NCBI GenBank assembly: GCA_965206125.1 | Contig: CBDBIN010000041.1 | Location: 155,674-219,673, forward strand | Length of the DNA stretch: 64,000 nucleotides | Direction of reading: 5' to 3' | Source of the DNA: Terriglobia bacterium | Lineage (GTDB): Bacteria; Acidobacteriota; Terriglobia; 20CM-2-55-15 | In this document: positions 1 through 64,000 of the stretch, one piece after another | Position numbering within the stretch: position 1 is the stretch's first letter | Layout of the letters: the number at the start of each line of letters is the position of its first letter | Notes under the pieces: generated by a model | Databases searched by the model: none | What the model saw: the letters and a program-made list of their open reading frames with translations, nothing else | What the model was told of the DNA's origin: nothing | Made by a program: the position numbers and the translations under genes

Positions 1-109
1 CTGACGATCGATGGGTTCTTTGAACGGGGCCCTAGATACGGTTTTCGAAGCTATGCTCACCGGCTAGGGAGGTGTTCCAGTCTATCACTATGACATCAGC
101 TCTGGTGCA

Positions 110-1690
110 TTGCCTGCAGGATTGGAATTGGATTCAAAAACAGGAATGATAGCTGGCATGCCTACCGAACCAGGCATGTTTGCCGTGACTTTCCGGGTGA
201 GAGACTATGACGAAAGAGGTCTTGGTGCTGCTACGGAAGCTACCATCCACATCACGGAGACGACAACTGATATAGACAACAATGATCTCTTGGAGAGTTT
301 TTCGTTCAGCGACCGTGGCGGATCATCAACGACCAGTCGGGGAACAGCCACAACTACGACCGTTGGCTACGGACGGATAAGTCCAGATTCCGGCATGACG
401 ACGCCTTCCGGTCTAGCCATATTTGGGTTTATCCAAAATGGCGTTCTGGTCACAGAGGCCGGCGTTCCCGCGGCAGCACCAATCCAAGAAGGCCGCATCT
501 TCGCTGAAGTAAACGGCCCGGTGAACACGGGACTCGCCATCGCCAACCCCAACGACGTAGCCGCCACAATCTCGTTCTTCTTTACCGACGTGAATGGAGT
601 GAACTTCGGCAGCGACAACTTCCCGCTCGGTGCGAACGAACAGACTGCGAAGTTTCTGGATCAGGACCCATTCAACGGCGGAACGTCCGTGCTGGGAACG
701 TTCACATTTACATCGTCCGTACCTATTTCTGTCGTCGCCCTCCGAGGGTTCACCAACGAGCGAGGCGATTTTCTAATCACCACGCTGCCAGTCGCACCAC
801 TATCGTCAACATTCACGGGCCCGGTTTACTTCCCTCACTTTGCCGATGGCGGGGCCTGGACCACACAAGTCATTCTCGTGAACCCCACAGATTCCACGAT
901 AACGGGCAACATCGAGTTCCTAGGCCAAGGCAGTGGTACGACAGCGGCCACACCGGTAACGCTGGCGCTAGTCGGTAGACAAATCGAGCCAAGCTACTCG
1001 TATTCCATCTCACCACGCAGTGCACAGCGATTCACGACTTCAAATCCCGCCGGTGCGACTTCGGTAGGATCGGTTCGGGTGACGCCGGATGTTAGTAGCA
1101 CGAGCCCTTCTGGCCTTGGAATCTTCTCCTTCATTACGGGTGGGATTACGGTGTCTGAAGCTGGTGTACCCGCGCTTCCGGAAGCATCAGCGTTTAGGGT
1201 GTACGTTGAGGCGTCTGGGACACCTGGGGCAATTAACTCGGTCCGTAGTGGACTGGCGATCACTGACACGTCGGGATCGACGAATACCGTGACGATGGAA
1301 TTGACGGATTTGAACGGCGCAACGGTGGGTGCGGCCGCAATTCTATCCATTCCACCATCTGGTCAGGTCGCCCGATTCATCGACGAGTTCTTTACCCTGC
1401 CTGCCAACTTCTCAGGGGTACTGCGAGTAACGTCAACCTCAGATGTGGCAATTGTGGGACTGAGGGCGCGTACGAACCAACGTGGCGATTTCATGATTAC
1501 AACAACACCCCCGTCCGATGAAGTGGCGGCTCCCACCAGCGTGGATACGTACTTCCCTCACTTTGCCGATGGTGGGGGCTGGTCTACGCAATTCGTCTTG
1601 TTCAGTGGTACGGCAGGACAGACTTCGGCGGGAAGTCTGAGCTTTATCGACCAGGCTGGTCAACCACTTGATCTGGAACTCCAACAGTGA
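110..1690 (+). CDS. Secreted/cell-surface repeat protein: N-terminal He_PIG-like Ig motif (LPAGLELDSKTGMIAGMPTEPGMFAVTF) followed by two ~210-aa internal repeats, each ending in a YFPHFADGGxW motif
   Basis: Long ORF from the track. The internal duplication is visible in the translation. Only a TTG start is available after the in-frame stop at 65-67, so the 5' end is uncertain. Confidence 0.5.
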   Translation: MPAGLELDSKTGMIAGMPTEPGMFAVTFRVRDYDERGLGAATEATIHITETTTDIDNNDLLESFSFSDRGGSSTTSRGTATTTTVGYGRISPDSGMTTPSGLAIFGFIQNGVLVTEAGVPAAAPIQEGRIFAEVNGPVNTGLAIANPNDVAATISFFFTDVNGVNFGSDNFPLGANEQTAKFLDQDPFNGGTSVLGTFTFTSSVPISVVALRGFTNERGDFLITTLPVAPLSSTFTGPVYFPHFADGGAWTTQVILVNPTDSTITGNIEFLGQGSGTTAATPVTLALVGRQIEPSYSYSISPRSAQRFTTSNPAGATSVGSVRVTPDVSSTSPSGLGIFSFITGGITVSEAGVPALPEASAFRVYVEASGTPGAINSVRSGLAITDTSGSTNTVTMELTDLNGATVGAAAILSIPPSGQVARFIDEFFTLPANFSGVLRVTSTSDVAIVGLRARTNQRGDFMITTTPPSDEVAAPTSVDTYFPHFADGGGWSTQFVLFSGTAGQTSAGSLSFIDQAGQPLDLELQQ

Positions 1691-1744
1691 ACATCATCCT
1701 GAACTTCTTTGAAGAACTGAAGGAACGGGTGCCTGTACCGTAGC
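1672..1744 (+). pseudogene. Orphan C-terminal tail fragment of a Ser/Thr kinase-TolB family gene (SGTPTVNIILNFFEELKERVPVP*)
   Basis: In a different frame from the preceding ORF and directly after its stop. Translation matches the tail of kinase 3635-6334 (NVVLNWFEELKERVPPP*) and is near-identical to the orphan tail at 18740-18814. Confidence 0.5.
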
Positions 1745-2184
1745 CCTCGCTGATCGAGTCTTCCAATCCCCGCAAACTCGCCGATTCGCAAGACTGTTTC
1801 AATCCACATGACTGTGTAGTCGCCGACTCGGAGAAGTGGATTTTCACGAAGACTCCGCCAACAAGGGCGTTTCAGATCTCCGTATCTGGACTCCCCTGTC
1901 AAGTAGACGCAATTGTCCTGTGTACGATCTCCGGAGACTTAAATCAGCATCACTGACGAGACGATTCGAAGTGAGTGGCAAGTCGACTGCATCCGTATCT
2001 CCGGCCTCTCAAGTGGAATATTTTGGTTCCGGGCCATGATGGTATTCGCGCGCGGGGGGCCAACCGAGTAGACGGCCTCTTGAGGGCCAGGAGATCTGTC
2101 GGCATTTACCCGCGCCGGTCTGACCGGTACGCCATCAACTCAAAACGTCATCGCAGATCGCTGAACAGAATTTTAGACTGCGGG

Positions 2185-2763
2185 TCAGGCCGCCTGATAC
2201 TGGGCCTGATAGTCGCAGTCTCGTTTCCAGACCGCCCACACTCTTCGGGCCAGCTTGTTGGCCACCGCAACGGCCGCCTTGTTATGTCCTCGAAGTTCCT
2301 GAAGTCGAACACCCCATCGCTGTAATTCCGATGGGGTCTCTGCCTTCTGGGCCCTCCATAACACCGAACGACCTCCGTGGATGAGCAGCGTCCTGAGATA
2401 GCGATCACCACGCTTACTGATTCGATCCAACCGACGCTGATTGCCACTGGAATGTTCCCGCGGTGTGAGTCCCAGATAGCTGGCAAACTGGCGCGATGAT
2501 CGAAATCGCTGGATATCGCCGACAAACCCCACCAGGGCTGTGGCGGTCAACAGCCCTACTCCAGGGATCGAGCGGAGACGCGCCACCACCGGTGTTTGCT
2601 CGGCCAGAGATTTCAGCTCCCTGTCCACGGTGTGTAAGTGAGACTCCAGTTCCCGTATCTCTTCACACACTTGGTCCAACATCTCCCGAACCACACTGGG
2701 GATCTCGATCTCGGCATCCTCGATCAGTCCCATCACTCCCGGTACCAGATGGCGTGCGCCGAG
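2185..2763 (-). mobile_element. IS110-family transposase, C-terminal (Transposase_20-like) fragment only; N-terminal DEDD domain missing
   Basis: Translation carries SIPGVGLLTATALVGFVGDIQRFRSSRQFASYLGLTPREHSSG...ISKRGDRYLRTLL, the typical IS110/IS116/IS902 C-terminal block. An in-frame stop lies at 2764-2766, so the N-terminal half is missing. Confidence 0.7.
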
Positions 2764-2806
2764 TCAAGCCCATTCTTAGTTGAAACTCTCCACGGCTCAC
2801 GATTGG

Positions 2807-3490
2807 TCACGCAACCTTCTTCTTCGATCTCGTCGACGTCTTCGCCTCAATCTTCAGCTCCCGCCTGAGGGCTTCGCGGAGCTTTGGAAGATGACGGTAG
2901 CCGATCACCTTCCTCAAGCGTCGTTCGATGTCGATGAGCGCCGTCGCCAACCAGCGCTGCCGCTGGCTCGAGTTCTTCCAATGATCGACCTTCGCGCACC
3001 TTTCCTCGACGAGGGCATTGACCGATTCCAAGCAATTCGTCGTCTTGAACGAACGGCCCAGGACCCCGTACACGCCGAGTCGATGCAACGTGAGGGTCTC
3101 CTCCAGGCCTTCCTCAAGGCTCGCAGCGGCCGATTGGTTTCGCTCCTCGAGCTCTCCATGGAGCTGTTCGAGGGCCGCCCGGGCTTCGTTGTACTCCGGG
3201 CGCTGGTACGCACGCTGAAGCCGCTTGCGCCACGCGGCTTGCTCGGTCTTCGACAGGTAGCTCACCACGTTCTCGCGTTTGTGCCATTGGCAGCGTTGGA
3301 CCAGGGCTCGATTACCGAATGCCCGCTTGACTGCCGCGCGCAGACCTTTGCCGCCGTCGACGATCACCAGCACGCCTTCAGAGATGTCCAGGCCTCGCTC
3401 CATCAATGAACGGAGAAACGGAGTCAGTACCTGCTCGTTCTCCGTACTCGTCTCCACGAAGCCTAAGAAGCGTTTGTCGCCCGTAACCAT
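2807..3490 (-). mobile_element. IS256-family (Mutator-like) transposase, C-terminal half fragment
   Basis: 227-aa ORF with the IS256 C-terminal signature (...QRCQWHKRENVVSYL...). It lacks the N-terminal ~170 aa that carry the first DDE residues. The fragment abuts the truncated kinase gene at 3490/3494. Confidence 0.75.
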
Positions 3491-3634
3491 GCTGCACTAG
3501 AGCGCCAGGCTGACGAGCGAGCGGCCTTTTTAGACGAGATCTGCCTCGACGACGCAGATCTGCGCCGGGAGGTCGAATCACTGCTCGGCTACGCGTCCAA
3601 AGCGGAAGGATTCATCCAAGAACCCGCTCTGGAT

Positions 3635-6334
3635 GTGGTCGCTCAAGGCATGCCCCAACAGCTGGCACAGCCGATGATCGGGCGGCATGTCGGGGTTTAC
3701 GAGATCCAGGCCCTGATCGGTCGGGGAGGGATGGGCGATGTCTATCAGGCCCGGGACTCCCGGCTGGACCGCAACGTTGCGATTAAGACGTTACCGGACG
3801 TGTTCAGTTCGGATCCCGAGCGGCTGTCCCGGTTCGAGCGCGAGGCCAGGATCGTCGCTTCTCTCAACCATCCCAATATCGCGGTCATCCATGGGCTTGA
3901 AGAATACGACGGAAACCGTTTTCTCGTTCAGGAGCTGGTTGCGGGCGAAACACTGGCGGAGCAGCTCGAAGACGGCCCGCTTCCCATCAAGGAAGCGCTT
4001 CAACTGGCGGTTCAGATTGCTGCGGCGCTCGAAGCCGCCCACGAGAACGGCATCATCCATCGGGACCTGAAGCCTGCCAACATCAAGGTGACCCCCGATG
4101 ATCTCGTGAAGGTTCTCGACTTCGGCCTGGCCAAATCGATGGCGCGAGATGATGCCGACATGAACGCGTCGGTCGCCGTGACGGCCTCGACCGAACCCGG
4201 AGTTATCCTGGGGACGGCGGCCTACATGAGTCCCGAGCAGGCACGTGGCAAGCGGGTCGACAAACGGACCGACATCTGGGCGTTCGGATGCGTCTTGTAC
4301 GAAATGCTTACTGGGCGCCGACCGTTTGTGGGTGAAACACTTTCAGACGCGATCGCCAAGATTCTCGAGACCGAACCCGACTGGCAATGCCTCCCCGAGG
4401 GAATCCACCCAAGGATTCGCGAACTGATCGAACGTTGCCTCGACAAGGACGTCAAGAGTCGGTGGCACGACATCGCGGATGTGCGGTTGGACATTCAGAA
4501 GGTTCTGACCGATCCGGACGGCACCGTGGTCCAGCCCGTCGTCGCCGCGCAATCCCAGATCACGATCCCTTCGTCGCAAATCCGGGTCGTCGCCATCTTG
4601 TTGGTCGTGGCGCTGGCCGGCTATGCGGTCTGGCGCCTGATTCGCCCTGAACCGCCCACCCCGCTTACGGTATCTCGCTTCTCGTTGACCCTTCCCGAAA
4701 CCGATGAGATCACCGGCAGCGGTGTGATGACCCTGTCACCGGACGGCAACCGGTTCGTCTATGCGGCCGCACGCGACGGGGTGCAGCAGCTCTTCCTCCG
4801 TTTCCGGGATCAATCGGACCCGATCCCGATCCCGGACACCGAGGGCGCAGTACACCCGTTTTTCTCGCCAGACGGCAACTCGGTGGGCTTTTTTGCAGGA
4901 GGCGTGTTAAAGAAGATCCCGTCTTCAGGTGGATCCGCCGCGACCGTCAGTCGGGCCGGCCACTACGGCCCATCCAGTTGGGGACCCGACGAAAGCATCG
5001 TGTTCGCTTCGGTGACGGGACTGATGCAGGTGCCGACGGCAGGGGGCGAACCCCGACCGCTCACTACAGTAAATGGGGCCGACATGCACCTGTGGCCGGC
5101 GTTCCTCCCGGATGGAAAGGCCGTGCTCTTCACGATCTGGAAGAGGGGCGCACTTTCGGAGAAGAAGGTGGCAGTGGTCTCGCTAGAGACCGGCGAGCAG
5201 CACGTTCTGGCGGATGGCGCCGTTGCCCATTATGCTTCGTCGGGACATCTCGTCTTCGGACGTGAAGGTTCGCTCTGGGCGGCGCGATTTGATACGGAGC
5301 GCCTGGAGCTGACGGGAGAACCTGTTCCGACGGTCGAAGACGTCGAGGTCGACTCCTATGGTTGGACGGACTACTCGATTGCAGGAGACGGCTCACTGGT
5401 CTATCGGGCCGGCGTGGAACCGGCAGGCCGCACGCTTGTGTGGGTAGACCGGGACGGGCAGGAAGAGCCCCTCGCGGCGGCTCCGCGCAACTATTTCGAT
5501 CCCAGCATTTCCCCCGACGGGACACGAGTCGCCTTGACCGTTCTCGATGGCAGTGAGGTTCGAGAGAGCCAGAGCATCTGGATCTGGGACCTCACCCGCG
5601 AGACGCTGACCCGGCTGACCTCCGATGAGGGGATGGACGTCAAGCCTGTCTGGACACGCGATAGTCAGCGTATCGCTTTCATGTCGGACCGCCCGGATGG
5701 CTCCGGTGTCTACTGGACGGCAGCCGACGGCACCGGGAGGCCTGAACGCCTCGTGTCGGCTCCGGATCGATTCCTCGTCCCGACTTCCTGGTCTGGTGAC
5801 GGGAACACGATGTTGCTTTCCGAGGTCTTGAGCGACAACACCGGTTTTGACATCGGTGCGCTGTCGATGGATGGAGACCACGAGTTGAAACATCTCCTGC
5901 AGGAAGAATTCATTGAAGCCGGTGCGTACACCTCACCAGATGGGCGGTGGATGGCCTATGTGTCCACGGAGTCGGGCGGCCGTGAAATCTACGTGAGGCC
6001 GTTCCCCGACGTGGAAGCCGGAAAGTGGAGGGTGTCCACAGAGGGTGGAACGGACTCCGGGTGGTCGCCCGATGGGCGGGAATTGTTCTACCGTGCCGGC
6101 CCGGCGATGATGTCTGTCGCCGTGGAAACCGAGCCGACCTTCAGCGCGGGGATTCCGAAGACCCTATTCGAAGGAACGTATTTTGCGGCGGTGGGTCCGC
6201 AGTGGGCGGTCGGCTCGGACGGACGGTTCCTCATGATCAAGCGCGGTTCGACCTCGGACCGCACCGCGGTTCCACGCTTCAACGTCGTCCTGAACTGGTT
6301 TGAAGAGCTGAAGGAACGAGTGCCGCCGCCGTAA
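3635..6334 (+). CDS. Ser/Thr protein kinase with transmembrane segment and C-terminal TolB-like beta-propeller; N-terminally truncated by the IS256 fragment
   Basis: Kinase motifs GRGGMGDVY, VAIK, HRDLKPANIKV, DFGLAK and GTAAYMSPEQ are present. A TM helix (RVVAILLVVALAGYAVW) is followed by repeated SPDG propeller motifs and the conserved tail LNWFEELKERVPPP. In-frame upstream sequence 3467-3634 encodes ...ALERQADERAAFLDEICLDDADLRREVESLL, the family N-terminal extension, and has no start codon: the first ~20 codons are lost to the IS256 junction. Confidence 0.85.
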   Translation: MVAQGMPQQLAQPMIGRHVGVYEIQALIGRGGMGDVYQARDSRLDRNVAIKTLPDVFSSDPERLSRFEREARIVASLNHPNIAVIHGLEEYDGNRFLVQELVAGETLAEQLEDGPLPIKEALQLAVQIAAALEAAHENGIIHRDLKPANIKVTPDDLVKVLDFGLAKSMARDDADMNASVAVTASTEPGVILGTAAYMSPEQARGKRVDKRTDIWAFGCVLYEMLTGRRPFVGETLSDAIAKILETEPDWQCLPEGIHPRIRELIERCLDKDVKSRWHDIADVRLDIQKVLTDPDGTVVQPVVAAQSQITIPSSQIRVVAILLVVALAGYAVWRLIRPEPPTPLTVSRFSLTLPETDEITGSGVMTLSPDGNRFVYAAARDGVQQLFLRFRDQSDPIPIPDTEGAVHPFFSPDGNSVGFFAGGVLKKIPSSGGSAATVSRAGHYGPSSWGPDESIVFASVTGLMQVPTAGGEPRPLTTVNGADMHLWPAFLPDGKAVLFTIWKRGALSEKKVAVVSLETGEQHVLADGAVAHYASSGHLVFGREGSLWAARFDTERLELTGEPVPTVEDVEVDSYGWTDYSIAGDGSLVYRAGVEPAGRTLVWVDRDGQEEPLAAAPRNYFDPSISPDGTRVALTVLDGSEVRESQSIWIWDLTRETLTRLTSDEGMDVKPVWTRDSQRIAFMSDRPDGSGVYWTAADGTGRPERLVSAPDRFLVPTSWSGDGNTMLLSEVLSDNTGFDIGALSMDGDHELKHLLQEEFIEAGAYTSPDGRWMAYVSTESGGREIYVRPFPDVEAGKWRVSTEGGTDSGWSPDGRELFYRAGPAMMSVAVETEPTFSAGIPKTLFEGTYFAAVGPQWAVGSDGRFLMIKRGSTSDRTAVPRFNVVLNWFEELKERVPPP

Positions 6335-6427
6335 GGCACCGAACTGCTCAGCCGTAAGGCACCCCAGGAACTCCTGAGCGAGGTCCTAGGCATCCACATA
6401 CATGTGTAACGCTGACCCTTCCACAGA

Positions 6428-7261
6428 TCACTTCTCCCAGCTGAAAACACCTCGCTCAAAATCGAACTGGATCCGTTTCAGTCCGAGCGATGCAACCGAG
6501 AGGACGCCGAGCTTGTCGACGCCCTCCAGCGGCGGAGCAGAAGTCACGTTTGCGCGCAACTCGCGCCAGAGGGACGACCCTAAGCGCACTTCCCGCAAGC
6601 GAACTTCGGTCACGGTGGCGGCACCGGTAAGGTTCAACGTCCGGACCGATCGCGTCAGTGGCGAACGGACGATCTGACTCAACCTGTCAGTCTGGTGGAG
6701 TGTGATCCCGGCTGCCCCCGTGTCCACCGAAAGGCGAACGGGCTGACCACGAACCTCGAGGGTCACGATCGCCAGGGACTGCTCCAGATCGAAGGGAACC
6801 GACTCGGGCAAGGTTTCCGTGGGCTCGAAGACGATCTCCTCGGTCTCGAAGTCGATGCCGAAGTCGGACCGGCCAAGCACCTCCATGCCGATGATCGCGT
6901 CCACGCCCCAGTCTGAGAGGTCCGCGACAAGAACGACAGCCGCCGTGTAGATTGGACCGATTCGAAGGTTACGGACGATGGCCTGGTCGACGGTTGAAGT
7001 TTTCCCGAACGCCGCCACGACTGAGGACATGCGGGGGATGTCCAGACGATCCGCGATGCGGGTGTCGATGACGGAACGGTTTGCGCCCGTGTCAATCAGA
7101 GCTTGGAGCGGCAACCCTTCTACCTGGGCCTCGACCACGATCAGGTGGCCTCTCCGGGTTTCGAAGCTGATGCGGAGCTCGCCGGGATTCGCTGCCCAGA
7201 CCCTGGGACCGGTTGCCGTTGCCACGACTGTCAGCAGCAGGAGACTTGCGATTCGGTGCAC
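6428..7261 (-). CDS. Secreted retropepsin-like (clan AA) aspartyl protease with two DTGA active-site motifs
   Basis: Signal-peptide-like N-terminus. LIDTGANRSVI and SVDTGAAGITL motifs are each followed by Ile-Gly-type flaps (AIIGMEVLG). Confidence 0.65.
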   Translation of the reverse strand: MHRIASLLLLTVVATATGPRVWAANPGELRISFETRRGHLIVVEAQVEGLPLQALIDTGANRSVIDTRIADRLDIPRMSSVVAAFGKTSTVDQAIVRNLRIGPIYTAAVVLVADLSDWGVDAIIGMEVLGRSDFGIDFETEEIVFEPTETLPESVPFDLEQSLAIVTLEVRGQPVRLSVDTGAAGITLHQTDRLSQIVRSPLTRSVRTLNLTGAATVTEVRLREVRLGSSLWRELRANVTSAPPLEGVDKLGVLSVASLGLKRIQFDFERGVFSWEK

Positions 7262-7387
7262 GGTGTCGACCTCCCGGGCCGGGTGTCATTGGCCCTCGCA
7301 TCGGGAGGCGGAAACCGCCGTCAAAAACCGGCAAACGTGCTGGAGATTTCCGTTTCAGAGCCTGAAAATTTCCTACTTTGCTTGCCA

Positions 7388-8600
7388 CCTCAACCAATCG
7401 ATGCAACACAAGCGTTGAATCGTTCTGCTGGAGTTTCAAACTCCAGCGTCTTACGCGGCCGTTCATTGAGCTTACGTGCCACCTTGTTCAGGTGCGCCTG
7501 CGAGTGCACCGATAAGTCGGTTCTCTTTGGGAAGTACTGTCGGAGCAGGCCATTCGTGTTTTCATTGGAACCACGTTGCCATGGACTCTGCGGATCGCAG
7601 AAGTAGACGTCGATGTCGGTCGCCAGGGTAAACCGCCGATGATCTCCCATTTCCTTGCCGCGATCCCAGGTCAGCGATTTATACAGCTCGGTCGGTAGTT
7701 TCTTCGCGTGCTTGATCAGTGCAGGCACGACGGTCTTGGTCTGTTTATCCGACACTTTCACCAACATCACGTAACGGGTATGGCGTTCGACCAGGGTCGC
7801 AATGTAGGTGTTGTTCGATCCCACTATCAGATCTCCCTCCCAGTGACCGGGAACGGCACGATCTTCGACCTCGGCCGGGCGCTCACGAATCGATACGATA
7901 TCGGCGAGATCCCCTTTCCCGTGACCTTTGTGACTGGAATGTCGGGATCGACGAATCGTTCGTCTCGACCTCAGATGTCTAAGTAGTTCTTTCTTAAACA
8001 CCCCGCGCGCCTGCACGAATAGGCTGCGATAGATCGTCTCGTGGGACACGTGATACGACTCATCCTCTGGATAGGATCGCTTCAGCCAGCCGGCGATCTG
8101 TTCGGGCGACCAATTCCGCCGGAGCTTCCTCGCCACCATTCGCCGTAACCGCGGATGGCGACCCAACTGACATCGCTTCGGGCGACGGGCCCGGTTCCAA
8201 GCCTGTTCATCGGCGACAGACGCCCGGTAGTCATCATAGCCCCTATTGCGCTGGATCTCCCGGCTCACCGTCGAGGGTGAACGCCCCAGACACTCTGCGA
8301 TCGAACGCAACGACTGCTCGGCCGCGATCCCGCGGGAGATCTCCTCACGTTCCGACAGGCTCAAAGCCAACCTCGACCGTCGTCGTGGTCGAGGACGAAT
8401 GCCTCCGGTATGCGCCAGCTGACAATATACAGACGATGACAGCTTGCCAAACGCTCGCCCGATCTCATGCAGAGATTCCCCTCGCCGCCACCGATCCCAT
8501 ACCTCCGCCTTCTCCGCCGCCGTGAAACCGAATCGCATCCCTTTCCGCATACACTCCACCTCTTCCTTTTAAGATAAAGTGTTGCGTCGATCCGTTGAGA
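7388..8600 (-). mobile_element. IS30-family insertion sequence, copy 1 (about 1.21 kb)
   Basis: Terminal inverted repeats CTCAAC(G/C)GATCGA(C/T)GCAACAC found at both ends by alignment with copy 2. Flanking sequence diverges outside 7388 and 8600. Confidence 0.85.
7390..8559 (-). CDS. IS30-family DDE transposase (389 aa)
   Basis: Motifs HWEGDLI, TWDRGKEM and FCDPQSPWQRGSNENTNGLLRQYFPKRTDL. N-terminal HTH. Five aa differ from the copy at 11710-12879. Confidence 0.9.
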   Translation of the reverse strand: MECMRKGMRFGFTAAEKAEVWDRWRRGESLHEIGRAFGKLSSSVYCQLAHTGGIRPRPRRRSRLALSLSEREEISRGIAAEQSLRSIAECLGRSPSTVSREIQRNRGYDDYRASVADEQAWNRARRPKRCQLGRHPRLRRMVARKLRRNWSPEQIAGWLKRSYPEDESYHVSHETIYRSLFVQARGVFKKELLRHLRSRRTIRRSRHSSHKGHGKGDLADIVSIRERPAEVEDRAVPGHWEGDLIVGSNNTYIATLVERHTRYVMLVKVSDKQTKTVVPALIKHAKKLPTELYKSLTWDRGKEMGDHRRFTLATDIDVYFCDPQSPWQRGSNENTNGLLRQYFPKRTDLSVHSQAHLNKVARKLNERPRKTLEFETPAERFNACVASIG

Positions 8601-8646
8601 TCAGCCTAGAATGTGGGCACTTGTAAGTCACTGACAAACCGGGGTC

Positions 8647-9185
8647 ATGCCCATGAAGGCGTCTTCGTCTGCGGAGGTAACCGGCCTACTCCTTGCCTGG
8701 CGGCAAGGGGACGATGCAGCTCTCGAGCAGCTCATGCCCGTCGTCTACGCGGAGCTGCGCCGACGAGCGCAGCACTACATGGCCGGGGAGAGGGCCGGGC
8801 AGCTCTCACCACGTTGTTGCTCGTCGCCGTCGCCACCATCGCCGCGTGGAACTTGAAGCCATCCGACCCCCGGCCCGTAAGCCGATTTGTCATTGAGCTA
8901 CCGGAGGACCAGGTTCTGACTTCGGTCGGTGGTTCTGTGGTCTTTTCGCCAGATGGAACTCGAGTCGTATACGCCGCAAGCGGAGGACTCTACCTACGCT
9001 CAATCGATACACTGGGCGCGACACTGATTCCTGGGACCGAAGGGATATCTGGCAGCCCGTTCTTCTCTCCTGACGGCGAGTGGGTCGGTTATCGCTCAGC
9101 CGACCAGTTAATGAAGATCGCCCTCACTGGTGGCCCCCCTGTGAGTCTGTGCGACGCCGGCCCTCTGTACGGTGCTAGTCCCTGA
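8647..9185 (+). pseudogene. Degenerate kinase-family gene: ECF-sigma-like N-terminal region joined by deletion/frameshift to the TM + TolB-propeller start; kinase domain absent
   Basis: Frame 1 encodes TGLLLAWRQGDDAALEQLMPVVYAELRRRAQHYMAGERAGQL (sigma-70 region-2-like start of this kinase family). Frame 2 continues ...LTTLLLVAVATIAAWNLK...VVFSPDGTRVVYAAS...SPFFSPDGEWVGY. The gene ends at the IS1380-like insertion. Confidence 0.6.
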
Positions 9186-11027
9186 TCAAGCGTGATTGAC
9201 GAGGTATTGATAGCGGCATAGCAGCAGAAGTACCCGAAATGCCCCCGTTCCGTGTGAATAAAGACTTGGAAAGAGTCTACGGAAAAGGAGGCATTTCGGA
9301 TGAACGATTATACGCGCAAGAACATGAAGAACCGCAAGCGGCGAATCGAGCGCCGGCTTGCGGACCGGAATTGGACAGATCAGGCGGCGCCGATGTTTTC
9401 GGCGAGCAACATTCATTATGAGATGGGAGAGCGGACGCGCGGCACGGCGGTGGGCGGAATCGGGATGATGCAGTTGGTGGCGCGGCGGACGGGGCTGGTC
9501 AAAGCCATCGACGAGAGTGTGCATGTGCTGAAGCGGCACTTGCCGTATCACGAATCGGATCACGTGCTGAACATCGCCTATAACGCGTTGAATGGAGGGA
9601 CGTGCCTGGAGGACATCGAGTTGCGGCGCAACGACGAAGTGTATCTGGATGCGCTGGGAGCGCAACGGATTCCGGACCCGACGACGGCGGGAGACTTCTG
9701 CCGGAGATTTGAGCCCAGCGACGTGGAGTCTCTGATGGAGGCGACGAATCAAGTCCGGCTGCGAGTCTGGCGCCAGCAGCCCGAGGCGTTTTTCGAAGAA
9801 GCGGTGTTGGACGCCGATGGGACACTGGCTGAAACCACAGGCGAATGCAAGCAAGGAATGGACGTGGCCTACAACGGGACCTGGGGGTATCACCCGCTGG
9901 TGATTTCGCTGGCGAATACTCAAGAGCCGCTGTACCTGGTCAATCGCAGCGGTAACCGGCCCTCGCATGAGGGAGCGGCCGCACGGTTCGACCAGGCCAT
10001 CGCGCTGTGCCGTCGAGGCGGGTTTCGCCAGATCCTGCTGCGCGGGGACACCGACTTCAGCCAGACCCGGCACCTGGATGGATGGGACGACCAGGGCGTG
10101 GGATTCATCTTCGGCATCGACGCCATGCAGAATCTGGTGGCGCTGGCCGATGAACTGGAACCGCACCAATGGACGCGTCTGGAACGGCCCGCCAAGTACG
10201 CGGTGGCCACCGAACCGCGCCAACGTCCCGACAACGTGAAGGAACAAGTCGTTCGGGAGCGCGGTTTCGACAATATCCGGTTGCAGGGCGAGGATGTGGC
10301 CGAGTTTGCGTATCGGCCCAGAGCCTGCGACCGGGACTACCGCGTTGTCGTGGTGCGGAAGAATCTGTCGGTGGCCAAAGGCGAACAGGTGTTGTTCGAC
10401 GACATCCGATACTTCTTCTACATTACCAACCGCTCGGATTCGGCCAGCCAGATTGTGCTCCGTGCGAATCAACGGTGCAATCAAGAGAATCTCATTGAGC
10501 AGCTCAAGAACGGCGTTCAGGCCTTGAGGATGCCGGTCGGGGATCAGACCAGCAACGGGGCCTACATGGTCATGGCGTCGCTGGCCTGGACACTGAAGGC
10601 GTGGTTTGCGTTGCTGCTGCCCGAAACCGGACGCTGGGGCCAGAAGTATCAGGCCGAGAAACAGACGGTACTGCACATGGAGTTCAAGACGTTTCTAAAC
10701 GCCTTCATGTTCGTGCCTTGTCAGCTCGTGCGCACCGGGCGGCGCATCCTCTTCAGGATTCTGGCCTGGAACCGGTGGTTGCCGGTCTTGTTCCGTGCCG
10801 TGGATGTGCTGCATCAACCTCTGCGATGCTGACCCGATCATGGCCCTGAGCCCGGGCGATCGAGGTCCCGGTTTCTGTCAACCGCTCCAACACCAGCGAG
10901 GCTGAACTGAAACAGATCCAACAGAAACCCGATACCTGGATAAAACGATCCGGGAGCGGGATTCTATGCCTCGAATTTTATGCGCGCAACCTGGCCGTTG
11001 GCGGACTGGTTATGCGCTTGTTTTGGG
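9180..11027 (+). mobile_element. IS1380-like (IS4-superfamily) insertion sequence, about 1.85 kb, inserted into the TolB-propeller pseudogene
   Basis: GCTAGT is present on both flanks (9174-9179 and 11028-11033), a likely target-site duplication. The propeller ORF reads ...LYGAS before the element and resumes ...GASWGTDDTILFGQ after it. Imperfect terminal IRs CCC....CAAGCG. Confidence 0.7.
9300..10832 (+). CDS. IS1380-family/IS4-like DDE transposase (510 aa)
   Basis: Long ORF. The C-terminal signature R-x3-E-x6-K (RCNQENLIEQLK) follows YITNRSD. Sits inside the TSD-bounded element. Confidence 0.75.
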   Translation: MNDYTRKNMKNRKRRIERRLADRNWTDQAAPMFSASNIHYEMGERTRGTAVGGIGMMQLVARRTGLVKAIDESVHVLKRHLPYHESDHVLNIAYNALNGGTCLEDIELRRNDEVYLDALGAQRIPDPTTAGDFCRRFEPSDVESLMEATNQVRLRVWRQQPEAFFEEAVLDADGTLAETTGECKQGMDVAYNGTWGYHPLVISLANTQEPLYLVNRSGNRPSHEGAAARFDQAIALCRRGGFRQILLRGDTDFSQTRHLDGWDDQGVGFIFGIDAMQNLVALADELEPHQWTRLERPAKYAVATEPRQRPDNVKEQVVRERGFDNIRLQGEDVAEFAYRPRACDRDYRVVVVRKNLSVAKGEQVLFDDIRYFFYITNRSDSASQIVLRANQRCNQENLIEQLKNGVQALRMPVGDQTSNGAYMVMASLAWTLKAWFALLLPETGRWGQKYQAEKQTVLHMEFKTFLNAFMFVPCQLVRTGRRILFRILAWNRWLPVLFRAVDVLHQPLRC

Positions 11028-11636
11028 GCTAGTTGGGGCACGGACGACACCATTCTCTTTGGGCAGTCCGAAGGCATCATGCGTGTTTCCGCTAACGGCG
11101 GGATTCCGGAGACGCTGGTACCAGCGGAGAGAGGAGAACGGTTTTTTGGCCCGCAGATCCTGCCCGACGGGGATTCGTTGCTCTACACGGTGGCGGTCTG
11201 GATGAACCCCCGTGCGACCCTCTGGGATGAAGCCCAGGTTGTCATCCGGTCGCTGGAAACGGGGGATGAGAAATCGCTGTTTGAAGGCCACGATGCCCGA
11301 TATCTATCTACGGGGCATCTCGTGTACATCTCAGCGGATGTTGTGTATGCCATTCCCTTTGATTTGGCCCGTCTGGAATCCTCGGGCGAGTCGGTTCCAG
11401 TTGTGAATGGCGTTGCGCGAACCCCGCCCGCTTTAACAGTGGACTCGACTGGGGATGGGCATTTCGGTCTCTCTAATCAAGGTTCGCTGGTGTACGTTCC
11501 TGCCGGTGTTCTGGGAGCAAGACCCGACCCTCAGAGGGGATTGGTTTGGGTGGACCGCGACGGAAGTAATGTGACTCCACTCGATCTTCCTAAGGCATGT
11601 GACCTTCTGATTGACCTCAACTCCTTTCCCTCATAG
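11028..11636 (+). pseudogene. TolB-like beta-propeller fragment (continuation of gene 8647-9185 after the IS1380-like insertion), 3' truncated
   Basis: Homologous to the propeller of 3635-6334 (…LVWVDRDGSNVTPL matches LVWVDRDGQEEPL). Homology stops about 80 bp before the IS30 copy-2 end. Confidence 0.6.
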
Positions 11637-11668
11637 TATTTAGCCAACTTTTCGCTGTTCGTTGCTGG

Positions 11669-12882
11669 TCTCAACGGATCGACGCAACACTTTATCTTAA
11701 AAGGAAGAGGTGGAGTGTATGCGGAAAGGGATGCGATTCGGTTTCACGGCGGCGGAGAAGGCGGAGGTATGGGATCGGTGGCGGCGAGGGGAATCTCTGC
11801 ATGAGATCGGGCGAGCGTTTGGCAAGCTGTCATCGTCTGTATATTGTCAGCTGGCGCATACCGGAGGCATTCGTCCTCGACCACGACGACGGTCGAGGTT
11901 GGCTTTGAGCCTGTCGGAACGTGAGGAGATCTCCCGCGGGATCGCGGCCGAGCAGTCGTTGAGTTCGATCGCAGAGTGTCTGGGGCGTTCACCCTCGACG
12001 GTGAGCCGGGAGATCCAGCGCAATGGGGGCTATGATGACTACCGGGCGTCTGTCGCCGATGAACAGGCTTGGAACCGGGCCCGTCGCCCGAAGCGATGTC
12101 AGTTGGGTCGCCATCCGCGGTTACGGCGAATGGTGGCGAGGAAGCTCCGGCGGAATTGGTTGCCCGAACAGATCGCCGGCTGGCTGAAGCGATCCTATCC
12201 AGAGGATGAGTCGTATCACGTGTCCCACGAGACGATCTATCGCAGACTATTCGTGCAGGCGCGCGGGGTGTTTAAGAAAGAACTACTTAGACATCTGAGG
12301 TCGAGACGAACGATTCGTCGATCCCGACATTCCAGTCACAAAGGTCACGGGAAAGGGGATCTCGCCGATATCGTATCGATTCGTGAGCGCCCGGCCGAGG
12401 TCGAAGATCGTGCCGTTCCCGGTCACTGGGAGGGAGATCTGATAGTGGGATCGAACAACACCTACATTGCGACCCTGGTCGAACGCCATACCCGTTACGT
12501 GATGTTGGTGAAAGTGTCGGATAAACAGACCAAGACCGTCGTGCCTGCACTGATCAAGCACGCGAAGAAACTACCGACCGAGCTGTATAAATCGCTGACC
12601 TGGGATCGCGGCAAGGAAATGGGAGATCATCGGCGGTTTACCCTGGCGACCGACATCGACGTCTACTTCTGCGATCCGCAGAGTCCATGGCAACGTGGTT
12701 CCAATGAAAACACGAATGGCCTGCTCCGACAGTACTTCCCAAAGAGAACCGACTTATCGGTGCACTCGCAGGCGCACCTGAACAAGGTGGCACGTGAGCT
12801 CAATGAACGGCCGCGTAAGACGCTGGAGTTTGAAACTCCAGCAGAACGATTCAACGCTTGTGTTGCATCGATCGGTTGAGGT
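11669..12882 (+). mobile_element. IS30-family insertion sequence, copy 2; inverted relative to copy 1
   Basis: The whole element, including 41 bp upstream of the ATG and the IR overlapping the transposase stop, matches copy 1. Flanks are unrelated. Confidence 0.85.
11710..12879 (+). CDS. IS30-family DDE transposase (389 aa), near-identical to 7390-8559
   Basis: Same motifs as copy 1. Five aa substitutions. Confidence 0.9.
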   Translation: MECMRKGMRFGFTAAEKAEVWDRWRRGESLHEIGRAFGKLSSSVYCQLAHTGGIRPRPRRRSRLALSLSEREEISRGIAAEQSLSSIAECLGRSPSTVSREIQRNGGYDDYRASVADEQAWNRARRPKRCQLGRHPRLRRMVARKLRRNWLPEQIAGWLKRSYPEDESYHVSHETIYRRLFVQARGVFKKELLRHLRSRRTIRRSRHSSHKGHGKGDLADIVSIRERPAEVEDRAVPGHWEGDLIVGSNNTYIATLVERHTRYVMLVKVSDKQTKTVVPALIKHAKKLPTELYKSLTWDRGKEMGDHRRFTLATDIDVYFCDPQSPWQRGSNENTNGLLRQYFPKRTDLSVHSQAHLNKVARELNERPRKTLEFETPAERFNACVASIG

Positions 12883-12907
12883 GGCATTTCAACAGGGACT
12901 TCTAACC

Positions 12908-13037
12908 ATGCAACCCGGCACGTAGCTTGGCCACTACGAGATCCTTTCCGCGCTTGGCAAGGGTGGGAATGGGACTGTGTGGCGCGAGAAGGGCAAAGTC
13001 GCAATCCTCGCTCAGGTGTGGTGTGGCAACTTCTAAC
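12908..13037 (+). pseudogene. Ser/Thr kinase N-terminal fragment with in-frame TAG (MQPGT*LGHYEILSALGKGGNGTVWRE...)
   Basis: Glycine-loop motif LGKGGxG. Parallels 13665 ([27 protein letters not shown]). A stop replaces Gln at codon 6, and homology is lost after about 40 codons. Confidence 0.5.
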
Positions 13038-13284
13038 GAAAGCATCCCGTCCGCCCAGAACAAGAACCTTCTGGATCGGTTCCTATCTCTGTTCAGCGTG
13101 GTCAAGTCTGGTGAGGGCGGTAGCGCGATCCTGCTGACCCTGAATGTCTTCCTGCTCCTCGGTGCCTACTACTTCCTGAAGATCTCTCGGGACACTTTGA
13201 TTCTCGCGGAGTCGGGCGCGGCCGCGGCGAGCTAGGTGGCGAAACTTCGCGGAGCTTTCGCCGAACGGGAGGTGGCTCTCCTAC

Positions 13285-13659
13285 ATGTCTGATGAATCAG
13301 GCCAGTGGCAAATCTACGTCGTCAGCTATCCCGACCAGCGAGTAGCCAAGCGGCTGGTGTCCTCGACAGGTGGCGAGGAACCGCGCTGGAGCCCGGATGG
13401 GAGCGAGATCATTTACAGGTACGGGTCGCAATGGTTTTCCGCCTCGTTTTCGGACGATCCGTCGCTGGAACTGGGGTCACCAGAGGTACTGTTTGAAGGA
13501 CCCTATATCAACATCCCCGGGTACTCCTGGGACATCTCACCGGATGGTGACCGCTTTCTCTTGGTGGAGAACCCCGCCCAAAACGAGCCTCTTACCAAAC
13601 TAGTCGTGATCACGAAGTTCTTCGACGAGATTCGGCGAAGACTGCCCGTGGATCAGTAG
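13285..13659 (+). pseudogene. C-terminal fragment of a kinase-TolB propeller gene (last blades plus tail variant ...[14 protein letters not shown])
   Basis: Aligns with residues about 780-899 of 3635-6334 (EIYV..P....W..S..GG....WSPDG.E). No upstream kinase or propeller sequence remains. Confidence 0.55.
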
Positions 13660-13664
13660 GGGAA

Positions 13665-13901
13665 ATGACTCCCGGCACCCAACTCGGCAGCTACGAGATC
13701 CTCTCACCACTCGGCAAGGGCGGGATGGGAGAAGTGTGGCGTGCACGCGACCAGAAGCTCGGACGCGAAGTCGCCATCAAGACCCACCCCGAAGAGTTTG
13801 CCAAGGACGAGGAACGCCTGGCAAGCCCTTCAAGGCCTGGACTACCGGTAGCTGCGTCGGAGTTGCCTGATTCTACCAGTCTGTCCCACTTGTCCCACTA
13901 A
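13665..13901 (+). pseudogene. Ser/Thr kinase N-terminal fragment (78 aa: G-loop and VAIK lysine, then truncation)
   Basis: [45 protein letters not shown]..., then non-kinase sequence and a stop. Confidence 0.55.
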
Positions 13902-14076
13902 TCCCAGAACTGACAACCCTCGAAACAAAGGGGGTAGTTATATATAGCGGTATAAAAACTCCTGGGATATCCGGGATAACTGGGACACCCCCTCGGATCA
14001 GTCCCAGACAGGGAGAGTTCCAGGGACTCAAAGCTGTCCTTGAGCATCACCATCAATCGTCCGTGCATAAAACGAA

Positions 14077-14109
14077 AGCCCAGGGAACCTGTGGCACCCT
14101 GGGCTTTGA
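14077..14109 (-). terminator. Stem-loop (11-bp perfect stem AAAGCCCAGGG/CCCTGGGCTTT) downstream of the minus-strand gene 14165-15516, followed by a T-rich run on the minus strand
   Basis: The inverted repeat is visible directly in the sequence. On the minus strand the stem is followed by CGTTTTAT. Confidence 0.4.
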
Positions 14110-14164
14110 CTGCCAATCCAAGAGCGGTGCCGCCCCTGGAAGGTTTCAGACGCTGGCTGCTTCT

Positions 14165-15516
14165 CTAATCGTCCTCATCATCGTCATCATCGTCTTCCTG
14201 GCCCTCAACGAGCGTCTGGTAGGCTCTCTCCATCAGGACGTACGCGCCGAAGAGGTCCTCGTCGTCGTCTCTGTCGTCTCCGTTGTCCGCTGAGATGTAG
14301 GATACGAAAGGACCGTCCATGCCGGAAACGCCGGCTTCGAAGTAGGTCAGGGCCCGCGCGTCCTCCACCGGCGATACTGTGATGAACAACTTCCGGAGCT
14401 TTCTCAGGCCGCGATTGAACTGGGCTCTCGCCCTGTTCACGACGTTGTTTGGCCGGATGCCCAGGGTTTCGAACAACAGGATCGCATCTCCGACGATCGG
14501 TACGACCTTCAGCAAGGATTCGGGACGGAATGAATTATGGTTGCGGACTCCGCTGGACAGTGAATTGGCGATGATCCGGATTTCATCGGCTTCGATCTTT
14601 TCCCTCAGCGGTCCGATTACCTGGTCAACGATCGTCTGCTGAACGCTATCGAGCGCGTCTGCATTGCCCTGGATTGCGGTGGCAAGCTGCTGCGTAGGTA
14701 CCCCAAGACGTTGGGCAGTGTATCGATGCCGGCGGCGACCGTGGAGTTGACACTTAGGACCGCTCCGGCGATGCTCGCCTGCACATTGCCCTCGACGATC
14801 CCGAGAGCAGCGCGGACAGCATCAACGGCACTGACGGCGCGGTCACCCTGCGCCACCACGTTGGCGTTGATGTTGCCCTCGCTCCCGACGATCTGGCCGA
14901 CAACGGCGTCTTCGCTGAAAATGATCTGGTCGACGATGCCCGGGTGCGGATCCAGTGGTGGAGGTGGGGGTGGTGGCGGCGGCGGTTCAGGCGCGCCGGC
15001 GATCGCGATGTTCGAATTTGACGTGTCGATTTTGTAAAAAGTAAAAAGATCCGGGATTGGAAGCAGCGTGCCCCGCAGCTGGATCCGGAATTCGTATACG
15101 TTCCGGTCTACGCCGGTTCCCGCGATCGGGTCGTTGCTGATGTTAAAAGAAGCCGAAACCGGCGCGGCGGGAGTCGAGTTGCACAGTATGGCGGGAGGCA
15201 TCGGCGTCTCCCCGACCTTGCGGTCGTTGACGTACAACTCGATCACCATCTGACCGTTGAACACACAACTGGGTCCGAGGAAAAGGGTGAAACCCACGGC
15301 CTCCACGCTGGCGATGCCGTTGGTTGAAATGCGATCGCCCCGTGCACCGTCTCCCTGGGCGAACCAGAAAAAGGGACCGAGGAATAAGTTCTGGCCAAAG
15401 GTGGTGTCGTGACCCTGGGGAAAGGCAAAGACCTCCGACAGGACCTGCGCCCGGGCGGTGCCGGCCCCCAGCAGAACGAACATGAAGACCCACAAGTGTC
15501 TCTTTGGAAATTTCAT
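14165..15516 (-). CDS. Secreted hypothetical protein with a poly-proline linker (P12) and a poly-Asp/Glu C-terminal tail; apparent frameshift near 14700
   Basis: ORF 14617-15516 has a signal peptide. ORF 14165-14515 stays open upstream in a second frame across 14516-14740, overlapping the first. One nucleotide slip near 14700 would join the two into a single ~450-aa protein. Confidence 0.45.
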
Positions 15517-16183
15517 GACAACTCCTGTTTCATCCTGAAACCGGCCTCCCCCGCCCCACTACAGATGGCGCCCTGCAAGGCCGAATTCCTAGGTATGGTT
15601 CCTGATAGAGCGGGTTATAGAATAAGGACAGTGTGAAGTAAAGACCGAACGTTCGAAGTACGGAACAATTTGGTACGGAAAACCGTGCTCATCTGAGGGC
15701 TGCTCTGCCAGGCATGCGACCTTCTGATTGCTATCAACCCCCACCCGTAGTTAGATTGACCAAGTCTTGGAGTGATCCAGTTCGCTTTCGCGCGGATGCT
15801 GTCTGGTCGGGTCCAAGGAGCGCAAGGGTACCATTTCATCCCGTACAATAAAGTACTTGGTAATTTAAAGTAAGTCGTGAGAGAGTCGTGCACATGAGGA
15901 ATCCTCCGCCGTTGCTGGTTGTCATCGCTGGTGCCGGGCAGCTACTGCTCGCCGCGGTGGCCATGTGGGTATGGGAGACGATCCCGCGCGAGGCCGATCC
16001 GGAGGCGCTGCCGTCGCGCGTGCTCGAGCCGGAGCGCCGCAGGCCCGCAGGCTCAGCTCGCCAGCGCGTTGTGCCGGTACGCCGAAGTTGGCGATTCCAG
16101 CGTAATCTTCCGCCGGCCCGTAAGGGAGGCATGCGGGCAACCCGGCACAAGGCTCGTGCCTTATGCCGGAGGGTTGACTGACC

Positions 16184-17521
16184 ATGACAAGAGCCACGAT
16201 CGCCGTCGGGGCATTCGCCATCGTACTCGTCCTCCTCGTCCTGGCCACCGGCCGCCGGAACCGTGAGCAGGACGTCGACCCCGCGATGGCCACCGCGCCC
16301 GCGATTCCCCCTTCGACCGCGGCGGCGGCCCACCAGGGCTTCCTCTACGGCCGGATCACCACCGATGACGGCGCCACCTACGAGGGGCGGCTGCGCTGGG
16401 GGGGCGACGAGGAGGCGTTCTGGGGCGACTACTTTAACGGTTTCAAGGACGAGAATCCCTGGGTTGCCCACGTGCCGCCCGAGCACCTCAAGGAGCGCCT
16501 CCCGATCGAGATCTTCGGAGTCGAGATCGCCCAGTGGGAGAGCCAGATCAACCTCGGCCGGCCTTTCATGGCGCGCTTCGGCGACATCGCGCGCATCGAG
16601 CCGCGGGGTCGCGACATTCGGGTGACCCTCAAGGACGGGGCCGTGTTTGCCCTCGACCGCTTCGCCGCCGACGACCTCGCCGACGGCGTGCGAGTGTGGG
16701 ACAGTCGCGGCGTTGTGGACTTCGACGAGTGGCGGATCCGCATCATCGAGCTTCTCCCAACCGCCCGACTAGGCGCCGTCCCCGACCGGCTGCACGGCAC
16801 GGTGCGCACGCGGGGTGGCGACTTCACCGGCTTCGTCCAATGGGATCGGGAGGATTGCGTCGGTACGGACGAACTCAACGGCTACACCGCCGAAGGTGAC
16901 CTCAACCTTCGTTTCGACGGCATCCGCTCCATCGCGCGGAACTCGCCGGACAGCTCCCTCGTGACGCTTCTCGACGGCCGCGAGATCGTGCTCTCGGGCA
17001 CCCGCGCAGTCGGCCAGGGCAACCGCGGGATCTACGTCGACGACCGGCGCTACGGCCGGGTGCTGATTTCCTGGGACGCTTTCGAGCGCGTCGACTTCAG
17101 TCCCGGCGGTAGCGGCCCCGCCTTCGGCGACTTCCCGCCGGGGCGCCCGCTCACGGGCAGCGTCACCACCCGCGCCGGCCGCCGCCTTGCCGGCCGGCTG
17201 GTCTACGACCTCGACGAGAGCGAGATCACCGAGACGCTCGACGCCCCATCCGAGGGCGTGGACTACACTATCCCCTTCGGCCTGATCGCCTCGATCTTGC
17301 CCCCCGGCCGCGAAGAGCCCGGCGTCCAGCATGCCAGGGTGATCCTCCATAGCGGCGAGGAACTGCAACTTGAGCCCACCGGCGACCTCGGCGAGGGGAA
17401 TGCCGGCATGCTGATCTTCGTCGACGACAGTGAGCGCCCCGAGTACGTGCTTTGGACCGACGTCGAGTGGGTCGACCTCGACCGACCGCCGGCGATGTAC
17501 CCGCCGCTCGGCGGGCGCTAG
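16184..17521 (+). CDS. Membrane-anchored hypothetical protein with three internal repeats (G-R/T-hydrophobic-TTR/DDG.....GRL.W/YD), encoded in a very high-GC (~70%) segment
   Basis: N-terminal TM helix (IAVGAFAIVLVLLVLA). Repeated blocks begin GRITTDDGATYEGRLRWGGD, GTVRTRGGDFTGFVQWDRED and GSVTTRAGRRLAGRLVYDLDE. The many overlapping ORFs on both strands here are GC artefacts. Confidence 0.5.
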   Translation: MTRATIAVGAFAIVLVLLVLATGRRNREQDVDPAMATAPAIPPSTAAAAHQGFLYGRITTDDGATYEGRLRWGGDEEAFWGDYFNGFKDENPWVAHVPPEHLKERLPIEIFGVEIAQWESQINLGRPFMARFGDIARIEPRGRDIRVTLKDGAVFALDRFAADDLADGVRVWDSRGVVDFDEWRIRIIELLPTARLGAVPDRLHGTVRTRGGDFTGFVQWDREDCVGTDELNGYTAEGDLNLRFDGIRSIARNSPDSSLVTLLDGREIVLSGTRAVGQGNRGIYVDDRRYGRVLISWDAFERVDFSPGGSGPAFGDFPPGRPLTGSVTTRAGRRLAGRLVYDLDESEITETLDAPSEGVDYTIPFGLIASILPPGREEPGVQHARVILHSGEELQLEPTGDLGEGNAGMLIFVDDSERPEYVLWTDVEWVDLDRPPAMYPPLGGR

Positions 17522-17690
17522 ATCACCAGCCGCCCCGCGATTCAACGCGTCATCGGAATCATTCAACGGTTCTTGAGTCACTTGGGGGGCGACGCCGACC
17601 CTAGGTGCCGGATGTAATCGGCTCCCGAGCCGAGCACCCCAAAACCCCGGGGTTATTGTCCGGCTGGCGCAGATCTTCTACTCAATTCGT

Positions 17691-18182
17691 TCAAGACGAT
17701 AGGTAATCGCACCACGTTGAGCCCATCCCTTGAAGTGTGAGGATCAGCGATTCACCCTCAAATCTGTAGCCGTAACTCAAGTCGGTTCCAGCCCTGAACG
17801 GCGGCATCACGTTCGGGATCTTCGCAATGATGTTGCGTACGGTGATTTCCGAATCCGTAGCTGCATACGTGCCCGCATCAGCGATGAAGTTGTCATAGGC
17901 CGCCAGCCGTTCCGCATCTGTTCGCTCTGCGCTAAGCGGTGCCCTCGGCTCCACACTGGGAATCAGCATGTTGCTGAAATGTCGTTCCGTGAACATGTAC
18001 AACCCCGGTCGAGGGTCTGCGTTCGTTGTCGTCCCATCTGGCGTAGTCTCCACGGTCTCGGAGATCAGCCAGACACCGACAAGTTGCTCAGGTCCTTCTG
18101 TCTGACCGTGCGCCGGAACAGATGCCAAACCAACGAGGATCAGGAACGTGCCAGTGACGGTGAGAAGATTACGTATGCTCAT
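17691..18182 (-). CDS. Secreted lipocalin-like domain protein
   Basis: Signal peptide, then GVWLISE...TPDG...GLYMFTERHFS..., the lipocalin-like (PF13924-type) pattern. Confidence 0.45.
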   Translation of the reverse strand: MSIRNLLTVTGTFLILVGLASVPAHGQTEGPEQLVGVWLISETVETTPDGTTTNADPRPGLYMFTERHFSNMLIPSVEPRAPLSAERTDAERLAAYDNFIADAGTYAATDSEITVRNIIAKIPNVMPPFRAGTDLSYGYRFEGESLILTLQGMGSTWCDYLSS

Positions 18183-18340
18183 AGCCCCCCGTGCCTCCTT
18201 CCGCGTGGTTCAGCCATCCTGCCCTATTTCTGGTGTGGACTCCAGATTTCCTCCTTCATTGACCCTAAACCACTACTCTCTTACTATTTAGCCAAGTTCC
18301 ACCCAGCATCGGGCGACGGACCGCCCTGTATCGGCGGTCT

Positions 18341-18721
18341 ATGCGCCAGCATTCACGATGGGATGCTCGGAGGACCCACGAACCAGAAATCGACGGTCAT
18401 AGACCAATGACTCTGCCTCCTGAACCCGACACACAAGAAGTTGCACTCAAGCGCTCCGGCTGGGGCGCAGCAGCCTTAGTGACTTCTATTGTTGCCTTGG
18501 CTGTGTCGGGCGTGCTCAGTGACTGGATCATGACGGATGCTGTTCTACGTCCTATGATCCTGGATCTTCTTCTAGGACCGTGGATTCTTCTAATTCTGGT
18601 TGTTGCCGTTCTTGGATTCTGTGGCCTCAGCCACGAGGGCCGAAAAAAGGATTTTGCCGTTATGGCTTTGGGACTGGATGCTCTTGCCTTATTGCTCTTC
18701 GTTATGAGTGTGATGTCATGA
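18341..18721 (+). CDS. Small integral membrane protein (3-4 TM helices), hypothetical
   Basis: Hydrophobic ORF. It is followed in the same frame, after its stop, by the orphan kinase tail. Confidence 0.4.
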   Translation: MRQHSRWDARRTHEPEIDGHRPMTLPPEPDTQEVALKRSGWGAAALVTSIVALAVSGVLSDWIMTDAVLRPMILDLLLGPWILLILVVAVLGFCGLSHEGRKKDFAVMALGLDALALLLFVMSVMS

Positions 18722-18739
18722 GCGGCTTTTTCTGCTCCA

Positions 18740-18814
18740 GGGACCTCAGTGCCGAAAGTGAACATCGTCCTCAACTGGTTTGAAGAACTGAAGGAACGGG
18801 TGCCGGTGCCATGA
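18740..18814 (+). pseudogene. Orphan C-terminal tail fragment of a kinase-TolB family gene (PGTSVPKVNIVLNWFEELKERVPVP*)
   Basis: Translation matches the tail of 3635-6334 and the orphan at 1672-1744. The nucleotide similarity begins at the same breakpoint in both and ends at the stop codon. Confidence 0.5.
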
Positions 18815-18833
18815 TCGGCTAACAGAGGAACTC

Positions 18834-19574
18834 GTGACATTAGTATCCGAGCAGAGTCAGTGTCCTTTGTGTGGAAAAAGAGTCGGTGACCGTCCGATCT
18901 TCGCTACCTGGGGAGTGTTCGGCTGGCCCGACCTAATGCGTTACTGCGATGCCGCCATGCACTGGGAATGTTACGAAGCGTGGCCGCACCGGGAGCGGTT
19001 TGCAGAGTCGTATGTCCGGTTTTCGGTCGAGTCCACCAAGGGAAACCCATACTGGGGAGAATCGCACCTCGATGACGATGTTTTTGTTTCCGTTAGCCCA
19101 TCGAGCCATGAGGTACAAGTGATGCCTATGGTAACGGGTTCACGGATTCGCGTCGGCTTTGCGGACTGGAAGTTGTGGATATCGAACCTTGACTATGCAA
19201 CACGCGGACAGAGGGACTTGGAGAGGGCAGCCATCGCCAAGGTACTGCCCCGTCTCCAGGAAAAGTTTCCCGAGCCGGATATGTTGGTACAGGCTATCGA
19301 CTGGGTTGAGAAGGATAGGATACAGCGATCCTTACAACTGGAGACTGAGCGAGCGGAGCAAGAGCGCCTTGAGGCTATCCGGCCGCACAACGAAGCGTGT
19401 CGGCGCATAGCCGAACAAAAGCCAGCTTGTCCTTATTGTGATTCGGCCGAGAACCTGGAGTTCTTAAACAAGAGTCCTGAACGCAAATCCTACTTCATCT
19501 GCCGGGTTTGCGGGAGATCCTCTCGACCTGAAGAGTTCGCGGCACAAGGACCACCCGACTGGGTGCGCAATTGA
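18834..19574 (+). CDS. Hypothetical protein with N- and C-terminal zinc-ribbon-like Cys pairs (CPLCGK...C..C ; CPYCDS...CRVCGRS)
   Basis: ORF with paired CxxC motifs at both ends and a central coiled-coil-like charged region. Confidence 0.4.
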
Positions 19575-19576
19575 CG

Positions 19577-19860
19577 ATGATCGGCCAGACCATATCCCAC
19601 TGCAAGGTCCTCAAACAGATCGGGGGTGGAGGTATGGGCGTTGTCTACCGGGCCGAGGACACGTCCCTGGGGAGTATGTGATCAACGACGGCGGGACACT
19701 GTTCGTCTACGACCCGCGCAGCGGAGAGCGCCGAGAGCTTCAGGAGCGTCGGGGAGTGGGGTCCGATCCGAACTCCCGGGACGGCCGCTGGGACTATTAC
19801 TGGGTAACCAGCGATACTGCGGACCTCTGGCTGATCGAACTGCCCGACGACCCCCAGTAG
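19577..19860 (+). pseudogene. Deletion remnant of a kinase-TolB gene: kinase N-terminal 31 aa ([32 protein letters not shown]) followed, out of frame, by a propeller C-terminal piece (…GTLFVYDPRSGERRELQ…LWLIELPDDPQ*)
   Basis: G-loop motif [11 protein letters not shown], then a stop at 19668. ORF 19678-19860 resembles the last TolB-like blades. Confidence 0.45.
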
Positions 19861-20152
19861 TCCGAGTCCGTGTTCAGCCTTCGAGACAGTAAGTGGCCCA
19901 ATAGCGGCGACTGGTCTATCAGCCCGTCACACGCAGCATGACCTGGATGGCAAGGACTGCCAACAGAACAAGTGCACCTGCCCCGAAGAATACTTTCAGG
20001 CTTTTCATCGGCGGGAACCTCCGTTCGCTACACGCTAAGTGACATGAGGAGCAAGTTAATTCGCTGTCGCCGAGTCGGTCGAGTCATCCCCTGAGATCAA
20101 CAGTGTAGAGTCGAGGCGGTGAACCGAGGCGCTAAGAGCGCCGGTGACTCGA

Positions 20153-20788
20153 TTAGGAAGTGATTGATTCTGTCGTTGGACTCGATTGACTCGGGGGCTT
20201 TGTGCGCCAGAGTGTGTAAGTCATCAAGAGGCCGATGAGGACTATGAAGCCGCCAGCAGGGATCAAGAAGACGTCCATGTCGCCGCTTTGACGGCCCGAC
20301 CAAGCCGTGCTCAAGACCATCACGATACCCCTCAGCATCACAGCAGAGGCGACTATGGCGGTTGGCCAGTATAGATTGTCGAACGCCCGGTTCGAAGACC
20401 ACCAGATGATGCGAAGAAGCACAAGGATCACCGCGCTGTGAAAGAGAACGACTTCAAGCGTTGTGGCTAGGTCAAATCGACCATCAGGGGTGAAGAATCC
20501 ATCCGCAGCCATCTCAGTCGAGAGTGCGATGAACAAACCCAGCACCAAGAAAGTTGCGGCAAACTTGAACATAGCTCGTTCTCCGTCAGAGAGAATCGGT
20601 TGCTTCAACCCACGCCAGATCCGGCTGGCCATAACCCACGGCACCGTGCAGATCACCTCTAAGGTGTATTGAAGGGGCGAACTGTACCGTTCATGGAGGT
20701 CCCCGAGCACCTGTTCGCGCACAGCTCGTGGGAGGAGAAGTCCGGCGATTGTCTCCAGAAGTTTAGGCGGACTCGAAGTGGGTTCCAT
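20153..20788 (-). CDS. PadR-associated integral membrane protein (permease-prefix-like N-terminus LLPRAVREQVLGDLHERY, 5-6 TM helices)
   Basis: Start/stop overlap with the upstream PadR gene (ATGA at 20788) implies an operon. Confidence 0.5.
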   Translation of the reverse strand: MEPTSSPPKLLETIAGLLLPRAVREQVLGDLHERYSSPLQYTLEVICTVPWVMASRIWRGLKQPILSDGERAMFKFAATFLVLGLFIALSTEMAADGFFTPDGRFDLATTLEVVLFHSAVILVLLRIIWWSSNRAFDNLYWPTAIVASAVMLRGIVMVLSTAWSGRQSGDMDVFLIPAGGFIVLIGLLMTYTLWRTKPPSQSSPTTESITS

Positions 20789-21192
20789 CAGCTAAATTCC
20801 TCTCCCCATATCTGTCCTACGACATCACAAATGCGTTTCGCTGTAACAGCCGATTCCTGCAATGCTTGTTCACCAGCCTTTTTCAGTCGATAACAGCGTT
20901 TCGCACGTCCCCCGCGTTCCGGCGTCGGGTCCGTCATCCACGATGAGATAAGGCCCTTATCCTCCATCCGGTCCAGCGTGACGTAGATTGCACCGAGCGA
21001 TCCCCCTTTTGGCGCTGCGAGTTCACCCACCTTTGCGTGAATAGTCACGCCGTAGGCGTCGTCCCGAAGCACGAGAATCGCGGTCAACACCAACTGCTCG
21101 AACTGTCCAAGGGAGTAAGTCTTTCCCATTACTCCAACACCGTATGATAAATAGAGGACAGGGTCAAGGAAAACGGTCAGCGGTGTCTGCAT
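20788..21192 (-). CDS. PadR-family transcriptional regulator
   Basis: Winged-helix PadR signature (GQFEQLVLTAIL...GYGVTIH...GAIYVTLDRMEDKGLISS...KRCYRLT). Confidence 0.75.
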   Translation of the reverse strand: MQTPLTVFLDPVLYLSYGVGVMGKTYSLGQFEQLVLTAILVLRDDAYGVTIHAKVGELAAPKGGSLGAIYVTLDRMEDKGLISSWMTDPTPERGGRAKRCYRLKKAGEQALQESAVTAKRICDVVGQIWGEEFS

Positions 21193-21289
21193 GGGCGGGG
21201 TGTCAACGAATGGAGGGGTTGGTCGGTCGGTGTGCGATCATAGCCAGAACGCTGAAGAACATGGCGCTTGACACACTCGCCATCGGCGA

Positions 21290-21740
21290 CGGCATTGTCT
21301 TGACGAAGGAACAAACCCGAAGACGCCGAGGATGTCTTTGCTCCAATCGACAGCAACCACGACTACCTTCGGGAGTGGTTCGCGTGGGGCGACCCCGCGA
21401 AGGGCGTCGAAGCCACTCTGGATTTCATTGAACGTTCCCTGAAGCAGGACGAGGAAAAGAACGGCTTCCAATGCTGCATCCGACTGGAGGGCAAGACTAT
21501 CGCGTGATGGGGTTCGTGAAGGTCGATAAGAAGACCGAGTTAGGTTAGTGGATCGCACCGTCATGCCAAGGGCGGGGCGTAATCACGAAAGCCGCCAGAG
21601 CTCTGACCGACCACGCATTCTTAGAGTGGGGTTTGAATCGAGTCGCAATTTACGCATCCGACGCCCGAGAGGTCGAGGATGCCGCGAGTCGACTGGAAGC
21701 CTACAAAAGTGGGAAGAAACGGGCTGTCGAGGCGGTCTAG
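21290..21740 (+). pseudogene. GNAT-family N-acetyltransferase (RimJ/RimL-like) remnant with multiple stops and frameshifts
   Basis: Across frames the translation reads ...GFQCCIRLEGKTI..(stop)..GFVKVDKKTELG..(shift)..TKAARALTDHAFLEWGLNRVAIYASDAREVEDAASRLEAYKSGKKRAVEAV*. No intact ORF is in the track. Confidence 0.45.
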
Positions 21741-21821
21741 CGTTGGATCGCTGTGTCCCCGCAAATCTCCCCACAAACAAAAAGCCGGGGAAAGCTCCCC
21801 GGCTAAGTTCTTTATCATCAA

Positions 21822-21894
<73 letters not shown>

Positions 21895-22029
21895 CCGGCC
21901 CGGCATGATAGCAAACGCGGGCGGTCGGTAAAAGGGTGGTTGATTGGGGCGGCGGGTTGTCGTGTCCGGGAGCAACCGCCGACCTTGAGAGCGTTCCGGA
22001 CTTGCGATTTAGGCGGTAACAGACCGCCG

Positions 22030-22848
22030 CTACAGGGATAAGCGTCCGGTCGCGGCGTCGTAGCGCATCCGTAGGGTAATGACAGGGTTCGCGTTCTCGT
22101 GCGGCTGGATGTCTTCGTCGGTCGCGCTGACATAGAGCGAGTAGTTGCCGTCGTTGAATGACTCGCCGTTCGTATCGTCGGTATCGGCGACAAGGATATA
22201 GGCAACGTGAGAAGTCTTGCCCTCGCAGGAAGCTTCGAGGATGGGTTCGCTGTCACACGTGCATCGCCTGTCGCCGCCCTTGGCGTCGGACGCTTCCATC
22301 GCGGCCATCACCCGATCCGCAAGGCTTCCTTCCGGCTGTTCAAAGGCGCGTGCCGCGTCGTAAACCACGTCGTCGCCCGCGAGGATGTTGCCCTGGATCG
22401 AGTAGTAGATTTCCGTCCCGGAAACCTGACCCTGGACAGAGAGCGAGGCCGCTCCATTGCGACCACCGGAAAAACCGGCGCTTCGTCCTTCGAGATCGAC
22501 GATGCCGAACTGACGGCGTTCGATGTTGGGATCCCGCTGGAGCATCCGGATGATCTCATCGGGATGCGTTCCTTTCTGCAACTCATCGAAGACGAGTCGC
22601 TGGTTGGCTCGGGTCGAATCGACTCCGGCCTGACAGGCGGCGACTCCTTTTCCGGGAACGATGACGGCTTGAATGTCCATCAGTCCGGCTGCCGGGAAGC
22701 CCGCGAATCGTCCCTGTGAGACGCAAGTCGCAGATGCGATCGAAACCTGGCCGGTTGCGCGATCCACCGCGATTACGCTCCAGGTGGCAAAGGCCGAGCT
22801 ATGAAACAAGGTGATCAGAGCCAGAGCATAGATGGTGCGTTTCATGAT
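22030..22848 (-). CDS. DUF1028-family (Ntn-hydrolase-like) secreted protein
   Basis: Signal peptide MKRTIYALALITLFHSSAFA, then TWSVIAVDRATGQV, the DUF1028 N-terminal nucleophile motif. The track ORF starts 50 codons further upstream, probably spurious. Confidence 0.55.
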   Translation of the reverse strand: MMKRTIYALALITLFHSSAFATWSVIAVDRATGQVSIASATCVSQGRFAGFPAAGLMDIQAVIVPGKGVAACQAGVDSTRANQRLVFDELQKGTHPDEIIRMLQRDPNIERRQFGIVDLEGRSAGFSGGRNGAASLSVQGQVSGTEIYYSIQGNILAGDDVVYDAARAFEQPEGSLADRVMAAMEASDAKGGDRRCTCDSEPILEASCEGKTSHVAYILVADTDDTNGESFNDGNYSLYVSATDEDIQPHENANPVITLRMRYDAATGRLSL

Positions 22849-22879
22849 CGTCCAATCAGGTACGAGCAAAACCAGGCTG

Positions 22880-23137
22880 CTAAGCTTGCTCCTCTTCGGC
22901 GTCCTCGGATTTCTCTTCTTCTTCCTCCGGCATGAACGGAGCCCATTCTTCAGGTACGGCCTGCGGTCCCGGCCGCATCCCGGCGATATCGGGATCATCG
23001 CCCATCTCGGATCTCGGCTCTAGGCCCGCTTTGCGCTCTTTGGCCCGCAACCGCCTCTCTTGTTTATCGCGGGCTTTTTCCATGCGCGCCTTTTCCTTCA
23101 GGCGTTTTTGAAATGTCGGTCTCGATGGTCTTGGCAT
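22880..23137 (-). CDS. Small highly charged hypothetical protein (basic N-half, acidic C-half)
   Basis: 85-aa ORF with a KR-rich, then E-rich composition. Coding status uncertain. Confidence 0.25.
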   Translation of the reverse strand: MPRPSRPTFQKRLKEKARMEKARDKQERRLRAKERKAGLEPRSEMGDDPDIAGMRPGPQAVPEEWAPFMPEEEEEKSEDAEEEQA

Positions 23138-23461
23138 AGTGCCCCCTCGGTCTCTTCTGAAGATCCGAACGGTCTAATTTCCGTCCGCTTCACAGTCGGG
23201 ACGACTCCATGTCGTCAAGGTCACTCTCGATTCTGATTGCTGTCCAGCGACGGACGGTGCCTCCGTCCCTCGGCTGCAATGGTGCGAAATCAGGAATGCA
23301 GAGCCTGGCAACGACCACCACCTGTTCAGGTGGTCCAAGCTGTATTAGCTACTTTATAGGTTCAAAACCCTTATTGTCAACCAGTTGGCTCTGACCTGCA
23401 TCTATTCGGAGTATGAGCGACGACTCACCGGTTCTGGTCCACATCGCGCATCAGATTCTTA

Positions 23462-23830
23462 TTGCGTTTGCTATATAGCCGTGTTATCTACATAGGTATG
23501 CCACGACGACCTCTAAGCCTGTCGACAGTTACCGTGCTGCAGGCGCTCGCATCGGGTTATGCCTACGGTTTCGACGTGATGGACACCACCGGTCTCCCCA
23601 GCGGGACGGTCTATCCGATCCTCGGCCGGCTCGAACGAGCGGGCTTCATCCGCGCTAATTGGGAGGATGCGGCGGCCGCCCGGGAAGAGAAGCGACCGCC
23701 CCGGCGCTACTACGCAGTGACGCCCACTGGCGTTGCGGTCCTGGAAGAGATGCTCGAACGATATCGGGCGCTCGCGACGACACCGTTGACGATGGATGGA
23801 ACGACGAACACGGAAGGAGCCAATGGCTGA
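23462..23830 (+). CDS. PadR-family transcriptional regulator
   Basis: YGFDVMDTTGLPSGTVYPILGRLERAGFI...RRYYAVTPTG. Overlaps the start of the permease gene. Confidence 0.75.
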   Translation: MRLLYSRVIYIGMPRRPLSLSTVTVLQALASGYAYGFDVMDTTGLPSGTVYPILGRLERAGFIRANWEDAAAAREEKRPPRRYYAVTPTGVAVLEEMLERYRALATTPLTMDGTTNTEGANG

Positions 23831-26492
23831 GTCTTGGAAGGGTGAAGGCAGTCGCTTCGTCCGAGGTTGCATTGCGTTTATCCGAGCGCTGAGCGCCATC
23901 GTCCCACCCGCGCACCGGCGGGAGTGGCGCTTGGAATGGACCGCGGAGATCTATCACCGGGGACAGCGCCTCGAGCGGCACCGGAGGCTGACCCGGTGGG
24001 CGCGGCTCGACATGATCGGGCGGTGCCTGGGCGCTGTTCCGCACGCACTTTGGATCTGGAAGGAAGACTGGAGACTGGACATGTTGATTCAAGACATCCG
24101 TTATGCGATCCGAACCCACTTCAAGAAACCCGCCTTCGCACTGCTGGCCGTCGGGACGCTGGCGCTGGGGATCGGCGCGAACACGATGATATTCAGCTTC
24201 GTGAACACTGTTCTTCTCCAACCGATGAACTTCGAAGATCCAGACGGCGTTGTCTATGCCTGGGACAGCAATCCCAGCCAGGGGTTCCCGAAGTTCTCCG
24301 TGTCGCCCGCAAACTTTGTGGACTACCGGGATCAGGTCGATGCCTTTGCCGGCGTCGCCGCCTACAACCGCACCGACGCGACGCTTGTCGGGGTGGGCGA
24401 TCCCCGGAGGATTCCCGGAGCTCTCGTGACACAGGACTTCTTCGGCGTTGCGCGCACGGGGGCGGCCCTCGGCCGGGTGTTCGAGCCGGCGGAAATGACG
24501 ATCGGCAACGACGACGTCGTGATGATCAGTCACGGTTTGTGGACGCGCGAGTTCGGTTCGGATGAATCGATTGTCGGGCAAGTGTTGAACCTCGACGGCC
24601 GGATGCGAACCGTCGTCGGCGTCACGCCCGCCGAGTTCGACTTCCCGATCGGTGCGGACCTCTGGATTCCGCTGGTCTTCGATTTTGACGTCGCAGGCGC
24701 GCGCGGGGCGCACTACCTTGTCGTCATAGGACGACTCGACGACGGGCGGACGATCGAACAGGCCCAGCAACAACTCGACGTCGTAACAGCGCACCTCGAA
24801 CAGGAGTATCCGAACAGCAACACCGGCTGGACCGCTCACCTGTTCCCGGTCCACGGTGAGATCGTCGATGGGGCGCGCACCCCGTTGATTATCCTTTCCG
24901 GCGCGGTCGGTCTGGTTCTGCTGATCGCGTGCGCCAACGTCGCCAACCTCTTCCTGGCCCGCAACAGCACGCGTCGCCGCGAGTTGGCGATCCGTTACGC
25001 GATCGGCGCGGGAAGGATGCGAATCCTGCGGCAACTGCTCGCCGAGAGTCTGCTCCTGGCTGTCTGCGGTGGCCTGGCGGGACTGCTGCTCGCCTATTCG
25101 AGCGTCGGAATGCTGGTGTCGTTGATCCCTGCCGGCGTCCCGAGGCTTCAGGCCACGACCATCGATCCCAGCGTCTTGTTGTTCACGCTGCTAATCTCGC
25201 TTGCGACCGGGATCGCGTTTGGAATCGCACCCGCCGTACGCGCGGCGCGTTCGGGTTTTGGCGGTTCGCTTAGCGTGGGCGGAGCGCTGGCGGACGGGGG
25301 CCGATCGGGCCTTCGGCTGCGTAGCGGCCTGGTAGTGGTCGAAGTAGCGCTCGCGCTGGTAGTGGTCGTCGGATCCGGCCTGCTGGCACAGAGTCTCTGG
25401 CGGCTGATGTCGGTGGACCCGGGATTCGAACCGGACAATGTGGCGGTCATTGAGTTGGGCCTGCCGTCGGCACGTTATCCGGATGCCCGAGAGCGCGCAA
25501 GGTTCTACGACGACCTCACGGCGCGCATCGCTGTGCTGCCGGGAGTCCGGTCGGTCGGCGTCGTTTCAGACCTCCCGATGACCGGACAGTTCAACATTTC
25601 GTATTCGGTCGCGGGGTTTCCGCCCCTGCCTCCGGGCCAAAACCCCGGCGGCGAGATGCGCTTTGTCCATCCCGATTATTTCCAGACGATGGGGATCCCG
25701 CTCATTAGAGGTCGTGGCTTCGGGGAGAGAGACAACGCGGAGTCTCCCGATGTCGTCGTCATCAACGAAACGCTGGCGCGGGCGATGTTTCCAGACGAAG
25801 ATCCCTTGGGCCAGCGGCTCGACATCGGGTACAGGCGCACCTCCGGAACCCGCCCCCGGGAGATTGTCGGCATCGTTGCCGACGTGCGTGAGATGGGCCT
25901 GGATCGTCCGGCGCCTCCCGCCTATTACGTGCCCTACCGGCAGGACCCGATGAGCAACATGTATGTCGTCGCACGCACGGATGTGGACGCTTCGTCTTTG
26001 ATGCCGGCGATCGGGCGGGAGGTCCACGAGATGGATCCCGGTCTGGCGATCCTGACCGAACGGACGCTCGACCAGACGGTCGCGCTTTCGCTCACCGACA
26101 GGCGGATGACGGCCGGGTTCCTCGTCGGGTTCGCCCTCCTGGCGCTGGTGCTGGCCATGATCGGTGTCTACGGCGTGATGGCGTATTCGGTCGCTCAGCG
26201 GCGGAGCGAAATCGGTATCCGGATGGCTCTCGGTGCACGCGCCCAAGACGTGCTCGCCATGTTCGTTCGGAGCGGTTTCCTGGTAGCCCTCGCAGGCGTG
26301 GCTCTGGGGCTCGCAGGGGCCTTGGTGTTGACCCGCCAGCTTCAGGAAATGTTGTTCGAGGTCGAGGCCACCGACCCCATGACCTACACGTTCGTCGCCG
26401 TGCTCCTGGTTATGGTACCCGTCCTTGCCAGCCTGATCCCGGCGCGACGGGCGACTTTGACGGATCCCCTGAAGGCGCTCCGTTCCGAGTGA
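23796..26492 (+). CDS. ADOP-family (MacB/FtsX-like) ABC transporter permease with two FtsX domains and large periplasmic domains
   Basis: N-terminal prefix ...EWRLEWTAEIYHR, DIRYAIRTHFKKPAFALLAVGTLALGIGANTMIFSFVNTVLL, MacB-like periplasmic core, and a second FtsX repeat at the C-terminus (…RYAIGAGRMRILRQLL…). The true start is probably the Met at about 23823. Confidence 0.8.
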   Translation: MERRTRKEPMAESWKGEGSRFVRGCIAFIRALSAIVPPAHRREWRLEWTAEIYHRGQRLERHRRLTRWARLDMIGRCLGAVPHALWIWKEDWRLDMLIQDIRYAIRTHFKKPAFALLAVGTLALGIGANTMIFSFVNTVLLQPMNFEDPDGVVYAWDSNPSQGFPKFSVSPANFVDYRDQVDAFAGVAAYNRTDATLVGVGDPRRIPGALVTQDFFGVARTGAALGRVFEPAEMTIGNDDVVMISHGLWTREFGSDESIVGQVLNLDGRMRTVVGVTPAEFDFPIGADLWIPLVFDFDVAGARGAHYLVVIGRLDDGRTIEQAQQQLDVVTAHLEQEYPNSNTGWTAHLFPVHGEIVDGARTPLIILSGAVGLVLLIACANVANLFLARNSTRRRELAIRYAIGAGRMRILRQLLAESLLLAVCGGLAGLLLAYSSVGMLVSLIPAGVPRLQATTIDPSVLLFTLLISLATGIAFGIAPAVRAARSGFGGSLSVGGALADGGRSGLRLRSGLVVVEVALALVVVVGSGLLAQSLWRLMSVDPGFEPDNVAVIELGLPSARYPDARERARFYDDLTARIAVLPGVRSVGVVSDLPMTGQFNISYSVAGFPPLPPGQNPGGEMRFVHPDYFQTMGIPLIRGRGFGERDNAESPDVVVINETLARAMFPDEDPLGQRLDIGYRRTSGTRPREIVGIVADVREMGLDRPAPPAYYVPYRQDPMSNMYVVARTDVDASSLMPAIGREVHEMDPGLAILTERTLDQTVALSLTDRRMTAGFLVGFALLALVLAMIGVYGVMAYSVAQRRSEIGIRMALGARAQDVLAMFVRSGFLVALAGVALGLAGALVLTRQLQEMLFEVEATDPMTYTFVAVLLVMVPVLASLIPARRATLTDPLKALRSE

Positions 26493-26525
26493 CGGCAACA
26501 TCATTGATGATATCCTGACCCCGGC

Positions 26526-27046
26526 ATGAGCAGTTTCGGGGCAAGGTTCGTCGGCGCAGCGCTTCTGAGCGTTCCGATCTACGAAGAGGTGGAAGCCGAC
26601 GAAACGGCGACCAGCCAGGCTATGGCAGTCGTGGTACTCGCGGCTGTCGCCACCGGTGTCGGGGTGTGCGTGGCGGTACCAGCGGTCTTGTCGCGGGTAC
26701 CCTCGCCGCGTTGTTTGGCTGGTTCGTCTGGGCCGGCATGACGAACTTCATCGGGACCCGGTTCCTTCCCACCGAACAGACCGATAGTACCTGGGGGCAA
26801 GTGCTTCGCACGACGGGGTTTGCCGCCGCTCCCGGAGTACTTCGGATTTTCTCCGCGATTCCAATTCTCGGGATCTTCATATACATCCTCGTCGGGATAT
26901 GGATGCTGGCTGCGTTTGTGGTAGCGGTGCGGCAGGCGCTCGACTATACGAGCACGTGGCGGGCAATCGGTGTTTGCCTGGCCGGGTGGATGGTCTTCAT
27001 CGCGGTGAATCTCATCACCTTTGCTGCCCTCCAACCAGAATCCTGA
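26526..27046 (+). CDS. Hypothetical small membrane protein, probably frameshifted (two overlapping ORFs 26526-26741 and 26666-27046)
   Basis: Both ORFs are hydrophobic and overlap in different frames. Status uncertain. Confidence 0.3.
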
Positions 27047-27132
27047 TTTATTCGGCCCTTCCCCTAAAGTTTCCCCTACAGGCACCGATAAGGTGGTTAG
27101 AGAGCGTGGAATTCGCTTCGGGAGACGACACG

Positions 27133-27438
27133 ATGTACACGGAACTTTTCGGTGACTTTGGGAAACTGCTCAAGCTTGGAGTGATGGGGCGTCAGATCGA
27201 AGTTCCGGAGAAGAACACCCTGCTCCGAGGCTTCCAATACGCCTCTCCCGACACGATTTCCTACGGGCGTTTCTGCTGGAACGGCACTTGTAAGAATTGT
27301 ACGGTCACGGTTCGAAACGGTCAGCAGGAGCTACGGAGCCAGGCCTGTCAGACCGACGCCTCGGAAGGAATGCAGGTGGTCCGTCTCTCCAGGGAACTGG
27401 TCAGCCGACTCAAAACGATTGTCTCGGCAGCGGCATAA
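27133..27438 (+). CDS. Small 2Fe-2S ferredoxin-like (Fer2_4/BFD-like) protein
   Basis: C-x2-G-x-C-x2-C motif (FCWNGTCKNCTV) within a 101-aa ORF, followed by a strong intrinsic terminator. Confidence 0.35.
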   Translation: MYTELFGDFGKLLKLGVMGRQIEVPEKNTLLRGFQYASPDTISYGRFCWNGTCKNCTVTVRNGQQELRSQACQTDASEGMQVVRLSRELVSRLKTIVSAAA

Positions 27439-27465
27439 TTCTATAGATTTTACTCTACCGTCCTG

Positions 27466-27500
27466 GAGTTCGGCGGCCCCTCGGGCCGCCGATTTTTTTG
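27466..27500 (+). terminator. Rho-independent terminator (GGCGGCCCCTCGGGCCGCC stem-loop plus T7 run)
   Basis: GC-rich 8-9 bp stem with a CTCG loop, immediately followed by ATTTTTTTG. Confidence 0.65.
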
Positions 27501-27526
27501 TTGCCAGCGATTGCTCAGACGGGGAG

Positions 27527-27637
27527 TCAGCCACGGATTACACGGATTTAACGGATTGACAGAGTTCCTTTCGGACGGGCAGTCCGAACATAACTTCCTC
27601 TTCCTTCTATCCGTTAAATCCGTGCAATCCGTGGCTC
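27527..27637. promoter_or_regulatory. Long palindrome/operator-like element upstream of polX: 29-nt arms (27/29 match) each made of three ACGGATT direct repeats at 9-bp spacing, with a 51-nt loop containing a nested hairpin
   Basis: Left arm cagCCACGGATTaCACGGATTTAACGGATt. Right arm is its reverse complement (aATCCGTTAAATCCGTGcAATCCGTGGctc). The loop has TTCGGACgggcAGTCCGAA. The element lies between the terminator and the polX start at 27667. Confidence 0.6.
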
Positions 27638-27666
27638 TCTTCGTCCGTGTTACGATCAGCCACAGG

Positions 27667-29376
27667 ATGAAAAACCTCGAAATCGCCTCGATCTTCGGGA
27701 ACATGGCGGACCTGCTGGAGATTCAGGGCGCTAATCCTTTTCGGATTCGAGCCTACCGAAACGCGCGGGCAAGCCTGGAGTCGCTGACCGACAACGTCGA
27801 AGAGATCGCCAAGCGCGAAGCCCTCAAGGATATCCAGGGCATCGGCAAGGACCTGGCGGCGAAGATCATTGAATACATCCGGGAGGGCAGGATGGAGGCC
27901 TACGAGAATCTCAAGAAGGAGATTCCCGTGGGGCTCGTGCACGTGGTCAGTATCCCGACAATCGGACCGAAGACGGCCCGGTCCATCTTCGATCACACCG
28001 GCGTCGAGAGCGTCGAGCAACTCGAGAAGCTGGCCAAAGAGGGCAAGCTGCTCGACGTCCCGGGTATCAAGGAAAAAACCCTCGAGAACATCCTCCGCGG
28101 TATCGATCTCTACAAGCGCCGGAAAGGGACGTTCCTGCTGGGCCGTGTGCTGCCCGTCGCCCGGGAGATAATCGAAGCGCTTACCTCGGTCTCGGATCGT
28201 GTCGAGTACGCCGGCAGCCTCCGCCGCATGAAAGAGACTGTCCACGATATCGACATCCTCGCCGTCTCTTCAAATGGGGACGAGATTACGAAGGCGTTCC
28301 TCGCCCTGCCGACCATAGGGCGAGTCCTGGTACAGGGAGATACGAAGACTTCGGTACTGCTGACAGGCGACCTGCAGGTCGACCTGCGGGTTGTCGAACC
28401 GTCGAGTTGGGGCGCGGCGCTCGTGTACTTCACCGGATCGAAGGCCCATAACATTCGGCTTCGGGCAAGAGCTATCGAACGGAAGCTGAAGCTGAACGAG
28501 TACGGTTTGTTCGACGAGAACGGCGACGTCATCGCCGCGTCCGAGGAAGAAGACGTCTACGGTGCGCTGGATCTTCCGTTGATTCCGCCTGTTCTTCGAG
28601 AAGACCGTGGAGAGGTCGAGGCAGCCGACGAGGGAAGTCTCCCCACCCTGATTCAGGCTGAAGATGTTCGCGGCGACCTTCACATGCACACGACGTGGAG
28701 TGACGGAGCGGAGTCGACCGAGGCCATGGTGGCGGCAACCAAACGACGCGGGTACGATTACGTGGCCATTACGGATCATTCCAAATCGCTTGGGGTTGCC
28801 GGCGGATTGTCCGACGAAGATCTGCTGCGCCACGCCGAAGAGATTCACGGACTGGACTCGAAGCATGCGGATTTCCGGGTGTTGGCCGGGACCGAAGTCG
28901 ATATTCGGAACGACGGGAGCCTGGACTATTCCGACGAGGTGCTGTCGAAACTGGACTTTGTAGTGGCCTCGGTCCACTCCGGGCTGCGGCAGGACAAGGC
29001 CACGTTAACCGGACGGATCGTCCGGGCGATGCAAAACCCGCATGTCCGTGTCATCGGCCACCCGACCGGCCGTCTGCTCGGGGACCGGGACGCGTACGAA
29101 CTCGATTTCGATCAGATCATGTCCGAGGCAGCCCGGACCGGGACGTGCCTCGAGGTCAACGCGCACTACCACCGTCTGGACCTGAACGATGTGCTTTGCC
29201 GCAAGGCCAGGGAGATGGGCGTGCGCGTCATCATCAGCACGGACTCTCACAACACGGAGAACCTCGAGAACCTGCCGTACGGAGTGGCCACGGCCCAGCG
29301 CGGATGGCTGGAGAAGGAGCATGTCCTCAATAGTTGTCCGGTGGATGAACTTCTGGCGTTCAAGCAAGGAGTCTGA
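27667..29376 (+). CDS. polX: DNA polymerase X family protein with C-terminal PHP phosphoesterase domain
   Basis: HhH/Pol-beta-like N-terminus (IQGIGKDLAAKI...), nucleotidyltransferase core (GSLRRMKETVHDIDILA) and PHP domain (DLHMHTTWSDG...VAITDHS...). Confidence 0.85.
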   Translation: MKNLEIASIFGNMADLLEIQGANPFRIRAYRNARASLESLTDNVEEIAKREALKDIQGIGKDLAAKIIEYIREGRMEAYENLKKEIPVGLVHVVSIPTIGPKTARSIFDHTGVESVEQLEKLAKEGKLLDVPGIKEKTLENILRGIDLYKRRKGTFLLGRVLPVAREIIEALTSVSDRVEYAGSLRRMKETVHDIDILAVSSNGDEITKAFLALPTIGRVLVQGDTKTSVLLTGDLQVDLRVVEPSSWGAALVYFTGSKAHNIRLRARAIERKLKLNEYGLFDENGDVIAASEEEDVYGALDLPLIPPVLREDRGEVEAADEGSLPTLIQAEDVRGDLHMHTTWSDGAESTEAMVAATKRRGYDYVAITDHSKSLGVAGGLSDEDLLRHAEEIHGLDSKHADFRVLAGTEVDIRNDGSLDYSDEVLSKLDFVVASVHSGLRQDKATLTGRIVRAMQNPHVRVIGHPTGRLLGDRDAYELDFDQIMSEAARTGTCLEVNAHYHRLDLNDVLCRKAREMGVRVIISTDSHNTENLENLPYGVATAQRGWLEKEHVLNSCPVDELLAFKQGV

Positions 29377-29424
29377 ACGACCATTTTGGTAAACGGAGTC
29401 GAGGACGGAGCTATACCTCCGTCC

Positions 29425-29486
29425 CCGAGACCAAGCGGTAGCGACGGGGTCCGGGAACCCGGTCACTACGGTTCCCGGTTCTGTCG
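29425..29486. repeat. Copy of the dispersed REP-like element (core ...CAAGCGGTAGCGACGGGGT plus hairpin CCGGGAACC-cggtcactac-GGTTCCCGG-TTCTG)
   Basis: Shares the AGCGGTAGCGACGGGG core and the GGGAACCCGGTCACTACNGTTCCCGGTTCTG hairpin with 39100-39660 and 62849-62883. Intergenic between polX and queG. Confidence 0.6.
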
Positions 29487-29509
29487 GACCGTGGGCCTTA
29501 CCCTAAAAG

Positions 29510-30532
29510 ATGCACGCAGAACTGATCAAGGAAGAGGCACGCCGCCGCGGCTTTGATCTCGCCGGCGTCGCGCCGATTGCGCCCACGCCCGAGGCCGACT
29601 TCTACACGGAATGGCTCGGCCGCGGATACGCCGGAGAGATGCGGTACCTCGAACGCCGGGTCGAGGAACGACTCGACCCGGGGAAGATCCTGCCAGGCGC
29701 GCGGTCGGCCATCGTCTGTTCGCTGAACTACCACTCCGACCGGCCCCTCACCGGTTTTGATCCCGAACGCGCCTGGGTGTCTCGCTACGCCTGGGGGGAG
29801 GATTACCATCGCGTTCTCAAGGACAAGCTCGATGGGTTGGCCGGATGGATTGAGGATGAGTCCGGCGCCGGCACCCGAACCTACGTGGATACCGGCCCGC
29901 TGATCGAGCGCGTCCTCGCCCGATACGCCGGTGTGGGCTGGTTCGGGAAGAACACCTGTATCATCGACGAAAGGATCGGTTCCTGGACCTTCCTGGGGTG
30001 CATCCTGACGGATCTATCGCTGAAGGCCGACCGTCCGGCCCCCGATCGTTGTGGGACCTGCACGGCGTGCATCGACGCGTGTCCGACCGATGCCATCGTC
30101 GAGCCGTACGTGCTCGACAGCCGCAAGTGTATTTCCTACTTGACGATCGAGCTACGAGGGGAGATCCCGGTCCCCCTGCGACCCGGCGTCGGCCATCACC
30201 TTTTCGGATGCGACATCTGTCAGGACGTTTGCCCCTGGAACCGGAAAGCGCCAGTCGGGAGGGAGACCACCTTGGAAGCGCAGCCGGAACTGTGGTGGCC
30301 GGACCTGGAAGAACTGCTGGCACTCGACGACGACGGTTGGCGGCAGAGGATTCGGGGGACCGCCCTCAAGCGCGCGAAGGTTCAGGGCCTGGTACGGAAC
30401 CTGATGGTCGTTGCCGGAAACTCGGGCATCCGCCGGCTTTGCACCAAACTCGAACGGTTTCTCGAGCACTCCAACGCCGCGGTCCGTTCGCACGCCAGGT
30501 GGGCAATCGACCGACTCACCGACGCCGAGTAG
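29510..30532 (+). CDS. queG: Epoxyqueuosine reductase QueG (4Fe-4S, cobalamin-type)
   Basis: CGTCTACIDACPTDAI and CDICQDVCPWN ferredoxin-like cysteine clusters, plus conserved family blocks (YAWGEDYH, VDTGPLIERVLA, GWFGKNTC). Confidence 0.85.
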   Translation: MHAELIKEEARRRGFDLAGVAPIAPTPEADFYTEWLGRGYAGEMRYLERRVEERLDPGKILPGARSAIVCSLNYHSDRPLTGFDPERAWVSRYAWGEDYHRVLKDKLDGLAGWIEDESGAGTRTYVDTGPLIERVLARYAGVGWFGKNTCIIDERIGSWTFLGCILTDLSLKADRPAPDRCGTCTACIDACPTDAIVEPYVLDSRKCISYLTIELRGEIPVPLRPGVGHHLFGCDICQDVCPWNRKAPVGRETTLEAQPELWWPDLEELLALDDDGWRQRIRGTALKRAKVQGLVRNLMVVAGNSGIRRLCTKLERFLEHSNAAVRSHARWAIDRLTDAE

Positions 30533-30605
30533 GTCGGTCTCGCTTCCTCATTGCGCTGGCACTTTCGGGTCGCGGTCCGCCGAACCTCGGATAGAATCGC
30601 CCCGA

Positions 30606-32318
30606 ATGCGTCTCTTCCTCATTGCTGCCGTTCCGGTCGCGTTGCTGCTGTATGGACATGCACTCGCAGCTCCGTACTACCTGGATGATTTCGTCGTTCT
30701 CGAGAGCGCATCGACACTGCCGGCGCTGCTCTCGCCACGTTCCCTTGCTTATGCGACGTTCTTTCTGAGCGCCCAAACGATCGACCTCTTCGCAGGCATT
30801 TTCTGCTGGGACACGACCTTCTACTTCAGGCTGGGGAACCTGATTATCCATGTCCTAACAGCGACGCTCGTCGTGGGGCTCGTGTCAGCGTTGACGAAGC
30901 GACATGCACCGGGCTTTGCCGCCGGGGCGCTGTTCCTCGTCCATCCGATCGTGAGTCAGCCGGTCATGTACATCAGCCAGCGCTTCGAATCGCTCGCGAC
31001 GTTGTTCATGGTCGCTTCGTTGACCGCGTATGTCCATTTCCGCAACCGTGGAAGTACCGCGTGGCTGGCTGTGACGGGTGTGTGCGCGGTGGCGGCGGTG
31101 CTGTCGAAGGAGACCGCGGTCGTGCTCCCTCTGTGGATCTTGCTGGCCGAAGTCGTCTTCTTCCGGTCGGGCGCCTGGGACCGGCGCTACCTGTATGCAG
31201 CGCCGGCCGTGGCCCTGCTTGCCCTACCCGGATGGTGGGCATTCAGGGGTTCGGCCGAAACGTTGACGTCCGTGCCTTGGGACCAGTACATCGTGTCCCA
31301 GGGCAGCGTTCTGTCGAAATACCTTCAGCTTTCACTCTATCCCGCCCGCCAGTTTCTCCACTACGGCCCTGGCGCTGTCCCCGATTCGATCTGGGTGAAC
31401 CTGGCAGGGTGGATCCTCGTACTGGGGGTGTTGGCACTGGGCGCCGTCCTGCTCCGCAGGCAGAGGATTATCGGGTTCGGTATCCTGACGGCATTCGTCA
31501 TGCTGCTGCCTGTGACCTTGCTGCCTTTGCCCGATCCGATCTTTGAACACCGTATCTACCCTGCGTTCGTCGGACTGGCGATCGCCGCCGCCGGCCTCTT
31601 CGGGTTGCACGCGCGGAAGCTGACCGTTGTCCTGACCGTCCTCGTCCTGGCGACCTACGGAGTTCGGACTTTCAACCGGGCTGCGGAATGGAACAACGAG
31701 CTGGCGTTCTTCGAGGCACACCGGACAGCGTTTCCGGAGGATTCGCGCATGCTGTCCAATCTGGCGGTCCGGTATCGGGTCCGCGGACATATCCGACGCG
31801 CAATGGAAACGCTCGAGGAGGCACGCCGGCATGAGGATCTGCTGAACCCCTACTATTCCACCGACGGCAGGCTCAACGTCGCTTTGAACATCGCTGCGGT
31901 TTCGTTGACCTTGGGGGACGTCGAAAGGGCGGAGGACGAAATCCGCCGGGCGCTTGCCATCGATCCGAATTCATCGCGGGTCCGGCAGATGGAGGGCGCG
32001 TTCTATGTGAGGATCGGCGAACCCCAAAGGGCGGCCCTCGCTTACGAGAGGCTGCTCGAAATCGCACCCAATTCCCTCGAAGGATGGACTGAAGTACGGG
32101 ATGTGTACCTGGCTATTGGAGACCAGGCCCGAGCGGATCGTGCGGGAACGAGAGTCGCCGAGCTCAGTCCGGTGCCCAGTGGGCGGGATCGTGCGGGGCC
32201 GGTCTCCGGCGCCAATCGAACCGCTTTGATCTTCGGGTTACTGGCCTTCGTCCTGGGTGTTGTTGCTGTGGGGGGGGGTCGGCCTGGACCGTATTCCGCC
32301 GCATCAAGGACGGACTAG
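30606..32318 (+). CDS. TMTC/PMT-like multi-pass membrane protein with C-terminal TPR repeats (paralog A)
   Basis: N-terminal ~11 TM helices (MRLFLIAAVPVALLLYGHALAAPYYLDD...HPIVSQPVMYISQRFESLATLFMVAS), then TPR repeats. A G9 homopolymer lies at 32270-32278 in the last codons. The true start is at 30606, not the track's 30411. Confidence 0.6.
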   Translation: MRLFLIAAVPVALLLYGHALAAPYYLDDFVVLESASTLPALLSPRSLAYATFFLSAQTIDLFAGIFCWDTTFYFRLGNLIIHVLTATLVVGLVSALTKRHAPGFAAGALFLVHPIVSQPVMYISQRFESLATLFMVASLTAYVHFRNRGSTAWLAVTGVCAVAAVLSKETAVVLPLWILLAEVVFFRSGAWDRRYLYAAPAVALLALPGWWAFRGSAETLTSVPWDQYIVSQGSVLSKYLQLSLYPARQFLHYGPGAVPDSIWVNLAGWILVLGVLALGAVLLRRQRIIGFGILTAFVMLLPVTLLPLPDPIFEHRIYPAFVGLAIAAAGLFGLHARKLTVVLTVLVLATYGVRTFNRAAEWNNELAFFEAHRTAFPEDSRMLSNLAVRYRVRGHIRRAMETLEEARRHEDLLNPYYSTDGRLNVALNIAAVSLTLGDVERAEDEIRRALAIDPNSSRVRQMEGAFYVRIGEPQRAALAYERLLEIAPNSLEGWTEVRDVYLAIGDQARADRAGTRVAELSPVPSGRDRAGPVSGANRTALIFGLLAFVLGVVAVGGGRPGPYSAASRTD

Positions 32319-32352
32319 ATTAGCCTCGGCGAGTCGATCCTGAGAGGTTCCG

Positions 32353-33716
32353 TCAATAAGTGTGTAAATAGACATCAGGCGGCTTTCTCCTCGGTGACTT
32401 GGTTGACTGGAACTCCATTGACATATTGGGCGCCTTGGTAGACATCCTTCATCAAGTGCGGAGCCTTCAAACGGCGAAATCTTTTCTCAGCGACCAGCAG
32501 CATCTTCCAGATGACAGCCCGTGAGTTGGCCACTTTCTTGAACCTTCGAGCGGCATCGGTTCGCAGTCGCAGAGCAGAGAAGGGAGACTCCACTGGATTG
32601 GTAGTCCGCAGATGTTGCCACTGCTGTTTGGGATAGTTGTAAAACGTCACCATCCGATCCCAGTCCTGGTCGATCAAATCAGCCGCTGCCTCCAGTCCTC
32701 TCTTGCCACACCAATGTTGGAATCGTCCTTTGACTTGCTCGGCTTCCTGCCGTGTTTCTGCATAAGGGATCTGCCGCAACACCAACAACGCCGCTTTGTG
32801 CCGACCCTTGGGGATCTTAGCCAGCAAGTTGACGATGCGATGATTCCAGCATCTCTGCTCGTCGGCTTCTGGGAAAACGTTGCGCAACGCTCCCCAGATC
32901 CCCAGATGCCCGTCAGCCATCACCAGTCTCGGTGGGTTCATCCCCCGCTCTTTGAGATCCCTCAGCACTTCGGACCAGCTCTGGGTCGATTCTCGATAAC
33001 CACTACTGACCGACACCACCACTTTAGTGCCATCACTTAAAGCGGCGATCACTACCAGGATCACGGCCTTTTCCTTCTCCAGCCCTGCTTTGATGTACAC
33101 ACCGTCTGCCCACAGATACACCACTTCCAGATCGTCCAGCCGACGGCTTTGCCAGGCCTCCATTTCTCCCTGCCACTTCTCCTTCAACCGGGCTACGGTG
33201 CTGGGGGACAGCGGCGCTTCTTCCCCTAAAAGCCCTCTTAAGGCCAGATCGAAATCCCCCTCGGCCAGACCATGCAAATAGAGTTCTGGAATCAAGTCTC
33301 GTACCTCTTGCGTCCGCTTGGCAAACAGCGGCAAGACCCGGCTCTCAAAACGCTCTTCCAGATCCCGCACTCGGGGACGCCGCAGCTTGATCGTTCCGCA
33401 ACTCAGCGTCAGTCGCCGCTCCTTACCGTAGCCGTTGCGATAGCCACCGGGCGCGTCCACTTCTCGGCGACGCTCATTCTTTCTTCGTCCCAGCAGCTGT
33501 GTCACTTCATCCTCCAACAGTTCCTGTACGTAAAACTGGATCTGCTCTCGCACCCACTCTTCCAGCTGTTCAAAGCAGACTCTTGACTCCACACTTCGAT
33601 CAATGTTCTTCTTGCTCATGGCGGTGTGACTCCTTCCTTTCGGGCTCTTCCGCCCGGGTTTTTATTTCACCCGGAAGGATAATCACCGCCTATGCTATTT
33701 ACACACCTTTTGAGGG
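32353..33716 (-). mobile_element. Intact IS256-family insertion sequence (about 1.36 kb) between the two TMTC-like paralogs
   Basis: Imperfect terminal IRs: AAGTGTGTAAATAG at about 32357-32374, with its inverse CTATTTACACACCTT at about 33695-33712. Full-length transposase inside. Confidence 0.8.
32375..33619 (-). CDS. IS256-family (Mutator-like) transposase, full length (414 aa)
   Basis: Conserved blocks DLEVVYLWADGVYIKAG, VIAALSDGTKVVVSV, QRCWNHRIVNLLAKIP. N-terminal HTH-like region. Confidence 0.9.
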   Translation of the reverse strand: MSKKNIDRSVESRVCFEQLEEWVREQIQFYVQELLEDEVTQLLGRRKNERRREVDAPGGYRNGYGKERRLTLSCGTIKLRRPRVRDLEERFESRVLPLFAKRTQEVRDLIPELYLHGLAEGDFDLALRGLLGEEAPLSPSTVARLKEKWQGEMEAWQSRRLDDLEVVYLWADGVYIKAGLEKEKAVILVVIAALSDGTKVVVSVSSGYRESTQSWSEVLRDLKERGMNPPRLVMADGHLGIWGALRNVFPEADEQRCWNHRIVNLLAKIPKGRHKAALLVLRQIPYAETRQEAEQVKGRFQHWCGKRGLEAAADLIDQDWDRMVTFYNYPKQQWQHLRTTNPVESPFSALRLRTDAARRFKKVANSRAVIWKMLLVAEKRFRRLKAPHLMKDVYQGAQYVNGVPVNQVTEEKAA

Positions 33717-34110
33717 TAGCTCGATCCTGAACCGTGTTGGTCTTTTCTACCTTTACCAGTTTGCGCTCCACCCGGAACATGAAGCGGAAGATCATCTCTT
33801 TGTGCTTGTCGTCGATATCGACGAATTGCACGCCCACGCGTGGATAACTCAGCCACCGTACGACCGGATAGACGACGGGCATCCCGGTGTCGGGCAAAAC
33901 CAGAACCGCCGGTCCCAGCATCTGGCCTTTGTAGAAGCGATCGTAGTGCTGCACCGCCATGAACCGGACGCCTCCGGCACCGAGTTCGTCGGCAACGGGA
34001 TCGATGTTGTCACCCTCGAGACTGAACAGGAGGTAGACCGGGTCGCTCGCAACCACCGGAAGCCGGAATGCTTCCCGCTGCTTGCTGTAATCTAGTGCTT
34101 CCTGCTCCAT
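33667..34110 (-). CDS. PilZ-domain-like protein (putative c-di-GMP binding); C-terminal codons run into the IS256 right end
   Basis: QREAFRLPV (RxxxR-like) and DELGAGGVRF (DxSxGG-like) motifs. The stop at 33667 lies inside the IS-derived sequence. Confidence 0.4.
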   Translation of the reverse strand: MEQEALDYSKQREAFRLPVVASDPVYLLFSLEGDNIDPVADELGAGGVRFMAVQHYDRFYKGQMLGPAVLVLPDTGMPVVYPVVRWLSYPRVGVQFVDIDDKHKEMIFRFMFRVERKLVKVEKTNTVQDRATLKRCVNSIGGDYPSG

Positions 34111-34184
34111 AACATCTCATTCGTCAGTGTCGGTTAGAATCTTTAGGCGGTTGTTTCGGTTTTCCGCAGCTCTCACTAGAACCG

Positions 34185-35896
34185 GTGCGTTTATTCCTCA
34201 TTATCGCCGTTCCGCTCTCCCTGGTCATGTACGCCCACGGGTTGCAGGCGCCCTTCTATCTTGATGATTCAACAGTCATTACGACGGCCAACACGTTTGG
34301 CCTCGCGACCCGGCCCCTCGGCTACCTCTCTTTTATCTCAGCAGTCTGGCTGCGGAGATTTTTGGTGGGCTGCTTCCCTGGCTGGGCCCAATGTACTACC
34401 GACTGGGCAACGTTCTGGTTCACGTGGCGGCCGCGATGGCTGTTTTTGCGCTCGTTCGCGAACTGACCGGGAGGCACCGCGCCGCGTTCGCGTCCGGGCT
34501 CCTCTTCCTGGTGCACCCCGTCCTGAGCCAGCCGGTGATGTATATCTCGCAGCGGTTCGAATCGCTTGCGACACTGTTCATGGTCGCTTCGGGGGCCACC
34601 TACGTCCGCTTCCGTCGGACCGGAACGCGGCCATGGCTCGTTGCCGTGTGCGGTTTTGGCCTGGCGGCGGCCCTGACCAAGGAAACCGCGATGGTCCTGC
34701 CGGCCTGGATTCTCCTGATCGAATTGACCTTCTTCAGGGGCTGGCGGTGGGATCGTCGGTTCCTGTACGCGATACCCGCAAGTTTGGTCCTCTTGGTGCC
34801 GGCCTGGAGTGCCTTCCAGCGTTCGGCCACCGCGCTGACCTCGGTCTCCTGGCCCCTTTACCTGGCCTCCCAGCCGGGCGTTCTGCTCAAGTACCTGAGC
34901 CTTTCGGTCTTCCCCTACGAACAGTATCTCCACTATGACGCCCAGGTCGTGGAGGCGTTCTCGTGGCCCCTGGTCGCAGAATGGCTCCTGATTGTTGCAA
35001 TTCTGGCTACAGGCCTGACCCTCATTCGACGATATCCATACATAGGGTTCGGTATCGTGACGTTCTTCGTCCTGTTGCTGCCCGTGACGTTGCTACCGCT
35101 GCCCGACCTGATCTTCGAGCACCGTATCTATCCGGGTTTTGTGGGGCTTGCGGTCATGTTCGGCAGCCTGTCCGTCCGGCCCCTCGGCAAGCCGGCGATG
35201 ATTGCCGTATTGCTGCTGCTGACTGTATATGGTGTGCGAACGCACCAGCGGGCAGGCGAGTGGAACGACGACGTCGCGTTTTTCGAGGCCCACAGGGCCC
35301 GGTTTCCGGCGGACCCAATCGTGCTCTCGGCGCTGGGCGTCCGGTACCAGGCGCGGGGCGAAGTGTCCCGGGGTCTGGAGGCGTTCGCCGAAGCGCGCCG
35401 GAACGAGGAAAGGTTCAACCCGTACTACTCGGAGGTCGGCCGGATTAACATCGCGCTGAACATCATCACGGCGTCCATGGCGATGCGGGACTTCGAACGC
35501 GCCGGCTCGGAGCTGGAGATCGCACTCGCGCTCGATCCGGACAGGTGGCCGGTTCGCCAGATGGAAGGCGGCTACTACCTGACGATCGGCGAGTTCGAAA
35601 AGGCGGTCGTCGCCTTTCGGCGGCTGACCGAACTGGAACCGGCCCGGCCTGTGGGGTGGATCGGTCTGCGGAGCGCCTACAACGAGCTCGGTCGAGCCGA
35701 CGAGGCGAACCGAGCGGCGGAACGGCTTGAGGAGCTGAACAGCGCGGCCGAGGGGGCGCAAGGAAGGTCGTGGGCGATTCCTCCCCGGTACAGGATGCAC
35801 GTGATCTTCGCTGCGCTCCTGACTTTCCTCGGCGGGGCAGTCCTCGCGGGGCGGTGGACTTGGATCGAATTAAGGAACAGGTGGTCTAATGGCTGA
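34185..35896 (+). pseudogene. TMTC/PMT-like membrane TPR protein, paralog B, with a frameshift near 34340-34360
   Basis: ORF 34185-34466 (MRLFLIIAVPLSLVMYAHGLQAPFYLDD...) and ORF 34391-35896 (…YYRLGNVLVHV…VMYISQRFESLATLFMVAS…TPR) are each collinear with paralog A, in different frames. A T5 run at about 34353-34358 is a candidate slip site. Confidence 0.55.
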
Positions 35897-36686
35897 CAAG
35901 GCGGTCATCCTCATCGTGAATCGAGAGCGGATCCTGGTGGACCTGTTGGTGCGGTCTCTCGATGGTGACGACTTGGCCGTGTTTGGTGCCTCTTCGGTCG
36001 AAGACGCCAACCGCCTGTTTCAACGGCGCAAGCCCGACCTCGTTATCGTCGATCCGACCCTCGACGAGGGCTTTGCCTTCATGGATCAGGTCGGGAGCGG
36101 TTTGAATCCCCCCACGGTCCTGGCCCTGGTCGACTCGGACGAAGTCCGGGCCCGTGTGGCCGCCACCGGTATCGAGCGGATGGCCGACAAGACCCTGGGC
36201 CTGGATGCCCTCGTGGACGCTATTCGTTCCTCGCTCGCGAGCGGCCATCCCGTCCCCGCGGGTGTGGACGGCGGCCGGACCCGCGTTCTCGTGGTTGATG
36301 ATGACGATGGAATGCGGATGACGCTAGCCGACTACCTTGGCGGTCGAGGCTACTCGGTGGTTCCGGCCAGTGACGGGCTGGAGGCGGTCAATGCGGTGGA
36401 GCGCGACTCCTCAATCCGGATCGTCCTCCTCGATGTCAGCATGCCGCGGATGGGTGGTCTCGAGGCACTCGGGTCCATCATGGCGCGGCCGAACCATCCG
36501 GACGTGATCATGATGACGGCCGTGACCGACCGGGAGATCGCACGTCAGACCCTCGAGGCGGGTGCGTTCGACTACGTGCTCAAGCCGTTTGACCTGGATT
36601 CGATCGATACCTCAATCGTGGCCTGCCTCAGCTACTCGGACTATCACCGCCAGCCCTGGTGGAAGCGCCTGGTCCGCAGCGCATAG
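35889..36686 (+). CDS. Response regulator with two receiver (REC) domains, no output domain
   Basis: The second REC is canonical (VLVVDDDDGMR...LLDVSMP...GAFDYVLKPFDL). The first is degenerate. Confidence 0.7.
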   Translation: MADKAVILIVNRERILVDLLVRSLDGDDLAVFGASSVEDANRLFQRRKPDLVIVDPTLDEGFAFMDQVGSGLNPPTVLALVDSDEVRARVAATGIERMADKTLGLDALVDAIRSSLASGHPVPAGVDGGRTRVLVVDDDDGMRMTLADYLGGRGYSVVPASDGLEAVNAVERDSSIRIVLLDVSMPRMGGLEALGSIMARPNHPDVIMMTAVTDREIARQTLEAGAFDYVLKPFDLDSIDTSIVACLSYSDYHRQPWWKRLVRSA

Positions 36687-36745
36687 CCGCTCGCCCTGGG
36701 TTCTGTTCCTTTCGGTCCGCCAACGGCCTCAAACCGCGATAGATT

Positions 36746-38041
36746 ATGAGGATGGGCAGAACTGTACGTCTGGGTCTGTTGGGACTCGGAACAGTCGGGA
36801 AGGGCGTGTACCGTCTTCTCGAAGCCAACAGGCAACTGATCGAGCAGCGGATCGGTGCTTCGATCGAGATCGCGAAGATCGCGGTGCGCGACCCGGGCAA
36901 GGACCGCGGCATCACCTTCGGTGAAGGCATCCTGACCTCAGATGCCGCCGAGGTCGTCCGGCATCCGAATGTCGACATCGTCGTCGAACTGATCGGCGGA
37001 ACCGAGGTGGCCCGGGGCCTGATCTCCGAAGCCATCGGGGCGGGCAAGCACGTCGTTACCGCCAACAAGGCCCTGCTGGCAGAGCAGGGAGGCGAGCTGC
37101 GGTCCGCGGCACGCCGGGCGGGTGTTCTCCTGGGTTTCGAGGGAAGTGTCGGTGGCGGCATTCCCGTCATCAAGACGATTAAGGAGTCCCTGGCTGCCAA
37201 CCGGGTCCTGTCGATCTACGGCATCATCAATGGGACTTCCAACTACATCCTGACGAAGATGCGGGACGAGCGACGGCCCTATGCCGATGTACTGGTCGAG
37301 GCCCAGGAGGCCGGATATGCTGAGACCGATCCCACTTTCGATGTGGGTGGCGTCGACTCGGCACATAAGCTTGCGATCCTGGTGAACCTGGCGTTCGGCC
37401 TGGAGGTCTCGTCCCGAGACATCTATACGGAGGGAATCACCGAAATCAGTCCCGTCGACATTGAGTTCGGACGCGAATTCGGCTACACGCTCAAGCTGCT
37501 GGCGATCGCCAAGTCGGGCGGTGGGTCTCTCGAGGCCCGGGTTCACCCGACGCTCGTTCCCGATCACTACCCGATCGCTCAGGTCGGCGGGGTCTACAAC
37601 GCCGTCCAGATCGTCGGAGACGGGGTCGGAGACCTCATGCTGTACGGCCGCGGGGCCGGTGCGATGCCCACGGCCAGCGCGGTCCTGGGTGACGTCATCG
37701 ACATCTGCCGCAGTCGGGAGACCGGCCCGGCGCCCTCCTTCACATCCGGTGCGGACGCCCGGATCCAGCCCATCGAGGCTGTCGCCAGCCTGTACTACCT
37801 GCGTTTCATGGTCGAGGACAAGCCCGGTGTCCTGTCTACGATCTCCGGTGTGCTCGGACGGCACAACATCAGCATCGAGTCCGTCATCCAGAAGGGAAGG
37901 GACGCCGGCAGGATTGTCCCTCTGGTCATCATGACCCATACGGCGGTCGAGCGAGACATTCAGAACGCCCTCCTGGAACTCGATCAGCTGTCCGCCGTGG
38001 CTCTCAAGACCGTTCTGATACGCGTGGAAGCTGAAGACTAA
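36746..38041 (+). CDS. hom: Homoserine dehydrogenase
   Basis: NAD-binding GLLGLGTVG, catalytic domain blocks (GGGIPVI, NGTSNYIL), C-terminal ACT domain. Confidence 0.85.
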   Translation: MRMGRTVRLGLLGLGTVGKGVYRLLEANRQLIEQRIGASIEIAKIAVRDPGKDRGITFGEGILTSDAAEVVRHPNVDIVVELIGGTEVARGLISEAIGAGKHVVTANKALLAEQGGELRSAARRAGVLLGFEGSVGGGIPVIKTIKESLAANRVLSIYGIINGTSNYILTKMRDERRPYADVLVEAQEAGYAETDPTFDVGGVDSAHKLAILVNLAFGLEVSSRDIYTEGITEISPVDIEFGREFGYTLKLLAIAKSGGGSLEARVHPTLVPDHYPIAQVGGVYNAVQIVGDGVGDLMLYGRGAGAMPTASAVLGDVIDICRSRETGPAPSFTSGADARIQPIEAVASLYYLRFMVEDKPGVLSTISGVLGRHNISIESVIQKGRDAGRIVPLVIMTHTAVERDIQNALLELDQLSAVALKTVLIRVEAED

Positions 38042-38249
38042 GTCGCCCCGCGATCCTCAGCTAGAATTCCTAGAGTTACTGACAATAACCTAACAAACTT
38101 GTTGACCTCCAGATGACCCGTCTACCGAATTGGTGGACACGAACAATCTGCGCTTGTTTGTTTTCAATCGGTTAGGTAGTGGCACCCCGCGTGCACTTAT
38201 GTCGATCTAACGGATTGGAAGTGGTTCCATTTGGAAGGAGCTGAGGTTA

Positions 38250-39046
38250 TGAAAGCGGTCTACAAGCTGAGAAAACTGCTGAGAGGGACAAGAGGCGTCG
38301 CAACCTCTCTGATTGAAGCCACCGCCACCGTCGCCATCGGCGCCGTCTTGGCCGGGGTTGCGGTCGGCAGTGCGATCAATTCCATCAACGACTCGAAGAT
38401 TCAGGCCGCCATCGCGGACGTCCAGGTCATGGGCCAGGCCATCATCACGTTCTACAAGGACAATGCCTTCTTCCCGTTGTACAAGGATGGAAACGAAACT
38501 GGACCGGGCGATGATTTCTTCTTCAACCTGGTGTCCCGAAACGGTACGTACCCGACGGACACGACCGGGGACACCTGGAAGATTGCCGGTGCCGGCACCG
38601 GCTACACCGAGAACAACGCCGCTGGGCTTTTCGGCCATGACTTGCTCGCCACGGACGACGCCATCGAAGGGCACCTGGTCAACAATGCCATCGCCGCCAC
38701 CTTTGATGCCCAGACAGGCCTGCTGTCGGCGGGGGCCGGCTATCCGATCCGGGGGGATTATCCGGGTGACGCGCAACGCGGCTGGGCCGGACCTTACGCC
38801 GGCGTTTTGACGAAGGCGGATCCCTGGGGCAGCAAATACATTGTCAACGTCCGGATGCTGCATACCGGAAACTTTATCGGCCAGGATGCCGAAGAAATTC
38901 CGAATGCCGATCCGAACCTCAATTTCCCGTTGGTTGGCGTGGTCGTGCTCTCCGCAGGACCCGACCGCGCGATCGACACGCCCGCCAACCAGCTGGGCGA
39001 CGTGTTCACCGTCAACAACGACGACATCGTCTTCAGGATCAAGTAA
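38250..39046 (+). CDS. GspG-like (T2SS/T4P) pseudopilin with non-canonical prepilin N-terminus
   Basis: C-terminal GspG signature DPWGSKYIVNV...VVLSAGPDRAIDT...DDIVFRI. N-terminal RG|VATSLIE hydrophobic segment with Glu at +7 rather than +5. RBS GGAAGGAG lies 7 nt upstream of ATG 38250. Confidence 0.6.
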
Positions 39047-39099
39047 ACAAAGAGTTTTAAGCCAGACAGTCAATGTTCAGCCCGGGCGCCAGCCCGGGC

Positions 39100-39660
39100 T
39101 TTTTTTTCTGGTGGGAGGGAACTCGGTCACTACAGTTCCTGGTTCTGTCGGGGCAGCAGTGTCCGAACAGAACCCAGAGCGGTAGCGACGGGGTCGGCAG
39201 GCTCGACTGTTGCGGAATGAGTGTCGGTCAGAACCCAGAGCGGTAGCGACGGGGTGATCCCCGCTCCAAAACCCCAGAGCGGTAGCGACGGGTTCGGAAC
39301 CCGGTCACTACAGTTCCCGGTTCTGTTGGGGCAGCTGTGTCCGAACAGAATCCAGAGCGGCATCGATGGGGTCGGCAGGCTCGACTGTTGCGGAATGAGT
39401 GTCGGTCAGAACCCAGAGCGGTAGCGACGGGGTGATCCCCGCTCCAAAACCCCAGAGCGGTAGCGACGGGTTCGGAACCCGGTCACTACAGTTCCCGGTT
39501 CTGTTGGGGCAGCTGTGTCCGAACAGAATCCAGAGCGGCAGCGATGGGGTCGGCAGGCTCGACTGTTGCGGAATGAGTTTCGGTCAGAACCCAGAGCGGT
39601 AGCGACGGGTTCGGAACCCGGTCACTACCGTTCCCGGTTCTGTTAGCTTTCGGTTGATCT
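39100..39660. repeat. Tandem array: about 2.6 copies of a ~178-bp composite unit built from the REP-like core (CAGAAYCCAGAGCGGYAKCGAYGGGG, at least 8 copies) and the hairpin module (GGAACCCGGTCACTACNGTTCCCGGTTCTG, 4 copies)
   Basis: Direct inspection shows 39221-39398 and 39399-39576 are near-identical (identical 67-aa ORFs in the track). Spacers between the cores repeat identically, so this is unit duplication. Confidence 0.85.
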
Positions 39661-40969
39661 AGAACCCGAAGACCGAGAAGAACAGCCGTTTCGTCGAACC
39701 GCTCGCGTCCGGGTTCGTGATGCTGACCGGGACAAAGCCCGAGGTGCCCAGCAGGAGCCCGGGTACCGTGACCACGATCTCGGTCAGGGCCACGCTGTCG
39801 GGCGTCAGGACCGCCGTACCGAAGTTGACCAGAGTCCCAGCGACGAAACCTCCGCCCGAAATCGTAATCGTGACCGACGGGCTGCCCGGCGCTACGATGT
39901 TTGGATCCAGGGTCGCAATCGTCGGCGCAGACGCGCCGCCAGCTACGGCGACGGTGAAGGACTCCGCGGCCGAGCCGCCGCCTCCCGGCTGCGGCGCACC
40001 GACCGTCAGGAAATAGTCGCCCGAGCACTTGATCGTGACCGTGGCGACGATCTGCTGCGTGTTGACGGCAACCCCGGTGACCGCTTCCGGATCGTCACCG
40101 CAGGCTGAAACGATGGCGCCCGCCGTCGGGCCGAAGTTCGCCCCGTTCAGTATGACCGCCGCGTCATAGGTGTCATCGGGCCTGCCGTCGTCAAACGTCA
40201 GCGGCCCCGCGTCGATCGATTCCAGGACGGGACGCAGGTTGTTCAGGATCAACGGCCGGGCTTCGGACTGTCCCAGCGTCGGCGGCGGGTTCTGCACCGA
40301 AATGGCGAACGAGCCCCCCGTGTCCATAAGCCCCTGCTCCAGTGTCGCCGTCAGCGTCGTGCTGCTCAGGAACGTCGTGGGAAGTGGCTCGGAGCCGAAC
40401 AGCACCACAGCTTCCTCGAGGTAGCCGAAGCCCTTGACCGACAATGTCAGCGACGGAGAGTTCGGTTCGAGCCGCACCGTCGCCGATGTCGGGGTGATCG
40501 AGATCATTCCTGGGACCTGGCTGAAAACGTCCACGAGCAATTCGTTGGACGGCCCGACCGTTGGTGACGGATTTGCGGCGGTGATCGTAAGCGTGCCTCC
40601 CGATGCCAGGTCGTCCGCGGGGATGGTCGCCACCAACTCGGTCTCGTCGACCAACGTGGTCGACCGGGCGACGTCGTTCACCAGGACCGAAGCGTCTTCG
40701 AGGAAATCCGCTCCCAGTACTCTCAGATCGAAGCCCGAGTTTCCGGCGATCAGAGGCTCGGGAATCCCGTCGAGTGCGCTGATCGACGGCGCGGGGCTTC
40801 CGACCACGAAGGCCTCCGGATCCGATGACACCGTGTCGCCACCGGGTCCGGCGTTGCGGACGAGCATCTGTCCCTCGCGACCGAGTACGAGCAGCGTCTC
40901 TTCGAGCCTCGTTCCGAGCATGCCGTCATCGATCAGGGTTGTCGGAAGCGGCAACCCGTCAAACACCAC
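39659..40969 (-). CDS. Secreted/pilus-associated protein made of repeated Ig-like (IPT/TIG-like) domains; possibly the C-terminal part of the upstream prepilin-like gene
   Basis: About 4 repeats of a ~90-aa S/T/G-rich beta-sandwich-like unit. No signal peptide of its own. The upstream ORF's odd basic C-terminus suggests a frameshift joining the two. Confidence 0.45.
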   Translation of the reverse strand: MVFDGLPLPTTLIDDGMLGTRLEETLLVLGREGQMLVRNAGPGGDTVSSDPEAFVVGSPAPSISALDGIPEPLIAGNSGFDLRVLGADFLEDASVLVNDVARSTTLVDETELVATIPADDLASGGTLTITAANPSPTVGPSNELLVDVFSQVPGMISITPTSATVRLEPNSPSLTLSVKGFGYLEEAVVLFGSEPLPTTFLSSTTLTATLEQGLMDTGGSFAISVQNPPPTLGQSEARPLILNNLRPVLESIDAGPLTFDDGRPDDTYDAAVILNGANFGPTAGAIVSACGDDPEAVTGVAVNTQQIVATVTIKCSGDYFLTVGAPQPGGGGSAAESFTVAVAGGASAPTIATLDPNIVAPGSPSVTITISGGGFVAGTLVNFGTAVLTPDSVALTEIVVTVPGLLLGTSGFVPVSITNPDASGSTKRLFFSVFGF

Positions 40970-41118
40970 CTCGCTGCTCGGGATGAAAGGCCCGCCGGTG
41001 ATGGCGATGTCCGTCGCCGGGGATCCGAACAGGATGCTCGGCGGAGTGATCGACTCGATCTCGGGTACGATCAGCGTTCCCGCGAAATCGTTGTCCCTGC
41101 TGTTGGCGTCCGTGATCG

Positions 41119-42267
41119 TCAGCGCAATAGTCTCAGGAGCGAAAGTGAACCCCGTGGCCTGGGGATCCTCCGTTTTCCTCGCTCATGAACTTTGTCATCT
41201 TGATCCGGATGTTGCCACCCTCCTGTGGGGTTTCGCCGAGATTGGTGTCGGGAATCCGGGTCAAGGGTGACTGTATGCGGATCGGAAAAGGTCTGTCCCG
41301 TGGTAGACCCGATTCCGACGACGGTCGGTCCCGCAAAGTTCAGGGTTTCCCCGCTGGCTGCGCGGTCCGACGAATCGTCGAAGACTGTCTGGCTGCCAAT
41401 CTCCAACTTCTCATAGAAGGCGGTCACAGTGTATTCCGCCTTGAAACTGGTGATCGTGATGTCGCTCGATCCATGGTTTTGGATCACAAACTCTACCTCG
41501 CTGCCCGACGACAGTGAGACGCCGCTATCGTTGACGTAAACGAGTCCGGGATCGATTGCGAGACTCCGGTTTCCGAACGGAATGTCAGCGAATGTGTAGG
41601 CTCCGTCGTCATCGGTGTCGGTCTCCTGCTCGACGAAGACTCCATCCTGGGGGTGGTTGATCTTTACGTTTACTCCCACCAGGGGATTCCTTCCAGCATC
41701 CCGTACGTACCCGACAACAGTGGACAACATCTCCGTCCTGTAGATCTCCGTCGTGAGATCGTCTCCTCCTCCAACCGCCGCATCCGGTCCGTAACTGAAA
41801 ACTCGGGCCCGGTACTCCTGCCCTGTCGTCGTGCTCGTAGCTGTTTCGACAACGTACTGGATCGGGTTGCCCCACGCATCGAGATCGATCTGATCGAAGA
41901 ATCGGAGTGGTCCTACGTCGAGGTACGGGCCGGTCCATCCGCGGCCCAGCTTTAGGGAGGTGTCAAAGGTATAGCCGGGCTGAGACCCTGCGATCCAGAG
42001 ATCCTCCAGGGAAGAGGGCAGAGAGCCCATGCCAGCCAGCAGGCCAAAATCCATCCGTGCTTCCTTGGTTACGATACGCGGATTGCCTATCAACGCCCTC
42101 TTCAGCATGGAAAGCTTGGCGATCGTCTCCTGTTCGCGGGAGAAGTTCACTTGCTGATCGACGAGTGTTCCTGTTCCGACCACCAGCAGAGCGGTGATCG
42201 CGACGGAAACGATGGCTTCTAAAAGAGTAAAACCCCGGCTGCACCGATAATAATCCGTGATCGTCAT
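41119..42267 (-). CDS. Prepilin-type N-terminal cleavage/methylation domain protein with a GspG-like segment (DAWGNPIQY) and a CarbopepD_reg-like domain
   Basis: RG|FTLLEAIVSVAITALLVV (Glu+5) class-III signal. VGYVRDAGRNPLVGVNVKI resembles a carboxypeptidase regulatory domain. Confidence 0.55.
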   Translation of the reverse strand: MTITDYYRCSRGFTLLEAIVSVAITALLVVGTGTLVDQQVNFSREQETIAKLSMLKRALIGNPRIVTKEARMDFGLLAGMGSLPSSLEDLWIAGSQPGYTFDTSLKLGRGWTGPYLDVGPLRFFDQIDLDAWGNPIQYVVETATSTTTGQEYRARVFSYGPDAAVGGGDDLTTEIYRTEMLSTVVGYVRDAGRNPLVGVNVKINHPQDGVFVEQETDTDDDGAYTFADIPFGNRSLAIDPGLVYVNDSGVSLSSGSEVEFVIQNHGSSDITITSFKAEYTVTAFYEKLEIGSQTVFDDSSDRAASGETLNFAGPTVVGIGSTTGQTFSDPHTVTLDPDSRHQSRRNPTGGWQHPDQDDKVHERGKRRIPRPRGSLSLLRLLR

Positions 42268-42477
42268 CACTCCGATATTATGGCTTTGGGACCTAGTGGT
42301 TGCAACCATTTGTGGCGTCGTAAGGGACGGTGTGGCGCCGTCGGAACTTGCGGACCGGTTCGTGCTTGGCACGTCACGACCCGGGTTCCTTAAGGTTGGA
42401 CAAATTCTTCCGGAAGCAGAGCGGACCCTCCGGGGAGGGTCCGTAAGGAACGAGCAGAACAGGTGTTGGGCCGCGGG

Positions 42478-43071
42478 TCACCGGATGCGGTGGACGATGT
42501 CGTCGCCGCCGACCGCGAACGCGGCGACGTTGGGGTCCTGGTCGTATTCCGTGTCGAGCGTCTTGTCGGGTCCCGCCGAGATCACGAAAACGGCTTCCTC
42601 CTGGCCAGGCTTCAGGAAAGTCGCGTTCAGGTAATACTTGGTCCCCCAGGGGTCCGTGGAAATATCGTTCATGTAGGCGCCGTTCCAGGCCCGAAGACCG
42701 ATCGTGGTCAGCGCGAGCGAGTTCTCGTTGATGACCGCCGACATGTCGCCGTTGGTGCCTGTAGTCCAGGCGTCATCCGTGCTGTTGTCCGTCGGAACGT
42801 CGCCGTCGGTCTCGAGGGCGTCGTACGCATCCCCGTTCGGGATGTCGGACTGGTCGACGTAGATCGGCCAGATTCGAGTATCCGTATTGAAAGAGATGAT
42901 CGCCGCCGCGATGTTTCGTACGTCGTTTCGCGCCGTGTTGATACGGGCGCGGTCGATGTAGCTGGTGATCATCGGCGTGATGATCGACGCCAGGATCGCA
43001 ATAATCGCAAGCACGACGACGAGTTCCATCAAGCTCCATCCGCCGTTCGCTCTATCTCTTATTGATCGCAT
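42478..43071 (-). CDS. GspG-like major pseudopilin/type IV pilin
   Basis: GG|WSLMELVVVLAIIAILASI (Glu+5), and C-terminal DPWGTKYYLN...VISAGPDKTLDT...DDIVHRI. Confidence 0.7.
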   Translation of the reverse strand: MRSIRDRANGGWSLMELVVVLAIIAILASIITPMITSYIDRARINTARNDVRNIAAAIISFNTDTRIWPIYVDQSDIPNGDAYDALETDGDVPTDNSTDDAWTTGTNGDMSAVINENSLALTTIGLRAWNGAYMNDISTDPWGTKYYLNATFLKPGQEEAVFVISAGPDKTLDTEYDQDPNVAAFAVGGDDIVHRIR

Positions 43072-43311
43072 GGTCTGCTCCTCTTTGAAACGTCTCCCTT
43101 GCCCACTGAAGCACATGAGGTACCATGTTCCCAAAAGGTGTTATCTCATTGAATTCAGACGGATCCGGTCCAGGTATCCCTCATCTCGGGCTACGGAAAT
43201 GGTAGACAATGACCCAGTCCACTCTCGAAACTTGTTGAATATTGACAGTAATTGAAGCAAATTCACGTTTAATCCCTTGATTTTCGGTTAGGTAGCAGGC
43301 TTGCTATCTAT

Positions 43312-45141
43312 TTGAGAAGTATGTCCGAGACTGCACCCGGAAAGGCGACGACGAACCGCCGTGTCGTCGTCGTCATGTTCAGCGACATCGTCGGTTTCAC
43401 CGAGTACTGCGACAAGCACGGTGAAGAGGAAGGCGTAGAGCTCGTCGCTCGCCATGAGGACATGGTCTTCCCGATTATCGAAGCCCAGAAGGGGACGGTC
43501 GTCAAGACCATCGGGGACGCCGTCATGGCCTACTTCGAGGATGCCCCGCACGCCGGGATGGCCGCCAAGGAGATGATGCAGGCCGTCGCGCGCGACAACG
43601 CGGACAGGACCTCCGACCAGCAAATGCAGCTCCGGGTCGCCTTCCACCTCGGTCCTGTCATCGTCCGGAACAACGATCTTTTCGGGGACACCGTCAACCA
43701 GACCTCCCGTATGGCGGGAGTCGGCAAGCCCGGACAGATCCTGATCTCGAAGACGATGATCGATGTCTTGAGCGAGGATTCCAGATTCATCTGCCGTTTT
43801 GTCGGGAAGGCGGACTTCCACGGGAAGACGGGCACCATCGAGCTTTTCGAGATCCTGACCGAGGACCTGGAGCTCACCGAAAAGAAGAAGTCCCGGATCG
43901 TGTCCGACAGCGCGGTCAAGGACGCCCCGGCCGAGGGTCAGGGGCGACTGATTGGGGATAAGTACTTCATAGAAAAGCTGATCGGGGAAGGGGCCTACGG
44001 CAAGGTGTTCAAGGCGCGGCATGCCGAGACCAAGGAAACGGTCGCGATCAAGATGCTGCCCGAGGATGCCTACGCTTTCTACAGCAGGGAAGCCCAGGTG
44101 CTGCGCCAGCTCCAGCCTTGTCCCTACATCATGGCGATCCTCGACGCCCTGGTGGATGAGGATGGTCTCTGCATTGTGATGCCCTACATCGAGCACGGTA
44201 GCCTGCAGACCTACATGAACACGCTGCACGGCGATCCGCTCGAGCCGGGGCAGACGATTTCCCTGATGGAGGAGCTCCTGCTGGGCATCGCGCATGCCCA
44301 TTCGCGCGACGTGATACATCGGGACGTGAAGCCGCAGAACATCCTGCTCGCGAACGGTACCGACGGGATTCTGTCCGACTTCGGCATCGCCCACGCCATG
44401 GAGTCGACCGGGCGCACGAGCACGATGACCCAAGGGACCTCCGGCTATATCGCTCCGGAAGTCACATCAGGACGGTTCGACAGCACGATCGACGTGTATT
44501 CGGCCGGCGTCGTGCTGTACAAGATGCTCGGCGGCGAGTTTCCCGTGGACATGGAGACGCTGCCCCCCTATACGCACCCCGATTTCGTCAAGATCATCGC
44601 CCGCGCCATAGCCGAGCGTCCCAAGCGTTACTCGACCCCCGAGGACATGCTCGGGGATCTCCACGGAATGGCGTCGAAGGTGCTCAGCTCGACGATCGAG
44701 TCGATCGCTCAGTCGGGCGAGGAAAGGGTGCTGGTGGCGGTCGAAGACTCCAGCTGGTCGATCATGGAACCGGCCCTGGAGGCCAGGAAGTTCATCAACA
44801 TCCGCTGCGGGCTCGACAATATCCTCAAGTATGTCCACTGGAAGTATGTCCACTGGCACATTCCCGCCGTAACCGTCCTGGATGCCGCGCTGTTGAACTC
44901 GTCGGGGATCGATGTGAACGAACGCGTCGCCGCATGCAGCGCCCTCGGGACCCGCGTGATCGTGATCAACTGCGGCGCGATCGAGGAAGCCCAGGACCTG
45001 ATCAAGAACGGCGCCGCCGACTGCACCGCCGCCATCGGCGCCCCGCAGTCTCTCGAAGCCCTCACGATGTCCATCGACACCATGATTACCCAGATCCAGC
45101 TCGGGTCCGGGAAGTCGTGGTGGAAACGCATCCTCTCTTAA
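43312..45141 (+). CDS. Fusion protein: class III adenylate/guanylate cyclase domain + Ser/Thr protein kinase domain + C-terminal uncharacterized domain
   Basis: Cyclase block VVVVMFSDIVGFTEYCDKHG...TIGDAVMAYF...FHLGPVIV...GDTVNQTSRM. Kinase block IGEGAYGKVFKA...VAIKM...HRDVKPQNILL...DFGIAH...GTSGYIAPE. Confidence 0.75.
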   Translation: MRSMSETAPGKATTNRRVVVVMFSDIVGFTEYCDKHGEEEGVELVARHEDMVFPIIEAQKGTVVKTIGDAVMAYFEDAPHAGMAAKEMMQAVARDNADRTSDQQMQLRVAFHLGPVIVRNNDLFGDTVNQTSRMAGVGKPGQILISKTMIDVLSEDSRFICRFVGKADFHGKTGTIELFEILTEDLELTEKKKSRIVSDSAVKDAPAEGQGRLIGDKYFIEKLIGEGAYGKVFKARHAETKETVAIKMLPEDAYAFYSREAQVLRQLQPCPYIMAILDALVDEDGLCIVMPYIEHGSLQTYMNTLHGDPLEPGQTISLMEELLLGIAHAHSRDVIHRDVKPQNILLANGTDGILSDFGIAHAMESTGRTSTMTQGTSGYIAPEVTSGRFDSTIDVYSAGVVLYKMLGGEFPVDMETLPPYTHPDFVKIIARAIAERPKRYSTPEDMLGDLHGMASKVLSSTIESIAQSGEERVLVAVEDSSWSIMEPALEARKFINIRCGLDNILKYVHWKYVHWHIPAVTVLDAALLNSSGIDVNERVAACSALGTRVIVINCGAIEEAQDLIKNGAADCTAAIGAPQSLEALTMSIDTMITQIQLGSGKSWWKRILS

Positions 45142-45142
45142 G

Positions 45143-45180
45143 CCAGAACCGAGAGCGGTAGCGACCGGGTAATTCCGGGC
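45143..45180. repeat. REP-like core copy (CCAGAACCGAGAGCGGTAGCGACCGGGT) starting 2 nt after the cyclase-kinase stop
   Basis: Matches the core at 39160-39640. Confidence 0.5.
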
Positions 45181-45354
45181 CAAAGGGCGACCCGTAGGCA
45201 TGTAGTGGGGGCCCGGCCAGACGTTAGAAACTAAAGGAATGGCAGGCGTGGGGGGACCGTGCCCGTTTGAGTTCCCGCTATCATGGGCTAGAAACCCAGC
45301 CAGGGCACTCTCCGAGTCGGGCGAGCGTAGGCGCGGTGGGCCCGACGCTAAGGG

Positions 45355-45437
45355 AAGAACCGAGAGCGGTAGCGACCGGGTGACTCCCAAGCGACCAGTT
45401 CTCATTTCCGACCCCGTCGCTACTGCTCCGGGTTCTG
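45355..45437. repeat. REP-like element as an inverted pair (GAACCGAGAGCGGTAGCGACCGGGTGA ... GACCCCGTCGCTACTGCTCCGGGTTCTGA), predicted long hairpin
   Basis: The reverse complement of the right arm is about 85% identical to the left arm. Both match the dispersed core. Confidence 0.5.
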
Positions 45438-45733
45438 ACTGCGGGGCAAGCAAGGGACACGTCAAGATTCCCGATCTACAGTGACATCAGCTCGGCGAAT
45501 TCTGATGTGCCCGCGGCAGCAGACCTTCAGGGTGACGGCGACGCCCCGACCACGGGAGCCGGATGGGCTCTGACATCGTCGATCGACCTCGATGAATACC
45601 TCAACACGGAAAAGCTGGGCCTAGCGCGACCGGCGCTCGGGGCAAGTCTTTCGGTGATTTCGGCCCAGGCTGTGAGCCCGCTTTTCTCGCCGGTTTCCGG
45701 CGCTGCAGCAGACTACTGGCGAGAAATGCGGGC

Positions 45734-46324
45734 TTAACCGACGAGCATGGCCGCTACCGCCCCGGCACTTAACCAGGGGCCCAAGGCCTGAGGGCCGACG
45801 GCTCCGCCCCAGCGTTTCAGCAGGACGGCTCCGGCAACTCCGAACACCCCGGTGAAGACAAGGGCCGCGATGATCCCCGGCCATCCCAGGAACGCGCCTA
45901 TCATCGCGGACAGTTTCCAGTCTCCCCCACCGACTTCCTTGCTGCGGGCCGCTTCGACCACCGTTGCGGCGATCAGGACGCCGCCGCCGAAAAGGAGGCC
46001 GACAAGGGACAATCCGAACCCGGAAGGAAGTACCCACCAGCCGAGGACGAGGCCCGCCAGAGTGCCGGGAACCGTGATGAGCAGAGGAATGTGTTGGGTG
46101 CGAAGGTCGATCAAGGTCACCGCCAGCAGGGCGAGGGTGAACGATCCGTAGACTGCCACGATAGGCCAGTCGAACCCGTACCGGAGACCGGTTGCGGGCA
46201 GGAGCAACGCCATCCCCCCGACCGCGATAGACCGTTCGGCATTGTGTGCTTGTCGGTGGCGCCTGCCAACCAGAACGTAGGTCGCCAACCCAAGAACTGC
46301 ACCCGTGATGAAGAGCGAAATTAC
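45734..46324 (-). CDS. A24-family prepilin peptidase (short form, no N-terminal Zn/methyltransferase domain evident)
   Basis: TM-rich. Conserved blocks ...LIDLRTQHIP..., GGGDWKL, LGPWLSAGAV. The upstream part of the track ORF is low-complexity antisense overlap. Start assigned at about 46324 (GTG). Confidence 0.6.
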   Translation of the reverse strand, partial: VISLFITGAVLGLATYVLVGRRHRQAHNAERSIAVGGMALLLPATGLRYGFDWPIVAVYGSFTLALLAVTLIDLRTQHIPLLITVPGTLAGLVLGWWVLPSGFGLSLVGLLFGGGVLIAATVVEAARSKEVGGGDWKLSAMIGAFLGWPGIIAALVFTGVFGVAGAVLLKRWGGAVGPQALGPWLSAGAVAAMLVG

Positions 46325-46337
46325 GTGGACAGCGGCA

Positions 46338-47616
46338 TTACCCGCCACTCGAAAGTTCCCGGATCTTCTGTTCGACACTTTCGACGAATTGGGGATACTG
46401 GCTGGAACCGAGTTCGAGGAAGCGGTTGAAATGATCGATCGCCTCGCGGACCTCGCCTTGCTCTTCGTACAGCCAACCGAGGTTGTAGTGGGCTGCGGCG
46501 CTCGCCGGGTTGGCCTGGAGAGCCTCGAGATACAGGATCTTGGCCCGCTCCGTCTCACCCTCGTTCCTGTAATGGTTGGCGAGGTTCGTGATGGCATCGG
46601 CGTTCCGCGGGTTTATGGCGATCGCCCGCTCGTATTCCCGGACGGCTTCCGACTCCTGACCCGCTTCCAGGAGGGCCGTTCCCAGGTTGTTGTGGGCCAG
46701 GTCGTAGTTGGGGTTGATCACGATCGCGAGCCGGAACTCTTCGATCGCAGCGGCATTGTTCGACATCGCCATGTAGAGCAATCCGAGGTTGTTCCTGGCG
46801 GAGGCGTTCCGAGGATCGGCATCGAGAACCTGGATGTAATAGGGCAGAGCTTCTAAGTAGCGACCGGCCTGGTGATAGAGCAGGGCCGAATCGAACGGAT
46901 CGCTGACCGCAGGCTCGACCCGTGGATCGCCTGCCGCCGGCGGATTCGGCGATGATGCGGGATCATCCCCGGCGAGTGTTGTCTGGATCGCGATCTCATC
47001 CTCGCCCGGCGTCGCGGACCCGGGTCCGGTATCTACCGCACCCTCGGGGTCCAGATCCTGGGCAGCGGGCTCGTCTGGTTCTATTGCTAGCGACGGCTCC
47101 GCATCAGGAGCAGGCACGGGTGGCGGCGTTGCGTTGGACGTTTCGGCTTGCTCCATCGTCGGTGGTTCGGGCTCCTGGGCCCCAGAGGCCGGGCCTGGCT
47201 CTTGCTCCCCGGCGGCCACCGGATCGCCCTCTACGACTTCGCCGGTCCCCGCCTCCCCACCGTCCGGGCTCGCCTCTTCTGGCCCGCCCTCTTCGGGTCC
47301 GTCCTCAGGGGGCAACAGGCCATCGTCGTCCGGGAACAGCGGGTCGGTTCCGGGAGCTGGGTCGATCTCGAGCAACTGAGCCTGCTCGGCCATGGGTGAG
47401 GAGGCGGTCCGGTTGATCCAGTAGAGCACCCCCGAGGCAATAATCGCGCCGAGTACAACGACCGGTACGACATAGGTCAGCAGGATCTTCTTTGTCTTGT
47501 TTCCTTTGGCCTGTTCTGCGAAACCGAAGCTCTTGAGGTAAGCCGGCGCCTTCTGAGGCCGCGGACCCGCCCGCCAGCTTCTTTGCCTTGCGCAGTGCGT
47601 CGAGGATGGAGCTCAT
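46338..47616 (-). CDS. GspB/MshN-like protein: N-terminal MSSILDALRKAKK motif, TM helix, Pro/Glu-rich linker, C-terminal TPR repeats; apparent +1 frameshift between the N-terminal 30 codons and the rest
   Basis: ATG at 47616 encodes MSSILDALRKAKKLAGG. The TPR ORF frame is open upstream to that point with no start of its own (…KAPAYLKSFGFAEQAKGNKTKKILLTYVVPVVVLGAIIASGVLYWINR). Confidence 0.5.
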
Positions 47617-47640
47617 GAGCCTCTCTGGTCTGATCTCAGT

Positions 47641-47916
47641 CTAGCAGCCTGTGGCAGAACCCTGTGGGGCCGCGCGCACGGGTCTTCGGGTCGCGGGCGC
47701 GAAGAGAGGAGGGCACGATGCGGTTTCATCGTAACCGACGAGGGACAAAGCCCGAGGCCCGAACCCCCATGCGCCCGAAGGGTTACGGCGAAACGGCACC
47801 GGATTCGTTGTCGTCGACTCCTCACAATGAAAGGGCATTGTCTCGTCCTCGTCTCCTAGAATCCGGTGCCGTTTGGCCGTAACGCGACCCCACAGGGTTC
47901 TGCCACAGGCTGCTAG
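47641..47916. repeat. MITE-like/long palindromic element (276 bp): perfect 29-bp terminal inverted repeats CTAGCAGCCTGTGGCAGAACCCTGTGGGG, plus nested inner inverted repeats (GGTTACGGCGAAACGGCACCGGATTC / GAATCCGGTGCCGTTTGGCCGTAAC)
   Basis: Seen directly. Bases 47641-47669 are the exact reverse complement of 47888-47916. The inner IR pair is 47779-47806 versus 47858-47885. The left half carries a 109-bp insertion between outer and inner repeats. Confidence 0.75.
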
Positions 47917-48872
47917 CCGCCTACTCCGTTCACGATTGCCACCAGCGCCAGCGCGAGCAGGATAGACAGCCCCACGACGAGGGCCGTCCGCCGCATCCCG
48001 AACAGGGCCTTGGACCACGTCGACAAACCGGTCCCGGACCGGTACTTCTTCAACTGAAGGTTGTGGATCGCCTGCTCGGCCACACCCCCGTCGATCGTGC
48101 CGGCGCCGGTCGCCATCCCGGCCAGGAGTGACCGGTCCGCGATGAGGTTGATCAGCCGGGGCACACCACCGGAGTACTCGCATATCTCCTTAACGGCGGA
48201 AGGCGCGAACGACACCCTCGCCGTGCTGCCACCCGCCACCGAAAGGCGGTGCCGGAGGTAGTCGCCGACTTCCGATGGCGACAGCGCCGAAAGCTCGCAC
48301 TTGATCGAGACCCTCTGGAAGAGCTGCCGGAGCTCGGGCTGGGACAGGAGGTCCAGCAGGTTGAGCTGCCCGACGAGTACGATTTGGAGCAGCTTGTCCT
48401 TGTTGGTTTCCAGGTTTGACAGGATCCGGATCTGCTCGAGCGTTGCCATCGGAATGTTCTGCGCCTCGTCGATCAAGACGACCGCTCGTTGCCCCGCCTC
48501 GAGGGTCTTCAGGAGAAAGTCGTTCAGCGTGTTGATGAGATCCTGCTTCGTCACCGCCTCGCCGTTCTTCCTGCGAGGGGGCTTGACGTCGAAGTCTTCC
48601 AGGATTGCTTTGATCAGGTCGGTTTCCGACAGGAACGGGTTGAGCAGGAGCGCGGTGCATACGCCCTTGTCGATCGTGTCCAGCACGGTCCGGCACAGAG
48701 TGGTCTTGCCCGTTCCGATGTCCCCGTACACGATCATGAAGCCTTCCCGCCTCTGAATGCCGTACTGGAGCAGTTCGAAAGCCCGCGTGTGGCCTTCGCT
48801 CCGGTAGAAGTACTTCGGATCGGGTGTCAGGCTGAACGGTGGTTCGATCAGACCGTAGTGTTCTTCATACAT
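47913..48872 (-). CDS. GspA/ExeA/MshM-family AAA ATPase
   Basis: Walker A GDIGTGKTTL, ExeA-like blocks (LLLNPFLSETDL, VVLIDEAQNIPMATLEQIRILSNLE), C-terminal TM helix. Confidence 0.75.
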   Translation of the reverse strand: MYEEHYGLIEPPFSLTPDPKYFYRSEGHTRAFELLQYGIQRREGFMIVYGDIGTGKTTLCRTVLDTIDKGVCTALLLNPFLSETDLIKAILEDFDVKPPRRKNGEAVTKQDLINTLNDFLLKTLEAGQRAVVLIDEAQNIPMATLEQIRILSNLETNKDKLLQIVLVGQLNLLDLLSQPELRQLFQRVSIKCELSALSPSEVGDYLRHRLSVAGGSTARVSFAPSAVKEICEYSGGVPRLINLIADRSLLAGMATGAGTIDGGVAEQAIHNLQLKKYRSGTGLSTWSKALFGMRRTALVVGLSILLALALVAIVNGVGG

Positions 48873-48918
48873 GACGCGTCGAATCGTCCTCCTGGTCCTT
48901 GCTGGATTGCCCGAGGGG

Positions 48919-50424
48919 CTACTGGTCCTGGGTGCCTCCTCCTTTCAAAGCCTCCTGCTGTTCCATCCGCTCGCGTGCGTAGTCCGCGGCCGTCCGAATC
49001 GTCAGAATCCGGGGGGAGATCAGGATCACCATGTCGGTTTTCCGGGTTTCCAGTTCCGTTTTCCTGAAAATCGCCCCGATGAGGGGAATGCTTCCCAGGA
49101 TGGGAATTTTGTTCACTTCTGACAGTGTCCGGTCGGAGATCAGACCGGCAATAACCGCCGTCTCGCCGTCGGCGACGCGAATCACGATGTCGGTTTCCCG
49201 GACATCGACGATCGGGACGCTGATTCCTTCCGGAGACGTGGCCTGACCCGTCCGCTCGGTGATCGTCGGATGGATGTTCATCGTGACGATTCCGCCCGAG
49301 CTGATCTGGGGTGTGACATCCAGAACGACGCCTTCGTTGATCGTCGACGGGGTGGTCGTGGACTGGACGATGGCGCCCGTTGTTGGGTCGAGCGTGTTCG
49401 TCGTCGTGAAGAAGACGTCCTGCGTTCCAACCCGCATGACCGCGGGTTGGTTGTGGAGCGTCGAAACCGAAGGAGAGGACAGGACGTTTACGGCGCCGTG
49501 TTGAGACAGCAGCTGGATCAGCCCCGTAAAGTTGTCGCTCGAGATGCCGAGGTTGAAACCGCCCTGGCCGATGCCAAAGCTCTGGATGATGTTTCCCGTC
49601 GTCCCCAGAATCGCCGCCCAATCGACGCCGGTCTGATGGTTTTCGTTGAGCTTGACCTCGATGAAGCGGGCTTCGATGACGACCTGTCTGTTGACGGCGG
49701 TCTGGACCAGTTCCAGGTAATTGCTGATCGTGTCGAGGTTCTGGCGGAAATCGGTAACGAAAATCAGACTGGCCATGCGGTTAAATACGAAGGAGCCTTC
49801 GGCGGACAACAACTGCCCGAGCCCGGCTTCCAGGTCGCTCAAGACGTCCGTCGATTCCGAGCCTGACACGGAGGTTGACGAACCGCCGCCCCCGCCGCCG
49901 ACGGCATTCCCGCCCGCACCGCCCCCGCCGGCGCTCGCGCTGGCCGAAAGCGATCGGGCAACTTGTCGAACAGTCGTGACGTAGTCGAATTCGAAGGTAC
50001 GTCTTTCTAACTCCGGTCGGCCAACACGCAGAAAGTCACCTTCGATCGAATACTCCAGACCCAGGGGCGTCAGGATGATCTGCAGGGCTTCTTCGAGAGT
50101 AACGTCGCGCAGGTCGACCGTGACCGTCGCGGAGACACCGGGGACCATCAGCAGGTTCAACCCGTGGGCCTGGGCGAGCAGCGTCAGCAGCGGACGCAGG
50201 TCTCCGGCGTTGACCTCGACCTCGATCGGTTGGTTCTGAGACTGTGGGTCGACGTCAAGCTGCGTGGCCGGCAGTTGACCGCCGCCGGGCGCGGCCTGTG
50301 CCGCTGCCGGTGTTGCCACGCCCGCACCCGCCTGGGTAGCGATCTGCGAGACGTTCAGTTGCTGGGGTAAGGGCAGCGGCGGTCCCTGTATGAGCAACGC
50401 CGCGGCCAGGACGAATACTTTCAT
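48919..50424 (-). CDS. Secretin (GspD/PilQ/MshL family) outer-membrane channel
   Basis: N-domains, then the secretin C-domain (VNVLSSPSVSTLHNQPAVMRVGTQ...IPILGSIPLIGAIFRKTE...VILISPRIL). Gly-rich linker. Confidence 0.85.
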   Translation of the reverse strand: MKVFVLAAALLIQGPPLPLPQQLNVSQIATQAGAGVATPAAAQAAPGGGQLPATQLDVDPQSQNQPIEVEVNAGDLRPLLTLLAQAHGLNLLMVPGVSATVTVDLRDVTLEEALQIILTPLGLEYSIEGDFLRVGRPELERRTFEFDYVTTVRQVARSLSASASAGGGGAGGNAVGGGGGGSSTSVSGSESTDVLSDLEAGLGQLLSAEGSFVFNRMASLIFVTDFRQNLDTISNYLELVQTAVNRQVVIEARFIEVKLNENHQTGVDWAAILGTTGNIIQSFGIGQGGFNLGISSDNFTGLIQLLSQHGAVNVLSSPSVSTLHNQPAVMRVGTQDVFFTTTNTLDPTTGAIVQSTTTPSTINEGVVLDVTPQISSGGIVTMNIHPTITERTGQATSPEGISVPIVDVRETDIVIRVADGETAVIAGLISDRTLSEVNKIPILGSIPLIGAIFRKTELETRKTDMVILISPRILTIRTAADYARERMEQQEALKGGGTQDQ

Positions 50425-51026
50425 CGTTTACTCCCTCGAGGCGGACCCGGTCTTAGCCCGAAGGGCCGCTCGATCAAGATTTCGCGTACCTGTCCGTTCA
50501 ATTCCAGAATGATTCCCCTATCGGTGATTGACGTTATGGTTTCCGTGCCCAGGAGCTCGCCCGGCCGCATGACCCTCGAGTTGACGACGGCCCACTTGCC
50601 GTTCTCACCCGAAAAGATTACCGACACCCGGTAGGAGGGAAGCGCTACCGTTGCAGTTGGGGCCTCGATCAAAGGCATGATGGGTACGATGATCTGTCCC
50701 GGTTGCGACTGCATGGCGGCGATCTCATCGAGTGTCAGAAAGGGATTGCGACCCCATACGCCCTGGGGCAGGGAGACCGCTTGGGCGGGCTCCGTCCCGG
50801 TGCCGGTTAGTGCGGGCGCCGCCGAGGGTGTGCCGGCCGGCGTCGGCTGGGCGGGTGGGGCGATTACCGCTGGGGGTACGGGTTCCTGTGAAGCCGGGTC
50901 CGCCGGAGCCTCGGCGGTCACAATCGGTGGGGCGGGCCGTGAGCGCCACACCTGCAAGCCGATCACGCCTCCGATCATGATGACGCCGAAGACAATGAGG
51001 AGGCCCTGCTTCGCTTTCTCACTCAT
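50421..51026 (-). CDS. PilP/GspC-like pilot protein (TM anchor, Pro-rich linker, C-terminal beta domain)
   Basis: Position in the operon, topology and composition only. Confidence 0.45.
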   Translation of the reverse strand: MSEKAKQGLLIVFGVIMIGGVIGLQVWRSRPAPPIVTAEAPADPASQEPVPPAVIAPPAQPTPAGTPSAAPALTGTGTEPAQAVSLPQGVWGRNPFLTLDEIAAMQSQPGQIIVPIMPLIEAPTATVALPSYRVSVIFSGENGKWAVVNSRVMRPGELLGTETITSITDRGIILELNGQVREILIERPFGLRPGPPRGSKR

Positions 51027-51607
51027 GCGGCATCCTCAGCCTTGTACACGCGGAAGACCATCGAGACCCGGATCTCCGGAGGGCTCCGGCGGAAATCTAC
51101 CGAAACGAATTCCGTCAGACGCGGCAGGGTCCCCACGGCCTGGACGAACTGGGCGATGTTGCTGTACTCGCCGCCGAACGTGATCGTGAACACCAGGTAG
51201 CGTCGGATGCCCACCTGGTCCAGCAGTTCGTCGCCCGGGCGGGGCCCCTGAACTTCTCCGACGACCTGTTCTTCGGAATCGATGTCGAAATCTTGCAGCC
51301 TGTAGACCCCCGACAGCCGGGAAATTTCGCTGAAGAACTGCGCGACCTCGGCGTCGGGAAGCAGCCGGCTCGCCAGCAGGTTCTGCTGGGACGCCCACTC
51401 CCGCCTTTCTTCGTCCGTCGGAAGGACAACGGCATCGGCATCCAGTTCCTTCTGGGCCAGCACCCGTTCTTGCTCCGCCAGGGCGTCGCGCCTGGCACCG
51501 AGATCCCAGGTGGTCCAGACCGTTCCCGCGATTGCAAGCACGATTAGAGCGACCGAGGCGACCAGCACACGGTCGACTTTCTTCAGAAACTTGAGGTCAA
51601 TAGGCAT
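51023..51607 (-). CDS. PilO/GspM-like inner-membrane assembly protein
   Basis: Single TM, coiled coil (ALAEQERVLAQKELD), C-terminal ferredoxin-like domain. Operon context. Confidence 0.5.
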   Translation of the reverse strand: MPIDLKFLKKVDRVLVASVALIVLAIAGTVWTTWDLGARRDALAEQERVLAQKELDADAVVLPTDEERREWASQQNLLASRLLPDAEVAQFFSEISRLSGVYRLQDFDIDSEEQVVGEVQGPRPGDELLDQVGIRRYLVFTITFGGEYSNIAQFVQAVGTLPRLTEFVSVDFRRSPPEIRVSMVFRVYKAEDAA

Positions 51608-53106
51608 CGGACTTCGAAGTTCACCCTGCTGATGACGATCGGGGCCGTTTCCGCATCGGCTCCCGGCGGTCGGACATTTTCGTAGCTCACGCTCAGTTGC
51701 TCGCTCAGTTCGACGGACCGGAAGTGCTCCAGCCCACTTAGATCCGTGAAGAACGCGTTAAAATCCGCGCTGACGTTGGTCGCTGCCTGCGCCCCACGAA
51801 GGTACCCCTTGATGACCAACGCGCTGGACTGGCCGCCCTCGATCGCTATCGACTCAAACACCGCCGTTTCAGGCACGATGAGGCTCAGGCTGCGGAGGGC
51901 CTCATTCCATTGCACCCCGCCCGCCATCCGTTGAGCGAACGCCGCCCGCCTCTGGGCCACGGCACGCTCCGCCTCTGCGTCGATGCCTCCCTGGATAACC
52001 GGTTCCAACTCGGCGATGCTCTGTTCCACGGCCGCAGTCTCTTCGACAGCCTGCCTGGTTCCCGTGAAATACCGAAAGCCGGCCAGGAGCGACACCGTCA
52101 AGGCGATTGCTGCCGCTATCTTGATCAGTTTTTGGTAGACGGGAGGCCCTTCCTTCGAGCCGGCCTTGCCCGGTATCAGGTTCAGGCTCGAATCGAGCGT
52201 CTTGTGCCAGGCTACTCCGAATGCGGTCGCCAATGAGGGCACATGAAATCGGAACTCGTCCCAGTCTCCCTTGAAAGCCGACGGATCGAGGTTGTCTTCA
52301 AACCTCAGGACATTCGATTCGATTCCGAGTTCATCCTTCGCCCGGGCTACCAGGTTGCCGATCATGTCGCTTTCGCCCGAGAAAAGCACCACGCCGATCT
52401 CCCCCTGGGGGAAGTTCTGCCGGAAGTACAGGGTCGACCGTTTGATTTCGGTCAATATCCGCTCGATCCGCTGGTCCTGGTCGAGGTCTCCGTAGCGGAT
52501 AGGGATGTCGCGGCAGAGCAGGAGCGTGCCGTGTTGGATGAAGAGCACATGGACGCTGTTCGGGCTGAAATGAACGAGGTTCTTGACCACCTCCTTCTTC
52601 CAATAGCCGACGTGCTCGGTCAGGTTCAGCAGCGATTCACCGACGGTGGTCACGCGCTCCAGCTTCAGCTTGGTTCGTCCGAAGAACTCCTGGGCCTGGG
52701 CGACGAGTTCCGTGTTGGCCGTGACGAGCAGGATCTGGCGCTTCTTGATGCCGAGCTCTTCTTTGGTCTGGAGGAGTTGGAAATCCCAGAACGTATCGGT
52801 GACGCCGGCGGGAACGGACTTCTTCGCCTCCCGTTGCATCACGAAACGCAGCTCGCGGCCCGACAGCGGGGGCAGCGTCAGCAGGCGATGCTCCACCTGG
52901 ACACCCGTCACGGCCACGACGGCTTCTTTCGCTTCGAACCCGCGCACCTGTAGCGCGTGGTTCAGCTGGTCGAACCGTCGCTCCGGGTCGACCGAGCGGT
53001 TGTCCACGATGGCGAAGTTGTGAACCTTGAGCCGGCGGGCGAAGCTCACCTCGACGAGCTTGATGCTCTCAGGCGAAAACTCTACTCCCAGAATGCGGTT
53101 TGCCAT
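51583..53106 (-). CDS. PilM-PilN fusion protein (actin-like ATPase fold plus TM/coiled-coil PilN part)
   Basis: PilM-like N-terminal 330 aa (…ILGVEFSPESIKLVEV…), then a TM helix (IAAAIALTVSLLAGF) and a PilN-like coiled coil. Confidence 0.7.
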   Translation of the reverse strand: MANRILGVEFSPESIKLVEVSFARRLKVHNFAIVDNRSVDPERRFDQLNHALQVRGFEAKEAVVAVTGVQVEHRLLTLPPLSGRELRFVMQREAKKSVPAGVTDTFWDFQLLQTKEELGIKKRQILLVTANTELVAQAQEFFGRTKLKLERVTTVGESLLNLTEHVGYWKKEVVKNLVHFSPNSVHVLFIQHGTLLLCRDIPIRYGDLDQDQRIERILTEIKRSTLYFRQNFPQGEIGVVLFSGESDMIGNLVARAKDELGIESNVLRFEDNLDPSAFKGDWDEFRFHVPSLATAFGVAWHKTLDSSLNLIPGKAGSKEGPPVYQKLIKIAAAIALTVSLLAGFRYFTGTRQAVEETAAVEQSIAELEPVIQGGIDAEAERAVAQRRAAFAQRMAGGVQWNEALRSLSLIVPETAVFESIAIEGGQSSALVIKGYLRGAQAATNVSADFNAFFTDLSGLEHFRSVELSEQLSVSYENVRPPGADAETAPIVISRVNFEVRCLLTSSF

Positions 53107-53110
53107 CGGT

Positions 53111-54214
53111 TTACCCTGAGAACGTCTGCATCATCTGATACAGAGGCAGGTAGATCGCCAACGCCACGGTAAGGACGATGAAGGCCAGGAAGACGTAGAG
53201 CAGCGGCTCCATCATCGCGAAAACCCGTTTGATCGTGGCCGGAATCTCCTTGTCGTAGTAGACGCACACCTTCTTGAGCGCAGAATCGAGCTGGCCGCTC
53301 GTCTCGCCGACATGGAATACTCTGATGACCATCGGAGGGAACCGACCAGTTGCCTTCAGCGATCCCGCGATGGATTCGCCCGCGCGAACCTCGTTCCGCA
53401 CGGATGCGGTTGCGTTGCCGAGGACTTTGTTGCCGACGACCGTCTGCAGGATCATGAGAGTCTGTGAAATATCGACGCCGGCGTTGAATAGAATCTGGAA
53501 GAAGTGGCAGAAGCGCGACAGCGCGATATCCCGGACGAGTGCGCCAAATATGGGCGCTTTCATCATCAGACCGTCAAACCTGAGGCGCCCGGACTCGGTT
53601 CGAACCCAGAAGTAGAAACCGATCAAGCCCGTGATCAACAGCATCAGGAGGAGCCACCAGTAGGCGAGAAGGAACTCGCTCAGACCGAACAGGATCTGCG
53701 TCGGGATTGGCATCGGGCCGCTCGCGGACGACAGCACGTTGCTGAAGCTGGGGAACACGACGGTTGCCAGCAGGATGACCAGGCCCATAACCGCAGACAA
53801 GACCACCGCGGGGTAGATCAAGGCCTGGGTAACTTCCCGCCTCAGGTCGCCCTTCCATTCCAGAAAATCCGCCAGGTCCGAGAGGACCAAGTCGAGGCTT
53901 CCCGAATCCTCTCCGGCGCGGAGAATGCTGACGTAGACCTCGTCGAAGATGTCGGAGTGGCGTTCGAAGGCCGACGACAGGCTACCGCCGGCTTCCACGC
54001 TGGCGAGAATGTCCTCAATCACGTTACGCATCTTCGCCTTCTCGGCGCCGTCGGCCAGGTCCCGGAGCGATTCGGTCAGCGATATGCCGACGCTCAGCAT
54101 CGTCGCCAGATCCCCCGTCAGGTTGAGGACGTCCCGACCCCGGATTCTTTCGAACATCCGCGCGCCGGCTTCCTGTTTCGTTGCCGGGCCCGCATCGACC
54201 AGAAAGAGGGTTGA
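53111..54214 (-). pseudogene. GspF/PilC-family platform protein, C-terminal 368 codons (separated from its N-terminal 38 codons by an IS30 insertion)
   Basis: T2SSF repeats (…LATMLSVGISLTESL…, …QILFNAGVDISQTLMILQ…). The translation resumes exactly where the N-terminal piece stops (…SLAG | STLFLVDAGPATKQ…). Confidence 0.8.
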
Positions 54215-55447
54215 TCTCAATAGGTCGATGCAACACTTCACATGAAGAGAGAGGTGAAGTGTATGGCGAAGAAACGAAAGCAGAAGCCGAGGAGGCAGCG
54301 GCGATGGTTCACAGCGACCGAGCTGGTCGAGATGTGGGATCGATGGCAGCGAGGAGAGACGACCGAGGAGATCGGGCGTGTGCTGGACCGAGCCAGAGCG
54401 ACTGTTCACCAGCAGCTGGCGGTGTATGGTGGTATCCGTCCCCGACGGCGGTGTCGCGCAGCGCGGGTGCTGACTCTGATCGAACGCGAAGAGATATCCA
54501 GGGGCATCGCGGCGAAGCGATCGATTCGCTCGATTGCGATGGTTGTCGGTCGCGCACCCTCGCCGGTGAGTCGAGAGATTGCCCGTAACGGCGGCTATGC
54601 TCACTATCGGGCGTCAGCTGCGGATGAGCAGGCCTGGGAACGCGCCCGCCGTCGGAAGCCTTGTCGCCTGACCCGGTGTCCACGATTACGGCAGCTCGTT
54701 GAAGAGAAGCTGCGAGACGATTGGGCACCTCAACAGATTGCCGGGTGGCTGAAGCTCACATTCCCGGACGACGAGTCGCTGCACGTGTCCCACGAAACCA
54801 TCTATCGCAGCCTTTTCATACAGGCGCGCGGTGCTTTGAAGAAGGAGCTCACTCAGTATCTGCGCTCGAAACGATCCATCCGCCGATCCCCCTGGCACAC
54901 GGGACGCAGGGGCCACGGAAGCGGACAAATCAACGATGCCATCTCCATCAGCGAACGTCCGGCTTCAGTGGAAGACCGCGCCGTCCCCGGTCATTGGGAA
55001 GGCGACCTGATTGCCGGATCGAAGAACACCTACATGGCGACGCTGGTCGAACGTCACTCACGTTACGTGATGCTGGTGAAGGTTCCGAACAAGCAAACCG
55101 AAACCGTCATCAACGCGCTGATCGAACACGCTCGGACACTACCGACCGAGCTCTACAAATCGCTGACCTGGGATCGTGGTCTGGAGATGGCGGATCACAA
55201 ACGGTTCACTCTGGCGACCGACATTGCCGTCTACTTCTGCGATCCGAAGAGTCCATGGCAACGGGGCTCGAATGAGAACACAAATGGTCTGCTCCGATAC
55301 TATTTCCCGAAACGAACGGACTTATCCGTACACTCACAGGAGCATCTGAATATGATTGCGCGGAAGCTCAACAGACGGCCCCGTCAGACGCTGGGGTTTC
55401 ACACTCCAGCTGAACGATTTAACGCATGTGTTGCATCGACCGGTTGA
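54215..55447 (+). mobile_element. IS30-family insertion sequence, copy 3 (divergent from copies 1/2), inserted in gspF
   Basis: The left end TCTCAATAGGTCGATGCAACAC is IR-like, as in copies 1/2. The right end overlaps the transposase stop (..ATCGACCGGTTGA). Both flanks encode contiguous GspF sequence. Confidence 0.8.
54242..55447 (+). CDS. IS30-family DDE transposase (401 aa)
   Basis: HWEGDLI, TWDRGLEM, FCDPKSPWQRGSNENTNGLLRYYFPKRTDL. About 65-70% identical to the other two copies. Confidence 0.9.
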   Translation: MKREVKCMAKKRKQKPRRQRRWFTATELVEMWDRWQRGETTEEIGRVLDRARATVHQQLAVYGGIRPRRRCRAARVLTLIEREEISRGIAAKRSIRSIAMVVGRAPSPVSREIARNGGYAHYRASAADEQAWERARRRKPCRLTRCPRLRQLVEEKLRDDWAPQQIAGWLKLTFPDDESLHVSHETIYRSLFIQARGALKKELTQYLRSKRSIRRSPWHTGRRGHGSGQINDAISISERPASVEDRAVPGHWEGDLIAGSKNTYMATLVERHSRYVMLVKVPNKQTETVINALIEHARTLPTELYKSLTWDRGLEMADHKRFTLATDIAVYFCDPKSPWQRGSNENTNGLLRYYFPKRTDLSVHSQEHLNMIARKLNRRPRQTLGFHTPAERFNACVASTG

Positions 55448-55560
55448 GCCGGCAAGGCTTTTTTCGTCCAGAAGATCGGCGAGCACATCCTCGTCCGGCG
55501 CCTCGAGCACGCCAGTAACCGTACGGCGTTCTGGTCCTTGGCTTTGTATTCGAATTCCAT
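55448..55560 (-). pseudogene. GspF/PilC N-terminal 38 codons (MEFEYKAKDQN-[1-nt deletion]-RTVTGVLEAPDEDVLADLLDEKSLAG), cut off by IS30 copy 3
   Basis: Classic GspF N-terminus. 113 nt rather than 114, with a frame change after codon 11. Confidence 0.7.
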
Positions 55561-55581
55561 CGGGTTCTTCAAAGAGCTGGA

Positions 55582-57243
55582 TCAGACTGCCCGTGCGACT
55601 TCTTCCAGCGTCGTTACTCCTTCGATCGCCCGTTCAAGGCCGTCGTCGGCCATCGAGAGCATGCCTTCTTTTTGGGCGAGTTCCCGGATCACGCCCGCGT
55701 CCGCCTGGCCCATGATGGCTTTGCGGATCTCTTCGTTCATCAGCAGTACTTCTGAGACTGCTGTCCTGCCCCGGTATCCGGTCTTATCGCAGTTGTTGCA
55801 TCCCGTTCCCTTGAAGAACTGCGCGTTCTCCGGGATTTTGATCCGTCGGAGCGTCCTCCGGTCCGGTTCGTCCGGTTCGCGGCAGAACTCGCAGATCTGC
55901 CGGACGAGTCGCTGGGCGACAATCCCGACGATCGAAGAGGCGACCAGGTACGGTTCGACGCCCATGTCCAGCAATCGGGGTACCGTTGAGGCAGCGTCGT
56001 TTGTGTGCAGCGTGCTGAACACGAGCAATCCCGTCAGAGCCGCGCGAATCGCCGTGTCGACCGTTTCGTCGTCGCGCATCTCACCGACCAGCACGGTGTC
56101 GGGATCCTGTCGGAGGATCGCCCGGAGCCCGGTCGCATAGGTCAGGCCGGCCCGTACGTTGATTTGAGACTGCCGGATCAACGGAAGTTCGTACTCCACC
56201 GGATCCTCAAGTGTGATGATCTTCCTCTCCGGCGTGCTGATGCGCAGCAGCGCCGCGTATAGCGTCGTCGTCTTGCCCGAACCCGTCGGTCCCGTCACGA
56301 GGACGATCCCGTTTGGGAACGAGATCGCTTGTTCCAGCCGATCGAGGTTCGTCGGGGAAAATCCGAGTTGTTCGAGGCCCGTAGCCAACTGTTCCTTATT
56401 CAAGACACGCAGAACAACGTTTTCGCCGAAGATCGTCGGGAACGTCCCGATCCGGACGTCGATCTGGCGGCCGTAGACCTCGACGGTCGCCTTGCCGTCC
56501 TGGGGTAACCGTGACTCGGAGATGTTGAGGTTCCCCATGATCTTGATACGGGAGTTGACGGCTTTCTCGAGGGTCTTCGGGATGTACGGACCCTGGTGGA
56601 GGACGCCGTCGATCCGGTAGCGCACGCGCAGCAGGCTCTTTTCGGGTTCGAAATGAATATCAGTCGCGCGCTTTTTCACCCCGTCGATGATGATGGCGTC
56701 GATGAGCTTGACGACCGGCGCCACCATGGCCAAGTCCTCCCCGCCTTTGTCGGTGCTCCCTTCGGAGGCCTGTCTCGACGCTTCTTCGAGAAGCGCCTCC
56801 ATCTGGTCGCTCGCGCCCTGGCCGTAGAAACGGTCGATGGACGTGAGGATGTCGAATTGGCTGGAGGAGACGATCTTCACGAACTGACCCGTGATGCGCT
56901 GCACGTCGTCCACGGCCCCGACATCCATCGGGTCCGACATGGCAATCGTGATCGATCCGTCATCTGTCGACACGGGAAACAGTTTCTTGTCGCGGGCGAA
57001 TTTTTCGGGGATGGATTCGATCACCGACGGGTCGATCGATTGATTTCGGAGCGTGATGTACTCGATACCCGCCGCCTCGGCCAGGGTCCGGGTCAGGGCG
57101 TCTTCTGTGATCAGGTTCAGCCGACGCATGATCACGCCGAGCCGGTCGCCGCTCCGCGCCTGTTCCTTCAGGGCGAATTCCAACTGGTCATCGGAGATGT
57201 GGCCGCCCTTGATCAGACGTTGACCCAATCTGTTGTCAGCCAT
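55582..57243 (-). CDS. GspE/PilB/MshE-family secretion ATPase
   Basis: N-terminal T2SSE_N region, Walker A GPTGSGKTTT, Asp box, Walker B, His box, and the tetracysteine motif C..C...C..C (CEFCRE...CNNCDKTGY). Confidence 0.9.
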   Translation of the reverse strand: MADNRLGQRLIKGGHISDDQLEFALKEQARSGDRLGVIMRRLNLITEDALTRTLAEAAGIEYITLRNQSIDPSVIESIPEKFARDKKLFPVSTDDGSITIAMSDPMDVGAVDDVQRITGQFVKIVSSSQFDILTSIDRFYGQGASDQMEALLEEASRQASEGSTDKGGEDLAMVAPVVKLIDAIIIDGVKKRATDIHFEPEKSLLRVRYRIDGVLHQGPYIPKTLEKAVNSRIKIMGNLNISESRLPQDGKATVEVYGRQIDVRIGTFPTIFGENVVLRVLNKEQLATGLEQLGFSPTNLDRLEQAISFPNGIVLVTGPTGSGKTTTLYAALLRISTPERKIITLEDPVEYELPLIRQSQINVRAGLTYATGLRAILRQDPDTVLVGEMRDDETVDTAIRAALTGLLVFSTLHTNDAASTVPRLLDMGVEPYLVASSIVGIVAQRLVRQICEFCREPDEPDRRTLRRIKIPENAQFFKGTGCNNCDKTGYRGRTAVSEVLLMNEEIRKAIMGQADAGVIRELAQKEGMLSMADDGLERAIEGVTTLEEVARAV

Positions 57244-57649
57244 CGGTAAAACCTATCCTTCCCCACCCGGGCAGCGACACGAATCCCTTCCGGACGGACG
57301 GGGGTCCGACTCACTAAATTCTACTGCAAGCCCGCACGTGCACGACGAGCACGGCAATTTCCGCCGACAGGCGCACTGATGCAAGGGAAAACCGAGGATG
57401 AACGAGGTGTGCAGTAGGTAGGCGCAATCCCACACAACTCCACCCTACTATAGGCGTGGAAGTCTAATCCTGTCAAGCAAATACTCGGGATTCAGGGAAG
57501 GATCGAATGCAGTTCCGGGAGGCCCGTTTCGACGCATGAAGCCCCCGGTCGGCGGATGGCAACGAGCGTCACAAAAAGCTGATAGAATGGCCGCCGTCTG
57601 ATTGCCAGCGCTATCCGATAAGGAGCCCTCTACGGGAATCGATACACTG

Positions 57650-59851
57650 ATGCCGAAAGTTCTTGCCACCGCCGTTGCGCTTGTTCTTGCCAGTTCTGTT
57701 GCACTCGAGGCCCGGCAATCGGGCCGCTTCGCCCGTGCCACGTTTACCGAGGTTGCCCCGACGATCGATGGCGTGGTCAATGACGCCGCGTGGGAGCAGG
57801 CGGAACCCATCACCGACTTCATCCAGAGCGACCCGATCCAGGGGAGCCCGGCATCTGAAGAGACAGTGGTCCGTATCCTCTACGACAACAGCTCGGTTTA
57901 CATCGGCGTGATCCTGTACGACGGCGAACCTGACCAGATTCTGGTCACCGACAGCCGACGCGATGCCAGCCTCGGGAACACCGATTCATTTCAGATCATC
58001 TTCGACACCTACCACGACCGGCAGAACGGTTTCGTGTTTGGGACCAATCCTGCGGGAATCGAATACGACGGCCAGGTCAGCAACGAAGGTCGGGGCGGCG
58101 GCGGCGGCGGGCGCGGGACGACACAGGTCGGTTCCGGATCCGGGTTCAACAAGAACTGGGATGCGAGCTGGACCGTGCGGACGAGCATCAACGAGCTCGG
58201 GTGGATGGCGGAATTCGAGATTCCACTCCGAAGCCTGCGATACGGAGACAAGCCCCAGACCTGGGGCATGAACTTTCAGCGCAATATCCGGCGGAAGCGA
58301 GAGCAGGTGTTCTGGGCACCGATCGAGAGGATCTACAATCTTTACCGGCTGTCCTCGGCGGGCGAACTTCAGGGCCTGGAACTCGAAACTCCTCGAAACT
58401 TCAAACTGACGCCTTATGTGGTTGCCTCGGCGGTGCGCAACTTTGCGAACGTCGAGGAGACCGAGGCCGATTTTGACGCCGACGGCGGTTTCGACCTCAA
58501 GTTCGGCGTGACGCCCAGCCTCAACCTCGACGTCACCTACAACACGGATTTCGCCCAGGTGGAAGTCGACGAGCAGGTTCTCAACCTCACCCGTTTCAAC
58601 GTTCGCTTTCCTGAAAAGCGGCCGTTCTTTCTCGAGAACGCCGGCCTCTTTGCGGCGGGCAAGTCGGGCGTGGACCTGTTCTTCAGCAGGAGTATCGGCA
58701 TCGATCGCTCGTCCAGGAGCGAGGTGCCGATCATCGGCGGCGCCCGCCTTAGCGGTAAGGTCGGTGCGTTCAACATCGGGCTGCTCAGCATGCAGACCGA
58801 CGACGTTCCCGGGATCACGGCCAAGAACAACTACACGGTGGGTCGCCTTAGCCGGGAACTGCCGAACCGCTCCAGCCTTGGTGGCATCGTCGCAAGTCGT
58901 GAGGCGACTGGCAAGCTTGCGCTCTCGGACGACTGGAACCGAACCTGGGGTTTTGACGGCAGGCTCGGCATTGCGCAATACATCGACTTCCGGGGTTTCG
59001 TCACGCGTACCGAGACCCCAGGGGCGAGGGCCGGCGAGTCCGCCTACAACTTCCGTGGTGAGTACAAGCGAGTCGGTGGAGACTTCCACGTGGAGTACAC
59101 CCAGGTTGACGATGATTTCAATCCCGAGATCGGATTCCTCACGCGGCCGGACGGATACCGAAACACCGACATCGGGTTCTTCATCCGGAAGCGGATGCCA
59201 CAACCCTGGCTTCGCGAACTGCGTCCCCACGTCTCGGTACGCACCTACTGGGACCTCGATGGTTTCAAGGAAACGGAGACGATCCACATCGACTCCCATA
59301 TCGATTTCGAGAGCGGGTGGTACATCAGCCCGGCCTTAGACGTCGAATACGAAGGCCTTAAGGAACCGTTCGAGATCGCCGACGGCGTTGTCATACCGGC
59401 GGGTACCTACCGAAACCTCGAGGCGGAATGGCGTTTCAACACGGATCAGAGCCGTGCTCTTTCGCTGACGTCAGGGATGACGGTCGGGGGTTTCTATACC
59501 GGTAACCAGCGGTCGTTCAACCATACGGTCGCGGTCCGCAGGGGCGCGAACCTGAACGCATCGTTGTCGTGGAGGCGGAACGACATCAACCTGCCCGAAG
59601 GCGAATTCGTGTCGAACCTCGTCCAGACTCGTTTCAACTACAGTTTTACGCCGCTGATCAACTTCCAGTCGCTAGTCCAGTACAACACCTCCGCCAGAAA
59701 CTGGAGCGGCAATTTTCGGTTCGGCTGGCAGAACACGGCCGGCACGGGCCTGTTTGTGGTCTACAACGAGACACAGCGGCTGGAAGGGTTGGGACCCATC
59801 AACCGGACCTTTATTGTCAAGTACTCACGACAGTTCGACGTCTTGCGGTAG
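57650..59851 (+). CDS. DUF5916-family outer-membrane protein with N-terminal carbohydrate-binding (CBM9-like) domain
   Basis: Signal peptide, then DGVVNDAAWEQAEPITDF...DSFQIIFDTYHD..NGFVFGTNPAGIEYDG, then a long beta-rich region. Confidence 0.5.
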   Translation: MPKVLATAVALVLASSVALEARQSGRFARATFTEVAPTIDGVVNDAAWEQAEPITDFIQSDPIQGSPASEETVVRILYDNSSVYIGVILYDGEPDQILVTDSRRDASLGNTDSFQIIFDTYHDRQNGFVFGTNPAGIEYDGQVSNEGRGGGGGGRGTTQVGSGSGFNKNWDASWTVRTSINELGWMAEFEIPLRSLRYGDKPQTWGMNFQRNIRRKREQVFWAPIERIYNLYRLSSAGELQGLELETPRNFKLTPYVVASAVRNFANVEETEADFDADGGFDLKFGVTPSLNLDVTYNTDFAQVEVDEQVLNLTRFNVRFPEKRPFFLENAGLFAAGKSGVDLFFSRSIGIDRSSRSEVPIIGGARLSGKVGAFNIGLLSMQTDDVPGITAKNNYTVGRLSRELPNRSSLGGIVASREATGKLALSDDWNRTWGFDGRLGIAQYIDFRGFVTRTETPGARAGESAYNFRGEYKRVGGDFHVEYTQVDDDFNPEIGFLTRPDGYRNTDIGFFIRKRMPQPWLRELRPHVSVRTYWDLDGFKETETIHIDSHIDFESGWYISPALDVEYEGLKEPFEIADGVVIPAGTYRNLEAEWRFNTDQSRALSLTSGMTVGGFYTGNQRSFNHTVAVRRGANLNASLSWRRNDINLPEGEFVSNLVQTRFNYSFTPLINFQSLVQYNTSARNWSGNFRFGWQNTAGTGLFVVYNETQRLEGLGPINRTFIVKYSRQFDVLR

Positions 59852-59884
59852 CGTTTCATCACCCGGGACGTCCGGGAGACAGAA

Positions 59885-61225
59885 ATGAGTCGCCTTGCTT
59901 CCATCGTCGTCCTGACGTTTCTCACCGCAGCGACAGCCTTCCCCCAGAGCGCACTCGAGGACCAAGTGCGCCGGGAGGTGTCGTCGCTGATGGACATCTA
60001 CACGTATCTGCACTCCAACCCGGAATTGTCCTACTTCGAGCGGGAGACCTCTGCTTACCTGGCGAACGAGCTGAGGGAACTCGGGTTCGACGTCAGCGAG
60101 CAGGTTGGTGACTACGGTATCGACGGACGGCAGTCCTACGGGGTCGTCGCGGTCCTCGCGAAAGGTGACGGACCAACCGTGCTGGTGCGGACCGACACCG
60201 ACGCCCTGCCCATCGTCGAGAACACGGGCGCGGCGTTCGCGAGCACTGTAACGACTCGCGACGAGAACGACAACGAGGTTGGCGTGATGCACGCCTGCGG
60301 TCACGACGTGCATATGACCAGCTTCCTGGGGACGGCCCAGCTGCTGACACAGATGAGGGATCAGTGGAGCGGGACGCTGGTGCTGATCGCTCAGCCCGCT
60401 GAGGAGCGTGGGGCCGGCGCCGAGGCGATGCTCGCCGGTGGGCTGTTCAACCGCTTCCCGAAGCCCGATTACGGGTTGGCACTCCACGTCCACGCAAACG
60501 TCGAGGCGGGTAAGATCGGTTTTGCCAGCGGATACCACATGGCTAGCGTGGATTCCGTGGACATCACCGTCAGGGGGCGGGGTGGCCATGGCGCCTATCC
60601 GCACACGACGATTGACCCCGTCGTCATCGCGGCGCGAATCGTTACCGGTCTGCAGACAATCGTCAGCCGTGAGGTGTCCCCGCTCGATTCCGCCGTGGTT
60701 ACCGTGGGGTCGATTCACGGTGGAAGCAAGCACAACATCATTCCCGACGACGTTCACATGCAATTGACTGTGCGGTCCTACAAGCCCGAGGTTCGCCGCA
60801 GGGTACTCGATGGGATTCGGCGCGTCGCAAAGGGCGTGGCCGTTTCGGCCGGCGTGCCTCCCGAGCTGGAACCCATCGTGGATGTCGCGGAGGAAGAGTT
60901 CACGCCGGCAAGCTATAACGATCCGGAGCTGGTCGACCGTGTCGTCGGCGTGTTCCGGAATACGTTCGGCGATGACCGGGTGGTCGAGGTCGAGCCAGTC
61001 ATGGGAGGGGAGGACTTCTCCAGGTACGGCCTCCAGGAACACAGTGTCCCGATCTTCATGTTCCGCGTCGGAGTGGTGGATCCCGAAACGTTTCGGGCGT
61101 ACGCCGAAGCGGGCCGGACGCTGCCGTCGCTACATTCGAGCGAATTCCTGCCCGTTGCCGCCGAGGCGATCCGAACCGGAGTAACCGCGATGACTTCAGC
61201 TCTGTTGGAGTTATTGAAGAATTAG
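59885..61225 (+). CDS. M20D-family amidohydrolase (N-acyl-amino-acid amidohydrolase/HipO-like), secreted
   Basis: Signal peptide. Metal-binding blocks MHACGHDVH, ...AEERGAGA..., HGAYPH. Confidence 0.75.
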   Translation: MSRLASIVVLTFLTAATAFPQSALEDQVRREVSSLMDIYTYLHSNPELSYFERETSAYLANELRELGFDVSEQVGDYGIDGRQSYGVVAVLAKGDGPTVLVRTDTDALPIVENTGAAFASTVTTRDENDNEVGVMHACGHDVHMTSFLGTAQLLTQMRDQWSGTLVLIAQPAEERGAGAEAMLAGGLFNRFPKPDYGLALHVHANVEAGKIGFASGYHMASVDSVDITVRGRGGHGAYPHTTIDPVVIAARIVTGLQTIVSREVSPLDSAVVTVGSIHGGSKHNIIPDDVHMQLTVRSYKPEVRRRVLDGIRRVAKGVAVSAGVPPELEPIVDVAEEEFTPASYNDPELVDRVVGVFRNTFGDDRVVEVEPVMGGEDFSRYGLQEHSVPIFMFRVGVVDPETFRAYAEAGRTLPSLHSSEFLPVAAEAIRTGVTAMTSALLELLKN

Positions 61226-61378
61226 GAGTCCGAGCGCACGTGCGAACGTCCCAAAATCGTTGACAGCAAATGTAGGCGCGTTTACGTTTGCTCCTGATTC
61301 ACATCCCGAATTCAAGGAGCAGGGGCGCCCTCTAGCGGCCCGAACAGGGACCGCGTTTGCGATCTGAGGAGAAAGATA

Positions 61379-62695
61379 ATGGAAAGGTTTCTCAAGATGT
61401 CGGTTTCCGCTCTGTTGGTAGCCCTGGTTAGCGTCGGCTGTGCGCAGCCGGTTGAGGACGCGGTAGAGACAGAGCAGGAGCTGATAGCGCGTGCCCGGGG
61501 AATCCACGAGCGCGTCCTGACCATCGACACCCACGACGACATCCCGTTCAACTTCGCCACCGAGGAAGTCGACCCCGGTGTTCGTGGCAATCGGAGGGTC
61601 GACATCCCGAAGATGATCGAGGGGGGGCTGGACGTCGGCTTCTTCATCGTCTACGTCGGACAGGGCGACCGCACTCCCGAGGGAAATGCCCTCGCAAAAG
61701 AGCAGGCCATGACCAAGTTCGACGCGATTCATCGGATGGCCGAGGAAATGCATCCCGACAAGATAGAGATCGCGTATACGGCCGATGATGTGGAACGGAT
61801 CGCGGCTTCGGGGAAGCGCGTCGCCGCCATCGGCATCGAGAACGGCTGGGTGATCGGCAACGACCTTTCTCTGATCGAGACTTACCACGAACTGGGGGCC
61901 CGGTATGTCACCCTTGCGCACAACGGGCACAACGACATCGCTGATTCTGCAAACCCGAGTGAGCGGCTGGGTGATGAGGGCCCAGAACACGATGGCGTCA
62001 GTGAGTTCGGCGAACAGGTGATCGCCGAGATGAACCGGGTCGGCATTATGGTCGACATATCCCACGTGTCCAAGGCATCCATGCTCGATGCCGTGCGGCT
62101 GTCACGGTCGCCTGTGATCGCATCCCATTCGAGCACCACGGCGATCGCAGACGTTTCCCGGAACATAGACGATGAGCAACTGCTGGCCCTCAAGGAAAAC
62201 GGCGGCGTCATGCAGACGGTCGCCCTGGGTAGTTTCGTAAAGGTCACCACTGAACGGAATGGGGCTGTGGCCACACTGCGGGAGGAGCTCGGGCTGGGGG
62301 GGCGAGGTGGTCGTGGCGGCCGTGGTGGGGTCGCGGACTTGTCCCCAGAGGAACAGGCGGACCGGGAGGCACGTCAGGCCCAGTTCGATGAACGGATGGT
62401 GGCGATCGATGAGCAATACCCCGTGGCAAACGTTTCCGACTTCATCGACCACATCGACCACGCCGTCAACCTGATAGGGGTCGACCACGTTGGCATCAGC
62501 TCCGACTTTGACGGCGGTGGAGGCATTGTCGGCTGGAACGATGCCAGCGAGACGTTTAACGTGACGCTCGAACTGGTTCGACGCGGCTACACCGAGGAAG
62601 ACATCGCCAAGATATGGGGTGGCAACCTGCTCCGCGTCTGGCGCGAGAACGAGAGGGTCGCGGCCGCGACCCAAAGCCAGAACCCGGAGCGTTAG
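61379..62695 (+). CDS. Membrane dipeptidase (peptidase M19 family), lipoprotein-like N-terminus
   Basis: …IDTHDDIPF…, …VTLAHNGHNDIADS…, …IASHSSTTA…, …GIDHVGISSDFDGGGG…. Signal peptide with LVSVGC lipobox. The last six codons (QNPER*) overlap a REP-like core. Confidence 0.8.
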   Translation: MERFLKMSVSALLVALVSVGCAQPVEDAVETEQELIARARGIHERVLTIDTHDDIPFNFATEEVDPGVRGNRRVDIPKMIEGGLDVGFFIVYVGQGDRTPEGNALAKEQAMTKFDAIHRMAEEMHPDKIEIAYTADDVERIAASGKRVAAIGIENGWVIGNDLSLIETYHELGARYVTLAHNGHNDIADSANPSERLGDEGPEHDGVSEFGEQVIAEMNRVGIMVDISHVSKASMLDAVRLSRSPVIASHSSTTAIADVSRNIDDEQLLALKENGGVMQTVALGSFVKVTTERNGAVATLREELGLGGRGGRGGRGGVADLSPEEQADREARQAQFDERMVAIDEQYPVANVSDFIDHIDHAVNLIGVDHVGISSDFDGGGGIVGWNDASETFNVTLELVRRGYTEEDIAKIWGGNLLRVWRENERVAAATQSQNPER

Positions 62696-62703
62696 CGTCG
62701 GGC
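62678..62703. repeat. REP-like core copy (CAGAACCCGGAGCGTTAGCGTCGGGCC) overlapping the dipeptidase stop codon
   Basis: Matches the 26-nt core found at 39100-39660. Confidence 0.5.
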
Positions 62704-62848
62704 CCACCGTCCCCTCGCCGAACCTCGAGGTTTGGGAGGGCCCCTGGTGCGCCACAATGCCCAATCTGCGGGAACTCCTGCGCCGGGCCGGTCCCCCTAC
62801 GCCCCAGACCACCCGGAATTCCGCTCCACCAAGCGCGTAGGGAGGGGG

Positions 62849-62883
62849 CAGGGAACCCGGTCACTACCGTTCCCGGTTCTGAG
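62849..62883. repeat. REP-like hairpin module copy (GGGAACCCGGTCACTACCGTTCCCGGTTCTG)
   Basis: Perfect 7-bp stem GGGAACC/GGTTCCC with a 10-nt loop. Near-identical to copies at 29449-29483 and at 39295-39327, 39473-39505 and 39613-39644. Confidence 0.55.
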
Positions 62884-63118
62884 GACAGGGACCTGTTTTG
62901 ACACTCCGGCGTCAACTCGCCAACACTCGATGACGGGTATTTGACGGCATCTGAGCCCCACCTGTAGCAGGCCAACTGTTAAGTAGCTTATTTATAGAGT
63001 ATTTAGCGTCACACGAGACCCCTCGTTACCCCTTCACAAGATTGGCATTCTATGTGCCTTAGTCAGAAATGACTGCCTTCGAGGCCGCCAACAAGATTTG
63101 CCGCACAGGAGGTGCAGC

Positions 63119-63559
63119 ATGGTTGCGAGGGAATTTTTGAATGAATTGCGACAGGTAAGGGACGCTTTTCGCTGGGAGTTTCGGGGCGACATCGATCAGA
63201 TTCGCGGTTTCCTCCGAACCGGGGAGACAGGGACGTCTTTCAATCCCATCACCGCACTGGCGTTCATCCGAAGCGGTCGGGCGTTCGCCCACGGAGACTG
63301 GCTTCGGGCGAGCCGGATCATCGGTCTCACCGAAACCGATGCCGACGCGATCGTCGACGCGGCGAACAACTGTCTCTGGACCTACATCGACGACGAGTTG
63401 GTGCTGAACGCCTACAACGAATGGTTTCGCACCGAATTGATCGAGGCGATCGGCCTGGAGTCGGATTTCGACCTGCCCGCCGAAGCGGTCGAACTGGAAA
63501 CGCTGGTCGAGGTCATTGCGGCTGCCAATGTTGCCGAAGCCGAACTTCATCATGTCTGA
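63119..63559 (+). CDS. Hypothetical protein (147 aa), translationally coupled to the downstream Clp-like ATPase gene
   Basis: ORF in the track. Its TGA overlaps the ATG at 63556 (ATGTCTGA). Confidence 0.35.
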   Translation: MVAREFLNELRQVRDAFRWEFRGDIDQIRGFLRTGETGTSFNPITALAFIRSGRAFAHGDWLRASRIIGLTETDADAIVDAANNCLWTYIDDELVLNAYNEWFRTELIEAIGLESDFDLPAEAVELETLVEVIAAANVAEAELHHV

Positions 63560-64000
63560 CCGAGGCATGGTGGTCCATGACAGTCTTGTCGGCACTGTGG
63601 CATCCAGTCCTCGGGAAGTTGCTCTCGACCCGGATGCCAGGAGTCCCGAAGTTCTCGATTTCGAGCGGCAACTTCGCTCCCGTATCATCGGACAGGAACG
63701 CGCCATCCGTCGGATGGTGAACATGTACCAGATCTTCCGTGCGGGTATGAACGTTCCCGGTCGGCCCGTCGGCACCATGCTATTCCTCGGCCCGACCGGA
63801 TCGGGCAAAACGCGCGTCGTCGAGGCGGCGTCCGAAGCGCTATTCGGGCACGCCAGAGCTTTCATCAAGATCGATTGCGCGGAGTTTCAGCATAGCCACG
63901 AGATCGCCAAGCTGATCGGCTCGCCGCCGGGTTACCTGGGCCATCGCGAGACTCCGCCGCTGCTGACACAGGAAGCGCTCGATCAGCACCATACCGAGAA
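63556..64000 (+). CDS. ClpA/ClpB-type AAA+ ATPase (D2/AAA_2-like module: sensor-1 IIGQ..A, Walker A GPTGSGKT), partial; runs off the window end
   Basis: Translation MSDRGMVVHD...RIIGQERAIRRMVNMY...GTMLFLGPTGSGKTRVVEAASEALFG...IKIDCAEFQHSHEIAKLIGSPPGYLGHRE matches the ClpB D2-type nucleotide-binding domain. No stop before 64000. Confidence 0.6.

Follow-up and report, generated by a model that had tools for sequence, protein, structure and literature searches.

Why do the last 20 or so codons of a kinase gene stand alone, at two places in one stretch of DNA, directly behind genes of other families? The window (the whole stretch analysed, 64,000 nucleotides long) contains three sites of the motif N[WF]FEELKERVP, all on the plus strand. 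One lies in the attached tail (6272–6334, plus strand, ending in NVVLNWFEELKERVPPP and the stop codon) of an intact 899-residue Ser/Thr kinase gene (3635–6334, plus strand; Pfam Pkinase and PD40). The other two belong to orphan tail 1 (VNIILNFFEELKERVPVP and stop; 1687–1744, possibly from about 1675, plus strand), comprising the last 19–23 or so codons of a kinase–PD40 gene, and orphan tail 2 (PGTSVPKVNIVLNWFEELKERVPVP and stop; 18740–18814, plus strand). A preliminary description had reported both fragments behind unrelated genes (ORFs 110–1690 and 18341–18721) and found them closer to each other than to the intact gene, and this holds: identity is 86% between the orphans and 75% between the orphans and the attached tail. 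A 26-nt core, TTTGAAGAACTGAAGGAACGGGTGCC, is the same in both orphans, with 0.00 matches expected in shuffled sequence, and is shared by the intact gene apart from two synonymous differences. Both orphans carry the C-terminal motif of the family, [IV]N[IV][IV]LN[WF]FEELK.RVP.. followed by the stop codon, matching positions 124/127–150 of the 150-position C-terminal family HMM (scores 33–38) and positions 866/868–891 of the 891-position full-length HMM. Homology to the kinase or propeller is absent in any frame from the 600 nt upstream of either orphan, each of which is therefore a fragment and not a gene. As far as their sequences tell, both are 5′-truncated relics of lost Ser/Thr-kinase–PD40 genes, hereafter K genes.

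Orphan tail 1 begins at the stop codon of a gene for a surface protein with He_PIG/Ig-like repeats (110–1690, plus strand; Pfam He_PIG match), unrelated to the kinases. The C terminus and stop of this ORF (TGA, 1688–1690) appear natural, because four metagenomic homologues (L115–L118; L numbers denote related loci) end at the same residue; this also excludes that the ORF was cut by the junction, as a 241-residue internal repeat had suggested. At the 5′ end the gene has probably been truncated: a TAG in frame with it (65–67) falls inside the Ig domain. The tail is in frame −1 relative to the ORF, and reading through the TGA at 1688 would gain three codons only. Orphan tail 2 starts 18 nt after the stop of ORF 18341–18721 and is bordered by unrelated DNA within 18–20 nt on either side. 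It is in frame with that ORF after the TGA, a coincidence, because non-full-length tails in the related loci listed are spread over the three frames of their upstream ORFs at 10/13/11, as at random. Fusion to the upstream ORF by frameshifting, which the preliminary description had proposed to check, or by readthrough is ruled out by these random frames, and with it programmed recoding.

Similarity to the K genes had been thought to end at the stop codon; it extends further at both sites. Directly after orphan tail 1 come 138 nt of native K-gene 3′ intergenic DNA, termed class B (1745–1882, plus strand), aligning with the downstream DNA of the full-length family members L089, L091, L094 and L098, a comparison made on chosen loci, as a search allowing 3 mismatches in 15 nt gave mostly noise. 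Inserted in class B is an IS110-family remnant (1883–2751, minus strand; Pfam Transposase_20; end TATCTGGACTCCCCTGTCA), comprising the C-terminal part of the transposase (2185–2736) and matching L015 and L112 at 77% nucleotide identity; it is cut in turn by an IS256-family remnant (2760–3490), 99.6% identical to L028. Orphan tail 2 runs on to 18819 through ATGATCGGC; these are the 9 nt with which the next K gene opens, its start overlapping the tail stop. With 98.3% identity of 18761–18819 to full genes in L044 and L021, the segment 18740–18819 is the relic of a tail–head joint in a tandem array. Beyond it, a 757-nt segment (18820–19576, plus strand) containing an ORF with remote homologues only (18834–19574) is flanked by a 9-nt direct repeat of ATGATCGGC (18811–18819 and 19577–19585) and would have been inserted into the head of the kinase gene downstream. 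That head is itself a relic, cut after about 32 codons (19577–19672, plus strand; identified by tblastn, full-length HMM and sequence).

Between the two orphans lies a second member of the K family, shattered by insertion sequences (8613–13659, plus strand; tblastn, translation, full-length HMM, IS matches and Pfam DDE_Tnp_1_4). Residues ~308–444 are found at 8780–9179, residues 440–616 at 11018–11591, and the C-terminal 137 residues with a divergent tail at 13239–13659, the interruptions including a 1.86-kb IS (9174–11033) and an IS30 copy (11666–12886). A head relic lies within this region (12904–12988, plus strand), and another, in which the next K gene is preserved for its first ~54 codons before an abrupt break (13665–13826, plus strand), directly follows the preceding tail, forming a tail–head joint. 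In total, the window holds three head relics and one IS-shattered K gene.

A GTDB-wide scan with the back-translated motif returned at least 113 loci, mostly in Terriglobia and Vicinamibacterales MAGs. Among the 123 exact-motif tails listed (120 in these loci and three in the window), 48 lack K homology beyond the last 13–38 residues, 45 are continuous with a K gene over at least its C-terminal ~140 residues, and 30 are intermediate or could not be assigned. Searching with nhmmer added at least 44 non-exact tails, mostly unattached, bringing the unattached tails in the loci listed to at least 99; K genes there are fewer (23 complete and 37 cut by chunk ends). Along the 891-position K model, 198 fragments give a coverage of 64–65 at positions 1–50, 13–20 in the middle and 99–108 at positions 851–891: N-terminal heads, like tails, are over-represented. 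K bodies without a tail are rare (two in the DNA of the loci listed), which favours loss of the body over splitting of the gene by insertion. The commonest arrangement among the loci listed is a relic head, 0.9–5 kb of unrelated genes and a relic tail. Neighbouring tails share a strand in 50 of 53 cases, the picture expected of degraded arrays, and stretches alternating ORF and tail (L082, L110, L099 and L031) look as degraded tandem kinase arrays would. Genes upstream of the relics are unrelated complete enzymes, for example aldehyde dehydrogenase, nitrilase and MBL hydrolases. Chimeric assembly was dismissed, as independent long-read MAGs show the same junctions.

The two window orphans had been described as sharing a breakpoint. 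Both limits do fall in the variable linker or the first tail codons, but at different nucleotides, and elsewhere the limits are spread widely: the 5′ ends of unattached tails range from some 40 nt before the AACTGG core to 25 nt within it, a continuous spread of more than 60 nt in related genomes, and no fixed module of about 70 bp with a sharp 5′ boundary emerges on alignment. The 44 non-exact tails start at DNA-HMM positions 2–34 and carry missense and nonsense changes, indels and truncations; in about 40 unattached tails found without ascertainment such changes break the 11-codon core, 5′ truncations removing half of it among them. Stop-to-stop ORFs over the tails span 16–60 codons and often have no ATG, GTG or TTG (for example, L042). 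In frame, start codon and disabling changes the tail thus behaves as a pseudogene relic and has no independent coding capacity, and a stand-alone micro-ORF is ruled out by the many copies without a start codon and with nonsense changes. Proteins matching the tail peptide are short ORFs only, tail-only products of 29–77 residues annotated as hypothetical proteins; gene callers already list many of these. The variable breakpoints and decay that the preliminary description had expected of ordinary independent deletions are therefore present in the related loci, but recombination at the tails, described below, stands.

Relic lengths were compared with a null model in which random deletions are barred from neighbouring functional DNA. 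For relics of 12–35, 36–108, 109–325 and 326–860 residues the model gives fractions of 0.67/0.23/0.075/0.023, with simulations giving 0.73–0.87 for the shortest class; the observed fractions are 0.62/0.21/0.09/0.07 (n = 108, loci listed). The model presupposes something untouchable directly after the tail, and the nearest downstream ORF lies within 100 nt in only 19 of 90 unattached tails. Relic lengths match plain deletion and erosion without a need for selection, and the argument that a shared breakpoint speaks against independent random deletions is weakened by this fit. A 'shared breakpoint' can come from boundary-limited erosion, and a null-model test is due before a site-specific mechanism is invoked.

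With slightly better than even confidence, we read the orphan tails as relics of a large, often tandemly arrayed family of K paralogs, eroded by ordinary decay. K genes would turn over by birth and death in IS-rich acidobacterial genomes, and a dead copy would be removed by successive deletions. The pieces abutting neighbours, the 3′ tail and symmetrically the 5′ head, would last longest, because deletions reaching into a functional neighbour are not tolerated. Such boundary geometry would give a relic-length distribution of about 1/b^2, so that most relics would measure a few tens of codons and mimic a shared breakpoint. Tail and head are the only K segments near-identical in DNA among the paralogs of one lineage, probably through gene conversion, and relics of 40–60 nt are recognisable because these segments are kept near-identical. 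For the same reason, near-identity to many other tails, relics act as partners in homologous recombination, swapping downstream DNA and placing synteny breaks exactly at tails, as the comparison of loci shows. This account draws on features legible in the sequences (relic status, variable limits, decay, the excess of heads and tails, and a crossover signature). Two observations sit less easily with erosion: orphan tail 2 has no obvious protected neighbour, and the tight junctions, at which a gene on the same strand ends naturally and the relic begins 0–40 nt later, would in the several cases seen also suit a 3′-end element.

Gene remnants left by deletional erosion are familiar from IS-rich genomes such as those of Shigella, Bordetella and M. 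leprae. Mira, Ochman and Moran reportedly described in 2001 the deletional bias behind the erosion of bacterial pseudogenes. The K tails resemble such remnants in being non-coding, in random frames, disabled by mutation, located among IS and distributed in length as random deletions predict, and as a kind of feature they are ordinary. They differ from typical pseudogene remnants in that a single family, present in dozens of copies per genome, supplies them all, and in being recognisable at 40–60 nt because the gene ends are homogenised; tail and head relics thereby form a dispersed repeat family of their own. A Solibacter genome paper, the literature covered here, does not describe the relic pattern for that genome.

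The preliminary description had also considered a small conserved 3′ module acting at the nucleic-acid level: the ~57-nt tail, as DNA or as the 3′ end of the mRNA, would be bound by a regulator, small RNA or nucleoid protein and shared by kinase genes for co-regulation, orphans being retained or co-opted as 3′ modules. Such a role would accord with the synonymous sites of attached tails, which are unusually uniform and use non-preferred codons, and with a direct repeat in the core, GAAGAAC-T-GAAGGAAC. It would also suit the position of many orphans 0–100 nt after a co-directional stop (31 of 40 cases with gaps of at most 100 nt in the loci listed), but co-directional neighbours are so usual in bacteria that the excess does not clearly exceed background. 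The tail gives no thermodynamic fold signal (z from −0.71 to +0.50), no hairpin or palindrome and no match to an Rfam family, which rules out RNA structure or a known RNA family, and the ~40 broken cores, found without ascertainment, tell against constraint on the element. The module thus finds little backing, and we regard it as improbable.

The codon evidence also bears on how the tails came to be alike. Their synonymous sites are far more uniform than those in the HRDLKPxN, DFG and Gly-loop motifs within these genes, and the codons used are atypical (GAA and TTT); in other orders the same positions are GAG/GAG/GAG with CGC or CGG. Because the uniformity is lineage-specific, it points to concerted evolution, as we interpret these alignments, and not to universal constraint. 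Associations of an upstream gene with a relic persist at 73–80% flank identity, beside the same neighbour, which could speak for a functional element; a neutral 60-nt relic surviving at such divergence needs selection or, as we infer, gene conversion.

A crossover signature at the tails is seen in four pairs of loci: three pairs join sister species, and one lies within a single genome. In each, the upstream gene and orphan tail are common at 96–97% identity, homology halts at the tail stop codon and the downstream DNA differs; mismatches become denser towards the 3′ end, at 3.2% upstream, 5% over the tail's first 30 nt and 14.5% over its last 31 nt. The pattern marks the tail as a recurrent substrate of homologous recombination. 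Of the proposal of recurrent recombination at a defined site, the recombination is borne out by these four pairs but the defined site is not, since 5′ limits vary. Concerted evolution and rearrangement by ectopic recombination are familiar from rRNA operons, tuf genes, IS copies and REP elements, and the K family is like these in that diverged paralogs have short near-identical segments at which synteny breaks, with the crossover signature inside the repeat. Unlike in those repeats, identity in the K family is limited to about 60 nt per gene end, the bodies being unalignable at the DNA level, and non-genic relics participate beside intact genes.

Displacement of the gene body in the manner of a cassette, the other mechanism put forward in the preliminary description, is present descriptively, as head, unrelated genes and tail, but a special mechanism is unnecessary. 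In a softer version, tails, heads and a conserved palindromic sequence downstream of some tails (class A, below) would be kept as portable homology arms for recombinase-independent cassette exchange in kinase arrays, through homologous recombination with DNA of the same genome or with DNA taken up. Gene-plus-tail units with both edges defined do occur in different contexts: one of 693 nt in L022 and L082, bounded on the left by AAACGTTGAC, which is similar to the end of class A, and on the right by the tail stop, and one of 788 nt in L005 and L042. Unrelated genes have tails on both sides in L095, L005, L110 and L082, and both the prevalent head–foreign DNA–tail architecture and the co-directional tails at which downstream DNA is exchanged would serve such a traffic. 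But repeat exchange follows from identity alone, without proof of retention for that purpose, and each new gene–tail junction still requires an illegitimate event; upstream flanks are mostly single-copy (24 of 48 without another copy in the sample), relics decay and are truncated at arbitrary points, and the length distribution is explained without selection. We therefore hold retention as arms to be unlikely. A stronger form, in which the homogenised tail, head and class A hairpin are kept as portable recombination handles of a homology-based, integrase-free cassette system with which Acidobacteriota would shuttle genes in and out of kinase arrays and reshuffle the DNA downstream, orphan tails being active docking sites and not debris, is decidedly doubtful; a dedicated factor binding the tail sequence is a possibility in that setting.

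Two modular systems invite comparison here. Like integron attC arrays, including those without an integrase, the tails are co-directional 60–110-nt repeats, each after the stop of an unrelated ORF, one ORF per repeat, in regions whose content is hypervariable between close relatives. Unlike integrons, they have no IntI nearby among the neighbours scanned, no significant hairpin and no conserved GTTRRRY crossover, their boundaries vary, and what repeats is coding sequence, the 3′ end of members of one gene family. In the polymorphic-toxin loci of CDI and Rhs systems, orphan C-terminal modules likewise are stand-alone 3′ fragments downstream of other genes, with a conserved segment in common with full-length genes and able to recombine with them; there, the conserved segment sits at the 5′ edge of a variable, functional toxin–immunity module, whereas the K fragment is conserved throughout and has neither coding potential of its own nor a partner gene.

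Downstream of the K genes three native kinds of sequence, classes A, B and C, can be distinguished. Class A is a conserved 50-nt sequence forming an imperfect palindrome; 18 of its 55 copies have no match to the tail core, about nine of them no tail remnant at all, and in L015 and L066 an IS110-family element has targeted it. These properties would fit a small mobile repeat of MITE or REP type, in which tail and class A travel together or are carried or transduced by some mobile element. So would the greater homogeneity of orphan than of attached tails, and a unit of about 145–165 nt (−71 to about +72/+94) that recurs with different flanks on both sides in L018, L019 and L056 and, in diverged form, in L036. 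DNA downstream of tails is often IS, transposases making up about 20% of the downstream neighbours, but these belong to at least five unrelated IS families. The search for a single transposase family tied to orphan tails ended in a mixture, the ~400-residue minus-strand ORFs downstream being IS110, IS30, IS4-like and IS91-like transposases and ordinary genes. Moreover, 5′ ends vary, adjacent copies are direct and not inverted, no terminal inverted repeats were found at the tails, which have no palindrome, the 3′ flanks are the three native classes and not one element, and class A is missing from both window orphans. A mobile repeat is accordingly very unlikely. A composite 'mini-K' element of head, spacer and tail was likewise discarded, as the GGATAAGCGRTATAAGCAG repeat follows a head with no tail coming after it (L105 stitched to L065).

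Duplications of a gene 3′ end by integration are well known, as with e14 or phage 21 in icd and islands in tRNA and tmRNA genes, and islands integrating in the 3′ end of a K gene, bringing their own tail and orphaning the original, would leave similar traces. As in the icd cases, the orphan 3′ end is direct and kilobases from the intact copy (the tails at 6334 and 18740 are 12.4 kb apart), and the four pairs share the upstream but not the downstream DNA. However, no tyrosine or serine recombinase is found in the ten window ORFs scanned, eight of them between 6334 and 23000, nor do the top 25 Pfam families, by frequency, of the 74 downstream neighbours include an integrase or resolvase; no integrase-bearing island with an intact target and displaced 3′ copy is seen in this sample, and on these scans the model was ruled out. 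Genes upstream of orphans being ordinary enzymes, the continuously varying extent of the duplicated tail, unattached tails equal to or outnumbering attached ones, and the equally common head relics, which integration would not predict, all set the K tails further apart from the icd and tRNA duplications. Largely refuted, this origin is extremely improbable.

Large soil and sediment acidobacterial genomes thus contain many 40–100-nt relics of one kinase family. Such relics mark changes in gene order between sister species and therefore help to explain genome plasticity in a poorly cultured phylum. In no case among the 113 loci listed does a relative have an intact K gene where another has the relic. 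The gene upstream of orphan tail 1 has its closest homologous locus in L115 (74% nucleotide identity), which shows no downstream synteny. In L060, a homologue of the gene upstream of the L082 relic is followed by a K head at the chunk end, a distant hint.

The window carries the motif N[WF]FEELKERVP three times, in each case on the plus strand. One is the attached tail, the C-terminal end of an intact 899-residue Pkinase+PD40 gene (3635–6334, plus strand) belonging to the Ser/Thr-kinase paralog family with a TolB-like PD40 propeller, referred to here as K; the others are stand-alone copies, orphan tail 1 (1687–1744, possibly from 1675) and orphan tail 2 (18740–18814). The orphans share an identical 26-nt core, for which shuffled sequence gives an expectation of 0.00 matches, and are closer to each other (86% identity) than to the attached copy (75%). 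The preliminary description, which had reported two stand-alone tails after other genes with this order of resemblance, was essentially right in its observation. Orphan tail 1 starts at the stop codon of ORF 110–1690 (TGA 1688–1690) in a different frame, and the C terminus of this ORF is natural, since four metagenomic homologues (52–79% identity) terminate at the same residue. Orphan tail 2 starts 18 nt past ORF 18341–18721, by chance in its frame.

Similarity had been said to end at the stop codon, yet both orphans continue beyond it. The 138 nt 3′ of orphan tail 1 (1745–1882) are homologous to intergenic DNA lying 3′ of full-length genes in four 8-kb loci from related MAGs (L089, L091, L094 and L098), and this K-type flank is broken off by the end of an IS110 element at 1883. 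Orphan tail 2 runs on, up to 18819, into ATGATCGGC, which in many tandem arrays opens the following kinase gene and overlaps the stop as CCATGA; ATGATCGGC occurs again at 19577–19585, where a relic of a K head (the N-terminal end) starts. Judging from these sequences, both orphan tails are best read as relics of lost kinase–PD40 genes, orphan tail 1 keeping its native 3′ flank and orphan tail 2 being a piece of a tandem-array joint.

The 9-nt direct repeat of ATGATCGGC (18811–18819 and 19577–19585) brackets a 757-nt segment (18820–19576) carrying a single ORF (18834–19574; 246 amino acids, N-terminal CxxC), with neither a transposase nor terminal inverted repeats. Because these 9 nt stand both at the end of orphan tail 2 and at the start of the head relic, the segment resembles an insertion within a tail–head joint, presumably with a 9-bp duplication. 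A remote homologue of its ORF, P0003, adjoins three reverse-transcriptase genes in L114. Three kilobases beyond orphan tail 2 there is a tRNA gene (21822–21894, minus strand).

Scanning one genome per GTDB species with the back-translated motif matched at least 113 loci of 8 kb, mostly in MAGs of Terriglobia and Vicinamibacterales assembled from long reads. Exact-motif tails number 123 (120 in loci among the matches listed and the three of the window): 48 show no family homology beyond the last 13–38 residues, 45 are attached to the K C-terminal ~140 residues or more, and 30 are either intermediate or truncated by the edge of a chunk. A DNA profile adds 44 non-exact tails from the same loci, which bear missense or nonsense changes and indels; unattached tails total 99 among the matches listed. 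Tail-only ORFs of 29–77 amino acids, with little besides the tail, make up 533 predicted proteins in a public protein collection, many of which gene callers list as hypothetical proteins, some of these on multi-megabase contigs; they are likely to be artefacts of annotating orphan tails or fragments at contig ends. One Solibacter genome paper (PMC3174227) records kinase paralog expansion and makes no mention of kinase-tail fragments.

Among the matches listed, a six-frame search of the same DNA with a full-length K profile (891 positions) yields 23 complete genes, a further 37 truncated at the ends of chunks, and 198 fragments. Fragment coverage is 64–65 at model positions 1–50, 13–20 in the middle and 99–108 at positions 851–891; therefore both extremities of K are over-represented, not the tail alone. 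Many of the pieces are joints in which intergenic DNA links a tail to a head. On the same strand, the commonest feature before a relic tail is a relic head, 0.9–5 kb off (15 cases), and the second commonest is another tail (12 cases); of 53 pairs of neighbouring tails, 50 point the same way. K bodies without a tail are rare (two), which favours loss of the body rather than an insertion parting body from tail. In L046 (reverse strand, 3083–3591), the catalytic domain through DFG (positions 17–169) abuts the tail (871–891), a join equivalent to one internal deletion of ~700 codons.

The shared breakpoint from which a cassette or conserved 3′ module had been argued does not hold at nucleotide level: the 5′ limits of orphan tails are scattered, the outermost lying ~40 nt before the AACTGG core and the innermost 25 nt within it, certain copies are truncated 3′, and comparison of the tails reveals no fixed ~70-bp module, the boundary being variable. 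In a null model, a dead gene is shortened by random deletions barred from functional DNA beyond its end, with untouchable DNA assumed to begin immediately 3′ of the tail. A 3′-anchored piece of length b suffers deletions at a rate proportional to b, and the time-weighted density of b is therefore ~1/b^2. Predicted and observed fractions (n = 108) are 0.67 and 0.62 for relics of 12–35 amino acids, 0.23 and 0.21 for 36–108, 0.075 and 0.09 for 109–325, and 0.023 and 0.07 for 326–860; simulations with mean deletion sizes of 100–1000 nt place 0.73–0.87 in the shortest class. Under this model, plain erosion would predict the excess of very short tails that had been taken for a shared breakpoint. The genes upstream of tails are unrelated and for the most part complete enzymes, and their frames relative to non-full-length tails split 10/13/11, which argues against a recoding fusion.

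Upstream gene and orphan tail are common to four locus pairs at 96–97% identity (sister-species pairs L057/L065, L022/L082 and L015/L060; within-genome pair L005/L042), and in 4/4 the homology runs out at the tail stop codon. Mismatches amount to 9/280 (3.2%) upstream of the tail, 6/120 (5%) in its first 30 nt and 18/124 (14.5%) in its last 31 nt, and the DNA downstream of the stop is unrelated; this gradient is the signature of crossovers within the tail, exchanging downstream DNA. At synonymous positions, attached tails vary far less than do the HRDLKPxN, DFG and Gly-loop motifs of the genes they end, and they carry the otherwise rare codons GAA and TTT. In Vicinamibacterales, Gemmatimonadota and Desulfobacterales the corresponding codons are of the GAG type; the uniformity is thus a property of particular lineages, which agrees with concerted evolution and not with a nucleic-acid constraint that acts universally. 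Neighbour gene and relic stay together at 73–80% flank identity, suggesting that relics may be refreshed by conversion, or retained some other way.

A minority reading takes the homogenised ends to be portable recombination handles or bound sites, in keeping with very tight junctions immediately past natural stop codons, gene-plus-tail units recurring in differing contexts (a 693-nt unit in L022/L082 and a 788-nt one in L005/L042) and the long life of the relics. A structured nucleic-acid module finds no support in the predicted RNA or DNA fold of the tails, where nothing is conspicuous (z-scores from −0.7 to +0.5), or in Rfam, where no family matches the tail. No integrase or resolvase was found at window positions 6334–23000, or in the 25 commonest Pfam families of the 74 ORFs that directly follow unattached tails; ~20% of these ORFs are transposases, from at least five IS families. 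The earlier interpretation is right in part: recombination at the tail does recur, as the four pairs and their crossover signature indicate, and gene bodies appear displaced, but a defined site and a dedicated cassette mechanism are unsupported. DUF6152 (4/74) and NHL-repeat proteins (3/74) are recurrent among the ORFs just downstream of orphan tails, and in one genome a convergent NHL gene (62% amino-acid identity) adjoins an orphan tail twice, in L042 and in L069.

After the stop codon of many tails sits the class A sequence, a ~50-nt imperfect palindrome TTTTCGAGGTCAAGTCCTGATAAATCATCTTCTCGGACGTTGAGAATT (L015, L066, L030, L079, L105 and many more), with a weak relative at 1871–1882 of the window. 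Among the matches listed, the loci hold 55 copies; a tail-core match just upstream is absent in 18 of these, and ~9 copies have zero tail remnant. In two loci an IS110-family element splits class A at an identical point, between GTCAAGTCCTG and TATCTGGACTCC, as if it were the specific target of that element. Another repeat, (G)GCGGATAAGCG[AG]TATAAGCAG...CTATGGCAGC..., borders kinase relics in several genomes, on one side or the other: it lies just upstream of orphan tails in L018, L019, L036 and L056, and right behind a head truncated near residue 68 in L105/L065, and is also seen in L097. It could represent the two ends of an element formerly inside kinase genes.

The remainder of the window is rich in K-family debris, including a K gene in pieces (8780–9179, 11018–11591 and 13239–13659), interrupted by an IS of 1.86 kb and by an IS30 copy, and three head relics (12904–12988, 13665–13826 and 19577–19672). 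IS110, IS256, IS30 and IS4-like elements are present, and IS copies common to the window and related MAGs reach 99.7% identity. Two inverted IS30 copies (7390–8559, minus; 11710–12879, plus) enclose kinase–PD40 fragments, themselves split by the 1.86-kb IS4-like element (9174–11033; 88% identical to copies in six loci), and the region (7383–12886) resembles a composite transposon in arrangement. A 178-nt tandem repeat at 39118–39609 (2.8 copies, 96% matches) includes the short palindromic motif GGAACCCGGTCACTACNGTTCCCGGTTCTG, which looks REP-like; single copies occur elsewhere in the window, and related motifs of 30–54 nt lie at 29430, 45145, 45356 and 62828. Two PMT_2/TPR glycosyltransferase-like paralogs (30411–32318 and 34391–35896), 3.6 kb apart, match each other patchily, at 74–76% nucleotide identity (repeat families D5, D6 and D8).

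Follow-up and report, generated by a model that had tools for sequence, protein, structure and literature searches.

Kinase-linked groups of ECF sigma factors are described in PMC7826278, and ECF43 and related modules (Vibrio VP0055 with its kinase; Xanthomonas EcfK-PknS) provide the closest comparison for the locus considered here. Intact relatives of this locus, such as the one designated L002, resemble these modules in having a membrane Hanks-type kinase with a PF07638/TIGR02999 ECF gene directly upstream. In the window, by which we mean the whole 64,000-nucleotide stretch of Terriglobia DNA analysed, the module is by contrast dead, with about 50 sigma codons left and the adjoining kinase domain deleted. 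The family also differs from ECF43-type modules in its predicted sensor domain, a TolB-like PD40 propeller known here from sequence, and in that only 8 of 75 related loci contain an ECF gene, the majority of arrays consisting of kinases alone.

A second point of reference is provided by large acidobacterial genomes such as that of Candidatus Solibacter usitatus Ellin6076, for which two papers report expansion of the Ser/Thr kinase and ECF sigma families, whose paralogs are less than 50% identical, as well as many transposases with near-identical copies (PMC3174227; PMC3469429). The window is similar in both respects, its paralogs being ~40-50% and its insertion sequence (IS) copies 99.4% identical. 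These papers treat expansion, and the word 'pseudogene' is absent from the text of PMC3174227, whereas the window locus shows the death side of that process: its 20 kb contain a single intact member and at least seven remnants. The 5.3-kb interval is in all likelihood the decayed remnant of an ECF sigma-factor/kinase-sensor gene array of Terriglobia (Acidobacteriota). This is ordinary genome decay and not a new system, and no piece of the interval can give a functional sigma factor or kinase sensor.

Remnants of a probable sigma-factor and kinase gene array

An initial annotation had described the interval as a graveyard of Ser/Thr-kinase/TolB-propeller fragments interleaved with ISs, and had listed eight pieces. 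All eight were found where it placed them, far beyond chance, and the piece map supports a cluster of pseudogene remnants of this family (Table 1). Matches of a family HMM (148 members, 960 positions) to the six-frame translated window were limited to the listed pieces (E 1e-53 to 4e-6), each covering a different sub-range of the profile, and tblastn with the intact paralog reproduced the same map.

Table 1. Features of the interval and its surroundings, in window coordinates.
Position	Strand	Feature	Evidence
1678-1740	+	Orphan C-terminal tail remnant (PTVNIILNFFEELKERVPVP, then stop)	Family HMM 930-949, E 4.3e-5; DNA repeat D1/D5
2185-2736	-	Truncated IS110-family transposase, only C-terminal Transposase_20 domain left	PF02371, E 7.1e-28
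2761-3490	-	Truncated IS256-family element, C-terminal half of transposase	NF033543 positions 152-335 of 338; PF00872
3635-6334	+	Intact Ser/Thr-kinase/TolB-propeller paralog, 899 aa, the sole intact one	Pkinase 1e-50; PD40 7e-25
6428-7261	-	Retropepsin-like aspartyl protease gene	PF13975, 5.7e-21; ~72% nucleotide identity to L002, L003, L008
7383-8605	-	IS30-family copy A, 1223 bp, between protease and ECF genes	Inverted repeat I1, 99%
8647-8800	+	ECF sigma N-terminal remnant, ~50 codons	PF07638 positions 2-45 of 185, E 1.7e-7; TIGR02999 positions 1-45
8806-9179	+	Paralog P part 1: transmembrane segment and first propeller blades	Family HMM 366-498, E 2.9e-37; tblastn; PD40
9180-11027	+	IS1380-family element, 1848 bp; transposase 9300-10832	NF033539, 287.9 bits (cut-off 180)
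11034-11591	+	Paralog P part 2: propeller	Family HMM 496-677, E 1.3e-53
11593-11663	+	Promoter/leader of kinase gene Q, conserved	Alignment with uninterrupted upstream regions of L004, L050 (two sites), L059
11664-12886	+	IS30-family copy B, 1223 bp, in Q leader, 22 bp before ATG	NF033563, 291.7 bits (cut-off 80)
12908-12998	+	Kinase gene Q N-terminal remnant, ~30 codons	Alignment; family HMM 73-92, E 3.5e-6; homology span 12898-12995
13023-13235	+	Transporter N-terminus, ~70 codons, ATP:ADP antiporter type	Homologues 66-82% identical
13246-13659	+	Paralog R C-terminal remnant: last propeller blades and variant tail	Family HMM 815-950, E 2e-36; PD40
13665-13834	+	Paralog S kinase N-terminal remnant, ~55 codons	Family HMM 57-119, E 2.2e-28; homology span 13664-13834
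15710-15790	+	Kinase-gene promoter/leader, second copy, no kinase gene behind	20/21 identity to 11593-11613; 0 chance matches expected; alignment
18746-18811	+	Orphan C-terminal tail remnant	Family HMM 929-949, E 7e-7; 82% to L014 paralog tail
19577-19860	+	Kinase N-terminus (19577-19675) joined out of frame to C-terminal piece (19672-19857)	Family HMM 62-99, E 9e-12

The first piece retains the start of an ECF gene, 92% identical at the protein level to the ECF gene of L008 and 81% to that of L002. Homology stops near 8800, the remaining sigma-2 and the entire sigma-4 being deleted; by analogy with L008 and L002, this deletion may have removed about 1.8 kb. The annotated fusion of the ECF N-terminus to a transmembrane/propeller start exists as a join, but out of frame (ECF frame 1, propeller frame 3). 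The propeller start, corresponding to residues 322-447 of the intact paralog, does continue beyond the IS1380-family element as had been claimed, and this second part (residues 447-610, cut off at ~615) is in frame with the first once the element is removed. It is followed by the leader of Q, in which a promoter scan placed TTGACC-17 nt-TAGTAT at 11611-11639 and which resumes at 12889-12907 beyond IS30 copy B. The in-frame stop annotated in the Q fragment is a TAG at 12923-12925, in place of the CAG found in four homologues; the fragment also lacks 15 nt internally through a deletion. The transporter-like fragment is likewise present: three of its relatives are named 'ATP:ADP antiporter, AAA family' by JGI, and 13023-13235 itself matched no Pfam or NCBIfam profile. 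The propeller C-terminal fragment R, with the annotated tail variant (given as 18 protein letters), corresponds to intact-paralog residues 764-897, and no near-identical intact copy of it is in the protein collection. The second kinase N-terminus, S, is 72-77% identical to many paralogs, and its ORF extends to 13901 through unrelated sequence. It starts 5 bp past the R stop, a natural stop-to-start boundary of tandem genes that is also seen in L014. The additional remnant reported at 19577-19860 is real as well, its N-terminus (71%) and C-terminus (40%) matching the same 1044-aa kinase of L014 (ORF 5715-8849).

Searches among 5.8 billion proteins returned at 99-100% identity only the window's own ORFs; the next-best matches to P did not exceed 56%, those to the transporter piece 82% and those to R 84%. 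Given this lack of near-identical proteins beyond the window's own ORFs, the fragments are probably in-situ remnants rather than copies. For P, Q, R and S no intact orthologue was found, and the deleted material and exact junction bases are therefore those that we infer. In L008 the protease gene is followed by a 28-bp gap, the ECF gene and then kinase genes, and L002 and L003 have the same order of protease, ECF and orthologous kinase. The ancestral locus would probably have run likewise, from the aspartyl-protease gene through an ECF gene of TIGR02999/PF07638 type to a tandem series of membrane Ser/Thr kinase genes whose products have a periplasmic TolB-like (PD40) propeller. Five or six genes would then have been cut down to pieces of 90-930 bp by at least five illegitimate deletions, and one of the pieces would also have gained the nonsense codon and the 15-nt deletion. 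Afterwards, or alternatively at about the time of the deletions, three mobile elements would have entered by ordinary transposition: the IS1380-family element into the propeller of P, and two near-identical IS30-family copies, one immediately ahead of the ECF gene and the other immediately ahead of Q.

That the gene family is large, as had been proposed, is borne out by 287 tblastn-confirmed relatives in a scan of GTDB species representatives; in the 75 loci kept, 148 ORFs reach 650 aa or more, and as many as 7 copies stand in tandem per 22 kb. Related Terriglobia genomes hold large tandem arrays and many comparable remnants, some of them in complete-chromosome assemblies, and in 1.43 Mb of related loci there are 130 full-length members, compared with 28 chains that consist of an N-terminus only and 7 of a tail only. 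At the protein level, the window fragments share only ~40-50% identity with the intact paralog and with each relative fetched.

Three simple insertions

The ISs had been called nested. Within the interval, no IS lies inside another, and all three are simple insertions. For the IS1380-like element in the propeller, the GCTAGT duplication was confirmed, the repeat standing at 9174-9179 and 11028-11033. Excising the element with one GCTAGT gives 333 codons without a stop and restores the motif GASWGTDD, conserved in the best homologue (P0002). Its transposase scores above the NF033539 and PF13701 cut-offs and, as in IS1380 and ISEcp1, the element has ends of CCC...GGG and inverted repeats of the form CCCnnnnCAAGCG. 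Members of the IS1380 family usually generate 4-5 bp duplications, at targets that are not so strict. In contrast to this looser targeting, CTAGT flanks all four complete and two half insertion sites (six copies on five contigs), and the preceding base is identical on both sides at three of the four, a pattern suggestive of a specific target with a 6-bp duplication.

The IS30 copy listed in the interval is copy B; copy A, which the initial annotation missed, adjoins the interval on the left. The element shares with IS30 and ISApl1 a transposase with HTH_38 and rve domains that exceeds the NF033563 cut-off, imperfect terminal inverted repeats and 2-bp flanking repeats, and differs in that its conserved 21-bp inverted repeat begins 7 nt inside each end. 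Duplications of 2 bp are typical of IS30 and ISApl1, although taken alone they are weak evidence. For copy A, CT is duplicated at 7381-7382 and 8606-8607, and removing the copy yields a gapless alignment across the site to L008, which is uninterrupted there. Copy B is flanked by TT at 11662-11663 and 12887-12888, a duplication whose length is approximate because of a 3-nt indel nearby in the homologue alignment; its flanks, taken together, align to one continuous promoter/leader and kinase start that occurs once each in L004 and L059 and twice in L050. The two copies are inverted and differ at 7 of 1223 nt, and the IS1380-family element has a 99.9% identical counterpart in L001, an unrelated metagenome contig from another assembly, so the insertions would be recent.

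Origin of the fragments

Five deletion junctions were located, near 8800, 11592, 13000, 13240 and 13830. At the first, ECF residue ~50 meets the transmembrane segment, and at the second, propeller residue ~615 runs into the promoter of the kinase gene that follows. The third connects kinase residue ~35 with a point ~25 bp upstream of a transporter gene, the fourth transporter residue ~70 with propeller residue ~764, and the fifth kinase residue ~55 with unrelated DNA. The initial annotation had attributed such pieces to homologous recombination between kinase/propeller paralogs together with IS-mediated adjacent deletions. The family is indeed large and tandemly arrayed, ISs are dense (the first 13 kb contain five elements from four families), and many paralogs share 75-88% identity over the 5' ~160 nt of their kinase genes, a possible substrate for recombination. 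At none of the junctions, however, are equivalent positions of two paralogs joined, and no chimeric paralog was seen; the three complete ISs keep matching direct repeats and interrupt otherwise continuous sequence, and no IS end abuts a junction. Outside the interval, the point at which the intact paralog lost its upstream ECF gene does coincide with the broken end of the IS256 remnant, but that IS is itself truncated at 3486-3490, so the deletion ran through it and did not begin at an IS end. This origin of the fragments is accordingly unlikely. With neither homologous paralog joins nor IS-end junctions, the decay resembles illegitimate deletion plus one CAG-to-TAG nonsense mutation; very probably, the ISs did not cause the visible deletions and paralog recombination is unnecessary to explain them. 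What counts against illegitimate deletion is density, since five deletions in ~5 kb, three of them in 1 kb, are many for independent events, and ISs since lost may have mediated them.

Misjoins classically arise from repeated gene families and from ISs present in many copies, and the region could be a chimeric or collapsed assembly of several paralog loci. We consider this quite improbable: misjoins would not give three ISs with matching direct repeats and continuity restored on their removal, and with fragments of such low identity the junctions offer no near-identical repeat that an assembler could have collapsed. Moreover, the same ORFs are on record from a 287,260-bp contig (NCBI, ENA), and similar remnants occur in the complete-chromosome assemblies of relatives. 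Still less probable is that the inverted IS30 pair and the intervening 3058 bp form, or arrived as, one composite transposon. The pair does bracket the ECF/propeller remnant and the IS1380-family element, and ISApl1-mcr-1-ISApl1 (PMC5821093) gives a precedent for IS30-family pairs mobilising DNA; yet each copy has its own 2-bp repeat, and the outer flanks differ (CT left, TT right). The sequences on the two sides of copy A are contiguous in L008, and those on the two sides of copy B in L004, L050 and L059, which places the bracketed DNA in its native position. Hardly to be entertained at all is a functional reservoir of silent cassettes for gene conversion into expressed paralogs, or a single replication-based template-switching patchwork. 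Stretches of 333, 137 and 55 codons are still open and three junctions fall inside 1 kb, but no high-identity DNA patch links any fragment to the window's intact paralog, the sole internal DNA match being 78% between two kinase N-termini. A near-identical donor or recipient gene is absent from the protein collection, which contains the contig's own ORFs; one piece already carries its nonsense codon and 15-nt deletion; and the order tail, stop, next start is that of a natural tandem boundary.

The wider locus

The graveyard is present, but it is wider than the 5.3 kb first delimited: tail, promoter and truncated IS110/IS256 remnants are spread across ~1.7-19.9 kb. Within this stretch, residues 1-897 of the intact paralog are 84% identical to L002 and L003. 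It has no upstream ECF sigma gene, whereas its orthologues do (in L002, a full ECF gene at 9206-9805), and homology to the orthologous loci L002 and L003 restarts at 3486-3488, exactly at the broken end of the IS256 remnant. In relatives, the protease gene that follows is conserved as the neighbour to the left of the ECF gene. The orphan tail at 1678-1740 is preceded by an in-frame stop.

Remnants of a kinase and propeller gene array

The window comes from a Terriglobia (Acidobacteriota) genome. The initial annotation described the interval at 8600-13901 as a graveyard of fragments from a family of membrane Ser/Thr kinases with a TolB-like (PD40) propeller. A profile built from 148 family proteins, run over the whole window translated in all six frames, recovered the fragments tabulated below; its remaining matches are the intact paralog (3635-6334) and, at 43.9 kb, an unrelated kinase. 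A tblastn search with the intact paralog gave the same map. The intact paralog carries, in one frame, a kinase domain, a transmembrane segment, a PD40 propeller and a C-terminal tail. The fragments cover positions 366-677, 73-92, 815-950 and 57-119 of the 960-position profile, and none has this full architecture.

 The ECF sigma factor piece at 8647-8800 spans positions 2-45 of PF07638 and 1-45 of TIGR02999, scores 36.3 bits (cut-off 126) and lacks the complete sigma-2 and sigma-4 regions (~185 residues); judged by its sequence, it is a remnant of a PF07638/TIGR02999-type member and not a member itself. A 68-aa transporter-like piece has no match in Pfam or NCBIfam, and its relatives are short proteins of 66-82% identity, three of them named ATP:ADP antiporter by JGI. 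All six relatives found for this transporter N-terminus (13023-13235; P0123-P0128) are short (56-121 aa), some of them on contigs as long as 3.2 Mb, so that related genomes may commonly carry truncated forms of the gene. The remnant at 19577-19860 matches, with its N- and C-terminus, both ends of a single 1044-aa kinase protein in the related locus L014.

From the family-profile, tblastn, ECF, transposase (Pfam/NCBIfam), transporter-homologue and L014 matches it follows that all of the pieces initially listed, including the remnant at 19577-19860, are real. About 95% of the 5.3-kb interval is accounted for, and the graveyard label is apt. The small called ORFs of 218, 88 and 124 aa are pseudogene pieces; the interval's three small ORFs are on record from a single 287,260-bp contig (NCBI, ENA).

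Features of the window and IS1380-family sites in other contigs
Feature	Coordinates	Strand	Profile positions	E value	Remark
Orphan tail, profile match	1678-1737
IS110-family transposase, truncated	2185-2736				upstream of intact paralog
IS256-family element, truncated	2761-3490				upstream of intact paralog
IS30 copy A	7383-8605	-			missed by the initial annotation
Profile match	8781-9176		366-498	2.9e-37
IS1380-family site, window	9174-11033
Profile match	11019-11591		496-677	1.3e-53
IS30 copy B	11664-12886	+
Profile match	12926-12985		73-92	3.5e-6
Profile match	13246-13653		815-950	2e-36
Profile match	13614-13823		57-119	2.2e-28
Orphan tail, profile match	18746-18808
Profile match	19559-19672		62-99	9e-12
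IS1380-family site, L001	2876-4740
IS1380-family site, L022	4264-6125
IS1380-family site, L022	14871-16728
IS1380-family site, L007	from 22207
IS1380-family site, L057	to 221

Insertion sequences in and beside the interval

The transposase of the IS30 copies belongs to its family by NF033563 (291.7 bits, cut-off 80), HTH_38 (1.1e-14) and rve (8.8e-14). Both copies are 1223 bp long with a 21-bp imperfect inverted repeat, CTCAACSGATCGAYGCAACAC, beginning 7 nt inside each end, a length and repeat in keeping with the family; they form an inverted pair with 3058 bp between them, and 7 of the 1223 positions differ between the two. When copy A is excised, the DNA aligns without a gap to the related locus L008, where the ECF gene directly follows the retropepsin-like protease gene, and CT is found on both sides. 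The flanks of copy B (11593-11663 and 12889 onward) jointly match one conserved promoter/leader, TTGACC-17 nt-TAKYAT, together with the kinase start codon; L004, L050 and L059 show this arrangement without interruption at four sites in all. Here TT is found on both sides, next to a 3-nt indel, so that the exact length of the duplication is not fixed; both copies thus show the short (2-3 bp) type of target duplication. With gapless or continuous homologues and repeats of their own, copies A and B are therefore simple insertions.

Pairs of IS30-family elements are able to form composite transposons with 2-bp duplications (PMC5821093), and the pair in the window does not show the defining features of such a unit. 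Its outer flanks do not match (CT against TT) and the inner DNA is native, since relatives carry it in one continuous stretch with the DNA outside; the pair is therefore not a composite transposon. Inversion of the intervening segment by recombination is likewise rejected, since the 2-bp repeats of each copy still match. At 54242-55447 lies another, more diverged IS30-family copy, with 74-78% DNA identity to A and B.

The remaining element falls within the IS1380 family models (NF033539, 287.9 bits, cut-off 180; PF13701, 111.9 bits, cut-off 34.7). It has the termini CCCTGATCAAGCG and CGCTTGTTTTGGG, forming the inverted repeat, and is flanked by the direct repeat GCTAGT at 9174-9179 and 11028-11033. 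In silico removal of 9180-11033 restores the host frame as 333 stop-free codons with the junction LYGASWGTDD. The best homologue among 5.8 billion proteins has PYGASWGTDDTILFGQ at this position, and the restored frame and this homologue together identify the repeat as a genuine target duplication. On the metagenome contig L001, an unrelated gene contains a copy of 99.9% identity. The transposase was found on 26 contigs, from which one locus was retrieved; exact-protein look-ups of the intact paralog, both start variants of the IS30 transposase, the 124-aa fragment and protein P0001 gave no record. CTAGT lies beside the CCC...GGG ends at six of six sites (four complete and two half, on five contigs), and the base before it is the same on both sides in three of the four complete sites, which suggests site-specific insertion by this element with a 6-bp duplication. 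The apparent CTAGT specificity may be of minor use for mobile-element catalogues.

Deletion junctions and the origin of the fragments

There are five deletion junctions. At the first (~8800), homology to the L008 ECF gene ends after the GERAG codons, and the sequence then changes frame and continues with a propeller paralog from its transmembrane segment on; from comparison with L008 and L002 we infer that ~1.8 kb is missing. At ~11592 the propeller breaks off near residue 615, where the promoter of the following kinase gene takes over. That gene, the N-terminal remnant Q, has TAG against CAG in four homologues as well as a 15-nt deletion, and breaks off near its VAI motif at ~13000, ~25 bp upstream of the transporter start codon. 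At ~13240, the transporter stops at residue ~70 and propeller sequence sets in at residue ~764, and at ~13830 a second kinase N-terminus, S, breaks off after ~55 codons. The boundary between the C-terminal piece R and kinase S has the stop-to-start spacing usual for tandem family genes, also found in L014, and is not a deletion junction.

Paralog-paralog recombination and IS-mediated deletion among nested insertion sequences had been proposed for this locus. None of the five junctions joins equivalent positions of two paralogs, which leaves recombination between paralogs unsupported, and none lies next to an IS end, which does the same for IS-mediated deletion. Nor does nesting find support, the elements being three simple insertions. 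Serial illegitimate deletion of a sigma/kinase-sensor array would best explain the locus, accompanied by three recent simple IS insertions. Gene loss would then have proceeded by plain illegitimate deletion, with the recent IS insertions its by-product and not its cause. The clean insertion signatures indirectly support the correctness of the assembly.

A quite different reading would see the train of open fragments as the product of one replication-based template-switching event joining several loci, or as silent donor cassettes for gene conversion, by which the kinase-sensor family would be diversified. Against the 5.8 billion proteins, the reconstructed propeller of remnant P (split by the IS1380-family element), the transporter piece and the C-terminal piece R recovered their own window ORFs at 99-100% identity, and then nothing above 56%, 82% and 84%, respectively. 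The best match to the P propeller anywhere is 53-56% identical, and the first kinase gene of L008 gives no match to it at all. Two exact-match scans of JGI metagenome contigs for deletion junctions found none. Within the limits of the protein collection searched, the fragments are best read as in-situ remnants. Template switching and donor cassettes are very unlikely. A more modest reading would make the IS1380-family element a strictly CTAGT-specific member with 6-bp duplications. The locus is of little weight on its own; it shows, clearly and in good resolution, how genes die in the very large ECF-sigma/Ser-Thr-kinase sensor arrays of Acidobacteriota.

The decayed zone and its relatives

Decay reaches further than the interval. 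The IS256 remnant upstream of the intact paralog breaks off at the point (3486) where homology resumes to L002 (OZ253536.1) and L003 (OZ252023.1), both complete MAG chromosomes, whose genes are 84% identical to the intact paralog over residues 1-897. Both have a complete 199-aa ECF gene at that position, and the intact paralog has therefore lost its likely sigma partner. Gene order over 3486-7350 also differs: the kinase lies left of the protease here, against protease, ECF, kinase in L002 and L003. Alignment of the 90-bp junction at 6335-6427, intended to explain this order, found no homology to either flank in relatives.

Downstream, a second copy of the kinase promoter/leader at 15710-15790 has no kinase gene behind it, and the 21-nt motif common to 11593 and 15710 has no match in 76 related loci. 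Synteny with L014 resumes at 21655, near a tRNA-Lys gene (window 21655-25994 corresponds to L014 16063-20749). This gene (CTT; 21822-21894, -), the only RNA element found by an Rfam scan, is the left edge of synteny with OZ253536.1, in which the window from there back to ~13.9 kb has no counterpart. The decayed zone thus runs from ~1.7 to ~19.9 kb and contains a single intact member beside at least seven remnants. A 1.5-kb stretch at 16000-17500 reaches 67-70% G+C, compared with 53-62% around it, and its long ORFs (16184-17521, +; 16769-17581, -) have no Pfam match.

The family is very large. Scanned with six patterns, the GTDB species representatives yielded 287 confirmed relatives, and the 75 kept loci contain 148 ORFs of at least 650 aa that match the intact paralog, in tandem runs of up to seven per 22 kb. 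Chained profile hits in 1.43 Mb of related loci gave 130 full-length members, 28 pieces with the N-terminus only and 7 with the tail only; L036 has an N-terminus fused to a tail, and L022 a propeller piece beside an IS1380-family copy. Given these remnant counts, birth and death of family genes are therefore common in the clade; the locus is a dense instance of this and not a separate phenomenon. Kinase-linked ECF sigma factors form a well-known class that includes ECF43 (PMC7826278), and for Candidatus Solibacter usitatus expanded kinase and ECF paralogs and a heavy load of near-identical transposases are on record (PMC3174227; PMC3469429).

In L008 (5827-9733), the ECF gene is broken into two or three overlapping ORFs, as is the kinase gene that comes next; they are either pseudogenes or carry frameshift errors of a long-read assembly. 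In the kinase subfamily of 13664-13823, the first ~160 nt keep 75-88% DNA identity between paralogs and between species (e.g., L006, L029, L014), compared with ~65-70% for the remainder of the genes; a related kinase subgroup is preceded by the conserved promoter/leader TTGACC-17 nt-TATCAT. Elsewhere in the window, a tandem repeat at 39118-39609 comprises 2.8 copies of a 178-nt unit (96% identity), each unit starting with a ~54-nt motif, GGAACCCGGTCACTACNGTTCCCGGTTCTG, also found singly at 29430-29483 and 62828-62881. The predicted hairpin is not clearly better than those of shuffled sequences (z -1.7), and the repeat resembles a dispersed element of the REP or MITE type.

Follow-up and report, generated by a model that had tools for sequence, protein, structure and literature searches.

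The window, the 64,000-nucleotide stretch of Terriglobia (Acidobacteriota) DNA analysed here, carries ATPase, platform, secretin and pilin genes side by side, raising the question of which type IV filament (T4F; pilus or secretion) system they encode and whether that system could still work. A sequence-only reading had proposed a complete MSHA/T2SS-like filament locus in an Acidobacteriota-like genome, probably non-functional or recently inactivated. The T4F locus is real, but the copy present here is broken; the genomes closest to it are Terriglobia MAGs, in keeping with that placement. The locus is a conserved single-locus system common to Terriglobia soil-type bacteria, and the evidence as a whole is likely best explained if the window holds a pseudogenised copy of it.

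Pfam and NCBIfam searches recovered the component genes previously listed, at unchanged coordinates: a GspE/MshE-like ATPase, GspF, a PilM-N fusion, PilO, a PilP-position gene, a secretin, an ExeA-like ATPase, a TPR protein, a short A24 peptidase, GspG-like pilins and a cyclase-kinase (Table 1). None of the window proteins reached the curated NCBIfam equivalog cutoffs for T2SS, T4aP or MSH. The ATPase has an N-terminal MshEN c-di-GMP-type motif, a Walker A sequence (GPTGSGKT) and two CxxC pairs; it scored above cutoff against NF053729 (53.8, cutoff 38), and slightly higher against GspE (571, under the cutoff of 630) than against PilB (545, under 676). In the second half of the MshEN motif 8 of the 12 specified positions match, and the strict and relaxed published patterns are both unmatched. 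The PilM-N fusion has a transmembrane segment near residue 340 followed by a C-terminal periplasmic part, and is kept at 68-70% identity in L001, L002, L075 and L009. Since its matches are weak, the PilP gene is named by position only, a position kept in all relatives. The secretin's top NCBIfam model was MshL (202.7, under the cutoff of 250.2), and the ExeA-like ATPase scored 254 against pepcterm_ATPase, under the cutoff of 324. The peptidase, whose start was set by analogy with the 204-aa gene of L085, retains both Asp motifs (LIDLRTQ and GGGDWKL) and is without a methyltransferase domain.

Table 1. Features of the filament locus, by position in the window.
Feature	Position	Strand	Length and state	Matches or basis
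sigma54-type -24/-12 element, 5' of 265-aa pilin gene	38180..38195	+		motif match
Atypical GspG-like pilin	38249..39046	+	265 aa, intact	T2SSG marginal, 21.9 vs cutoff 21
TIG / 'choice-of-anchor Z' repeat protein gene, 3' half	39659..41165	-		TIG; CoaZ_rpt_PGGG 223.7 bits
Long pilin	41166..42267	-		N_methyl, CarboxypepD_reg
GspG-like small pilin	42478..43074	-	198 aa, intact	T2SSG, N_methyl
sigma54-type -24/-12 element, 5' of 198-aa GspG-like pilin gene	43110..43125	-		TGGTAC-N5-GTGCT
Cyclase-kinase: class III adenylate cyclase + Hanks-type Ser/Thr kinase + receiver-fold domain	43312..45141	+	609 aa, intact	Pfam
Rearrangement scar	45453..45622	.	170-nt inverted small-pilin gene remnant	breakpoint 45622/45623 (blastn vs L086)
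Short A24 prepilin peptidase	45734..46348	-	204 aa	Peptidase_A24 46 bits
TPR protein (MshN-like)	46338..47616	-	frameshifted	TPR families
ExeA/MshM-like AAA ATPase	47913..48872	-	319 aa, intact	AAA_22 89.9 bits
Secretin	48919..50424	-	501 aa, intact	Secretin 135.5 bits + STN
PilP/GspC-position protein	50421..51026	-	201 aa	weak T2SSB, CdsD_C matches only
PilO/GspM-like protein	51023..51607	-	194 aa, intact	Pfam PilO 33 bits
PilM-N fusion (GspL/MshI-like)	51583..53106	-	507 aa, intact	PilM_2 on residues 7-149
gspF 3' part (platform protein)	53111..54209	-	~366 codons	Pfam T2SSF, two domains, 177.7 bits
IS30-family insertion sequence	54210..55454	+	1245 bp	
gspF 5' fragment	55455..55560	-	codons 1 to ~36	frame analysis
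gspE/mshE-like assembly ATPase	55582..57243	-	553 aa, intact	Pfam T2SSE 420 bits, MshEN 72 bits

The intact form of the locus was reconstructed from four independent loci (L086, the JGI 3300047160 contig, L092 and L093) and spans about 33-35 kb. It begins with the genes for the gspE/mshE-like ATPase, gspF, the pilM-N fusion, pilO, the pilP-like gene and the secretin, followed by the ExeA-like ATPase, the TPR protein, the short A24 peptidase and a two-component pair, made up of a PAS sensor kinase and a response regulator of the sigma54 (NtrC) type. After these lie three or four small GspG-like pilins, then the cyclase/Ser/Thr kinase/receiver protein, which is encoded on the opposite strand, a single small pilin, four long pilins of ~400 aa with a beta-sandwich domain, one more small pilin, a ~1030-aa secreted TIG-repeat protein (in some genomes only) and a convergent atypical pilin. 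Measured against these four loci the window copy is not complete, as ~16 kb of the conserved locus is absent. Two deletion/inversion events removed the two-component system (the PAS sensor kinase and the sigma54 response regulator), four of the six small pilins, three of the four long pilins and the N-terminal half of the TIG-repeat protein. One of them left the inverted remnant at the scar, where relatives carry the sensor kinase, the response regulator and three small pilins.

The supposed single long prepilin-like protein with Ig/TIG repeats is in fact a chimera: a deletion joined two genes at 41165/41166, and blastn placed the boundary at 41165. One half is a ~400-aa long pilin with a class III signal (G/FTLLEA), a pilin domain and a CarboxypepD_reg beta-sandwich. 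It is 50% identical to its 412-aa positional orthologue in L086, and its family comprises 318 clusters at E<=1e-10. One additional T within the run at 41286-41289 shifts its frame, and by frame analysis the last ~28 codons are gone. The other half is the 3' half of the TIG-repeat gene, whose 5' half, deleted here, bears the Sec signal in relatives; two full-length homologues, P0003 (1033 aa) and P0004 (1067 aa), begin with a signal peptide. The two small pilins of the window are intact, and GspG is the top-scoring NCBIfam model for the window pilins. The 198-aa pilin has a class III signal (G/WSLMEL) and a C-terminal DPWG...GGDDIVHRIR, is 98% identical to a 197-aa pilin of L086, and scored 63 against GspG, under the cutoff of 88.9. 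The N-terminus of the 265-aa pilin, RG-VATSLIE, implies a Glu at +7 or else an Ala at -1; this motif is kept in the L083 orthologue, and a 491-nt element interrupts the orthologue of L081.

Both pilin genes are preceded by putative sigma54 promoter elements. The one upstream of the 198-aa pilin is kept in L086, L092 and L093 with a variable spacer, and within the window alone such a motif is not above chance. The element upstream of the 265-aa pilin is the sole match with at most one mismatch in the window, and L081 and L083 keep it ahead of their orthologous genes. The cyclase-kinase had been described as embedded in the locus, and synteny confirms that it holds the same position in relatives. 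Its cyclase and kinase catalytic residues are invariant in a 24-sequence alignment, and its C-terminal domain adopts a receiver fold in an AF2 model (pLDDT 79), with receiver matches in Foldseek; the window copy has its own 15-nt in-frame duplication at 44827-44856.

The composition of the locus is MSH-like, yet it has its own peptidase. The mshI-J-K-L-M-N genes follow one another in that order, and PilMN-PilO-PilP-secretin-ExeA-TPR is colinear with them, so that the msh-like arrangement noted earlier stands. The MshL match of the secretin and the MshE-type c-di-GMP motif of the ATPase add to this resemblance. The TPR partner, previously assigned to GspB, proved to resemble MshN instead. Like the MSHA pilus of Vibrio/Shewanella (mshHIJKLMNEGF / mshBACDOPQ), the system is encoded in a single locus with an MshEN-type ATPase motif and a platform gene, and with no PilT gene in the window locus. 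The assignment to MSH has limits, however: curated MSH models, like those of T2SS and T4aP, stayed under cutoff, including MshL for the secretin. The ATPase and platform genes open the locus, where those of msh follow mshN, the pilins are GspG-like and not MshA-like, and MshO/P/Q are replaced by four long pilins (~400 aa) that bear a CarboxypepD_reg domain. Further differences are the sigma54 two-component pair and the gene for the cyclase-kinase-receiver protein. MSH loci are without a prepilin peptidase gene (PMC6668835), whereas this one carries an A24 peptidase, and reports of MSH are confined to the Gamma- and Epsilonproteobacteria and the Chrysiogenetes (PMC6668835), whereas the host phylum here is Acidobacteriota.

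The likeness to T4aP (PilBCMNOPQ, PilS/PilR, RpoN control) lies in the PilM and PilO domains, in the sensor kinase and sigma54 activator beside pilin genes with -24/-12 motifs upstream, and in the ATPase, which among solved structures is nearest to Thermus PilF and Geobacter/Myxococcus PilB. In contrast to T4aP, the window locus is without PilT/PilU genes, PilY1 and PilVWX-type minor pilins, PilM and PilN are fused, all genes lie in one locus, and PilB, PilQ and PilM model scores are all under cutoff. T2SS (Gsp/Eps/Exe, including ExeA/ExeB) shares with the locus top matches to GspE, GspF and GspG, a fused actin-like and periplasmic protein (GspL-like) with a GspM/PilO-like partner, a secretin, an ExeA-like ATPase, a prepilin peptidase and the lack of a retraction ATPase. 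Unlike T2SS, the locus has many GspG paralogues as well as long pilins, and its accessory partner is a TPR protein, not ExeB-like.

In the intact system, the peptidase would trim the class III signals of the pilins, and the ATPase, probably responding to c-di-GMP through its MshEN motif, would power their polymerisation on GspF. PilMN, PilO and the PilP-like protein would connect this platform with the secretin, whose passage through the wall the ExeA-like and TPR pair may aid, as proposed for MshM/MshN and ExeA. The pilin genes may be transcribed from sigma54 promoters under control of the locus two-component system, with the cyclase-kinase contributing cAMP and phosphorylation control. We infer that a short surface fibre or an adhesive MSH-type pilus was the most likely product, and not a classical T2SS, although pilins scoring best with GspG and an ATPase scoring slightly higher with GspE than with PilB are compatible with secretion and with a pilus alike. 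That the ancestral system was a true T2SS, with a GspG-like periplasmic pseudopilus and the Sec-signal TIG-repeat protein or other exoproteins as cargo, so that the dead system in the window would be a T2SS and not a pilus, is possible but doubtful. It would account for the GspE, GspF and GspG top matches, the GspL-like PilM-N fusion, the absence of PilT and the ~1030-aa secreted protein encoded beside the pilins in L083, L092 and L093; an ExeA-type partner is, moreover, known from the Aeromonas T2SS. However, every T2SS equivalog was under cutoff and GspC, H, I, J, K and N were undetected in the locus (GspJ 19.7 vs 64.85). The best secretin model is MshL, the ATPase is nearer to the PilF and PilB structures (506 and 459 bits) than to GspE (375), the TIG gene is missing from the JGI contig version, and six small and four long pilin paralogues under sigma54/PilSR-like control are typical of pili.

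Whichever function the ancestor had, the filament system cannot work as sequenced, because gspF is split and frameshifted, the TPR gene and the long pilin are frameshifted and segments are deleted. The TPR lesion, missed before, is one inserted nucleotide at 47559/47560, near codon 20, specific to the window; the orthologues in L085 and L087 are intact at 422-425 aa without the extra base. In gspF, the 1-nt deletion already noted lies at 55528 (codon 12), is likewise specific to the window and was placed by alignment to the intact L085 allele. Both changes are relative to L085, L087 and L090. The split by an IS30-family element is likewise proven, because a 3-bp target duplication (AGG at 54207-54209 and 55455-55457) flanks the element and the sister genome L085 has the empty site (CAGAAAGAGGCTTTTTT) within an intact gspF. 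This IS-free allele, P0130, encodes 400 aa and reads MEFEYKAKDQNGRTVTG...; the 3' part of the window gene is 98% identical to it at the DNA level.

The transposase ORF of the element (54242-55447) matches NF033563 at 283.8 bits (cutoff 80), and subterminal 21-bp IRs lie at 54216-54236 and 55428-55448. As in the IS30 family, the transposase has HTH_38 and rve domains, the element is ~1.2 kb long with inverted repeats at its termini, and the target duplication is short. The element also adjoins sequence resembling its own IR, which fits the targeting of IRs and hot spots described for IS30 (PMC9333248). It differs from IS30 itself in its duplication (3 bp, against 2 bp) and in that the outermost 6 nt of its ends are not complementary. 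A different IS30-family element occupies the same gspF site in L087-L091, matching in position (within 0-2 nt), orientation and a 27-nt right end, as would be expected had a single old insertion been common to both lineages and had excision or recombination restored gspF in L085. We consider this improbable: the two elements are only 78.7% identical, with a transposase dS of 0.90 (dN/dS 0.14) against 0.13-0.19 for host genes, and L085, with its clean empty site, is the sister of the window (dS 0.02-0.10).

The lesions are not assembly noise, because the flanks, of which ~16 kb were aligned to L081 and L085, are almost free of gene-breaking lesions, the sole one being a frameshift in a gene's last ~14 codons (32276). 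That the frameshifts and deletion junctions are MAG assembly or sequencing artefacts, the locus being intact in the cell apart from the IS insertion, is very improbable: related MAG loci have scattered frameshifts too (L075 gspE and exeA, L009 pilMN), the long-pilin frameshift falls in a TTT to TTTT run and mis-assembly at both deletion junctions is conceivable in principle, but beside the clean flanks, two of the three frameshifts lie outside homopolymers (GGCC to GGC, GGC to GGCC), the IS has its target duplication and empty-site allele, the 45622 deletion leaves an inverted 170-nt gene remnant that is hard to obtain by mis-assembly, and contig names of the ctg257317l kind hint that the relatives were assembled from high-accuracy long reads.

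The lesions differ between three conspecific lineages, and relatives of the window have independent ones. In L085/L086 an IS lies in the secretin and an IS481 in the TIG gene, and pilMN has a 2-nt deletion. In L087-L091, besides their own IS30 in gspF, the secretin is split, exeA bears a 2-nt insertion, three copies of the 491-nt element are present and the kinase-to-pilin segment is lost. In L009, a further relative, an ISL3-like transposase gene (named from sequence) lies in gspE. Between lineages the surviving genes show dN/dS of 0.04-0.24, and therefore the locus was under selection until recently, which supports the proposed recent inactivation of the window copy and extends it to separate sets of lesions, one per lineage.

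The window has a G+C content of 55-66%, so it contains many spurious ORFs, and the real genes were chosen among them by domain content (Pfam and NCBIfam). These identifications largely agree with the gene list of an earlier sequence-only reading, which had also named the kind of system, a type IV filament, correctly.

Genes of the type IV filament locus and its borders, in window coordinates
Feature	Coordinates	Strand	Identified with
Homoserine dehydrogenase (locus border)	36746-38041		
Atypical GspG-like pilin	38249-39046	+	
ORF with TIG / choice-of-anchor-Z repeats	41165-39659	-	
Long pilin with N_methyl and CarboxypepD_reg domains	42267-41166	-	
GspG-like pilin (198 aa)	43074-42478	-	
Cyclase and Ser/Thr kinase gene	43312-45141	+	
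A24 peptidase, 204 aa, without methyltransferase domain	46348-45734	-	Pfam, NCBIfam
TPR protein	47616-46338	-	Pfam, NCBIfam
ExeA-like AAA_22 ATPase	48872-47913	-	Pfam, NCBIfam
Secretin	50424-48919	-	Pfam, NCBIfam
201-aa gene at PilP position, matches weak	51026-50421	-	Pfam, NCBIfam
PilO	51607-51023	-	Pfam, NCBIfam
PilM-domain protein, TM segment and periplasmic C-terminal part	53106-51583	-	Pfam, NCBIfam
GspF platform gene, two pieces	55560-55455 and 54209-53111	-	Pfam, NCBIfam
GspE/PilB-family ATPase with MshEN N-domain	57243-55582	-	Pfam, NCBIfam
DUF5916 protein (locus border)	57602-59851		

The assembly ATPase scored 420 bits against PF00437 (cutoff 24.9), and the platform protein, whose gene is broken in the window and intact in L085, a contig of the window's sister lineage, scored 177.7 bits against PF00482 with two domains. 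The long pilin passed PF07963 (26.4 vs. a cutoff of 21.2); the 198-aa pilin fell slightly below that Pfam cutoff at 20.5 and passed TIGR02532 (20.5 vs. 16.3), and class III signals are visible in the sequence of both (G↓FTLLE and G↓WSLME, respectively). The A24 peptidase matched PF01478 at 46 bits. The locus therefore encodes what defines type IV filaments in general: a GspE/PilB ATPase, a GspF/PilC platform, and class III pilins with an A24 peptidase. When intact, this core would be expected to work as a standard type IV filament machine. Identity to relatives was 74-78% for GspF and 77% for GspE, and neither the window GspE nor the protein P0007 could be traced to an encoding contig by exact look-up. 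A search of the entire window with Rfam returned one tRNA only, and nothing in the locus itself.

The locus belongs to the type IV filament superfamily; it works like MSH, T2SS and T4aP systems and should not be filed as any of them. Curated equivalog models for GspE, GspF, GspD, GspG, PilB, PilQ, PilM and MshL all scored below cutoff. For T4aP, PilB reached 545 vs. 676, PilQ 146 vs. 284 and PilM 56 vs. 133, and neither the locus nor the scanned window ORFs included a PilT-like one. The T2SS models likewise fell short (TIGR02533, 571 vs. 630; TIGR02517, 161 vs. 351; TIGR01710, 63 vs. 88.9; TIGR02120, 309 vs. 424, on the 367-aa C-terminal GspF part only). NCBIfam models revealed nothing for GspC, GspH, GspI or GspK, and GspJ left a trace of 19.7 vs. 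64.85 on the N-terminus of the long pilin.

Measured against the TXSScan/Denise 2019 definition of MSH pili, the locus does encode an MshE-type ATPase with an MshEN c-di-GMP domain. The best model for the secretin was TIGR02519 (MshL), at 202.7 below its cutoff of 250.2. The MshM position is held by the AAA_22 ExeA-like protein, for which the nearest curated model, pepcterm_ATPase (254 vs. 324), is not MshM-specific, and the pilins scored only against GspG, at 63 vs. 88.9, in libraries that hold no MshA profile. MSH loci are described as lacking a prepilin peptidase (PMC6668835), whereas an A24 peptidase gene lies inside the locus in the window and in all relatives. The likeness to MSH consists of the ATPase, platform, secretin, ExeA-like ATPase and I/J/K/N-like genes, and the difference lies in the included peptidase and in the hosts, which are Terriglobia. 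Compared with solved structures, the ATPase scored 506 bits against PilF, 459 against PilB and 375 against GspE. An MSH-like surface fibre seems to us more likely than a classical T2SS, because the pilin set is large and varied, sigma54 control is suggested, the secretin resembles MshL and the ATPase is nearer to PilF and PilB. A secretion role is possible, since the pilins resemble GspG and the gene of a large secreted protein lies next to theirs.

Four reference gene maps (contigs L086, L092, L093 and JGI contig 3300047160) agreed on the architecture of the locus in relatives, and provide a reference for a conserved Terriglobia filament locus outside the curated T2SS, T4aP and MSH definitions. 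The peptidase gene is followed by a PAS/HisKA sensor kinase and a sigma54-type response regulator, then by three to four small GspG-like pilins and the cyclase-kinase gene on the opposite strand, then by one small pilin, four long pilins of ~380-450 aa and another small pilin, in most loci by the TIG protein, and last by a convergent 257-270-aa pilin beside homoserine dehydrogenase. In a library scan the long-pilin family comprised 318 clusters at E<=1e-10, mostly of 380-440 aa. A non-canonical N-terminus, G-V-A-x-x-L-(I/L)-E, is common to two pilin paralogue families (window 38249-38330; contigs L083 and L092) and places the Glu at +7 from the Gly, or at +5 if cleavage occurs after the Ala. 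Cyclase-kinase homologues (60-98% identity) share contigs with GspF homologues. At four loci (L002, L075, L081 and L085) other genes directly follow the peptidase gene; a strain-specific insertion of the cyclase-kinase was considered and rejected, as intact loci keep it some genes further on.

The sequence-only reading had called the system complete. Alignment to L086 did not bear this out: the window lacks the kinase and regulator genes, about three of the small pilins, long pilins 2-4, a further small pilin and the 5' half of the TIG gene, and the locus is therefore a remnant. Positions 42422-45176 are colinear with L086 at 97% identity, 45453-45622 contains 170 nt of a small-pilin gene in inverted orientation, and the peptidase gene side of the junction runs from 45623 onward. 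The long prepilin with TIG repeats proposed in that reading resolves into two genes. Identity of the window to L081 and L086 DNA begins sharply at 41165, the long pilin genes and the TIG gene lie separately and several kb apart in both, and the full-length TIG-repeat proteins P0003 and P0004 (1033 and 1067 aa) have an N-terminal Sec-type signal peptide and no prepilin signal. A single 870-aa pilin-TIG fusion was rejected because every match to the reconstructed query covered the TIG part only and because the genes are separate in relatives. What looks like a giant TIG-repeat pilin is the artefact of a deletion.

The remaining long pilin carries an extra T in the run 41286-41289, which causes a frameshift, and its last ~28 codons are missing. 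Over 41166-42421 (L086 7861-9099) its protein identity to the L086 positional orthologue is 50%, whereas the flanks share 97% DNA identity, and the break falls exactly at the start codon of the L086 orthologue. By sequence it appears to be a highly divergent allele or paralogue of that orthologue, and the break suggests that this pilin has undergone allele replacement or strong diversifying selection. In the TPR gene, which begins at 47616 (MSSILDALRKAKKLAGGSAA), the reading frame then shifts; at 47559/47560 the window has one base more than L085, L087 and L090, in which the TPR orthologues are intact (422-425 aa).

Two further lesions lie in gspF. An IS30-family transposase (NF033563, 283.8 bits vs. 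a cutoff of 80) sits between the gene pieces, in an element with 21-nt inverted repeats that are 90% complementary. The 90% cluster around the truncated GspF held one full-length 400-aa member, P0130, whose contig, L085, matches the window at 97-98% identity on either side and carries the empty site, CAGAAAGAGGCTTTTTT. Because L085 shows this empty site, the element could be fixed by alignment to 54210-55454 (1245 bp) with a 3-bp target duplication, AGG. The DDE transposase, inverted repeats, short target duplication and empty site that mark the IS30 family are all found. The same alignment placed a window-specific 1-nt loss at 55528 (GGCC to GGC), which breaks codon 12; here P0130 reads KAKDQNGRTVTG, and the window frame shifts after KDQN. 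The split of gspF by IS30, now supported by the transposase model, the AGG duplication and the empty site, and the 1-nt deletion had both been proposed from the sequence, and the IS-free gspF allele for which that reading had suggested a check exists as P0130.

About 16 kb of flanking DNA was aligned to L081 and L085. The flanks were nearly free of damage, with indels that were intergenic, in-frame or compensating and one exception, a frameshift within the last ~14 codons of a gene (32276). Random assembly error is argued against by the contrast between these intact flanks and the lesion-rich locus, within which there are at least six disabling lesions. The IS with its target duplication and the 45622 junction with its inverted gene fragment also support real lesions. 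The window copy of the filament locus is a pseudogene cluster, and shows for genome annotation that a locus which looks complete by its domain list can still be one.

The gspF genes of L087-L091 (five contigs from four assemblies; dS to the window 0.13-0.19) also carry an IS30-family element, in the same orientation and 0-2 nt from the position in the window. These elements are 78.7% identical to that of the window, the two transposases differ by a dS of 0.90 (dN/dS 0.14), which is 5-7x the host divergence, and the site is empty in the window's sister lineage. The simplest reading of these sequences is two independent insertions. The target holds GCATCGACC at 54192-54200, 9 nt off the insertion point; this 9-mer is the core of the element's inverted repeats, and has one occurrence only elsewhere in the 64-kb window. 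IS30 is reported to insert into hot spots or beside its own inverted repeats, and excision is reported not to undo its simple insertions (PMC9333248). The gspF site is a candidate natural hot spot for IS30-family insertion.

Different lesions were found in the related lineages. In the sister lineage, L085 and L086 (dS to the window 0.02-0.10), gspF is intact, but the secretin gene is interrupted by a 1305-bp IS, pilMN has lost 2 nt, the TIG gene contains an IS481, and two copies of IS256 lie among the pilin genes. In L087-L091 the secretin is split, exeA has a 2-nt insertion at codon 2, and a deletion from the kinase N-terminus into a long pilin has wholly removed the cyclase-kinase. Three copies of a 491-495-nt element, 99.8-100% identical to one another and lying within 13 kb (461-955, 9518-10008 and 12453-12947 of L081, the same contig as L087), interrupt the junction of the TPR and peptidase genes, the TIG gene and the orthologue of the 265-aa pilin in L087-L091. 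The element looks like an active non-autonomous mobile element. In L009, another relative, a putative ISL3-type transposase gene, named from its sequence, lies inside gspE. The lesion sets of the three conspecific lineages, that of the window included, do not overlap. Between the window and L087, dN/dS was 0.04-0.07 for gspE, 0.15 for pilMN and ~0.24 for pilO, values that show strong purifying selection on the surviving genes between lineages. These low values indicate that the losses were recent relative to the lineage splits; the losses are also independent of one another. The locus is a natural example of a costly envelope machine lost repeatedly and independently in one species-level group.

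Acidobacteriota are abundant and poorly studied, and little is known of their surface machines. Recurrent loss, together with two IS30 elements at one inverted-repeat-like gspF site, could reflect selection against the filament, for example by phage or grazers, in which the gspF site would serve as a built-in off switch. We put forward, as a tentative and somewhat doubtful reading, that the intact ancestor was a distinct, undescribed type IV filament branch in Terriglobia and that the locus has been recurrently lost in natural populations through such selection. The putative branch may have united an MSH-like core and a short peptidase of its own with numerous GspG-like pilins and four ~400-aa beta-sandwich long pilins, and a dedicated regulator with adenylate cyclase, Ser/Thr kinase and receiver domains may have been encoded between its pilin genes.

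The cyclase-kinase-receiver gene among pilins is an unusual feature of the Terriglobia filament locus. Its cyclase domain scored 80 bits against PF00211, and D25, K65, D69, D122, N129 and R133 were invariant among 24 homologues. By the residue roles usual in the family, these would be the two metal-binding Asp, the Lys/Asp substrate pair and the transition-state Asn and Arg of a class III adenylate cyclase, all of which are present. Because of the Lys/Asp pair, the predicted substrate should be ATP. The kinase domain (PF00069, 160 bits) has the GEGAYG, AIK, HRD, DFG and APE motifs of Hanks-type kinases, invariant in the homologue alignment. For the last 150 residues a CheY-like receiver fold was predicted (AF2 pLDDT 79), with the Spo0F, KdpE and NtrC1 receivers as best Foldseek matches (probability 1.0, TM 0.6-0.77). 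Pfam Response_reg was not detected in this domain; the Asp at the end of beta3 is invariant in the alignment, and other residues seem to occupy the conserved Thr/Ser and Lys positions. In the receiver-like domain, right before an invariant H-W, 15 nt are perfectly duplicated in tandem (44827-44856; KYVHW twice), and this duplication is absent in 23 of 23 aligned homologues. The window also has a second Ser/Thr kinase gene (3635-6334, +) that has no relation to the locus; its 899-aa product carries PD40/WD40-like beta-propeller repeats at the C-terminus.

The MshEN domain of the ATPase scored 72 bits against PF05157 and 53.8 vs. 38 against NF053729, an MshE-related c-di-GMP motif model. Motif 1 agrees with the published pattern (PMC5013675) at 11 of 12 specified positions and motif 2 at 8 of 12; neither the strict nor the relaxed published pattern matched in the ATPase, and the HMM alone passes. 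Control of the ATPase by c-di-GMP is plausible from these matches. Upstream of two pilin orthologue sets, -24/-12 elements are kept, consisting of TGG(C/T)AC and (T/G)TGC boxes with variable spacers. At 2 mismatches the sigma54 motif was not enriched within the window, and it was kept solely for its conservation upstream of orthologues. Together with the adjacent sigma54 activator and PAS kinase, these elements resemble the PilS/PilR control of pilin genes, by analogy. We speculate that the sensor kinase of the locus might signal to both the sigma54 regulator and the receiver-like domain, which would couple pilin transcription to cAMP and Ser/Thr phosphorylation.

The window genome is IS-rich. 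Copies of a third type of IS30-family element (7383-8603, -; 11743-12886, +) lie in inverted orientation, are ~74% identical to the gspF element and have the inverted-repeat core in common with it; a DDE_Tnp_1_4 transposase gene (9300-10832) lies between them in a composite-transposon-like arrangement. An IS256-family (Transposase_mut) element at 32344-33720 (transposase 32375-33619, -) sits ~20 nt past a stop codon, and the close relative L081 has no element at this site. A 178-nt tandem repeat (39118-39609; 2.8 copies, 96% matches) separates the convergent pilin gene from the TIG remnant. Similar arrays are present in L081 and L086, and related short intergenic repeats occur at 29434-29487, 45144-45176, 45356-45452 and 62852-62881. 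At 62325, within the gene at 61379-62695, a GGC/GTG-rich repeat shows a 27-nt in-frame copy-number difference from L085 (9 nt for L087).
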